Source: Saccostrea echinata (Eukaryota). From it: 64,000 bases of DNA. Shown piece by piece: positions 1 to 64,000 of this stretch. The notes beneath the pieces were generated by a model that worked only from the letters and a program-made list of their open reading frames with translations, made no database searches and was not told the DNA's origin. The stretch's first letter is position 1. Each line of letters opens with the position of its first letter. The stretch lies in NCBI RefSeq assembly GCF_033153115.1, contig NW_026889801.1, positions 3,844,001-3,908,000 on the forward strand, written 5' to 3'. A program made the translations under genes and the position numbers.

Positions 1-899
1 CTCTGTAACAAATGATTTTCTAATAAAAGTAATTAAATTTTAGGATATGCATTTTTTATTAAATCATTTAAATCAAATATAATTTCGAGAGTCATCAACG
101 TTAATGTGAATTATAACATATTAGTATAATTGTTTTTGAAAGATTTTCAGTGCCAACAACTGATTCTGTGAAAAACTTCTAGCAATTAGTATCAGAAGAG
201 CATTGATAATTAATTGTTGTCTGATGTATATGATACCCTGTACAATTTCTCTTCCTTAACTAACTTGCTTAAAGTTGTTTCCTTTAAAAACTTGCTTAAA
301 GCTCTCTCCTTTACAAACTTGCTTAAAATTGTCTATTTTCCTTGATAACTATTTTTAGAATGGATGTGCTGCTTCTTCTTCTTTTTCTAAAAAAAGAAAC
401 AATAACATCTTCGCGTTATAACAACATAAAACATCATTTAGGAAATAAGAAAAAAATCAGGCAATGTACTATTTGTATTTTTAATGAGTAACTGCAATTA
501 TTTGTAATTGACTTTTTTTTTAATTTCATCAAGTTTCTCAATGTATTTAATCAACCTGAATTAAAATTCCATTTTGCAATAGCCTTATCCCTGTACTATT
601 TGAGGTAATTATAACACATTCGCCACTGTCCATTCTACATCACTAGAAATAGTGCAGCTCCTATGAAGGATGAATGGTAATTTATTTGGATATTGTCATC
701 CACACATGTTAAAATGAATAATTACGATAAATATTTTTGATATCCCATTGTATCCTCATCAATCTGTATAAGGAAAGGTGGAAACTACACAGAAATAAAC
801 AGTAATTAAAAGTCTCACTAATTGTATTTTCGATTTCTCATTCTTTAATCTGAATAAATTTTCCTTCCATTTGTATATTTTTATAATATATTTTTGCAG

Positions 900-1063
900 A
901 TTCCGATAGATTTTGTAGTTCTACAAAACACCCAGGAAAAAGAGACGCAATGTTGTACAGCACCATTGTCCTCTGTACGATAGCAGTCTTCCAGTTTATA
1001 TGTTATATTTATCTTTCATTTTTCTACAAAAACAGACTGCATCTGGTTTGTTGTACACTGTAA
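900..1063 (+). CDS. Terminal transmembrane exon of an upstream mini-EGF receptor paralogue (rest of gene left of window or degenerate)
   Basis: ttttgcag acceptor, phase 1. Reads (D)SDRFCSSTKHPGKRDAMLYSTIVLCTIAVFQFICYIYLSFFYKNRLHLVCCTL*: a ~25-aa hydrophobic span followed by basic residues, the same layout as the TM exon at 23324. Confidence 0.55.
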
Positions 1064-1433
1064 CCAAAATAATACAGAACTATACAGCAACTATGGATTC
1101 TTCATAGAAATAATTCTTTTTTTTTTCTCTCTGTATTTATTTTTATGGGTTGTTTTTTTTTTCTTTGAAAAAATGACAAGTTTTTATGTTCATTAAGATA
1201 TTTTCCTATAATTAGAATATATTTAAGTGGAGCATGTGTATAAATAAAATCTGATCAACAACAATCAAGTCTAAATTGAAATTTCGTGCTTCATGTTTCT
1301 CTTATTTCAAAGATTTCATCCGTTATTAGATGAATAAAATGCTTCAAACTGTGAGTGACTTCTTTTTTAAAAAAAATGTGATGATAGTATATCTCCATTC
1401 TTCGTTGATTTAATATAAACCTGCATGAATATT

Positions 1434-1467
<34 letters not shown>

Positions 1468-1916
1468 ATAAAAGCTAACGGTTAACAAGGAAAATATAAC
1501 AGTTAACATACCTTCCAGGAAACTACCTTAAAGTAAATCTTAAAAAAAGAGGGATTCAACCATTTCGGAAAAAAAGGTAAAGAAAGTCAAGACAAGTCTT
1601 TGAAAAAAAAATATATATCAAACAATACCCATTATGCTTAGTTTGAATCAACCCAGAGTGCAAATGTACTTTAAATCATTAATTAGACGACTTTTCGGCA
1701 ATTTATCAAATTGCAATTNNNNNNNNNNNNNNNNNNNNNNNNNNNNNNNNNNNNNNNNNNNNNNNNNNNNNNNNNNNNNNNNNNNNNNNNNNNNNNNNNN
1801 NNNNNNNNNNNNNNNNNNNNNNNNNNNNNNNNNNNNNNNNNNNNNNNNNNNNNNNNNNNNNNNNNNNNNNNNNNNNNNNNNNNNNNNNNNNNNNNNNNNN
1901 NNNNNNNNNNCTAACA

Positions 1917-2105
1917 ATTAGTATGAAAAACGTCAGTCTGCACATGACTTAATGATAGATTGTATTTGCTGAGAAGGTCATTGTATTGACCATAGAACTT
2001 ACGAAATGATGACTTTAAACGAGACTGTTGATATTCTTGTTTCATCAACTTGTTTGTCAATAACTTACTTCGTCAGAAATTGTTCTTACGTAGAGCATGT
2101 AACTC
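1917..2105 (-). mobile_element. Penelope-like retroelement 3' fragment
   Basis: Similar by eye to 14110-14300 (ctaacaattag..gaccatagaactt..aaacgagactgttgatat); abuts the N gap. Confidence 0.55.
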
Positions 2106-2259
2106 TCTTCATTTTTAATGTAAAATTTTATAAATTCTCTATACATGAGGATGTTTAATTTGCCTTATTTATTTTAATTTGGTGGCTCTTTAGGTATGAA
2201 AAGTAAAATTTGCACTTTCCCTGAGTCCCTTGAATCATAACTCTTACCAGGGCCATACT

Positions 2260-3090
2260 CACAGCTATATTAAGGACTCTCCTATATACTTCCGCCTATG
2301 CAGAGGTTTGGGAAGGCTATTATGACGTCACGTTGAAACAATACAAATGAATTTCGATGATTAAATACTATATATTCTTTTTAAAACATACAAAAATTCT
2401 TTCGTTTCTCATACATATTAAAAGATAAATGAACGTGCAACTTATCTTGCCAAAATAGCTCTTAGAGTATGTAGAATGAAAGCCAGCTTGATCTCGCTGT
2501 ACTTACTGAGATGACGTCATTTCTTAGTTTGACACGCAGTTTCTCTGTACTTGAGGCGTGGATCAAGCTATTATTGTAGTTTGTCAAAATAAAAATAAAT
2601 ACGATACAAGCTTAATTGGACCAAAATAAAGACATATTCTAGCATATATTAATCGACATTTTATTCTCAAACTAAATTGATAACGTGCAGACTTTATACA
2701 TGTATGTAGCCGTAGGGAGCACATTTGTTCAGTAACCTGCAAGAATGAGGGGTCCAACCCCTCGAAAATATCAAAAGTTCAACGATATCCGCTTCACTAT
2801 TCTGAATTTTTAAACATGTGTAACTATTATTAACTATTATTCCTACTATTCTGAAAAGTGCTGGGGGCTGGTTGTGCAATGTTTATTTATTCTGTAATGT
2901 AACATTATTCCAGTGCGTGTTACATCTATGTCTGGAGTTTATAGAAAGACGGCTAAATTTTACACAATTTTCGAGCATGAGGAAGTTGCTCCCAACACTT
3001 TTCATGTTAGGAAATTTGTCTCAAACAAAAGTAAGCAATTTAAAGTAAGCATTTCGTAAATTTTACAGTCGTTTAATGACCTTAATTAAC
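2260..3090 (+). mobile_element. Non-autonomous TIR element, CACAGC-terminus family (right end approximate)
   Basis: Starts cacagctatattaagg, like cgcagctctgttaagg at 28410. Contains the core tgacgtca..ttgacacgcag..gaggcgtggatcaa and is colinear with 21020-21700. Confidence 0.6.
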
Positions 3091-4579
3091 AAACCGATCG
3101 TATTTTGACTGATATATACATAACTATTGTTTGGATTTTTATTTTATACTTAAAATTTGACTAAGGAATATACCCTCTACCTGATCAATACAAAGTGCTC
3201 ACGGCTGGTATATGTATGACCGGACAACAGGGGATGCTTACACCTCCTAAGCGTCTGATCCAACGTCTGAAATTTCGGATATCCCTTGATTTATGCCCTG
3301 TTTACAGATGTTAAGTGTATGTAGGTATTTTGAGATCGATCACTGTCCGTAATCTTTACCTTTTTTCATTTGAACAAAACTGAATCTACCCATGTATATA
3401 TATTGAACCTCACTTCTGGTTTTATTGTTGCTAAGAAAAAAATATTTTGACACCGCCCTTTATATTATTCTAAACTTTTTAAAAAGACTTCAATTGTTGC
3501 TAGAATAAATTTGAATCCCTATCTCCCTAGGTTAAGTTGTCTGAAGAAGCCGAAAACATACAGAGATTTAGGTGGCCAAGAAATGTAATTTTATTTATTT
3601 ATCTAAATCAATAAGAGAAGTGTTTATGCAATTCTTAATATATCTTGATAGGTTTTAATAGGCAAAGAAAAGTTTTAGCAGAAAAAGTTCTTGGTGTGAA
3701 CATCATTTTGCTGAGTTTTGATTGAAGTTGAATTTGTATGTTATCACTGCATGTTCTTTAAAACAACAAACAACAGTCATTAGTAAGAAATAATTAGAAA
3801 AATAAATGATGGAAGACCGTGGGCAGAATACCTTTTCTCTGTTGTGAAAAAAAAAATATTACCTTTTCTCTAAGTAGAAAGATATAAGGCAATGTAAACA
3901 CATTTCTTGCATTTTCTGTGCTTAAAAGTGAAAGGGAATCTGCAAATATTAACTATCAAAATGTTTAAATATGAAAATTGAAGTGAAGAGATTAAAAATA
4001 ACATCTATATTAACTATAACTTCCCTGTGGTGTTTTGGTGGAAATCGATTGTGAAATCAATACATTATTCAGTTTAGAGTCTAAGGATTTTTTTTTTTAC
4101 CAATGCAGACACAGCAGGTCATACTTTCTGAGGAGTGTTCAATCACTGTGTTTAACTACACATTGTTTTGTAAAATTTCTTCGTTTCACTTTGAATATTT
4201 TTCAGATAAATTTGCTTATTATGAAAGAAAACAAAAAAGATACACTTAAAATGTACACATGATCATTTTTTAAATGTTAAATAAGTGTAAATATGCCAAT
4301 GTCAAATATGATATCCTTATGCCTTATTTTCCATCCAAACATTCCCACAGAATAGTGACATTGTCAAAAGTATTCCAGGAAACAGATATTAATTAGATCT
4401 TCATTAAAAGGGAAATATTTATATGATTTGCAATATTGAATATACTCTAAGTCAAATCATCTTATTGAATGCTGGATAAGTGAACACAAACAAGCAAATT
4501 ATTATAACTTATTTCTCCTTTTTTAACCATTTCAATTGATGTTGAAGCTAGATTTAAACCTATCTTGTGTAAATAAAGG

Positions 4580-4662
4580 ATGGACTTTATCTTGTATTGT
4601 TGTTTATGTTCAGTTTTTGCATTGATAATTCATTTAGTTGTCTGTAATCAGCAAAGCATAAG
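4580..4662 (+). CDS. Mini-EGF receptor copy A, exon 1 (signal peptide)
   Basis: ATG MDFILYCCLCSVFALIIHLVVCNQQSI, then ag|gtaact donor, phase 2. Confidence 0.7.
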
Positions 4663-4746
4663 GTAACTCTCTCTCTCTCTCCCGAATCATTCCTATTTGT
4701 GCAGAATATAATTAAATAATCATTTCTTGCTGTATTCATCTTATAG

Positions 4747-4799
4747 AGGTCGAACAGATTGTTGTATTGAGTGGAATGAAGTACTCAACATATGCACCG
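4747..4799 (+). CDS. Copy A exon 2 (short Cys-rich, EMI-like CC..W..C)
   Basis: ttatag| (R)GRTDCCIEWNEVLNICT |gtaagt. Phase 2 to 1, compatible with both flanking exons. Confidence 0.75.
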
Positions 4800-5459
4800 G
4801 TAAGTATTTTATACGATAACTCAGTGATTAAAATGATTTCTTTTTGCATAGATTTTGTAAATAAAAATACAATTTTGCAATGCACATTACCACATTATCT
4901 GAAATTTTACCATGGTAATTTAGATTTTTTTGAATTTTATTCAAATTAAGATACATTTACCGAGAAATTAATTGAGAATATTAAGTATCTTTTGTTTTCA
5001 TAAATATAAATAAATGAGTACACTAACATTTATTGCTATATACCTATATAATACTCCCTATATAATTTGATATGAAAAAAAATATTCCATCATTTTGACT
5101 TTCTGGCAACTATTTTACTTTAAGCTTTACACCAATTTACGATGTACGCATAGCAGCTGCATAGGAAAAGAATTTAGGCCAACTCAAAACGTAATGCATT
5201 AAACATTCTGAGTGAATGTTAAGTGACATGTGTTCTTTCGTTTGTAAAAATAATACTACTACATCCCTACCATATTGAATTCAGAAATTATTTACTAAAT
5301 CACACGACGTTGCCGTAATACGTGATGCAGAGTCGATGTTTTCTTTGTTGCGATAGTACAATTCTAAGAAAAAGACATTCCAGGGTTAATGCTATATACT
5401 ATACTGATTTAGTTTTTAATCTGCGGGTATAGCAAAACAGTTGTTGATAGGGGTAGTGG

Positions 5460-5556
5460 GCAACAGTTGATCTGTCGGACCGGGGTGCAAACTGTTGCCA
5501 GTAGCCTACGGCCTTCAATAATAGTCTGCACACCGGACCGACGAATCAACTGTTGT
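5460..5556. repeat. Imperfect palindrome (~37 bp arms), probable core of a MITE or Crypton-like non-autonomous element
   Basis: caacagttgatctgtcggaccggggtgcaaact matches the reverse complement of agtctgcacaccggaccgacgaatcaactgttg. Confidence 0.55.
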
Positions 5557-6536
5557 CACCAAAAATAGAGTACTATTGAGTAAACGTTTTGCTGGCAATG
5601 GTATCCTATGTTGCCCATGCCTCTTCCCCTACAATCTCATCTCCATTAATTGAAGTATTGATGTCATGTCATCTTATTAAACCACTTTTCCTCTTTTTCT
5701 GCTGACATGCACTCGGAGAAGATGTTAACCTTCCTATTAATCTTTTAAAATCAACATTGCCATCATAATATAATCTACATGTAGCTCTGCTTCAGAAACT
5801 TCATTGTAAGATTCTCCCCCTTCCTCTTTTTGAGGATCATTACAGCTTTAGGAGAAGAATTTTGGGTCACTAGTGAAGTCAATATTTGCAACAATGTTTG
5901 AATCCCTGCCATGCATTTAATACTGGAGTTTAAGTTAAACTTAAGATATACCTGGTGAAGTATTTACTCTAGCCGTATTAGATGCTAAATTATTATACTC
6001 TAAAAGGGTATATTCTTCTTTGCCCGTAATTAGCCATGGTAAGCCGGGATAAGCCGAATTAATTATAAATTGACAAAAAATCTCTTAAAAACATACATAC
6101 ATAAAAATAAATGTTTACTGATGCTAAGCCGGCAGCGCGCTGCTGTTAGGTAAGCAAGGGCTATGTCATGGGTCCATAATGATCCTGACAGTCATGGAGT
6201 AGAATTCCGTTATTAAAATATCTATGATTTTGCTCTATTTTTTAGTAACTATAGTTCATAATGTTAGTCAATTGTTTATTAGATAAAGTATAATTTATCT
6301 TCTTTTTTGGTTTTTTCTGTTTATTTCAATGTCTGTTTAGTCCTTAGTAAGGTCTAAATAATCTGGTTTAATAAATACTCTCTATAAATTAAACAGTTTT
6401 TTAGATTTGGTATTTGGGAGATAGTAATTGCATGGCTTCCCTCGGAAAGATAATATTTCATCCCTCTTGGGGACCAAATCTTTGCTATTTCCCTCATACC
6501 CATTATACAACTATATACTTCCGGGGTATTTTTCAG

Positions 6537-6662
6537 ATTGTGAGACTGGATTTTTTGGTGACCATTGTCATTTACCGTGTCGATATCCAGGCTTTGGAGA
6601 AAGTTGTCAGAAGGAATGTGACTGCGAGGAACAGTATTGTCATCATGTTCAGGGTTGTACAG
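6537..6662 (+). CDS. Copy A exon 3 (MEGF10/ced-1-type EGF module)
   Basis: tttcag| (D)CETGFFGDHCHLPCRYPGFGESCQKECDCEEQYCHHVQGCT |gtatac, phase 1-1. Confidence 0.85.
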
Positions 6663-7144
6663 GTATACATCAGACAGTATTTACTTAGTTCCACATTCTG
6701 TGTTTGTTTAACTTGTATCGAAATCGATTTGTAAATAAATCAGTAAAACTTACTCTTTTTCAAATATAAAAAAAGAAACAATGAGAGCAAAATTATTTTC
6801 CTAAAAAAACATTTTCTTGTGTACTTTAGATTTTAACATTGTTGATATTTACTAGTATTTTCAAAGTTGTCTTTCACTGAAGATTCTGTATTTAAGGATT
6901 TTATACAAACTTTCAGAATTACCTAAGAAAGATTATTTAGTGGAAGATTCATTTTCTTCAAACAGGTCAAGAATCGGTAGTATAAATTTTGAAGAGTTGT
7001 AAAATATTGAATATTATACTAATTGTTAGCCAGTCGCAATAAATCTTATATTATTTTGCTTTACAAAATTTGAAACTACCATGAATTGTTAAGAGGTGAG
7101 GTGTTTATTTTTAATCGTATCATTAAGAACTCTTTTTTTTCCAG

Positions 7145-7225
7145 ATCCCTATGCTATATGCACCACAACAATGGTATCAAATAATATTTCATACACAACA
7201 ACATCGATGGATGGAACTCTCGAAG
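7145..7225 (+). CDS. Copy A exon 4 (Ser/Thr-rich stalk)
   Basis: ttttccag| (D)PYAICTTTMVSNNISYTTTSMDGTLE |gtaatt, phase 1-1. Confidence 0.7.
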
Positions 7226-8655
7226 GTAATTTCATAAATATACTTTTTGAATGTTCAAATAATATTAGTATCATGGATAAATTATATGTTTAGTTTGAAA
7301 AATTATGTATGAATAGAAACCTCCTACTGGAAAATTTTTGATGGGAAAGAAGGGTGTTTCCTCTGTCAAGCTCCAAGATCAATTTTGTTGAATATCTGTA
7401 AAGTTAGATAATATTTCCCAATCAAAGAACGGCAAAATACGTAGCTGAATTTAACAAAATACATATAGTGTGAGAGTTTAATCTACATGTAGTTTATGTT
7501 TAAATCACGTGCCTCTGTAAAACCTGGTTCTTGCAAAGAGAGACAGAGAGAGAGAGAAAGAGAGAGACACACAGAGAGAGGAACAGACAGATAGTCAGAC
7601 AGACGGACAGACAAACAAAGGTCTAGTGAGATAATAAAATCTACTGGATAAATTATGTAATGGTGTTGCTAGTTGTTTAATACCAACAAATCATATGAAA
7701 TATTGGTGCATACCGTTGTCGTTGAACATGTACGAATTCAAATGTTTCTTGTAAATGATATTGGGTAGACTACATGGTTAACGTTCGATGAGAGTGTCGC
7801 ATTCCCTGCTTTACGGAACAATGTATTCTTTATATGCCAAAACTGAGGGAAATATCAGTTTCCTTAATGCAGACGATAAAATCTATAAAAAAAGGTATGT
7901 GTCTGAATGGCTATTTTGCTTTCATTGATCATTTTGATATTTCATTTATTTCTTATTTACTATATTTTATTGCTTTTGAAATATATTTCATAATTACCCG
8001 AAGCAGTGAGAGAAATTCAATTTATATTCTTATTCTTTACTCTAGTTTTTTAAGTTTAAAGTAATAGACTGGTGTCACAGTTTCATTTCTGATATCACGT
8101 TTGTAGGAATAATTTTGTTATGTGTATTCACATGCACAAATAACCTACTTTTAATCACTACATGTACAAGTTATTGAATTACAAATGTTTAATCACTTCA
8201 TGTACAATTTAATGCATATACAGAAGAAATTATAATATAACAACTAACAATATATTATGTATTTTTGATATGCTTTTATCCCTTTGTGAAAAGTATATAG
8301 TAATACACGCACGTACATGCAAATGACTGTTTATGGTCGTCTTTACCTTTAAGTATTGAATGCTCCGTCATAATTTAAAATGTTTAATCTACAATGTATA
8401 TGGTGACGTAAAATTATATGTAATTCAAAAATACTCCTTACTGCATATTTGACCTTTAAATATACTTACTGTGTTTATATTTTTAAAAGGGTGTGTAAAT
8501 GTATATTCATATTCATTAAATGCAAATTTCAGTTTTTAGTTAATCTTGTCAGTTCAGGGGTATAACAGAGTATGCATTGTTGTCTTACTTTTCTATACTT
8601 GTCGGTTTAAATAAACATAAACTGTTCAAAGGAAATACCAATTTCATATTTTCGT

Positions 8656-8954
8656 GTCGCCCGCGTGGCGCAGTGATTAGAGCGTTTGCTCTAGAGTCGA
8701 GGAGTAAGGAGTTGATCCTTACGTCGCGGGTTCGAATCCCACTGTGGGACGGTGAGACCGGTCCTTCGGATGAGACCATATAAACCGAGGTTCCTCGCAG
8801 TAGGTGCTGGCACGAAAAAGATCCCTCATTGCTCAATGGCCCTAAGTGCCGATTATAGGTCAGAATTTGCAGCTCTCCACCGGCAAGTTGCGGCGTCTCC
8901 ATATAAGTGAAAAATTCTCGAGAGGGACGTTAAACAACAATAAAATAAACAAAA
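8656..8954 (+). mobile_element. tRNA-derived SINE
   Basis: A box tggcgcagtga, B box gttcgaatcc, A-rich tail, 11-bp TSD catattttcgt (8645-8655 / 8955-8965). Confidence 0.9.
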
Positions 8955-10109
8955 CATATTTTCGTATGATTAAGTTAACATGTTTTTAATCTAAGTTATT
9001 TGTCTGCACTTCCTGAAATTAAGACTACTGAAAGTACTCGTTATTACAACATAGATAGCATTATTTGTATATTAAAGAAAAAAATCTTGTATACATATCT
9101 AATGTCCTACATTGTACTGTTCCCGATTAGCGCCAATACATTTAAATACTGTAGTCAAAAATTGGATATAAAAAAGTCATCAACAAGCATAGGTAAATAA
9201 TTGAAGGACCATTAATCAAAAGAAGTTTGACGGAAACTTCTCACCATCCAATCTAATGATAAAACAGAATTTCCAACATTATCAATGCTCAAACACTCTC
9301 ATTAAAAAAATATCATGTACACTTCGTCATAATGTTATTCATTACATGTTTCACAATGATAATTTCTTTCCAACGAACAGCACTGTAAACATTGTATTGA
9401 TTAATCCTTGATTGATTTGAAGAAAAAACACCATCGTATTTTTTTTATTTTTTGGTCCTATTATGGTATAGATACATTGTTAATATTTAAAAATTGTATG
9501 CCTCTGTTGAGAAATACTATGAATATGTGAAAATACTTCTGGTAAAAGTTTTAGTGTTATGAATCTTAAATACGTATTATTTCACACGCCCCATGTTGTC
9601 TTTCCAACCCAAGAATGGCAAGAAAATTAACTAAAATTCATCTTTCTTTTTTTTTTTTAGTTTGCTAATCGTAATGTTTTATATGTTTAACACAATTGGT
9701 ATCTTATTTTTAATGCTACATGATTAACAAGTCAATTCATAAATAGAGAAAAAAATGACTTTTGCTATTCGTGTACAAATCATATAATGCATGTCTATTA
9801 TTCTGTCATAAAATGTTATCTCTCTTTGCATCTGAATTGGATAACAGAGCTGATTAAAACAATGCTAAACATTCTACATTTTAATTGTTATTTAATTGTA
9901 CAGAATCGCCTGTGTGTGAAATTTATAATCGAGTTACTAATGAAATCTTCAGATTATCTGGATTTATTTGGAGTTATTTTCTACGGATCTTATTTTTTAA
10001 AGCAGAAACACTTACACTTTAACAGTATTTTAGCTTTCATATTACATTCTTTTCAGAATGTAATATACACTGGAAGCTGTAAGACACACAAGAGTATATT
10101 AATTTGACT

Positions 10110-10156
<47 letters not shown>

Positions 10157-10174
10157 TTTTCACCTGAAATGTAG

Positions 10175-10405
10175 CTGAAATTGTTTTTGCAAATCGAAAG
10201 AAAGGGCATTCAGCCTTTTGACACAGAGAAGTCTGATTCAGATATCACCCTTGAGAATCTGTATAGTGATAACTCCCATATCAGACACACTGATAGGTTT
10301 AGTAACACAAATGCCAGTTCAGGCTATCGGTATAGATGCCACCCATCATTAACAGGACAGGTATGCAGAAACCCTGAGCAGAAAAATATTGATGAAAATG
10401 AATGA
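10175..10405 (+). CDS. Possible terminal cytoplasmic exon of copy A
   Basis: Follows a long poly-T tract and gtag. Hydrophilic reading frame with Tyr motifs (ENLYSD, SGYRY). The link to upstream exons is not established. Confidence 0.3.
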   Translation: MKLFLQIERKGIQPFDTEKSDSDITLENLYSDNSHIRHTDRFSNTNASSGYRYRCHPSLTGQVCRNPEQKNIDENE

Positions 10406-11045
10406 TTCATTGTATTTCATATTTTAATAAGGAGAGAGTTTATGCATATTTTCGCCAAGAGATTTGTATGACGTTCAAATTGCTTTTTACAATATCTTAA
10501 TTATACCTATGCTGGCTATAGACTTCAATGTAATATTCACATTGCAATTAATTGGACAATAATTAAAATTTTGTAAATTCCTTTGGTGGAGTACTTTTAT
10601 TTAATAACATCTTCAAAATGCTACCATGATTCAAAATATTGGACCATTCATTTATTAGGTACAAAATATGGTCGTTATACATTGAATACCTGAACTATCT
10701 TTTACTCCAGCATTTGCAACAGGAAAGCTTCAGCTGAATTTATGATTTTGTGCTTCGGAATAATTGTAAAGCAAAGCATGAAAACACGCTGACTAGCATG
10801 TTTGGTAAAGGGCATTATTCTAGAGAACAATTTAAGTGCGGAAAACTAAAACCTTTATCTGGTTTTAAAGTATATAAATTCTTTAATCTGTTTTATAGTT
10901 TGGTAGCATTACCATTTGATGTATACCATGGTCACATTCATTAATTATTATTAATAATTATCATTCATTCATTCATTCATTCATTCAGTAATGAGAATGC
11001 AATTAATTATCTATTTGTATAATATTTTATCGATACTTTTTGTAG

Positions 11046-13715
11046 ACCCAACGGGGAAAAATGCTGTGTAGGATTTGATTGGAATACAACGCAAAAGGAA
11101 TGCGTCGTTGAGTTTTTGTGTCGCCTGCAGAGTAGAACGATACTTGGGGATCACTTTATCCGTTGTCTGTCTGTCTGTCGTTTTGTCTGTCCGACTGTCC
11201 GTCTGTCACACCTTATATCTTAAGAACTGTAAGGGGTACGGATTTTATATTTTGCATATCAATTGCATGACACTATGGCTTTTATAAATTAGCATGGTTA
11301 CCAACCTTGTGATCCATGACCTTGACCTTTGATCAACTTTTCAAAGAGGTAAGTATATGCTATATATGTTATAAAACATTATGAAAAATACCAGCGTTGT
11401 AATCCACTTGACCTTGAGCGTTGACCCACTTTGCTAAAAATACCTGGAGAGTATAATATATCTTTTGTAATTTGAGAGGCAGGGTTATAAAAATAAGTAT
11501 TTATACATGTTCATGAGCTCATGATTCTGTACGTTGAAACCGTATGATAATCTTACCGCAAGCTTCCATTGAAATGCCATGAAAATGCAATGGCATCCGT
11601 ACTCCACAATGGATCCTGTAGACTGACAATTATAGTAAAGACAGACTGAAATCTCTTTCGGAGATTTATTGAAAACGTGTATGAATAAAATGGTAGATAA
11701 TTATTTCAAATAATTTCAATATAATCATTATTCTGTGGTTGGGGAACTATACTTTCTTTGATTGACAGATTCTATCGCAGTCTTATAATATCTTAGAATG
11801 TTTTATTTTTTTCTTTGCATGCAATGAATGAATTTTATTATGTTAGTAGTAAAGAAATAGCTAACCATTCATAGAAATATTTACATCTTTAATGAAGCTA
11901 CAAAGCAGGCGACACATGGATTACTTGGAACTCTCTAGTTCTTTTTTTCTCTCTCTCAAATTAAAATTTCATTAAAAATTCAAAATAAAAAACAAAATAA
12001 AATAAAAACGCAGCTATGTCAAGGCTTCCCAAACCTTAGAAATACAAAATATTGCATTGCGAGGTCGGTTGTAATTATAATTTGTAATTTATGTGCTTAA
12101 GTATAGCCACTTTATATAGGGGGTTCTCTCGGCTTCATATTAACATATTCAATACGATAGAAATATGAAGATAACGAACAGTATTCAATCTCGAAAGTCC
12201 AATAAAACGATACAAATTTGAAGCAGAGCAAACACGAACCTCAAAATTTAGAGGTGGGATCAGGTGCCATGGAGGAGTGAGCATTCCCTGCCGACCGGTC
12301 ACACCCGCCGTGTGCTCCTTGTCATGATCGGGCAGTAACTGAGAAATCCGTAGACAGTTCAGTGTATAAATAATGATATCATTTGACTTCTTTGATCATT
12401 TGACGGTCATTTATATTCTCTTTATTGAAGTGTTTGATATTAATCGCTTCAGCAGATTAAAACAATTATTATTAATTTTTGGCATAAGCTTGCCGTATCC
12501 TTTTGTACCCGAAAAGCGATGGGGAAAGGTAATAGTATTACTTGGGTAAAAGATATTTCATGAGACGTTCTAGATTTCCGGCACATTTGATGATATTTTC
12601 TACTTTATATCATAGCCATCACACGTTTTTCCCCAGCACGATTTAGGTTGAGGACAAACCTTTCCTACTGATTTCCACAAAAGATCTCAAGTTAATCTTC
12701 AGTAATCGCTTGCGCCAGACCTTTTATACATATATAATTAATTCTACCTTTAACCATTGTATAAAACAGAGTAAATATCAAAAGTATATTTTTCTTAAGA
12801 ATTCCGAACATGCTGAATTTCATTCAAGGGTACAGTAATTGAGTGATGTATTTTGAAATATTCGGACATTTAAGATTTAAAAATAGAATTAAGACACGTG
12901 AATTTTGTAATGACGTTTTGATATATCATAGGCAGTTTTAAATAAGGTGTTATGTTTATGCCATGCTCCCCGTCATTACAGCTCAAGTTTACAGTGGCTT
13001 GACGTCATTTCCATTACGACGTCATATATTGGTAGTTCAGAAAAGTGAATGCACAGAGTGCTCTGTGATACTCAATAAGAAACCTTAACCCACCTGCGAA
13101 AATAACAAATTAAAATATACATGAAACGTTTGTCCATTTCTTTGTAGAATCTCAGGCTGGATTTTTTTCGGATCGGATTGCAGTTTTTTTGTGTGATCCG
13201 CCTCGTTATGGTTTGCACTGTAGCTCAACATGCAACTGTACGAATAAATGTCACCACGTGTACGACTGTACAAGATACCCATCTAATAGTCATAATAATA
13301 GTACTCCAATACTTATTGACATCACTATAAATAACTAATACATATGATCCTTTCAGTGAAAAAAATACCATCCAACAGCCCAAAAAGTACACAGCCAACG
13401 GCTGTTTCCGATTACGCTTTTTCAGGTACTGTTTCAAAGGCGATTAATACAGTTTTTTACCTAGTTATTAAAACTATTTCTTTTTTTTTCTATGGATAAC
13501 AATAATGTCTTACGCACACATATTTAATAAAAGGTTTTATACTTTCACGGAGAAGATTGCAGAAACTACCAACGCTTTTTACATGGATGATAAAAGGCAT
13601 GAGAACGAATTATCGAGGACTTTGATCTTTGGTATTGCTTGTTTTGCAGATGTAGCAGTAATATTACTTATTTACATATGTACTTTTTTTCCAAAAATCA
13701 CATTTTATTGTTCGA
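11046..13715 (+). pseudogene. Mini-EGF receptor copy B (pseudogene; closest to copy C)
   Basis: Exon remnants: 11046-11107 PNGEKCCVGFDWNTTQKECV (donor gt>tt); 13148-13285 ESQAGFF..CDPPRYGLHCSSTCNCTNKCHHVYDC (first Cys lost, poly-T slips, donor gt>at); 13551-13715 ..RHENELSRTLIFGIACFADVAVILLIYICTF (acceptor cag>cgg). Confidence 0.8.
11113..11940 (+). mobile_element. Helentron-associated non-autonomous element (HINE/DINE-like)
   Basis: Perfect 12-bp subterminal IR tgtgtcgcctgc (11117) / gcaggcgacaca (11905), a (ctgt/ccgt)n microsatellite after the 5' IR, T-rich ends. Inserted about 5 bp after copy B exon 2. Confidence 0.75.
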
Positions 13716-13959
13716 GTAAGTTCAAATAATCCAGGCATTCAAGAATGGAGACATTTTTAGCTACTACAGAAGAGAAGCGTTATGAATATTTCAATAAAAT
13801 ACCTTCATTAATATTTTAAATGCAAGTGTTCTATTTTCTTCTGGCATATATTACTAAACTAAATACGTCAGAGGATGTGTCAAAATAGAAACACAATTAA
13901 AAGAAACCAGTTCCTTTGCTAGTCTCTAGTAGGTAAGGTTTCTCCTGTTTCGACGTGTG

Positions 13960-15530
13960 GAATGACAACTACGACCTCCAAAAACATCAGAGGCGGATCA
14001 GGTGTGGAGTAAGATTCCCTGTCGACCGGTAACACCCGCCATGTACTCCTTGTCATGATCTGGTATATTGAAAAATCGGTAGAAATTTAGTGTGTAAGTA
14101 ATGGCCTAACAATTAGTTTGAAAAAACTCGGTAAGCATTTTACCTAATGATAGATTATATTTGCTGATTAGGACATTGCAGCGACCATAGAACTTGTGAA
14201 GTGATAACTCCAAACGAGACGAGACTGTTGATATCTTTGTTTCTTCAACATGTTAGTTAACAGCTTCCCTTGTTTTAAAAGATCGTACATAGAGCATGCT
14301 CTTGCGTATCGAATCAACTGGGAGGTATTAACCCCCTATGCAGGTGATAAGGGTATGTTGCTACATAAGTAAGGGAAGTTGACGATAGAAAAGTTGAAGT
14401 CATTGCATTTATCATAAAGATTTGTTGTCAGATTACCATTAATGTCTTTTTTATAGTAGAATATCCAAATATGAAACAGGTGTATTAGACTCTGTAGTGT
14501 CTTCTATTTTAAGTTCACTGGGATATATCAGATCGATGTATGGATGGAATTAACTGTAACTATTGTTAATTGGCAATACTTCGTCGATATATCGAAATGT
14601 CGAATTGAAGGGAGCATCAAGCGTTTTTTTCTTCTCAAGTAAATGTTTTTGAGTAAATTCTGCTTCATATGAATACAAAAATAGGTCCACTAATAACGGG
14701 GCGCAATTAGTACCCTGGGAATTCCCCACATTGTTGGAAGACCTGATCTCCAAAAACCACATAGATATTGTCAATCAGAAACGCAAGCATCTTTTTAATA
14801 TCAACTTCAGAGTACTTGTGTGTACAGTCAAAAGGTTTTTTAACAAAATAATTTTGCAAATGACCACGGATAAATTAAGTATATTTACGAGTTCTATTTC
14901 TATTGAAAAAGTAGCTGTCTATGACGCCAAAAAGCCTGGACTTTAATTTATCGTGTGGAATAGTTGTATAAAGTGTTCAAAAGTCGTACGTTCATAAAAT
15001 TGATTTTTGTAAAATTTTGGATTTCAAATTTTCCAAAAGTTCCTTGGAGTTTTTAAGTGTCCACATCTGATTTAGACCACTTCTGGAATATACTGCTGTA
15101 CAGTACTCCTGAAGTTCTCCGCTGTTGTAAATATTAGAGTGAGGAGTAAGGAGAGAGACATTGTAGAAGATTTGTTGAAAACCGCTATGTAACTCTGTTT
15201 GTAAGAATTTTCATGGAGTTTTGGAATCAAGTATAGGAATGGTAATTCAAATTCATTTTGAATTGTTGGGAATATTAAAAATATTTAAAACTGGCATATG
15301 GTTTTGAAGACTTTCCTCTTAAAAAGGGAGCTATGGGTATAAGTTGAATTACCTTGCAGAATTATATCCTAGTTCCTCTTAAATACTATTCAAATAATGA
15401 GCCTTACACACCTCCTTTGTCAGCTTGGACCAGTACATACTTACGTGCAATCTATCTAATTCTTTTTCACCTCTGCATATTTGAAGACAGAAGGATAGAT
15501 GGCTCACCAAAGGAGGTGACACTTGTTTAA
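13960..15530 (-). mobile_element. Degenerate Penelope-like retroelement (RT remnant)
   Basis: ORF 14550-14774 has GTNCAPLLVDLFLYSYEAEF...FRYIDEVL (RT motifs; YIDD decayed). The 3' end carries the recurrent ggtgtgaccggtcgacagggg motif. Confidence 0.75.
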
Positions 15531-17428
15531 AGGTTCTAATGAACAGCTTTTAAATAGTACATCAGAAAGAGGGATCTCATTTTTGGGGAAATGCAAGACA
15601 CTGTGAAATGTTAGCGGAGTACTCTCTCTAATTTTCATTCCTTGTAAATACTGATTTTATTTCACATTAGTTTTACCAAAAATAGACTATAGAGGGAATT
15701 CGAAATAAAATGCAGGGCTAACGGTAGATATGACAGGTCGACAGGGGATGCTTACCTCGCCTAGGTTAATGATCCCACCTCCGTTTTTGCCCTGTTCACG
15801 ATTTTTTGTTCACTGGATTTATGAGATTTAATAACTGTTCGTCATCTTCTCCTTTTACATTGCAAAGATAAGTCACTAGCATTATGCAGGCTGTCAGAAC
15901 AATCATAAAATAAAGAGAAAATACGAAGCAAAGTATGTTCATGAAGATTAATGAATAGCTTAATATAGATTTAGAAATTAACTTTCATTGCATGTACACG
16001 CTTTATATGTATATGATTAAAAATAAGATTTTCTTCACATTTCAACATTGAATTAGCAGTTCTATTATCCAAACAGGAAGTGTATGTAAGGAAGTGATAT
16101 GATTCCAAATAGGGGGAGAGTTAAGTTTAACTTTAATTAGGTCACACAGTTGTAATATTATACTCAATATATGTTATTGTAAAACGCAAAAATACCGTAT
16201 ATGCTCGTATGCAAATCGGTTCGCTGATGAGTCGGAAATTATTTTGGAAGAATCTGCCATAGACTAGCATATAATTCGATCTTTTTTGTCCAGAATAAGT
16301 TGCAAATGTCATATTCATATTCTATTTTAATTAAATGTTTTTCAAAGAATGGTTTTTTGGTATGGCATCTTTTTTTCTCAACAAATCAAACAGCAACGCT
16401 TTTTGAACAAAATATACATTTTGTTTATGTTTTATTGTTGGAGAGTTATGTCCTTTGTCTTGTATATTTTACATGTAAAATAGTTCTAGTATTTTACTAC
16501 ATTGTATGTACCTTGTAGTTTAATACACCTACCAAGCACCAGTCTCTTCCAACTTTAAAGAAATATTTGTACTTTTTATATTCATTTATGATTTGGAAAT
16601 TAATAATTACTGAAGTCTATAAATACATGTAATCTACTTGATTATTTATGATAAAAATACTATCAAGCTATATGTATTATTAATGTAACAATACATTTGA
16701 GTCATTAATAATTACGGATTTTTAATGTCCTAGAAACAGATTTCATAATTATAATTCTTATTTACAGCCACTAATCTGTATATATAATTGTGCATTGCCT
16801 TAGAAAAAGAAACAAAGTCATATTGTACATATAAAAAGGAAAAAGAAACAATGCCATATTGTACATCGTTTTTGGATTGTTGGCAGTCGTGCTGTTTACA
16901 GCCCGTCTTATTCTTTTCTTTGTTTATAGTTCTTGAGAGTTATGAATAATGTATAAAATGGAATTGTTTTTGAACTCAAAAATTGGCCATGGACAATTGT
17001 TAACTATGCTTTAATAGATCACCGTGTTGGTATTTATGTACTTATCTTTTATTTAAACAGAGTGTATCATATACATATATTTTTAACCTGTTGAATTTCT
17101 GGCAAAAAAAGGACTACTTTGATTAATTTGACTAGAAAATAAATGATATCAGGTTCAAAGTTTATGATACAGAATATCAAAAACAATAAAATGTTCGAAT
17201 GCAAAATGTTTTTAACTATTCCAGGAACCAAAGGGTGTTGTTTTAACCCTTGGCCAGGATCACTATCGTTCTTTAGTTAATATTTATTTAAAGTCAGAAC
17301 TTGTATTAGACAATTCGGTGCATTTATCATAAGATGTTGAAAGGATTTGATAGATGCTCTGCATTCTTATCTTTCATAATCTACGAAGGAGAAATTGTGC
17401 ATTCTGCAAATGTCGCTAAGAGTAAGCA

Positions 17429-17432
<4 letters not shown>

Positions 17433-17483
<51 letters not shown>
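17433..17483. repeat. (CT)n microsatellite
   Basis: Directly visible. Similar tracts at 37960-37981 and 48301-48344, and a GA/GACA tract at 7537-7620. Confidence 0.95.
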
Positions 17484-17484
<1 letters not shown>

Positions 17485-17855
17485 ACGACGTACATGTACC
17501 TTCATTTTTGATATGAGTTTCGAAAACGTCAGCATATCAATTTTCCTCGCACAATTCTAAGAATGACAAAATTTTTAACTTAACAGCATACTTTAAGAAG
17601 ATTATAGATTTGGGCTTCTTCAAACCCTGATGTTATTATCTTGTATATCTCTAATCTAACTATGTGCAAACTTCATTTATACAATCAATAAACATGGAAT
17701 GATGATGAAAAATAGTCATTAACGGCAACAACAAAATTATGTTTCCATTTTGTCCTGAGATATTCAGGAAGATTTTAGATTTCAGAATTTTAATTGAAAT
17801 TTTACATGAGGAAATAAACATATAATATTTATTTCAAGTAATCTATGACAACAAA

Positions 17856-17935
17856 ATGGTGTTTGTGTGTTCTATGTATTCTCTGTGCATTTTGTCTCTT
17901 TTGTTTGCATCTTGCATTCCAAAACTAAATGACGG
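17856..17935 (+). CDS. Mini-EGF receptor copy C, exon 1 (signal peptide)
   Basis: MVFVCSMYSLCILSLLFASCIPKLND gg|gtaagc, phase 2. Confidence 0.75.
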
Positions 17936-18033
17936 GTAAGCATTCTATTTGTAATTTTTTAGGGGAAAATCTCTTGCATATACGTTTATTCGCCGGTTTT
18001 TGAACAATTATCTGTACATTTCGGTTACTATTT

Positions 18034-18069
<36 letters not shown>

Positions 18070-18421
18070 TTTTTAAACAATAACGTGACGTGGAAATGCA
18101 GTATATTTTTATATTTTTTTCTGATATGTAGGAAACTAATTTTACTGAATTTGTTTTTACTTTCATTTTGGTTTTGGAAAAATTTTAAAGAAATGCATTG
18201 AAAATGTGCCGACAGCATGTTTGGGAAAAGGATATTATGCTTTGCATACATAACATTGAAAACAATATCAGAAGTCATCTGTTGTAAATATGATATTTAA
18301 TTCTGGCTAAGAGTGCAATAAAATTAACAAAAATGTATTAAATGCATGCCATGATCAAATTTACTTTTTTTAAAATTTACTTTATTCCCCACGATAAATA
18401 ATAGACCAACCTTTTTGACAC

Positions 18422-19300
18422 CACTCAGGTACGTTAAGGAAGGCCTGAGTTCACATCGGTGATGTGCCGTATAGGAAGTTTCATCGTCATTAAAAGTTTA
18501 ACAAGCGACAAAAATGTACTTAACCACATGATGTTCCGTTAACAACAACTTGCATTCATTTATTTTATCAATTATTTATGAAAGCTTGTAAAATCACAAC
18601 ATTTGATAGCAATACTGCCGAGTTATAAGTAGCAAATCTTGTGTCATAAATGACGTCACTAGCCTTGATTTGACGCAGTACAAGTGATCCAGGGGTTTAT
18701 TAATTACAAAAAATATGTTTAAATAAATATAAAACTATCGCCAATGCTTAAATCTAATCAATAAAATTAAAAGGAAATAATTTATTTAAAACAATAATGT
18801 AGATTATCAATTTATCTAGGTGCTATGGAGCTGCACAAAGACAGACAATGTAAAGGATATTGTTAACACGATATGTGTATACCTGATTAACCTTAAAAGT
18901 ACAAGGGCATAAATAGACTGTTTGAGCTGAAATAGAGAATATTAATTGCTTATATCATGTTTATTTTGGAAAGTGCTGAGAGCTGATTCTGGTCTGCATA
19001 ACATTATTTTTATTCATAACAGAATTTAAGAGAAGTGGGAATGTTTAGCTATTATACGAATTTTCGGCAATTAACGAGCATTTCCAAAACAGCTCAAAGT
19101 AGCTCTCAGCACTTTTCGGGAAGCCGATGTAATTATTTTTAATATGTGTCATTTTTTTCTCCACAAATATGCGTATGCCCTTGCACTAGCTTCATTTTCT
19201 ACATTCAGCTGAACAAATCAATTCTATTTTCATACCAGTCACACACAGTGACACACAGCTGATACATGCGATGTAACTGGTACTGAGTAAGCCACAAACC
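18422..19300 (+). mobile_element. Degenerate ~0.9 kb TIR-element relative (boundaries approximate)
   Basis: Starts near ctcaggtacgttaagg. Contains tgacgtca..tttgacgcag and the aagggcata / aaagtgctg / cagcactttt / tatgcccttgc inverted motifs also seen in 28410-29443. Confidence 0.45.
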
Positions 19301-19984
19301 TATAAATTATGGATATCTATATTACCTTTCCTTTCCTCTGTGTTTACAGTTACTTTGTTACAAAGTTTATTGAAAATTATACCTATTAAGATCGCATTTT
19401 CCATTTCCTTCTTTAACATAGCTGAGCATATACATTTCATTGACAATACCTTTGTATATGTACATTACTTTTCGGAGACCAGGTCTCCTGATACTCTGAA
19501 ATTCCAATGGGCACTAATTGTGCACAAATAATTACTAAACCAAGGCAATCTATTGACAAATAAGTTAATGATACAAATATATCAACAATCTCGTTTAAAA
19601 TCATCATTTCGAAAATTCTATGGTCGATACAACGGCCTTTTTGCAAATACAATGTGTCATGGAGTCGACTGTTGACAGGCGTCTTTCATGCAAATTGTTT
19701 GGTATTTATTTTTAAATTGAATTGTCTATTGATTTTTATGTTTACCCGATCACGGAAAGGAACATACGGTGGGTGTAACCGGTTGTTAGGGAATTCTTAT
19801 TTCTCCATGACAACTGCGTCCACCTCTGAGTTGGGCCCTGTTGGCTCTGCTCATAATTTGTATTGTTTAAATGGAATTTGGGAATGAACACTGTTTGTAT
19901 CCTAACATTTCATTCATTAAATGATAAAAATAAAATAAATAAAGGAAATATTCGGTCATTCTTCTTCTTTTTTTTATTTTTTAG

Positions 19985-20046
19985 CCACTGTAACCATGGA
20001 TGCTGTCTCGGATTCGTTTGGAATAGAACGCTAAATAAATGTGTCG
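19985..20046 (+). CDS. Copy C exon 2 (EMI-like CCxGxxW..C)
   Basis: ttttag| (G)HCNHGCCLGFVWNRTLNKCV |gtgtgt, phase 2 to 1. Confidence 0.8.
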
Positions 20047-20148
20047 GTGTGTATTTTTCCCCTCAACCTTCAATTATGAATGAATTTTCAAAACCGTTTA
20101 TCATTTAAAAAAAAAATTATCTGGAATGTATGCCTTTTTTGTTTGTAG

Positions 20149-20286
20149 AATGTAAGCCTGGTTTTATTGGACTAAATTGCAGTACTTCTTGTCCGACGTA
20201 TTATTATGGTTTGAACTGTGTATCAATCTGCAATTGTACCAAAGACGAATGTCATCATGAGTACGGATGTAAAAGTTATTCATCCG
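20149..20286 (+). CDS. Copy C exon 3 (EGF module)
   Basis: ttgtag| (E)[45 protein letters not shown] |gtagat, phase 1-1. Confidence 0.85.
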
Positions 20287-21019
20287 GTAGATATATATAC
20301 AGCAACAAAAAGCATACTTTTTAAAATCAGAATACAACATTGGTCCAAAGATCTGCAATTGTGAAAAAGAACTTGTAATCCGTCTAACTGATGTGCACGT
20401 AGGGGTTAACATTTTTCGCTCGGAACCTAACTTATACATTGGAGTTTGGGGTCTGCATGATTGACTCAGAGAAATAGATACGACTCTATTCCATCAGGAT
20501 ATTCTAATCAAATGTAAAAAAAAAAATCTATCAGGATATTTTAATCCAATGTAAAAAAAAAAAAAAAAATCCATGGATTTGATATTATAAGATGTCATTA
20601 CATGTTAGATGTTTTTTTTTAAACCTCGGGACATTTACTCTTGATGTCGTACACCAAAAATGCGACATCACATTCATTTTCATTTCCAGTTTTTATATAT
20701 TTGTCAATAAGGATTTTTTTTTTATATACGTCCTTTATAATTCATTTCCAAGACGAGACTGACTACTAAAAATTGTGTTGATGATTCAAGGATATCACAA
20801 ATCAACATTTAGCAAATTCTATGATCGATACAATGACATTGTTTGCAAATACAAAATATCCTTACGTCGAATGTTTTCTTAAATGTTTTATACAATTTGG
20901 TTTAATATTCTTTTAAAGCAGAATTTATTCGAAAGCTTCTGCATAAGAAGAAAGCGACTACTGTTGTCTTCAGCTCGAGCTTAAGCTAAATCGTATTAAT
21001 GAATGAAAAATTACACCAG

Positions 21020-21700
21020 CCTCTGCAGAGGATCGGAAAATCTATTATGACGTCACATTAAACAATACAAATTATTCTCGATGAATAATTACTAATGATA
21101 TTTTTCAAACATACTAAATTACTTCTGTTTCCCATAAATAATGTAGCGATGTGCAAATAGTATTAACCGAATCTAGAATGAAAGCCAGCTCGATCTTTAT
21201 GTATTGACTGAGATGACCTCAGTGACTAGTTTGACACGTAGATTCTCTATACTTTAGGCGTGGATCAAGCTTAAATATGAAAAAAATGAAACAAGCGTAA
21301 TCTGACCAAAAGGGAGAAATATTCCTCAATGCATAAATCAATATTGTATGACCAATTTGAATTGAAAATAAATAGACCTTATATAAAGCCGTAGTAAGGC
21401 ATTCATGTACAGTATCGTACTAGAATGACAGGCATAGCCCCTCGAAATTCTCGAAAGTTCAAAGATATCCGCTTCAATATACAAACTTGTTTATGAAAAT
21501 AAAGTTTATGAACACGCGTAGCTATATATATCATCCCTACTAATTGCTGGGAAATGGTTGTGCGCTGTTGCTTTATTCCGTAATATAACATTATTTCAAT
21601 GCGTATTACGTCCATATAGGAAATTTATCGAAAGACAGCTAAATTTGACATAATTCCCGAGCCTGAGAAAGTTGCTACCAGCACTTTTCCTGTTCAGTAA
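21020..21700 (+). mobile_element. Degenerate copy of the 2260 TIR-element family (intronic)
   Basis: Colinear with 2290-3020 (gcctctgcagagg..tatgacgtcac..gaatgaaagccagct..ggcgtggatcaagct..gatatccgcttca). Confidence 0.7.
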
Positions 21701-22059
21701 TTTCTCTTACAGAAAAAATCATCTCCATAGCGAAATGATATCCGTATATTGTTGAACTTTACAATCTTTGTAGACTTACATATTTTTTTTTTCTAATTTT
21801 AAAACTGGCACGTGATAAACCGATGATGTATAAGAGACGTCGCTTTGGCAGAACTCATCAGAGATCCGGTATATACATATGCAAATAGCAGAATTCCCAT
21901 TTATCAAAACTCACGCTAATAAAAAAATATATCACCACTGTATTCCTTCTTCTCGGAATTATTTTAGGCGTATTTCCTATGGACGTTCTTAACCTAACTG
22001 TGTGTACCTTCATTCATATATCGACTCACTTTATCCTAATTAACTGGAAATAAAAGAGA

Positions 22060-22620
22060 CTGAAGATTCTGCTATATCTGTTGCATATTTGGAATTTTTG
22101 CTGACTATATAAGATAATGACTGACTAACAATTGGACTGTATGACAAGCGAGATGACATCAGGTTTTCCATCAATAACCTTCCTTATTTATGTAGTAAAA
22201 TTCCACTATCGCCTGCATATGGTAATTATGTCTCCCATCTCATTCAATACGCAAGAACAGGCTCTAAGGACGATCATTTTTAAAACCGAGGTAGGCTATG
22301 GATCAAAAAATTAATGTTATAGATATTTCAACGGCATATCCAAAATTCAATGAATATTATAATGACTTTCTTTTTAAATACAACCTATTCTTGGTTCGTA
22401 TTGTTTAGCCATTACTTTTATTCTAAATTTGACAGCAGATTATTCCGTCTACCTGACCGTTTCATAGGTTTACGGTTGGTGTAACCTGTTGAAAGGGAAT
22501 GTTTACTCCTCTTAGTCACCTGATCTCATTCCTGAAATTTCCGTGTTTCATGCCCTGTAATCAAAGTGCTTTGTTTATAAGAATTTTGAGATCAATCACT
22601 GATCCTTATCTTCATCTTTT
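22060..22620 (+). mobile_element. Penelope-like retroelement 3' fragment
   Basis: Decayed RT C-terminal sequence (ctgtatgacaagcgagatgac, 'LYDKRDD') followed by the recurrent 3' motif. Similar fragments at 3170-3370, 12150-12360, 15700-15860, 19540-19900 and 20740-20900. Confidence 0.6.
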
Positions 22621-23204
22621 TCATCAAGCCATTATTCACATTCTGAAATGTCTACGGAGTTCTTCGTTAACTCGATAATATCAGAACCACACCGGGTGTT
22701 GATGCTTACTCCTCCATGGCAGCTAATCCTACCTGTGATATTCGATAGATTAGACTTTTCAGCATGATTATTTGATAACTGTACGTTATCCTCACTTGTT
22801 ATATACTTGTCATATATCAAATTATAGCCGGTTTTACTTATTTATGATCAACCCAGAGGACAAAAATACGAAAACAAGGGTGTATACAAAACTGTCATTT
22901 TTTTTTTTTTTTTTTTAAGAACACAAAAACATTTCTTTTTGGGAAGCTCTTCACTTTCCATAATATTGCATCTTTCCAGGTTGATAGGTTATTAAACATA
23001 AAGCTTTTTGTATATTTAAAATATTCATGGATTATAATTATACTACATTTTATTCAATACCACCTATAATTAGAAAAAAAAAAAAACAAAGGCAGTTGAA
23101 ATGAACAGTATTTCTTATTATATGAATTTTAGTATAAAAAAAAAAAAAATCAACAAACGACTGATACTAGGTTACATGTATTATTTTCAGGGAGTATAGT
23201 TTTC

Positions 23205-23235
<31 letters not shown>

Positions 23236-23323
23236 AGTTGGAACGAAAACATTTATATTTCTATTTATCATAATGTTTAAATTCACATCTGAATAATATT
23301 TTTTTTTTTTTTCACTTAAACAG

Positions 23324-23499
23324 ATAAGACAACAGAAGCTACCAGCAGTCGTTATGTTGATGAACAAAGGCATAAGAACGAAATTGGACCCTCGAGGACT
23401 TTGATTTTTGGCATTGCTAGTTTTTCAGTTTTGGCGGCAATATTAATCGTTGCTTATATGTGGACTTTTACCCCCAGAGCTCGTTGTGTGTTCGAGTAA
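23324..23499 (+). CDS. Copy C exon 4 (transmembrane; ends at TAA or splices at ga|gtaag)
   Basis: aaacag| (D)KTTEATSSRYVDEQRHKNEIGPSRTLIFGIASFSVLAAILIVAYMWTFTPRARCVFE*. Completes an in-phase ~150-aa type I membrane protein. Confidence 0.8.
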
Positions 23500-24839
23500 G
23501 CTAACATTAATAGTCAAGGTATTCAGGGTTGTAAACTTTGTAAACAACCGGGGTTTGACACTAAGGCAAGTCCGGCCGACACAGTCTAGTTAATGAGTGG
23601 TTCGGTCGTGTAAAAAATACGTGTACTAGACCACTTGGTCTTGTTGATAAATATCTGTTAAACCCAAATTTCAGTATTTTAAATAAATAACCTAAAAAAC
23701 TGTTAAGAAATTTTCCTATTTGCCTGATTGTAAACAAAAAATTCCCTCATCTTTAGCCACATCTTTTATAGACAAGTCGCGGTTGAAACTACTGTCGTTC
23801 AGTACAGTAAGTATCAATATGGTATAGTTATGTATAGTTTTAATATAATTAATTTATATTTACAATAATTATTTTATTAAATTTTGTTGAATCTTGAAGG
23901 CTTCTCCTGCTCAAACGTCCCGATGAACCTGACTCAATTGGCTGGAACCCATTGAACAATCCGTCAAAATATTGACATGTGGAAAAGACAATGCCTTTAT
24001 TAAATATTGTTTCAAAAGTTACCTCAGAGATGAGCTTAATGAATTGAAATATTTGAATGTATCTAATAACTCTTAAAAGTTTAAAATGCAATGCTCCCTC
24101 TTCTGTTGGTATTAACAAACTGCATGCACGTACGTCAATGGATGTCAAAGTAAGAAGAACCATCGAGAGAAAGAGTTGTTCCGCTATTCTCTGGTCAGGG
24201 ACCATTTGTGGACGGAAATATTTCTTGCAAATATTCTACATACTCTATTATTTGAAAGGATATGTTTGAAAAGAGTCTATAATTCTATAATGATATGAGA
24301 ATAGCAACGCTTTATTTGTGCTAAAATGTTCATGGAGATATAAATGAGGGTTTGAATGTTTCCAAAGATCTTTCCATTGATGCCATCTAAGATATTCTTC
24401 ATTTATTATTAGGAAGAAGTGTTCTTTGTATTTTTATTTATTTATTAATTTATTTATTTATTTATTTAATCATTTTTTTTTAAATTCCTTTACAATTTTA
24501 TGTGACTATTTATCATCTGAATTTATTCATTTTCAGCGTATTATTTTTAAATACGCAGTCAAAATTTGAATAGGGTTCTTAAGTAGGTGTACTATTTACA
24601 GACTTAAAAATAAAATTCTAGTAAAGTATGGCCTCATCGTCTGTGAAATTGGTCAACCTAATGTATACCGAAAAGAAAAAGGAACGCATATACCTAGATA
24701 TATATGGTTAGCATTTATAGGTATGCAACAAAATGATAGCGAAATACAATTTTATTTCATATTTCATTCAACAACATTTTTGAACCGAAAGGTTTAACTA
24801 TAGGGAGTAGGGGATATTTTTTTTTTTTAATTCGAAAGT

Positions 24840-25480
24840 TCAAAAGTCATATTGCGTGTGTCCTCAGCCTGCATTTTTATAGCCACTGGTATCATTTTGG
24901 GCATAGATCAGACGGTCGATTCTTCGAATAAGGGGATTTCACTCCTCTATAAGTGTTTGCCTAAGCTCATTGGTGACGTTTGAAATCGGATATGGAAGTC
25001 AAAATCGTTGATTCATTTCATCCCATAACTTCTCAATTAGGAACAATTCGGGATTAAAGGGTGACTACTCTGTGTTCGTCAGTCGGTGATCACATGGAAA
25101 TCTTGATGTATTCCACATTTGCAACGTGCGTTGCAAAGGGATGACCTACCTGGTATGAGGCCTGCGTACTCTTTTCTCTCCATTCTTGCATTGCGGCGTC
25201 AAGGAATGTTACTAGCAGTTACACGCGCTTTTTCAAACCCGTTCAGTGGATTAAACGGATCTCTCTGTCCGGAAGACCCATTGGCCCATGAAAAAGTTCG
25301 CCTCTTGGACATTCCCTAATTCTTCCTCCTAACATGAGTCTTCGGTACAGTGGATTGGGACACATCAAATTCTTCATCAATTTCATGCTGATGGTGTCTT
25401 TGCTTTAGTAATGATATAACCAGACTTCTTAGAATTCGGAAAGGCGTGGAACATTTTAGGCTCGAAATTTGTTCGAACTC
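24840..25480 (-). mobile_element. Degenerate Tc1/mariner transposase remnant
   Basis: HTH-like QHEIDEEFDVSQSTV (ORF 25316-25519) plus C-terminal remnants WDEMNQR, NELRQTLIEE and GHTQY (Tc1-type GGHTRY). Many frameshifts. Confidence 0.6.
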
Positions 25481-25903
25481 TAACCGGAAATTCATGGAAA
25501 AAATCAGAGGATATTGCAAAAATAGTTGGACTCATCCGAAATTCAAGGTGCATTGAGTTTAACTCCATGGTCGGAGGGAAACATCTCGTGCTCACCGTTG
25601 AGCACACCAGAATCATGGTTGAGGGATTTTTTTTTATTGCATGTCCATTTCTTGACATCATTTAACGTCCAAATATATTTAACTCTCATAACCATGATTA
25701 GACTCAAATTACTAGATGAACCAAAAATATNNNNNNNNNNNNNNNNNNNNNNNNNNNNNNNNNNNNNNNNNNNNNNNNNNNNNNNNNNNNNNNNNNNNNN
25801 NNNNNNNNNNNNNNNNNNNNNNNNNNNNNNNNNNNNNNNNNNNNNNNNNNNNNNNNNNNNNNNNNNNNNNNNNNACACAATGTTTGCTATAGTAAACAGT
25901 TTT

Positions 25904-25943
<40 letters not shown>

Positions 25944-26130
25944 GTTATACAATACATTATATTTGATTTAATGTCCACGTATCTTTCTATTTGAAGCTGA
26001 GTCCCCCAAGGTATGCTACGGGAAGAGTAACGAGGATATTGGAGCGCTAAAAATCCATTGTTTTAAATTCCTTAATTTCTTCTTTTTTGTATATATGATA
26101 TAAATATATTTTGAACTTTTGAGTATTATG

Positions 26131-26225
26131 TAGAGAACGAGACGGGTTCTGTATCGGACAAGTGTGTAGCACGAGTCTCCACCCCAAAATTTGTATCTAC
26201 GATACAGAACCTGTCGAGTTCTCTA
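26131..26225. mobile_element. 95-bp mini-MITE with TAG..CTA termini (Academ-like, tentative)
   Basis: 26-bp imperfect TIR tagagaacgagacgggttctgtatcg / cgatacagaacctgtcgagttctcta. Flanks tatg / aatg. Confidence 0.5.
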
Positions 26226-26529
26226 AATGATTTGTGACACGATCAATCAAAAAATAGTACCGCCCACTTTATAGCTGTGCAGCATCCAATCTTCCGCAAG
26301 AGTTCGTTTGTTCTTTCTGTAGACGAGGCCTCGACGGGGAGTATACATCCACAGTATATATATTTCCACGGACAACGTAAAATTTAGTCAGAGTTCTGGA
26401 TGAGGGATAGTCGTATGCCCCCATAAGTTAATATTCGTGAAAATCACTTTGAAATCAAGATCCTCAATCAGTAACAAAAGATCTGCCCTGATGCTCCATT
26501 TCCATTCAAGCATATACATGTATCAACAT

Positions 26530-27375
26530 GGTGTCACATGTCTAATATAAGATTTAAATGCATCCGATTTCCATCTACCAAGGAATCTAATCTATCACTC
26601 ATCCCCCTTGATGCACAGTAAGAGGCTATCCCAATTCGAAAGGAATGTCCTTTGAATCTATTGACATCTAAATTACAAAACATGAGACTTTGCTTCAATA
26701 CATTTGAAAATTCTTGCCTTGTGACTGCAATGTTTGGGGGGTAGCAAAAAAGGGGGCCCATCACCCCTCCCTCTCATTTTCAAGTGGTGTTCTAATTCCT
26801 CAATAGGACAGTATTTTAAAGAACTGCAGGAATTGATTGTAAGAGTAGAAACGTGACGGCCTGAATGTTTATAATTTTGAAAGTGAATCAAAACCTTACT
26901 TGTGACATTTGTAAGACATGATTAGCAGGGCAAACTGATGTTATTTCTCCTATTCTGAGGACGCCATGGAAAGTCAATAAAAACATTGCTTGAAATAATA
27001 CTTTTTTATATATGTTTGATACTGTATGTTCTAATGCATCACAAATTTTATGTAGAACTACTATGGTTATTGGTAAACGAATATCCATTGAAGGTTTTGT
27101 TTTGCGACAAGAACTTAATAGTTTTTGAACAAGGAAGCATGAAGTATTATCAGGCAAGTTATTAATTCTATGTATATATGCTATTGATAAAATAAATGAC
27201 AAAACAGAGGAGGCTGCCTATGTTCAGCAAATAAATAAGAGATAAACAAAGCCAAAGTATCCTGAGACAATGGAAGATCATTACTGATATTAAATATGTT
27301 CACAAAATTTCTATAAATAGACCATGCTCGTTTATATGCCTGAGTGGAAGCTGGTGCCAATGTTGAAGTCGACAT
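26530..27375 (-). pseudogene. Tyrosine recombinase of YR element 1 (frameshifted)
   Basis: LAPASTQAYKRAW; DIRLPIT; FLLTFHGVLRIGEI; YKHSG; FKGHSFRIG, spread over four ORF fragments. Confidence 0.9.
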
Positions 27376-27399
27376 GTTCCTTGAGACTGGTTCTAAGGA

Positions 27400-29990
27400 G
27401 GTAATGCTGGCAGCTGAGGAATCACCATTGGTTTTTGTCCATCCAAGGAGCCAGTTGACGGAACTGCTGCACCTTCAAATGAGACAAGCAGTCACATAGA
27501 ATATTTTCTTTGGTACCAAGATGCCTAGCTTGAGACAAAATGTTAGACTGCAAACAAATGAGCACTGACTCTCCTACGAGATACATTATACGTTTATCCT
27601 TAGACAATTGCTTGTTAATGATATGCACAAGGGCATAATTGTCTGTGTTGAAATAAATACACTTGTTTTTCAAAATATGACTCCTCACCTAAAGAGCTAA
27701 CACTATTGGATAAAATTCCAAGAGAGTAATATTAGATTTTTACTAATTATCATTCCAAGTTTCATAGAACCAGTGCCCACCTAACACTGCCCCATATCCA
27801 ATAGATCCTGAAGCATCTGTATACAATTCCAATTCATTAGAATCTACCTATCTGGTAAGAAAACTGACCTACCATTAAATTGTTCCAAGAAGGCTAGCCA
27901 AGTATGAAAATCTGCGTTTACCTCTTTGTTTAGTCTAATGCGATAATATGCTCTTGTTATGCTAATAGTGGTATTGATAGGTCGCCTTAGCAATGCTCAT
28001 CCTGGCAATACAACATTACAAGCAAAATTAAGAAGACCAATTACTGATTGCATATCCTTCAAAGTAATCTTTTTGGTTGGTAAAAGCTCCTCAATTGTAT
28101 CCTTACATTTTTTAACTTTATCAATAGGTAGTCTTGCCTCCATCATCTCAGTGTCTAATTCATCACCCAGAAAAGTCATTACCTTGTCAGGACCGAATGT
28201 TTTATCCTTAGCCATAGGTATACCTATGTCAGCACAAATTGTTAAGAATGCCTCAAGTTTTTTGTGTCATCCTGTAGCAGATTTGTCAACAATTAGAAAA
28301 TTATCTAATACATGAGTCATAAATTTAATACCTAATTTTTCTTGAGCTATCCACTGAAGTGCTGTACTAAACCTTTCAAATATACGACAAGAAGAACTGC
28401 AACCCATCTCGCAGCTCTGTTAAGGCTGCATAAAGGGGGCGGGGCCTAATTTATACGGGAAAAGTTTACTGTGACATCACACAAATATAGCAATTCCTCA
28501 CAATAACTGAAAATGAAATAATTTGCGAATCTAAACTGCATAGGAGTAATGAACTACATCAAAACTTACCCCTGCATTCATTTTTGTCGCTAATTAAATC
28601 CCACACAGCAAGATATAAACAAGTCACTGATCGCAATGCACTTGTCGACATGACGTCATCATGGTAAAGTTTGACGCATTTTATGTGCAGTGAGAGGCGG
28701 ATCAAGTAATTTTTTCACAGTGAAAAATGCATTTTATTATTACACAGAATATTATTTGCAAATCTTAGGTACACCATTAATACAAATCTGAAACGTTTGT
28801 TTAGTGCCATTATCTAAAAAATATCGAGAGAATGTATTGAATTAATTCTACCGTGTTTTTGTCTACAGGGTGTGCATGTTCACGCCGAGGTGCCTCATTA
28901 AATCGCCTTTTCGCAAGGGCATACACTTAATAGATCTTGACCATTTTTTGAATACACATAACGGACTTATTCCTTAACTTGAAAAGTGCTGCTGCTTTCC
29001 TGAAATCGATAGCATAATTTAATAAATACATAAAATACTTGGTAAAGGTCACACATATTTCGACATTGGTCAGATAACGTGAAATTTAAACTAATAAAAT
29101 GCGAATTCTATTTAAAGCAGCAGCACTTTCCATAAACTACAAGTTATGTAGAAACAATCTATTAATTTAATTTTTAATTTTAACTAGGGTATGCCCTTGC
29201 GATATTGAAATTTGTTTGTGACCTACATACAGTACACATTACATGCATTTATCACGTGACTATCAAATAACGTGACCAAACCAAACTCAGTACAGAGCGG
29301 GGTATACAATGTTATTTCAAAGAATGTTGAAGTCATAAGATAATATAGTACCTTTACAAAAATAAATTCAGTTTAAAAAGGTATGTATTCATGCACGTTT
29401 ATATTCTGTTGATTTCTTTGAAGTACGCCTTAACAGTGCTGCGCTGAAGACATGTATCAAAATACCATTGACCTTGTCATGTGAAACCAAAGTATTTGGA
29501 CTGTGATGCATGTAAATTGATGATTCAAAATGCATTAGAAATATATGTTTTGCAACAATATGATCCTTTCCCACACTGTTTAATGTTTTGAATAGCATCC
29601 TCTACAGAAGAGTATTGAACAAATTACTCCTCTTCAGGAATGCCATCATTAACAGACTTACTTTCTGGATATGACAAATGATGTATCAAACGGTACTCAC
29701 CCTCTGTTTTCTTGCTAACTAGACCTACAGGGGAACAATGTAAAACGGGCATTGGCTTTTCTTTGAAAGGACCCATAATTCTACCCAAATGTATCTCCTT
29801 CTCTAGCTTCCTGCTGATAATCTTGGGTAAGTCCCGTGTTGATTTTAATGCAATATATTGTCGATGACGATTGGCAGTTACCCAGTCATGCAGGGATAAG
29901 GAGCCATCCCTAAATTCATCATCATCTGTGGATTACACATTGTGGATTTAATACCACCTTACCTGTGTGATCTTGTTCTTCCACTTTGAT
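27400..29990 (-). pseudogene. RT/RNase H of YR element 1, interrupted by a TIR element
   Basis: GRIMGPF..SPVGLV.KK..EYRLIHHLSYP; YFDTCL|QMGCSSSC across the insertion; LDNFL; MTFLGDELDT; LKDMQSVIGLLNFACNVV; YTDASG; TDNYALVHIINKQ. Confidence 0.9.
28410..29443 (+). mobile_element. 1034-bp non-autonomous TIR element with 2-bp TSD (CT), CMC/EnSpm-like ends
   Basis: TIR cgcagctctgttaaggc / gccttaacagtgctgcg (1 mismatch). Removing it plus one CT restores the RT frame GQWYFDTCLQMGCSSSC. Confidence 0.9.
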
Positions 29991-30131
29991 ANNNNNNNNN
30001 NNNNNNNNNNNNNNNNNNNNNNNNNNNNNNNNNNNNNNNNNNNNNNNNNNNNNNNNNNNNNNNNNNNNNNNNNNNNNNNNNNNNNNNNNNNNNNNNNNNN
30101 NNNNNNNNNNNNNNNNNNNNNNNNNNNNNNN

Positions 30132-30671
30132 ACATATTGTGTTGACCAAATTTTAGATTTGATTTTGTCGGAAACCCTTGCCTATTGGCACTGAGGAGCT
30201 GAGGCACTGAGGAGCTCACAAATCCCGATTTCTTACCTGCATTTTCTACAGGTGGGAATTCAGTACCCACAATCTGTGAACTGTGTTCGGCTACAACACT
30301 TGATACCAAACCTGAAATACCTGCATCCCCTGACTTATTCATTGTGTGACCATCCAACCCAGGAGGGCTAGCTGCTAAGCTGTTGCTTGCAGAGGTGGTA
30401 GCATTATTACCCCTTTCACCCCCCATATTATGAACAGAGATACTCCCCTGATGTTGTAGCAATGGTTTTATCTCTGCTAACATGTTCTTCGTGACTTACT
30501 TTGTTATGGTTTGGGTTAATGCAGCCAAGGTTTCAGGAGGTACACTGAGGGGTGGAGTGCTGGTATCTCTTGCCACAGCATCAGTGGTGGTGGGCCCTCT
30601 TGTTTCCTTTTGGCCATGGTGTGGTCTTTTCGCCTGACTTGTTTTGGGCTGCTGGCATAATGTTGGTAAAC
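30132..30671 (-). pseudogene. gag-like ORF1 N-terminal part of YR element 1
   Basis: Low-complexity Pro/Thr/Ser-rich frame with LAALTQTITK*VTKNMLAEIKPLL directly upstream of RT. Begins after a ttctatag acceptor and is cut by the N gap. Confidence 0.6.
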
Positions 30672-30729
30672 CTATAGAATTGTAAAATTGAGGCAGAAGT
30701 ACATTTCCAATATTTAACATAATATAGGC

Positions 30730-30975
30730 CTAATTGACCGGAACTGCATGAGTCAGATAAGATATACCGGTACTATGACCACGCATATGAGCATGTTAAT
30801 ACTTAAAAATACATTATATCACCACTTGAATGCATCAAATACAAAGTCGCCTAGCCTAAATGTCAATTGACCAGAATTGCACGAGTCAGATCGTATAAGT
30901 ACCTTGACTACGTATGTGATCATGTTAATACTTAAAAATACATTGTAATGCTTGTATAACCACTTGAATACATGG
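30730..30975. repeat. Two-copy ~120-bp tandem repeat
   Basis: aattgacc.gaa.tgca.gagtcagat...catgttaatacttaaaaatacatt...ccacttgaat occurs twice. Confidence 0.8.
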
Positions 30976-31730
30976 AATACAAAGTGTACATCTGATAAAA
31001 CAAACTAGAAAGTTGTCAAACCTGAGACTTTTTCCAACAGTCACTTTCCGTACTTTCCGTTAAATTACACCCTGTACTATTACAGTCGATGACAAAATTT
31101 ATCCCGGAAATATCACAATAAAGAATAGAACCAATATTGTTCTGAAACAGACCGACATTTCCCGCACTACTGTACTAGCAATCACACCACCCATTGTGCG
31201 ACTGCAGAAGCCATTAATCAACTTCTCTGGAACCGCTGCTGGTCAGTAAGGACTAGCAGCCACATAAACAGAACGCTGACATCAGTAATAAATCACCACT
31301 TTTGAAGTCGATTCATCTCGTACCGTGTCAAATCCCAAAGTAAGCTGTAGTGCCTTTACCAGTTTACCAAAGACAACTACGCATTGTTAATTGTTTTTAA
31401 AACAAGCCATAAAACTGAACATGGTGGTCCTAAAATAATCAAAGCAGATTTAATTCACAAAGAAACGCCGTCCAAACACTCATAATAATACTTTTATATA
31501 AAGCATCTATAAGCAATAAAACTAAAATGTAGTTTTTTTTTTGTTTTTGTTTTTTTTTTATAGCCACAATTCGAAACGAGTAACTTAATAGGCATATTTA
31601 ACGATAAATCTAAGTGTTGATGCACACCAATAAAACCGTGAATCATTGATGAAACAAAAAAGTGTGCATGATACATGAATGTCAAAAAGGGACAGCGAGT
31701 ACAGAACGGAATTTAAGTAAACAATAAATA

Positions 31731-32460
31731 TACCGCAACAAACAAATTGGCAAACATTCATTTTCCGAACGATTTCTTCACAGAAAAAAGGATAATTAAG
31801 GAACTAAAACGAAAACCCAAGCGGGTACAAAATGGCAAGTACAAAAGACTGCCTGAAACTTGTACTTAGGCCTTGCCTAGAGTACCGTAAAATTAAACAA
31901 TTTTAGTAATAAACTAATACAGTAACAAACAAATTGGCAGACATTTCTCCAACGATTTTCTTTCTCAGAAAAAAGGATAAATCCGGAACGCATTAATTAA
32001 AATTCATTCCTAGATAAATCAAATAAAATCGATAGAAAAATCGCAAGGGTAAAAGCTGAAACTAAAACGAAAAAAACCCAAGCGGGTACAAAATGGCAAG
32101 TACAAAATACTGCCTGAAACTTGTACTTAGGCCTTGCTTAGAGTACCGTAAAATTAAACAATTTTAGTAATCAACTAATACCGTAACAAACAAGTTGGCA
32201 GACATTTCTCCAACGATTTTCCTTCACAGAAAAAAGGATAAATCCGGAACGCATTAATTAAAATACATTCCTAGATAAATCAAATAAAATCGATGGAAAA
32301 ATCGCCAGGGTAAAAGCTGAAACTAAAATGAAAAACCCCAAACGGGTTTAAACTGGCAAGCACATTGAATGCCTGAAACACATACCTAGGTCATGCCTAT
32401 AGTACTGTAAAAGTCACAAAATTTTTAAAAATGAATTTCAAACATAAAGGTTGAAATTAA
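31731..32460. repeat. Three-copy ~190-260-bp tandem repeat inside YR element 1
   Basis: Units start near 31731, 31918 and 32179 (aacaaacaaattggca..ccaagcgggtacaaaatggcaag..cttgtacttaggccttg). Confidence 0.9.
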
Positions 32461-32649
32461 AAGGAAAAAAGGCAATGTTTGCCAAGCCAATATCTGATAA
32501 GCAGATTTTTTTTTTTTTTTTTTTAAATACACTGTAATAAAATAATTAATTTACAAAAACTGCAAAATTTAAACTTGTTACATGTACCGTATCCAAATGA
32601 TTTTGAAGAAAGGATAAAAGTGACAATCTTGTTATATTTTCTAGAAAAT

Positions 32650-33238
32650 CTATTTTCTCACTGAAATTAACGCTCCCCTTATACTCCTATATAACTGTAC
32701 ATTCCCTTGTTTGTTCAGATGAACTCCGTCGAATACAAATTTCCGACTACAGTCTCCGTCCCGGGGGAAAAAAATAATTCCCGTGTTCCCAAAATACACA
32801 ATGACCTAGTGATGGCAATGCAGCTCTCAGTATTTCATTCACTTTGTCTGCTACATCATTGTACTCGAAATTAACCTTAAATCTTGGCAATAATTTGCAA
32901 ACAATTATTTTCGCAACATTATAGCGGCGATGCATCACCAATACCACAGTTTCAATTTCTGCGGCCAACAATGTAGGATCTGTACTGGGAACGATGTCAT
33001 TCTCCCCGATCATTAGAACAACTACCTCGGGACCTAAAGCAAATACACTCTCCATATCCTTAGATATTATATCACGAACCTTCCTTCCACCCACACCCCT
33101 GTACAAAACGGAATGCGTTTTTCCCAGACCAAGATTTGCAGAATATCTAATGTCATCACCATGTTTCAAGAATTCGTGAAAACGACGCACAGTTGAATGA
33201 CCAAGAATGACAACCGAAGTTTTGCCCATTGAAGACAT
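32650..33238 (-). CDS. SGNH/GDSL hydrolase (esterase) with one frameshift in a homopolymer near 32765
   Basis: Block I VVILGHS, block II GVGG, block III IGENDI. After the T7/C5 run the adjacent frame gives DGDCSRKFVFDGVHLNKQGNVQLYRSIRGALISVRK* (block V DxxH). Confidence 0.85.
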
Positions 33239-33559
33239 GATAAAATAATTTTACTCACCAAATACTTGATAAAATAAATAACAAACTTGGAAAAACGTCC
33301 GTCCTCCAAGGCTGTAGGTGGGAGAAGAGGCAGAGTGACGCACCGCGTGGCCAGAAATTTAATTGTTTGATTTTGATTGGTCAATCTCTGCCTCTCCTAA
33401 GACATGAAACAAAATGACCATTATAATACATCACTATACAATATTTCAGACTTGAACATTCAAGGAGGACACTTATTGATTACAATAAAAAATTTTAAGT
33501 AAACTTAAATGTATTTATTGCTTTGCCTGTTACCACATCGCCAAAACACTAAATTAGTG

Positions 33560-33790
33560 TCGGATCTAAGTGAAAACGGATTTTGTGGCCTGATGGGAGT
33601 CACCTTTTACAAGATTTCCCAAGTCACAAAGCGTTGACACGATAAAAAAAACCTTCACTGCAACGTTCGTTAGCACCGGTGCATAGGTCAAAATTTGTTG
33701 CATTTCTACTACAGCAAGTGATGTCTCGAAACCAAGTGAACAATTCTGGAATGAGACATTAAACAACATACAATCAGTCAAACATCCATT
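33560..33790 (+). mobile_element. Old degenerate SINE remnant
   Basis: The 3' part gtgatgtctc..aagtgaacaattctggaatgagacattaaacaacatacaatc resembles the tail of the SINE at 8656. Confidence 0.45.
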
Positions 33791-34926
33791 AGTGTCAATA
33801 TTATACATTAAATAATTTGTAATATAATATAGGATCTAGTACTTCAACGAAAGTGTTGTGACTTCAAGTATATTAATGTACCTGTTTAAAAGAAAATAGA
33901 GGCTTACCAAGAGAGGTCAAATTGTTTGGGTGTTCGAATGAATATCATTTAAATATTAGGAGATTTTAAATATGAAACAGAATGATCCCCAGTGTTTGAA
34001 ATAATAACTTTTACTTTTACAGGTCCTCATTATTTATATCACTATTTCTGTTCTTGCATTGTCTATTACTTATTTTAATTCTTGTGTGTGCGTGACGGAA
34101 GTAATATTTTACATCGCGTCGATTTTATTTGCTGCACGAGAGATTTATTTGTTAAAATTTAAATGTACAAAAATCATTTTTTAATGTCATAAACAAAAAT
34201 CGTACAATCCTACAAGAATTTCAAAGTAGAATGCAGTGTTGTCTCCACAAGGAGTGAGCTATTTTAATTTAAACAATATTTTATTATGATTGAACATAAC
34301 TGGATTGGACAGCAGGCACTGCCTATGTAAGTCCTCTCCACAATAGGTCTAAGACATACATGTTACAAGTAAATATTAATTACATAACATTGAAAAAAAA
34401 TATATATATACATGTGTATATTCTAAAGAGATTTATAAAAAAGACAAAATAAGTAGGGGAAAAAATGAGCTGATGATACTATATAAGTTTGGATTTTAAC
34501 ATACATGACCGATAATTATAATAATACAAGTATAAATGTGAAAGTTAATAAGAACACATAAATAGATGTTGGTTCTGTTGTCTGACAAATTAAAAAAAAT
34601 AAGAAAGAAACAATATCATGCAAATCTCTTTGTAGATGCAATAAATTCTTGAACAATTTTAAATACGGCATTATTTGGTTGTAAGAAGGATTATTGTCTC
34701 AATTCAAAATAAGTTGTAAGGATATAGGCATTGGTAATTGCAAAGTATTAAAATTTTGCATAAGGTTCTGCCTATATATAGCACACAAGATTTTTTTTCG
34801 AGTGTGTTTCAAGATTGAAAATGATTCTTTTGTACAATGGCTTCAATACCGACTTCTTCATTAAATTCTTCCCCTTGGCTACTATTTAATACTTATGTAA
34901 TTTATATAAGGAGAATATCGACACTA

Positions 34927-36046
34927 TTTTCATATAAAAAAAATATGTTGTGGGTTGTGGGGGATTTTCGTTTATTTCGAATATATTGTTTTTGGTCTTG
35001 GAATTTCTCTCGTCACTGGATAAATTGATTATCAGCTCCGGGATCGTTGTGCGCTTTTTGCCTGTGAGAGGTTTTTAGACACAGGGGAACAATTCTTACA
35101 ATCCCCTGGTCTTGACCAGATTGACCCAAGTTAGTTGGGTTATTAATGGTCCTTTATTTCTCAAAAACGCTCCAGTTTGAATCTACTCTTCCTAGGATAT
35201 GTTCCTTTCCTGTCCATAGCGCATCACAGGTTATGGGGAGTGGTCCTAGCTGTTACCCACCCTGTATAAATGCAACCAGAAAGAGACAAAATCCAGCAGA
35301 CCACCCTTTATTAAATTAACACATACATTCTAATTATTTACAATTACTAAAGTTACACAATACACAATATGATAAACATTATAATAAATACGAAACATTT
35401 ATATCAGATTATAAAATATATTAACCTGTAAATACATTAAGCCATCTGAACATTTTAACCATCTTACAAAAATCGCACAAGTCTATAAAAATATCTTACC
35501 TGTATAAATGCAACCAGAAAGAGACAAAATCCAGCAGACCACCGGCTGGATATATCTCACTGCGCTACATTTATACCCCCGTACATGCCCTGCATATTTG
35601 AGTATTTCTTCAAAATTTGCACTAATGACTTTTAACTTTGCTCTGAATTTAACTTAATCTTATCCGACCTTAAACCCTCTTTTAATCTTTAATTGCACCT
35701 TAACATTCTTGTTAAACTTTTTGCATAATCTTGACTTTTTATTTACTGTAGATAATTTATACAGATGCATGACCTCTGCTCCCTCGCATCAACCTCTTTG
35801 ATTGGTTACACCCTTATTCTTGACCAAGCCAGCATCTTATAAACAAGTTCTTAATCTACAAACAAATAGCAAACCTCATGGAGCTTAATTATCAGCGGTG
35901 AAAAGTTCATCCTGCACTCCTGCCCAGCATCTGTTTTCTTCTATTTTTATCCTGCGCGATCGGCTAAACCTTAATACCTTTGCTACTTTACCCCCGAGAT
36001 TTATAAATTCCACAATTTTCTATTTTTATGCACTTTTTGTTATGAT
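34927..36046 (-). repeat. 3' LTR
   Basis: Direct repeat of 43629-44748 with about 7-8 differences by eye. Preceded on the - strand by the PPT gtggggggaa (about 36050-36059). Confidence 0.95.
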
Positions 36047-37986
36047 GAATTCCCCCCACTAACAAAAATCTTGTCCCCAAGATTTGGTTTACATATTATT
36101 AAAGGATTTTTACGTAATATCTCTATATTTTCAGATGACTTCAACACACACAAAAAAATACAATATAAAATTAAACATGCATAAGAAGAAAATATTCACA
36201 CACAATACGTTTATATAGTACGAAAAAAATTACAATATATATCTATACAAAATTCACATATACATCAAGATCGAATTGTGAACAATTGCCTGGGCATTTA
36301 CCTGGGTGGAGTCGGCAAAACTCCTTAGAATAGTTAACAATACATGTACTCTGCAGGGGAAAATGGCAAACCAGAAACAATCACAAATTAAAACCTTTCA
36401 AGTTCAATAAGTACACTATTCGCTTAACCCAGAATAAAAAGTTACCACAAAATATCATTGTTGATGGATTAACACCTTTTGTTTTTCTCACAATAGAAAA
36501 AAATAAGTTTGTCACTGTCTCGCAAGGTATGCACTCTTTTTCTCAATAAAACACTTCAGACATATTTTTGCATGGGATTTAAAAACATTGTTAGTGTACA
36601 TAAACATATGGAATCAATATTCATTTCAAACAACATCTGAAAACAATGTCAATCTTTAAACATAAGAAAACAATAAATTGCAGAAGACCAATTTGAGGTA
36701 ACAAAAAAATTCAAAAAGCGTATAATATCTTATTAAACATTTATCTTCAAAAATTTACACAAGCATTATATCAAAATAAAAAAAATTGTTATCAACAATA
36801 AGAAAAAAAAAATTAACAATCAATACCACTGGGCATTAACGAAAAATAGTACGTACGATGCTCGAATAAATAGCTACTATTTTAAAGAAAGTAATATCAT
36901 TTGTATTGACTCTTTTCCCCAAAATTTTAAAAATTGTTTATTTCCCTGTGTTCTCTAAAAAACAGAAAAAAACTTTGATAGAAACGTTTCAAAAGAAAAA
37001 TTTCAAATTCTCCATTTTTTTTTTAAAGAATTACTCTGTCAGCAGAGAAAATTCCTACCAAATTGTGTACTGTAATTTACAAGCTGTTGTTCGTAGCATA
37101 AAATTGTTAAGAAATGATTAGAGAGTCCCAAACTATGTGATGAGTTTATTTAAAAATTAAGGTGTTCATGTGTATACGTTGTAATGTGTACTTCGTTGTC
37201 AGCTTTGAGTGGGTATTATATTAATGTGCTTACACGATGTATCTTCCATAAATTTTGAGTCATTTTTTTCATGCACTATGTTAGTTCAGAAAATTTATTG
37301 AAGTAACTGTTACTTTGTTAATAACAAACACATGCAAAAAACAAATAGTAATACATGTATATGTAACCAGTGCAACCGTAAAATTATCACATTTTTCTCA
37401 CTCATTTTTTTTTTTTCTATTTAACTATCCGGTCATCGACATGTGTAACAAGAGAGGAAGAATTTTTCCATTCATTGCAGAATTTAATGGTAACTTAGTT
37501 TATGGAACCAGAGCATAAAAAAAATCCTTTGTTGATATATAACGTATTTCCTATTTAATAGTAATCACTTAGATTTCACTTATATGAAGTGTTTAGATCT
37601 ATAAAGGAGGAATGATTCTCGCAGCAAATTAGGAAGGGCAAAGAATTTCGCTTAGAACTCCCATATAACAGATGAAATGAAAGAAATGGAAAGAGCTGGA
37701 CGTCCTGATAGAAGATCTATATGAATGATATGCATGAAAGAGATGAAAAAAAAGAATTGGACAATCCGACAGAAGAAAGAAATGGATGACATATATATAT
37801 AGAAGTCAAAGACAAAATCTTATCCATCCCATTACGATACCTTCCTTTCTTTAACCTATTTTCTTAAGACATTTTTTCTTTGTCTTCAATTGTACTTTGA
37901 TTTCGAAACTCTGTATTAGACCAATCAGTTGATCTTTGTTACCTGTATTATTTGATATGCTCTCTCTCTCTCTCTCTCTCTTTAAT

Positions 37987-40900
37987 TTAGAATCTCCTTT
38001 TCCTTCGCCTTGTTGACGAATGATACAATTGTTTTAACAACTGAGAAATATTATTCGAAGGTTCCCAAGTAGGCGGTGACCCATCTGCCCATTTAACTAT
38101 ATAATATCGTTTATTATTCATCCATTTTGATTTCAACAATTTTTCTAACGTGTGCCATTCATCTTTTTGTGTCTGCTGTGTCTGTGCATTCTGATTATTT
38201 ACATTATCTCGTTTTTGAAGATTGTGCGCTTGCGGCGGCGGACGATAATCTCTCGGGTCTTTATACAATCGCAATCTATTTGCATGCACAGACGCTTTTA
38301 GTTCCACATGGTCATTAGACCTTCTTAACCTAAATGAATGGTTCGGGTTAACCTTAATTATATAATAAGGACCTTCCCATTTAGGCTCTAATTTGTGTTT
38401 TCTGCCTGGAGTTCGTTTCATGACTTTTAACAACACTTCATCTCTTATTTTGAATTGTGGTTCTTTTGTTTTCTTATCATATCGCTCTTTGTTTTTCTCT
38501 TGAACCTTACTCACATTTTTCTTTGCAATTTCGTGTACTATTTTCACTTTGTTAATCAAATCATCAATGTACTCTTTTGGTGCTTTTTCCAGAACTTCCC
38601 TGGGGATTAATGAAATATCAATGGGTAAAGGCATCTCTTTCCCAAACAACATGTAATAGGGGGAATACCCTGTGGACTGAGTTGACGGACTCATTCTGAA
38701 TGCCATCATAACACTGGGTAAAACATCTTCCCATGCATCCTGATTTTTCTGACAATACGCTCTGAGTGATTGAGCTAGTGTAGAATTGATTCGTTCGCAT
38801 GCCACATTACTCTGTGGATGATACGAACTAGTGACGTGCCGAGTCACTTGAAATATTTTACACAAAGCTTGGACTACTTTTGACATGAAATTTTGTCCCC
38901 TATCGCTGACCAACGTACGTGGAGCCCCGTATCTTGTAAATATTTCTTTGTACAACAAATGTGCAACCCCTGTTGCCTCTTGTGTTTTCATTGGTAGTGC
39001 CTCTGACCAATGTGACAATGAGTCTGTAACCAACAAAATATACTGATACCCTTGTTTTGTTTTTGGCAAACCTCCCAATATATCCATATGCCATCGGGCA
39101 AATGTCCCTTCTACTGGTAATGGGTGCAATGGTGCGGTCCTACTTGCTGTATCTCGTTTTACCCTTTGACAAACATCACATGACGTAACATAGTCATATA
39201 CATTTTGATACATCCCTGGCCAAAAGTATTTTTGCTTAATTGCCAAATATGTTCTGTGTACTCCCAAGTGACAACCACCTGCTAATGAATCATGATAAGA
39301 TTTCAAAACATCATCTCTCAAAGATTGGGGACAAGCCATTTGTTTGATAACTGCTTCCGGGTTCGATTTATTCTTTGACCTTGGTTGAAAAATATGAAAC
39401 AAAATGTCATGTACCAATTCACATTGATTTGCTTCATACGGAATCGCTTTTGCCCTCTTTGGGTCATTCGGAAGTGTGCCATCTTGCAAATATTTATAGA
39501 TATGTTTAAAATAAGGACAATTTTGTTGTTCTTGTTGAATTTGTTCAATTTGATTTTTATTTTGAGTTTCCTTTTCCCTTTCCGATAGAGTGTTATTTAT
39601 TTCCAAGATATGTTGTTGATTATCATTTGGAAATAAAAGTGTCACCTCTGTTATTTCATTCGGAATTACGTCATTATTTGCTTCTGAAGTGTTTGTTTCT
39701 TTTGAATAAGGCCTTCTAGACAATGCATCACAATTTTGATGTTTTATTCCTGGTCTATGTTTTACTTCAAAGGAATATTCTTGCAATTTTAATGCCCATC
39801 TTATTAATCTCGCATTAGTGTGTTTGATTGTCTTTAACCAAGTTAATGCTTTATGGTCGGTATAGACAAGAAATTTGTTGTTTACCAAGTATACACGCAA
39901 ATGCGCTATTGCTGACACTAACGCGAGCATTTCTTGTTCGGTTACGGAATATGCTTTTTCATATTTATTTAGTGCTCTACCTCCGTATGCAATTACATGT
40001 TCTTTATTATTATCTCCTATTTGAGACAACACATATCCGATAGCCATTCCTGACGCGTCACATGACAAAATAAATGGCTTTTGAAAATCTGGATACGCTA
40101 AAACTGGTGTTGTTGTTAAAGCTTGTTTAAGTGTATCAAAAGCAATTTGACAATCTTTGGTCCACTTAAAAGGAGTATCTTTTGTTAATAACCTGTTTGA
40201 AGGTAGTGCAATTTTTGAATACCCTCTTACAAATTTCCGATAATAATTTGCCAATCCCAGAAAACTGCGGATATCATGCTGATTTTGTGGCAATGGAAAT
40301 GATTGAACTGCGTCAACTTTTGAAGGATCAACTTTTATTCCCTCTTTAGATATTATATGACCTAGATATGTGACCTCTGGTTTTGCAAATGAACACTTTT
40401 TTGGTTTTAAAGTCAAGTTTGCTTGTCTTAAACGATCAAAAACCAAATTAAGATGTTTCAAATGATTTTCAAAAGTATCTGACCATACAATGATGTCATC
40501 GATGTAAACCAAACAGTGTTTCCACGTAAGACCTTTTAGAACCATATTCATGAGCATTTGAAAAGTTGCTGGGGCATTAACAAGACCAAAAGGCATTCTT
40601 TTGAATTGATATAAATTATCATGCGTAATGAACGCAGTTTTATGTTTTGTTTTTTCATCAAGTGCGACTTGCCAATAGCCAGAAGCCAAATCCAAAGTAG
40701 AAAATATTTTTGCTTTGTTTTGTCCAATTGCATCAAAAACATCTTCTAGCCGCACTGTTGGAAATGTTTGAACAGGGGTCACTGCGTTTAATTTTCGATA
40801 ATCTATTGCAAATCTGTATTCATTGTTTGGCTTTTTGACTAAGACCACTGGTGACGCGTATGATGAAGTACTTTCTTCAATTATGTCATATTTGAGCATT

Positions 40901-42882
40901 TCATTTATTTGTTTTTCAATTTCTTTCTTAGCCTTTGGAGACGTACGATATGGTTGTGATTTGATTGGTTTATCATCTTCAGTGATAATTGAATGACGAT
41001 AAACATTACACTTGCCCAATTCTGATAAATTGTTTGCAAAGACATCACTGTTTTTGTTTATAAATATTTGAAAAATTTCTTTTTCTTTCTCAGATAGAAT
41101 GGAAGATGATGAATCAAGAGGTACCGATTTGTATTTTGAGGTCACCTTTGCGTTTTGTTGATCCAAAGAAAATATATTCGCGTCATCAATGGGATTCACC
41201 GATGCTATGATTGTTCCAGCCGGAATATTTATCTGTTCATTAGAAGTATTAGTGACCTGCATAAACACTTGTCTAGGTTTATTTATAACCACACATTTTG
41301 CAACCGCGAGACCCGTTCGTTTATTAGATTTTGGTTCTAATAGCACCGTGGCTTTGTTTTTAGTGCGCGATAATCTAACAGGAATGTTTATCATAGAGTC
41401 TGGCGGAATGACCATTGATCTGACAGCTCTTGCCAACCCTGTCTTACAATTGATAACATTGATATGAGCTGAAAATTCTTGCAAGTGCAAAGTTCTTGAG
41501 CCCCAATCTAAACATGCTTTTTGTTGTTTCATGAAATCAGTTCCCAGAATTACCGGATGGCACAATGCCTCAATGATATGAAAAGTATGTTTTAAATTGA
41601 GACCTCCAATTTTGATTTGTAACTCAACTTTTCCATTTACTGGATGTGATGTTCCACCTGCCCCAGTTATATCTAAAATTTCTGAAACTTTTATTTGCTT
41701 TTTCTGAGTTTTCAATTTTCTCAAAACATGTGAATTGATAGCAGAAATAGAGGATCCGGTATCTAAAAGAGCATTGAATTTGGAATGCTGAATGTAAACA
41801 GGGACATAACATTTATCAGCAAAACTGACCAAAGCATCCACTGCTTCACTATTGTGATTGATTCTAGCGTTACAAGTAACTCTTTCATTTGTTTGCTTGT
41901 TTTGCAATTTGTTAGAGACAGTCTTGAATTCTTGTTTGCGTATCCGTGTCTGTCTACATGCTCTTGAAAAATGACCTATTCTCTGACAATTGTAGCACAC
42001 AGCATTCTTAGCTGGACACGTGGTCCTATTCCTGCACATTTTCAAACATTTACATGTGGGAAAACTCATGCGTTGCAGTGGTAAATTAGTATGATTGTTA
42101 GTAGACCTTCTCTGCACATTAGTAAACATATTTTGTCTTGGAACCCGATATCTTTGTGGTTGCCGAGTTTGTGAGGCATATTGTCTATTGTATCGCGTGC
42201 GCTGTTTCTGCATTATTGTGTCTTTTTGCGGCATGGGTGGAAGTGTAGGCACGAATTGTTGTTGGTGTTGCGCATAATGTGATTGTGCGTAATATTGCTG
42301 TGGTAAATTTTGATTGACAGCATTGATTTCTGGTTTAAGAATTTTATCTTGTATATTGTTGATTTCTGCCAATAAATTTTCGTAAGTTTCCAAAGTATCT
42401 AATTGAGATGGTTGAGATTTCTCTGCCAACAAAGCAATTTGCCTTACTTTTTCCATTGTTTTAGGATTTTGTGTTACTACAAAAGTTTTGTTATTATTCC
42501 TTAACCCGTTCATAGCAACAGATAATAAGACATTTTCCGGAATAGTTTTGATTGAAGCAGTTTTGATAAGTCTTGTTAAAAAATCTTCTACTGATTCTGT
42601 AACATTTTGTTTCATTTGCAACACTGACAAATCTAAAAAATTGCCAAACTCTGTGAATCTTTCCTGAAACAATGTTAAGGTATCTGAATTTGACTTTTGT
42701 TCAAAAGGTAGAGAATCATACCATACCTTTGCATGCCCTTGTAAATGAAAGGGAAACGCATCAACAATCTTGCTATCAGTTAAATCATGAAATCTTGCCC
42801 ATTGAAAAAAATTTGTCAACCATATAACAACATTTTGTGTACCGTCACCTTTAAATTTTTCTAGTTTAATAGAAGTGGACAT
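37987..42882 (-). CDS. Gag-Pol polyprotein: gag (CCHC knuckle) - protease - RT - RNase H - integrase - chromo-like domain
   Basis: CYNCQRIGHFSRAC; ALLDTGS; LDLASGYWQ, MPFGL, YIDD; CDASG, TDHKAL; integrase HHCC and SDRGQNF..ERIN; WEGPY; C-terminal EKLLKSKWMNNKRYYIVKWADGSPPTWEP. Confidence 0.98.
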   Translation of the reverse strand: MSTSIKLEKFKGDGTQNVVIWLTNFFQWARFHDLTDSKIVDAFPFHLQGHAKVWYDSLPFEQKSNSDTLTLFQERFTEFGNFLDLSVLQMKQNVTESVEDFLTRLIKTASIKTIPENVLLSVAMNGLRNNNKTFVVTQNPKTMEKVRQIALLAEKSQPSQLDTLETYENLLAEINNIQDKILKPEINAVNQNLPQQYYAQSHYAQHQQQFVPTLPPMPQKDTIMQKQRTRYNRQYASQTRQPQRYRVPRQNMFTNVQRRSTNNHTNLPLQRMSFPTCKCLKMCRNRTTCPAKNAVCYNCQRIGHFSRACRQTRIRKQEFKTVSNKLQNKQTNERVTCNARINHNSEAVDALVSFADKCYVPVYIQHSKFNALLDTGSSISAINSHVLRKLKTQKKQIKVSEILDITGAGGTSHPVNGKVELQIKIGGLNLKHTFHIIEALCHPVILGTDFMKQQKACLDWGSRTLHLQEFSAHINVINCKTGLARAVRSMVIPPDSMINIPVRLSRTKNKATVLLEPKSNKRTGLAVAKCVVINKPRQVFMQVTNTSNEQINIPAGTIIASVNPIDDANIFSLDQQNAKVTSKYKSVPLDSSSSILSEKEKEIFQIFINKNSDVFANNLSELGKCNVYRHSIITEDDKPIKSQPYRTSPKAKKEIEKQINEMLKYDIIEESTSSYASPVVLVKKPNNEYRFAIDYRKLNAVTPVQTFPTVRLEDVFDAIGQNKAKIFSTLDLASGYWQVALDEKTKHKTAFITHDNLYQFKRMPFGLVNAPATFQMLMNMVLKGLTWKHCLVYIDDIIVWSDTFENHLKHLNLVFDRLRQANLTLKPKKCSFAKPEVTYLGHIISKEGIKVDPSKVDAVQSFPLPQNQHDIRSFLGLANYYRKFVRGYSKIALPSNRLLTKDTPFKWTKDCQIAFDTLKQALTTTPVLAYPDFQKPFILSCDASGMAIGYVLSQIGDNNKEHVIAYGGRALNKYEKAYSVTEQEMLALVSAIAHLRVYLVNNKFLVYTDHKALTWLKTIKHTNARLIRWALKLQEYSFEVKHRPGIKHQNCDALSRRPYSKETNTSEANNDVIPNEITEVTLLFPNDNQQHILEINNTLSEREKETQNKNQIEQIQQEQQNCPYFKHIYKYLQDGTLPNDPKRAKAIPYEANQCELVHDILFHIFQPRSKNKSNPEAVIKQMACPQSLRDDVLKSYHDSLAGGCHLGVHRTYLAIKQKYFWPGMYQNVYDYVTSCDVCQRVKRDTASRTAPLHPLPVEGTFARWHMDILGGLPKTKQGYQYILLVTDSLSHWSEALPMKTQEATGVAHLLYKEIFTRYGAPRTLVSDRGQNFMSKVVQALCKIFQVTRHVTSSYHPQSNVACERINSTLAQSLRAYCQKNQDAWEDVLPSVMMAFRMSPSTQSTGYSPYYMLFGKEMPLPIDISLIPREVLEKAPKEYIDDLINKVKIVHEIAKKNVSKVQEKNKERYDKKTKEPQFKIRDEVLLKVMKRTPGRKHKLEPKWEGPYYIIKVNPNHSFRLRRSNDHVELKASVHANRLRLYKDPRDYRPPPQAHNLQKRDNVNNQNAQTQQTQKDEWHTLEKLLKSKWMNNKRYYIVKWADGSPPTWEPSNNISQLLKQLYHSSTRRRKRRF

Positions 42883-43611
42883 TTTTGAAAAAAAAAATGA
42901 TGTCCTACCTGTCCTATCTTTATTTTATAAGTCTTGAAGCAAAAATATCCGTTCCTCAAAAGAAGAGTCACTTGCGTGTGTCGGACACCCCGCTCCAGCA
43001 CTGCACTATCGGAACTGTCCCAAAAGTTTAATAGTTCGTGTTCCTGGTTTCGAGAAGATTGGACGGTATCTGGAAACGCGCGACAAACATGGGAGCCCGC
43101 AACCTGCGAAACTGGCTTCTCTATCTCTACCTCTTGGTCCTGTCCAAGGTGTATCTGGTCCTCTTACCCCGGGTGTGTCTGGTTTTCTGGGAAAAGATTG
43201 TCGTCTGATGGCTCTGGTGTTTCGTAGGCAAGATTGGATTTAAGCTCTGATCCTCATCTTTGCGTAATTATATGTTCAATCAACGACTAAAATCCTGGCT
43301 CATTAAGCTTCGTGCGCCTCATAGAAATGCCTCGGGTTTCTCTGTTTGAAATAGACTTTCTTTGTAAATCGTGGACTTCCTGGTCCTGGTCAGGCATTGA
43401 TAAATCCTCGCTTATTCTCGTCTGCACTCGATTTATATGTTTGAGTCAAATATGAAATTTCAAAGTTCAATTCTCGTTGAATGAAAACTTCTGGGGAAAA
43501 TATGGCGTTAGTTCAATCAATCGTTGCAAATGTTTTATTCGCCTAAAGACACTGGCTTCCATGTAATTGTGACTCTCAACAGTCCCGTTTTTCCGAAACG
43601 TAATATCACAA

Positions 43612-43627
43612 CCCCATTTCTCCACCA
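43612..43627 (-). promoter_or_regulatory. Primer-binding site, probably tRNA-Ala
   Basis: TGGTGGAGA immediately inside the 5' LTR is complementary to a ..UCUCCACCA tRNA 3' end. Confidence 0.7.
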
Positions 43628-43628
43628 C

Positions 43629-44748
43629 TTTTCATATAAAAAAAATATGTTGTGGGTTGTGGGGGATTTTCGTTTATTTCGAATATATTGTTTTTGGTCT
43701 TGGAATTTCTCTCGTCACTGGATAAATTGATTATCAGCTCCGGGATCGTTGTGCGCTTTTTGCCTGTGAGAGGTTTTTAGACACAGGGGAACAATTCTTA
43801 CAATCCCCTGGTCTTGACCAGATTGACCCAAGTTAGTTGGGTTATTAATGGTCCTTTATTTCTCAAAAACGCTCCAGTTTGAATCTACTCTTCCTAGGAT
43901 ATGTTCCCTTCCTGTCCATAGCGCATCACAGGTTATGGGGAGTGGTCCTAGCTGTTACCCAACCTGTATAAATGCAACCAGAAAGAGACAAAATCCAGCA
44001 GACCACCCTTTATTAAATTAACACATACATTCTAATTATTTACAATTACTAAAGTTACACAATACACAATATGATAAACATTATAATAAATACGAAACAT
44101 TTATATCAGATTATAAAATATATTAACCTGTAAATACATTAAGCCATCTGAACATTTTAACCATCTTACAAAAATCGCACAAGTCTATAAAAATATCTTA
44201 CCTGTATAAATGTAACCAGAAAGAGACAAAATCCAGCAGACCACCGGCTGGATATGTCTCACTGCGCTACATTTATACCCCCGTACATGCCCTGCATATT
44301 TGAGTATTTCTTCAAAATTTGCACTAATGACTTTTAACTTTGCTCTGAATTTAACTTAATCTTATCCGACCTTAAACCCTCTTTTAATCCTTAATTGCAC
44401 CTTAACATTCTTGTTAAACTTTTTGCATAATCTTGACTTTTTATTTACTGTAGATAATTTATACAGATGCATGACCTCTGCTCCCTCGCATCAACCTCTT
44501 TGATTGGTTACACCCTTATTCTTGACCAAGCCAGCATCTTATAAACAAGTTCTTAATCTACAAACAAATAGCAAACCTCATGGAGCTTAATTATCAGCGG
44601 TGAAAAGTTCATCCTGTACTCCTGCCCAGCATCTGTTTTCTTCTATTTTTATCCTGCGCGATCGGCTAAACCTTAATACCTTTGCTACTTTACCCCCGAG
44701 ATTCATAAATTCCACAATTTTCTATTTTTATGCACTTTTTGTTATGAT
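43629..44748 (-). repeat. 5' LTR (CCAAT near 44505, TATA near 44275, AATAAA near 44010 on the - strand)
   Basis: Direct repeat of 34927-36046. The - strand reads aaccaatc ... gggtataaatg ... aataaa in the expected U3/R order. Confidence 0.95.
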
Positions 44749-45131
44749 AATATTAAAAATGTATCTGTAATTTGTAATGCCATATTAGATTTATGGAGAA
44801 ATATGAGTATACATATCTATAGAACAACTTCTAAAAATGGTTTTAATATTTATAATATAATTTATAATAAAATATCGCTCGGAGTTATAAGACCATATTG
44901 ATCAATCTGTGATGATTAAAAGTACCCTATTGAATATGTTTTTCTCTTTTTTGTGAAACTGTATTGTTCCAAATGAAGCCTGCTTTGTAATGGCTGTAAT
45001 GATAATTAATAATTATTGTAAAGTCGACAGGTTGATGTTGAATTATATCATTAAATTAATGAATAGCAGATAAGAAAAAAAAGACTTTCGTGTAATACTG
45101 CCTTAAGTCCTCTTACAAAAACTTATGCTTT

Positions 45132-45504
45132 GATGTAGATGTAGAGTGTTGTATTCATAACACGCGTCTTAGAAATATGCTCTTTTGCGAGGGGATGCTC
45201 CGCTTTGCGGTACTCCTGTTATTTATTGTTTTTTGCACAATATCCTCCTTGTCCAAGAATTCTTCTCTCTATTAGTGTATTCATAATATTGAAAAACGGA
45301 AACCACGACTGAAAATATTCTACATTACGTATTGATATTTTTTTTAAAATGACATTTTCCTTTAAAATTGCATTAAAGAATATTTTGGTACTGCGTTTGA
45401 ACTACCCTGTCGGTACCCATGTTTTCGGGAGAACTGTCAGTCTGCATGCACTTGTAAAATGAAATTCTGTCACCGTATAAAAGGATGTCAAAATATGACA
45501 TGTG
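45132..45504 (+). pseudogene. Mini-EGF receptor copy D (pseudogene; closest to copy A)
   Basis: 45367-45504 CIKEYFGTAFELPCRYPCFRENCQSACTCKMKFCHRIKGC aligns to copy A exon 3, with the acceptor lost, C>F and G>R. DVECCIHNTRLRNMLFCE near 45138 may be exon 2. Confidence 0.7.
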
Positions 45505-45850
45505 GTTTGCTGTCCGTATGTTCTATCAATTGTTATTTTATCGGAATTATGTATTTAGATGTTCTTGTGCGCTAATACTTTAAAAAGGGGGATATGGTAA
45601 ACATTAAATGATACATTTGTATCAGTGAGTTTTCAAAATGTTTTAATTTATACCACTAAGCATGGTCATGAGTTAATGAATGCTGATAATGGTAAGTCAA
45701 GTGGTGTTGGACATTATGAAACAATTCATTCACAGAATAATCTCAACTTTTTTTCATAAAATTCTAGTTAACGTACAAACATTTCCATTAAAAAGCACAT
45801 CAAGTATTACAAAAACGACCCGCCTAGAGACATCGTCTATAAACATGAGC

Positions 45851-46030
45851 TTTTTTAGCTCACCTGAACGGAAGGCTCAAGTGGGCTTTTCTGATCGAAA
45901 TTTGTCCGTTGTCTGTTGTCGTCGTTTTCGTCGTCGTCGTTGTCGTCATAGTCTTAAACTTTCACATTTTCATCCTCCTCTTAAGATTCACTGCGCCAAT
46001 TTCAACCAAACTTGCCACAAAGTATCCTTC

Positions 46031-46068
<38 letters not shown>

Positions 46069-47394
46069 TCTTTCTTCCAAGGGGATATAATTATGATTTT
46101 GTATAAACTTAATGGCATCATTAAAAAATCTTCTTCTCAAGAACCACTGTGCTTGAAGGTATGAAACTTATGTGGAATCATTATGAAGTGGTGTATATTC
46201 AAGTTTGTTCAAATCATGACCCCAGGGGATAAGGTTGAGCCATAATGGGTGATCAAAGTTTTACATCGGAATACATATGAAAAAAAAAATCTTTAAATGT
46301 CATCTCCTCAAGAACATCAAAGCCATGGCTATTAGACATATTTATATGGAAGCATCCTCAGGCAGTGTAGATTCAAGCTTATTCAAATCATGACTCCTGG
46401 CGGTAGGATTGGGCCAAAATGGGCGATAAAAGTTTAACATTGGAAAATCTTTTAAAATCTTTACAAGAACAACAAAGGCATGATTGGTCATAATAATACA
46501 GAAGCATCCTCAGTTAATGTAGATTTAAAGAGCTAGGTTCACTTTATGCATAAAATGGCCCTGTCCTTATATCAATTAATTGACTATCACCCTCTGTCCC
46601 ATTTCACATATCAGAATAAAGTAGAGACTTAGTGCTTTCATTTCCTATAACAAATCTTTTTTTGAGAATCCAGGTATTGGAAAACAGGCTTTGAGAAAAT
46701 GCAATGTTCTTGAATTTTGCAGAAAACATGCGTATTTGACTACCATCCACAAAGAATTAAAATATGAGCACAGCCCACGATCCAAAAATTAAAACATGTT
46801 CTGTGATCTTCAGAAACAGATCTTTCATTATTCAATTGCATATTTTGGATCAGAGGTTGTGCTCTATATGAAATGTTGAAAAAATACCTCATCTTTTGGC
46901 CATTTTTAAGGGAATTTAGAGGAAATTGGGAAAATGACGCATTTTATGACGTCATAATGCATTGACTAGAGAGAAAATTACGTCATGTTCAATAGATATA
47001 CACGGTCACCAAGGGTCCAAGTTATAAATACTACATTTTCAACCAAAACTGAGCAGTTTCGATTTTTCAGAAATTCTCAGGGCCAAAAAAGGCTCTAAGT
47101 GGCTCTTGTTCTTTGTTCAAATCATGACCTCCAGGAGAATAGAGGGGATACACAGGGGATCATATTTATACAAAGGGATATAAAGAGTATATCAATAAAA
47201 ATTCATGTTAAGATCAAAAGAGTCATTATGTGTCATATTAATTCAAAAGCATCCTTAGGAAGTTTAGATTCAAGCTTGTTCAAATCATTAGCCTCCGACC
47301 ACTTTTATATTTAAACTTTTCAATATTGAACTGATTTCTGCTTTTTCTTAGCCAAAAGCTCAGATGAGCGATGTGGCCCCCTGGGCCTCTTGTT
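45851..47394 (+). mobile_element. HINE with internal ~165-bp tandem (satellite-like) units
   Basis: ttttttagctcacctga 5' subTIR and hairpin, (gtc)n microsatellite, repeated aaatcttcttctcaagaac..gattcaagtttgttcaaatcatgac units, 3' tcagatgagc plus a ggccc..gggcc hairpin and cttgtt. Confidence 0.85.
46527..47112. mobile_element. ~580-bp insertion nested in the HINE, with weak TIRs (Kolobok-like, tentative)
   Basis: Interrupts the unit gtagatt|..|tgttcaaatcatgacc. The ends aagagctaggttcact..tggccctg and cagggcca..aagtggctcttgttctt are imperfectly inverted. Confidence 0.5.
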
Positions 47395-48297
47395 AAAAAG
47401 TATTTGTTCAAATTTGAGTTAATGTGCCCTTCTTTTCCGTTTAGCTCTTTAGACTATGTGTAGATAAGAATTTTACAAAATGAATAACATTCCTTCAACT
47501 TGCAATTTTTTAGAAAAAAGTTGTTCATACTGGATAATTATGGTATTAATTTACAAACAATATGTGTTGTAAGGAAGACAGGTGATGTTAGAGAAAGTTA
47601 TATTGTAAATACATAAAAAAAATAATCTATTTTCGATCTGTCTTAGTGCATGTTTACAAACTGATTTTCTATTTCAGGTTTTTACGTTTGTTAGCGTTTC
47701 TATGGTGATTAATGTAAGAATAAAAGGGGAAACTGTCAATCCTGCGATTGATCATCAACAAACCTCATACGTCTTTAAGGCGTTGTCAGATTTGCACGTA
47801 AATGTTGGTCCTGGAATCGTTTGCGTTCATACGCAATTGCAATGCTTGTGCGGATTATAGAAACATGCTAAAATACCTACGGTTTGGAGAAAAATGAAAA
47901 AAAATGCTATAAATCATCATAGATGTTGATATACAAAATAACCTTCTGATTTTGGTCGTCATAGATCATGTCATTCCATGGCTTCATTCAGATTTTTATT
48001 TGTTCCAATCCACTTATCACACAGGAGCCAGTCAAGACAAGTATTCTGAAATAAATCTATGCGCTTTCTTTACGTTATCACGTTGTTGTTCAAGACCCAT
48101 TTCATAAAAAGAAATGAGATTCAATAGATAATAAGTGAGCAAAAAGTAACTGTTGATTATAACAAGGGAGCTATCCTGATTTTTATGTTGGAAGTGTTCG
48201 TGGTCTGCAAAATTTGTTCGGAAGGTAGGCAATGGACAGAAGATAGGTATCATTTGTTAAAAATAAATGATAAACACATGCAATCTTAATTTCTTTT

Positions 48298-48346
<49 letters not shown>

Positions 48347-48594
48347 AGTTGTCTTGAATTAGATATGTTAGATAGGGATTGTGTAAAGTGTGAAGACCAG
48401 CAAATTATATGCTCTACAGCAACAGGCATCATGGAATTGGATTGGTTCTTTATAGAAAAAATGAAAATAATTTACATTGAAACAGTATAGAATTAAGTAT
48501 ATATATATGCAGTATTTCATTATTTTTTCCATAATACATTTTTCAATAAAACTGGTTTACGATGAGCTCATATACAGGGAAATTTCCAATTATA

Positions 48595-48948
48595 TTGATT
48601 GATTGATTGATTGTATATTGTTTAACGTCCCATTCGAGAATTTTTCACTCATATAGAGACGTCACCATATACCGGTGAAGGGCTTCAAATTTTGACCTTT
48701 ACTCGGCACTCAGGGCCATTGAGCAGTGAGGGATGTTTATCGTGCCAACGCCTGCCGTGACACGGGGCCTCGGTTTTTAAGGTCTCATCCGATGGACCCG
48801 CAACTTTCACTTCAAAGTGCCGAGCGCATGGCGAAGGAACAGTTGCTACCTATTTTTTATCGACTTAGGTCTGTCGCGGCCGAGATTCGAACTCACGACC
48901 TCCCGATCACGGAGCGAGCGCTCTACCGACTGAGCTACCGTGAACGGT
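48595..48948 (-). mobile_element. tRNA-derived SINE (young)
   Basis: The - strand has tagctcagtcggtagagcg (A box) and gttcgaatc (B box), an (aatc)n tail, and a 14-bp TSD aatttccaattata. Confidence 0.95.
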
Positions 48949-49165
48949 AATTTCCAATTATAAGGAAGTTATATCTTTTCCCAATCCCTCATGTGAATAC
49001 TTTTTATACGTGTATCAAGAAAATCGTTTATACGGAGCTAAACTTCATGTCACTAGGAATTCCTTTCACGCAAGCATTACTGTATATTGAATAATGTTAC
49101 ATTTTTAGCATAAAACATGTAATTCAACAAAAAAAAAAACATTCCTTATTTAGATGAGGGAATTT

Positions 49166-49277
49166 CATAGAAGATATCCTTTGGTGTTAACCATAGTAGC
49201 GCCTGGTCGGTAGGTTGCAGCATGATGGCCTGCCCAGAAAGAAATTGATGATCCCAGTATCCAAATGGTAGGGGTAC
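49166..49277 (-). pseudogene. Truncated SGNH hydrolase N-terminus of YR element 2
   Basis: GTPTIWILGSSISFWAGHHAATYRPG resembles SGNH block I. It has no ATG and is preceded by TACTAAC and ttttcag. Confidence 0.65.
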
Positions 49278-49307
49278 CTGAAAAATCTTTGGTAAAGTTA
49301 GTAGGCG

Positions 49308-50342
49308 CTAGGATAAAGAGGAAGAGCTTTGCTGTCTTCTAATGTAACTTAAATATGAAGTAGATCGCCATCTTCCCTTTGTCTTTATTTCAGTATCCGA
49401 GAGACCTTGTTTGGCTAGCTCTGTTGCCATGCCAATTCTAAAACTATGTGATCTAAAATGCCCTGTGACCCCAATAAATTGTAATCCTTTTTGTAATATG
49501 GCTTGGAACTGATATTTTGTAAGTGGCTTAGAGTTTAAATGTGTAAGGAGCTTGTCATTTCCTTGCAACCCCCCCCCCCCCCCAAGGAGCAGGAAATTAT
49601 TTATGATTGTACTTGGGTTGATAATGGATTCCATATGAGAGGTGATATCTACAATGAGAGAATGGCCAATTTGGTCTGTTTTAGACCTTTGAATAGTAAT
49701 CTGGCAAAGATTTTCATGCTTAATTGCGATGTCTGAAAAATTAAGTGCAAGTGTTTCACTTACTCTTAGCAAGCCATAAAATGTTAGAGTAAATGCAGCC
49801 GAGAAGAGGGCAGACTCGTATGTAGAATTGCAAACATTGGGCAGGCAATGAATAATTTTGTGAAACAGCTCATATGAAATAGGGATTCTTGGGTCTTTGT
49901 TCATACCTACTGATCTACGCAGCCCTTCCAAGGTTTTAGTAACTATGAAACATTTTGTTGAGTCTTGAAAACCATGTATTTTGTGTATGTTGGAGATCGC
50001 ATTTAAGCACAGTGATACTGTTCTGTATGACATATTATTAATTGAGAGGAAACCAATGAAATGCAACAGCTGTTGAACTGGTGTTGGCCAAATACTTTGA
50101 AAATTAAATTCTGAAAGGAAATTTTGAAATTTGTTAAGAGCTGTTGAGTATGCTTGGTGTGTTGATGGTGCTATTGAACACTGTAGTAATCTATCAGCTT
50201 CAAGCTTTACATTTCCCAGATGTGGCTTGGTAGTGGGGTGTGCCATAGGACTGCCTGCGGTGCCAGTCGCCTGAATCTGCGCATGACCCACTGAAATCGA
50301 GATAAGGAGTAGGCAATGAAATTTTGTTTTGTGGGGATACAT
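49308..50342 (-). CDS. Tyrosine recombinase (real start probably near 50210)
   Basis: FYGLLRVSE (R), RSKTDQ (K), HSFRIG (HxxR), GRWRS, YLSYIR (Y). Confidence 0.95.
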   Translation of the reverse strand: MYPHKTKFHCLLLISISVGHAQIQATGTAGSPMAHPTTKPHLGNVKLEADRLLQCSIAPSTHQAYSTALNKFQNFLSEFNFQSIWPTPVQQLLHFIGFLSINNMSYRTVSLCLNAISNIHKIHGFQDSTKCFIVTKTLEGLRRSVGMNKDPRIPISYELFHKIIHCLPNVCNSTYESALFSAAFTLTFYGLLRVSETLALNFSDIAIKHENLCQITIQRSKTDQIGHSLIVDITSHMESIINPSTIINNFLLLGGGGGLQGNDKLLTHLNSKPLTKYQFQAILQKGLQFIGVTGHFRSHSFRIGMATELAKQGLSDTEIKTKGRWRSTSYLSYIRRQQSSSSLS

Positions 50343-63104: not shown

Positions 63105-63435
63105 CATCATTTTGATACCAGAATTCCCATCCGCCATCAAAACGACTCCTGTCAACCAGTCTTTCATTCAGATGACACTTCATTAGTTTACAGGAAAAGA
63201 GATTCTCATTGTACAATAGTGCTCTACATAGAGAATGTTGCATTGTACATCGTAAAACGCACCAAGACCGACTGATATTTTCAAAAGTGGCAAAGTAATA
63301 AAGTGTATGTACTGGAAGAACGTTATCAAACGATAAATCTCTTGTCATTGTCCTTTCAAACAAATTGACAAGGGAAAATTCAATTGATGAAACACTCAAG
63401 AAAAAGATAAAAACCATATCAGCTTTCCGCATCAT
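63105..63435 (-). CDS. PAN/C-type lectin gene, exon 1 (signal peptide + PAN/Apple-like domain)
   Basis: MMRKADMVFIFFLSVSSIEFS..SRSWCVLRCTMQHSLCRALLYNENLFSCKL..GWEFW, matching the PAN pattern C-x3-C..C..Y..C.L. Donor g|gtatgt, phase 1. Confidence 0.75.
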
Positions 63436-64000
63436 TATTCATGAATTTCACAAAAAACTTTCCGTTATATATAAAAGCAAACACAGAGTTTTCAAGACAG
63501 TTATTTTTTTTTTGTGTGTCAACTGCTAACAATTGGAAGGTTAGCACTGAGGTATATTCTGAAGTATCTTTTTTTCAAAATAATAATCTGTACAACGATA
63601 GGCAGCCAAAATGACTCAAAATAATCTTTCAAGACCTGGATTAATACTGTGGTTTAAGATTTTGGATTTTGTTATATTCTTTGATTCAAATTCATAGAAA
63701 CAGTACCTTTAGATATTCAAATGCTGATTAAATTACCAAATCAAAACTGTTCGAACTCTCTTTTGTGAGTGATCGCAGATTAGCTTTTCGCATTCAGATA
63801 ATATGGTTTAATTTCAATGTCCATCTATTTCTTCATACGAAGAGAAGTAATCAATATTTATTACTTTGTTATCCAAAGATTTTTTTCACATTTTTATGCG
63901 TTTTTTGATAATTAGAAAAATAAAATGATAGAACTATATATTCAATAATGAATTGGAAGTGGACTATCGTGAATATTTTGATTTTGTTTCATTGGTATTC

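Follow-up and report, generated by a model that had tools for sequence, protein, structure and literature searches.

Judged by its sequence, the window analysed here (64,000 nucleotides of Saccostrea echinata contig NW_026889801.1, positions 3,844,001 to 3,908,000) carries a tandem cluster of very small predicted cell-surface receptor genes in decay, with one copy intact, and this cluster is part of a large oyster family labelled MEGF10/Draper-like in databases. On balance, we favor the explanation that these genes encode miniature type-I oyster receptors derived from Draper/MEGF10/SCARF-type proteins, with the origin and function proposed below. Their gene anatomy, the dead copies and the family membership were observed directly, as were two kinds of cytoplasmic tail among the family protein models.

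A family profile of 140 homolog modules, run against the window in six frames, gave exactly four module matches, all on the + strand, at 6536 (E=2e-15), 20148 (E=1e-15), 45366 (E=1e-8) and 13189 (E=4e-8). Since the next best match in the window reached only E=0.32, these four modules are far beyond chance, and they amount to one module per copy. An earlier sequence-only reading had claimed at least five same-strand paralogues, and five copies (U, A, B, C and D, all +) were indeed located at 900-45504, with U represented by a TM exon alone and D by a module alone. A further dead TM exon, X, was missing from the copy list of that reading. The features are as follows.

900..1063, + strand: U, stalk/TM terminal exon with a phase-1 acceptor, open to the stop; upstream exons lie outside the window
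4580..4662, + strand: A exon 1, signal peptide and first ectodomain Cys, phase-2 donor at the 98.8th percentile
4747..4799, + strand: A exon 2, CC..W..C unit (2-1), family profile E=0.25, weak alone
6537..6662, + strand: A exon 3, 8-Cys module (1-1), family profile E=2e-15
7145..7225, + strand: A exon 4, Thr-rich stalk (1-1), open, no intact TM exon after it
11046..11107, + strand: B CC..W..C exon, profile E=5e-4, donor mutated to TT
13148..13285, + strand: B module exon, frameshifts that compensate each other, donor and two Cys lost
13357..13425, + strand: B putative stalk exon, rich in Ser/Thr/Pro and open (1-1), predicted from splice sites only
13551..13729, + strand: B TM exon, 70% identity to the C TM exon, acceptor mutated to GG
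about 16794..16936, + strand: X, dead U/A-type TM exon without its acceptor and with an in-frame stop in a 36-nt internal duplication
17856..17935, + strand: C exon 1, signal peptide, phase-2 donor at the 99.8th percentile
19985..20046, + strand: C exon 2, C..CC..W..C unit (2-1), putative remnant of the EMI C-terminus, family profile E=1.5e-5
20149..20286, + strand: C exon 3, 8-Cys module (1-1), found by profile and sequence search
23324..23499, + strand: C exon 4, stalk, TM, tail of about 10 aa and TAA; donor-like site after 23495 overlapping the stop
45367..45504, + strand: D, dead A-like module exon, acceptor AA, 7/8 Cys

When spliced in silico, the exons of C (gene span 5.6 kb) joined in phases 2, 1 and 1 into one open frame of 151 aa, with 12/12 ectodomain Cys and six canonical splice sites. 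The hydrophobic N-terminus and the TM segment (KD19 2.14 and 2.52, respectively) give C the two terminal hydrophobic segments of a type-I single-pass protein. This intact model bears out the proposal of a complete protein of about 150 aa with a tail of about 10 aa if the TAA is used. All six junctions quoted in the sequence-only reading (17935/19985, 20046/20149, 20286/23324, 4662/4747, 4799/6537 and 6662/7145) have GT/AG ends. The common exon and phase scheme that it described applies to A and C and partly to B, but not to U, of which only the TM exon is present, or to D, which is only a module. The copies with a module do have a single module exon each, as it had stated for "one EGF exon"; however, the module is an 8-Cys unit that does not match the canonical 6-Cys EGF spacing above the Pfam cutoff, and no Pfam EGF family reached its cutoff. 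Likewise, Cys conservation with divergence of the other residues between A and C holds for the module (8/8 Cys retained, 7/32 other residues identical), whereas the Cys spacing of the CC..W..C unit differs. The predicted structure of the C module alone was poor (pLDDT 53.5).

All four exons of A are open, and its first ectodomain Cys sits in exon 1 rather than in exon 2. Reading through beyond exon 4 gave 136 aa with no TM, and from 7226 to 17800 no TM-like stretch was found behind a phase-1 acceptor. Because no intact TM exon was found, A is not demonstrably single-pass, and this topology stands for C only; A would be secreted or dying. X, whose similarity to U was equalled by only 4/5000 shuffles, probably represents the terminal exon of A; B would then be nested inside A. 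No homology was detectable between the stalks of A and B, for which 274/290 controls were equally good.

B and D had been called dead, and this was borne out: B has lost splice sites and two Cys, D its acceptor and one Cys. No signal exon for B was found in the window; the stretch at 10745-10960, upstream of its CC..W..C exon, matches intron 1 of C, and no counterpart of its putative stalk exon was detected in C or A. Candidate signal/EMI exons for D at 34023 and 45140 were no better than random (7-29/290 controls matched). U matches the TM of homolog P0116 (0/5000 shuffles equally good).

A search with the C module returned 538 cluster representatives at E<=0.001, with a best module identity of 60%. 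Among 165 fetched cluster representatives, 72 fit the short family, with the CC..W..C unit in 31; one module is present in 32 of these short proteins, two in 27, three in 9 and four in 4. Of 30 clusters looked up, the 25 that carry names are all Ostreidae. The proteins are named MEGF10-, MEGF11-, ced-1-, draper-, SCARF1-, SCARF2- or PEAR1-like, or uncharacterized, and these names are automatic best-hit labels. Against a profile of 28 short-family members (signal, CC..W..C unit, 8-Cys module ending GC, and stalk), C and A scored E=4e-30 and 1e-24, although their ectodomains have at most 58% and 47% identity to any fetched relative. The genes had been called essentially invisible to the ORF track; invisibility holds for the locus, where no close protein was found, but not for the family, which is annotated many times in RefSeq/UniRef. 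Word-index protein searches with the C module and TM exon gave no matches (weak evidence), and in the literature searches made the short family as such was nowhere described. Family proteins of 195-273 aa are found on assembled contigs of 1.0-1.7 kb; as these are shorter than the C gene, they probably represent spliced transcripts.

In a tree of 65 rows, 9/53 branches were supported, which is too weak to show receptor pairs; the window copies required 3 changes, although a single origin is still compatible with the tree. C was nearer to first modules in 14/18 cases (p=0.03, rows not independent). The idea that a two-module ancestor gave rise to C through its first module and to A through its second was considered and not shown (A 8 vs 10, D 5 vs 10). 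Among the variants within cluster P0050, ectodomain and tail differ alike by eye.

The tails divide the family into members with one YxxI/L/V motif and members with short, motif-less tails. Tails shorter than 22 aa occur in 8/23 TM-bearing members, although short tails in RefSeq models are possibly truncated predictions; at least two short-tailed models (P0074, P0049) end in read-through-like sequence where relatives continue. The motif was found in 12/15 long tails (2.5 expected) and in 0/8 short ones. With one subfamily collapsed, it remained in 8/11 long-tailed lineages (2.2 expected; 0/10000 shuffles). NPxY and ITAM were each absent from all tails (0/23), while a strict ITIM fit 1/23 and an ITSM pattern 4/23. 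If its stop is used, the C tail has no Tyr motif. The TM of C has no charged residue for an adaptor.

The C tail length is nevertheless uncertain, and C is only a putative decoy, because the TAA overlaps CGA|GTAAGC. This sequence resembles a donor and scores at the 97.9th percentile among GT sites in the window. It is a serious, if minority, possibility that this donor is used and that C is an ordinary signalling member, a downstream exon adding a longer tail and the minimal tail being an annotation artefact. Two of the donors that A and C use score lower than this site, B has the same 12 bases surrounding it, and a Tyr motif occurs in most long-tailed relatives. However, a 12-base identical run is expected at 70% identity, the phase of the site differs between B and C, and none of 22 candidate tail exons at 23560-34900, an interval with two N gaps, was convincing in phase. 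The eight short-tailed relatives also argue against this possibility, as does an AATAAA 183 nt past the C stop, a weak signal with a background of 1.5 per kb.

For the favored explanation of miniature Draper/MEGF10/SCARF-derived receptors, we propose that a longer protein was shortened internally and retained, of its EMI domain, the CCxG[F/Y/W]..C end, together with the membrane-proximal 8-Cys repeat. As this repeat is on a symmetric phase 1-1 exon, modules would be gained and lost freely (1-4 seen). Held by disulfides, the 12-Cys ectodomain would be a small and rigid scaffold carried on a Ser/Thr stalk, and the non-Cys surface of this scaffold may bind a ligand (a microbial surface, an opsonin or an altered cell) on haemocytes or epithelia. 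Members with long tails would signal through the single phosphotyrosine YxxI/L/V motif to an SH2 protein, while C, if its stop is used, may bind without signalling as a tether, co-receptor or competitor. Tandem duplication would give rise to new copies, and the loss of splice sites and the insertion of transposons would kill them. More tentatively, as a speculation that we think is probably not correct in full, the family may be a paired-receptor system on a non-Ig scaffold, in which miniature EMI-remnant/EGF receptors with variable module number signal through Tyr tails, siblings that lack a tail or are secreted, C and A among them, serve as decoys or tuners, individual repertoires differ and affect disease resistance, and the whole family is hidden in transcriptome papers as MEGF10, draper and ced-1.

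The suggestion that the cluster lies in an immune locus was upheld only in that the neighbouring C-type lectin is real; it is on the other strand, 11 kb beyond a dead copy, and a single neighbour makes for weak evidence. Expression of the family gene LOC111100153 differs between circulating haemocyte types of C. virginica (PMC13070813 Table S5); of three family LOC ids searched, it is the one present in the haemocyte differential-expression tables. Dozens of draper/MEGF-labelled transcripts are reported in agranulocytes (PMC13070813), and such labels as "MEGF10" in papers mix long and short proteins. In the available part of PMC9892467, MEGF10-labelled transcripts, which may not be short-family members, differ between Perkinsus-tolerant and sensitive families; 0 of 4 family ids sought in this connection matched.

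It appears unlikely that the family consists of cell-adhesion or cell-sorting molecules (homophilic or allorecognition-like) instead of microbe sensors. The absence of the NPxY and ITAM motifs of engulfment receptors from the family tails would suit adhesion. According to the part of PMC13076899 available, Drosophila NimA (EMI, NIM and two EGF), a short Draper-like protein, functions in adhesion and not in phagocytosis, and Eater and NimC1 likewise promote adhesion. The same portion of that source, however, has NimA adhesion requiring the full EMI domain, which the short family lacks. High gene turnover would suit recognition better than structural adhesion, and the Perkinsus-related difference in MEGF10-labelled transcripts also points away from adhesion, with the same reservation about their identity.

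Turnover itself is supported: one intact copy, one doubtful copy and three to four dead pieces within 45 kb, nearly identical recent paralogues in M. gigas, and the range of module numbers support birth-and-death evolution of a miniaturised MEGF10/Draper-derived family, as the earlier reading had proposed. Rapid diversification, in contrast, found no support in what could be measured. The B/C dN/dS was 0.49 (bootstrap 0.25-0.93) at a dS of about 0.56, and the upper bound below 1 indicates past purifying selection. At non-Cys ectodomain sites, where the earlier reading had called for this check, it was 0.50 (0.16-1.34; one pair, B dead), with no positive selection detected. A and C are saturated at silent sites and thus are old lineages rather than young divergent duplicates. 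We consider it distinctly improbable that the cluster is merely decaying, with C unexpressed or dispensable and neutral turnover driven by the repeat-rich region. In favour of this are the single complete copy among five, the abundant transposon pieces and the intact LTR element of the region, and the lack of any protein close to C in the collection. Yet C retains its 12 Cys, open frame and six splice sites despite its silent divergence from B, and the past purifying selection likewise speaks against neutral turnover.

That the exons join in one long or chimeric multi-module transcript is very unlikely. The module, stalk and TM acceptors are all phase 1, so that splicing A exons to the C module and TM would stay in frame, A has no TM exon of its own, and two-module relatives are common; against this, both A and C begin with a signal exon of their own, C needs no exon from elsewhere to be complete, the splice sites of B and D are dead and family transcripts are short. 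It is barely credible that C is a membrane-tethered growth-factor or Notch-type ligand (EGF/TGF-alpha or DSL-like) shed from its stalk, since, although its order of signal, single Cys module, stalk, TM and short tail is also that of tethered EGF ligands and it gives weak DSL matches, its eight-Cys spacing is not the 6-Cys ligand pattern, the DSL scores (C module 11.6 bits, E=0.35; P0034 16.9 bits, E=0.008) are far under the 24.2 cutoff, and such ligands are few and conserved whereas the short family has many, unstable members.

Differential expression of "MEGF10", "draper" or "ced-1" genes is a recurrent result of oyster challenge and haemocyte studies, which interpret these genes as engulfment receptors. 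Some of the genes so labelled, at least, encode short proteins without the EMI domain and the NPxY/ITAM that engulfment needs, and defining the short family would alter the reading of these results. The locus adds one intact, apparently unannotated member, and the split between Tyr-tailed and motif-less members provides a direct test of paired-receptor logic in a mollusc.

The closest likeness is to other short oyster models (e.g., XP_078324868.1, XP_019924780.1 and XP_052683160.1), which have the same CC..W..C unit, 8-Cys module, stalk and TM. The C architecture recurs in P0171 and in P0148 (C. virginica RefSeq XP_078324868.1); like C, the 171-aa P0148 combines a single module with a motif-less tail, here of 20 aa. 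With MEGF10/Draper/CED-1/PEAR1 the family shares a single-pass topology, the CCxG..C motif, a related Cys-rich repeat and, in many tails, a Tyr motif; long laminin-EGF/PEAR1L proteins are among the top module matches, and the long EMI plus multi-EGF matches P0020 and P0051 carry the CC.G..C motif and have repeats that end with the short-family module. The short family is, however, not MEGF10/CED-1 proper. Instead of a full EMI domain, exon 2 encodes about 20 aa with only the CC..W..C end (no match to Pfam EMI for exon 2 or ten whole family proteins), there are 1-4 modules instead of many tandem EGF-like repeats, and the genes are multi-copy and unstable where MEGF10/Draper/CED-1/PEAR1 are conserved. 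Engulfment receptors use NPxY together with ITAM or YxxL, CED-1 having a single YxxL (PMC8092387), whereas NPxY/ITAM are absent from the 23 family tails.

Human SCARF1 was the best PDB sequence match of the module (phmmer E=2e-4). The P0148 structure model (pLDDT 90-96 over residues 21-90) aligned with SCARF1 77-118 over 41 residues (rmsd 1.7, Z 3.2). By absolute standards the structural matches are weak: the best Z was 3.8, no Foldseek match reached E<=0.001, and the TM helix swamped the wide fold search. SCARF1, as described in the accessible portion of PMC11563577, has a large cytoplasmic part and a long tandem EGF ectodomain, the middle region of which binds modified LDL; C has none of this. 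The Nimrod family (NimA, NimC, CgNimC) resembles the short family as Draper-derived surface proteins in phagocytosis or adhesion, and its oyster member CgNimC binds LPS according to the part of PMC5484132 available. In the short family, by eye, the module comes immediately after the CC unit.

KIR, LILR, Siglec and CD300 form paired immune receptor clusters that evolve by birth-and-death and combine a common ectodomain with signalling and non-signalling tails. The short family resembles them in clustering, in birth-and-death turnover and, if the short-tailed models are complete, in having both tail kinds on one ectodomain type. It differs in having a Cys-rich module where they have Ig folds, in the few ITIM and ITSM fits among its tails and, for C, in the lack of a charged TM residue.

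The cluster of short receptor genes at 900-45504 consists of two old, interleaved lineages, A/U/X/D and B/C, of which copy C (17856-23499) alone is complete. A profile of the 8-cysteine module, built from 140 homologs, was searched against all six frames of the window, which is AT-rich (33% GC) with 801 N spread over several gaps. Four modules were found, all on the + strand (E 1e-15 to 4e-8), while the next-best match had an E of 0.32; the search also returned three exons of the CC..W..C unit (a remnant of the EMI C-terminus) and the transmembrane (TM) exons of C, B and, weakly, U. Besides B and C, the copies are:

900-1063, + strand: U, TM exon only
+ strand: A, with signal, CC unit, module and stalk, without intact TM exon
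about 16794-16936, + strand: X, TM exon related to that of U
+ strand: D, dead module remnant, closest to A (46%)

All splice junctions quoted in the sequence-only reading have GT/AG ends, and copy C proved complete as claimed: its exons join to an open frame of 151 aa with hydrophobic signal and TM segments, an ectodomain with 12 cysteines and three N-glycosylation sequons, and a TM segment with zero charged residues. The four exons of copy A are open, and their donors rank in the 95th-99.9th percentile among GT sites; a search as far as 17800 revealed no intact TM exon, and read-through would yield a 136-aa product that lacks a TM. B, whose exons are 67-73% identical to those of C and of which one intron piece is also related, is dead with four lesions. 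X, absent from the earlier list, matches the U exon (4/5000 shuffles as good); its acceptor is lost, and a 36-nt duplication within it includes a stop. The homologous protein P0116 joins a module near that of A (47%) to a U-type TM (0/5000 shuffles as good), which points to X as probably the last exon of A, with B nested within A. Candidates for signal and EMI exons of D were no better than control level, and D too was rightly called dead. The proposed birth-and-death cluster is thus real, with intact C beside dead B, D and X remnants.

The non-cysteine residues of A and C differ strongly, as had been stated (module identity 7/32, under the family mean of 33%); since silent sites are saturated, the divergence owes as much to age as to speed. 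For B and C, 92 codons gave a dS of 0.56, a dN of 0.27 and a ratio of 0.49 (bootstrap 0.25-0.93), which is pushed up because B is dead. The dN/dS check suggested for non-cysteine sites gave 0.50 (0.16-1.34) in the ectodomain, showing no sign of positive selection in a comparison of small power.

The neighbouring C-type lectin gene is also real, its last exon matching Lectin_C (E=1e-8) with QPD and WDD motifs; N gaps adjoin two of its three exon pieces. The lectin gene and an LTR element lie at:

56598-62130, - strand: C-type lectin gene, last exon 56598-56828, two further pieces near 61.1 and 62.1 kb
34915-44748, - strand: Ty3/Gypsy-type LTR retrotransposon, between C and D

The retrotransposon is apparently young: its repeats (about 1130 bp) are 98.9% identical, and a frame of 1645 open codons (42924-37990) encodes gag, protease, RT, RNase H and integrase, followed by about 2 kb of non-coding DNA up to the repeat. 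An inverted pair (53461-54483/57467-58503; about 1 kb, 90% identity, 3 kb apart) encloses the last lectin exon. Decayed - strand segments at 27300-30700 and 49200-52800 look by eye like DIRS/tyrosine-recombinase retroelements (mutual match 60% over 290 bases), and an SGNH-hydrolase-type ORF remnant at 32950-33240 (-), also seen by eye, is probably derived from a mobile element. Dispersed SINE-like repeats lie at 8650-8956, 33616-33809, 48577-48959, 56991-57314 and 59002-59382, and two of them, at 48.6 and 59.0 kb, share 96% identity. Tandem arrays occur at 31710-32425 (period near 260 bp, 89% identity) and at 46121-47415 and 54664-55584 (unit roughly 160-170 bp), the latter two resembling the Helitron/satellite-like repeats of bivalves.

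The module of C matched 538 representatives at E<=0.001; the analysed set of 165 comprised 150 listed among these and 15 new ones from a further search. Lengths were <=330 aa in 88/165, and 72/165 fit the short-family pattern, an 8-cysteine module ending in GC without classical continuation. These 72 have one (32), two (27), three (9) or four (4) modules, and 31 contain the CC..W..C unit. In P0013, P0026, P0062, P0131, P0139, P0140 and P0146 the whole CC-unit-plus-module cassette appears repeated, which would be a second route to a longer ectodomain. A name look-up of 30 hand-picked short representatives gave 25 named clusters, all from Crassostrea/Magallana, Saccostrea or Ostrea, labelled MEGF6/10/11, ced-1, draper, SCARF1/2, PEAR1, angiopoietin-1 receptor-like or uncharacterized. 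Mollusc clusters in the ESM Atlas (161, 119 and 65 aa, scores 0.87-0.92) share the features of the family, and the window is accordingly most likely of oyster origin. The layout of C recurs in P0148 (C. virginica XP_078324868.1, 171 aa) and P0171; protein searches returned no close relative of C itself, the best ectodomain identity among fetched relatives being 58%. Family proteins of 195-273 aa sit on assembled contigs of 1.0-1.7 kb, against the 5.6-kb span of C, and would therefore derive from spliced short mRNAs. Several near-identical M. gigas entries within one cluster would fit a recent duplication among other members of the family.

The cysteines of the module have a fixed spacing, and in laminin-type EGF numbering it reads as the back half of one repeat joined to the front half of its successor. 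No family cutoff in Pfam is reached, but the module matches SCARF1 in sequence (E=2e-4). Confidence is high across residues 21-90 in the predicted structure of P0148, whose top Foldseek rows were Tie2 and SCARF1, none at E<=0.001. Superposition gave a Z of 3.8 for Tie2 and, for SCARF1 77-118, an rmsd of 1.7 over 41 residues (Z 3.2), a weak modelled likeness, but one that agrees with the sequence match. In two long matches whose EMI-like N-terminus is complete, a CC.G..C motif is present and the series of repeats closes with the short family's module, suggesting that the family arose from a Draper-type gene by internal shortening. The receptor tyrosine phosphatase P0033 has an ectodomain ending in a similar repeat; short members could act alongside such phosphatases.

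The most interesting addition of the analysis is a family-wide split between single-tyrosine and motif-less tails. A TM after the last module was predicted in 23/72 members, the other 49 being fragments, truncated models or secreted forms that the tail counts omit. YxxI/L/V occurred in 12 of the 15 tails of at least 22 aa (2.5 expected by shuffling) and in 0/8 shorter ones; once five related members from a single subfamily were collapsed into one, the figure was 8/11 (2.2 expected, 0/10000 shuffles). All 23 tails lack NPxY and ITAM; the ITIM pattern fits one and the ITSM pattern four. One subfamily (P0044, P0162, P0163, P0165, P0168) combines a Tyr-motif tail with a predicted TM that contains a conserved Asp, and in three members also a Lys, and could pair with a membrane adaptor. 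Copy C would fall into the short-tail class provided that its stop is used. A donor-like site (97.9th percentile of GT sites) overlaps this stop, and none of 22 in-phase candidates downstream was a convincing tail exon.

The short member LOC111100153 appears in the circulating granulocyte versus agranulocyte table of PMC13070813 (baseMean 13, log2FC -2.06, padj 4e-4); a protein id and two more LOC ids are absent from these tables, which list differentially expressed genes only, and 0/4 of these ids were found in the supplements of PMC9892467. The literature covered, which takes in few of the subscription journals that carry much of oyster immunology, yielded no paper listed as describing the short architecture as a family. 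This oyster family is large and database-annotated, yet apparently undescribed. We somewhat favour a variable surface-recognition scaffold as its most likely function; the earlier proposals of a rapid diversification, of a decoy function and of an immune locus are hypotheses.

In published work, C. virginica agranulocytes express dozens of draper/MEGF-labelled transcripts (PMC13070813), oyster families tolerant of and sensitive to Perkinsus differ in seven transcripts labelled MEGF10 (PMC9892467), CgNimC binds LPS (PMC5484132), an oyster receptor uses ITIM-SHIP2 signalling (PMC11841013), NimA adheres through its EMI domain and is not phagocytic (PMC13076899), the structure of SCARF1 is available (PMC11563577), and Megf10, Draper and CED-1 rely on EMI, repeats, NPxY and ITAM or YxxL (PMC8092387). 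By the tests that define MEGF10/Draper/CED-1, the short family falls outside that group; its members are apparently miniature receptors derived from Draper/MEGF.
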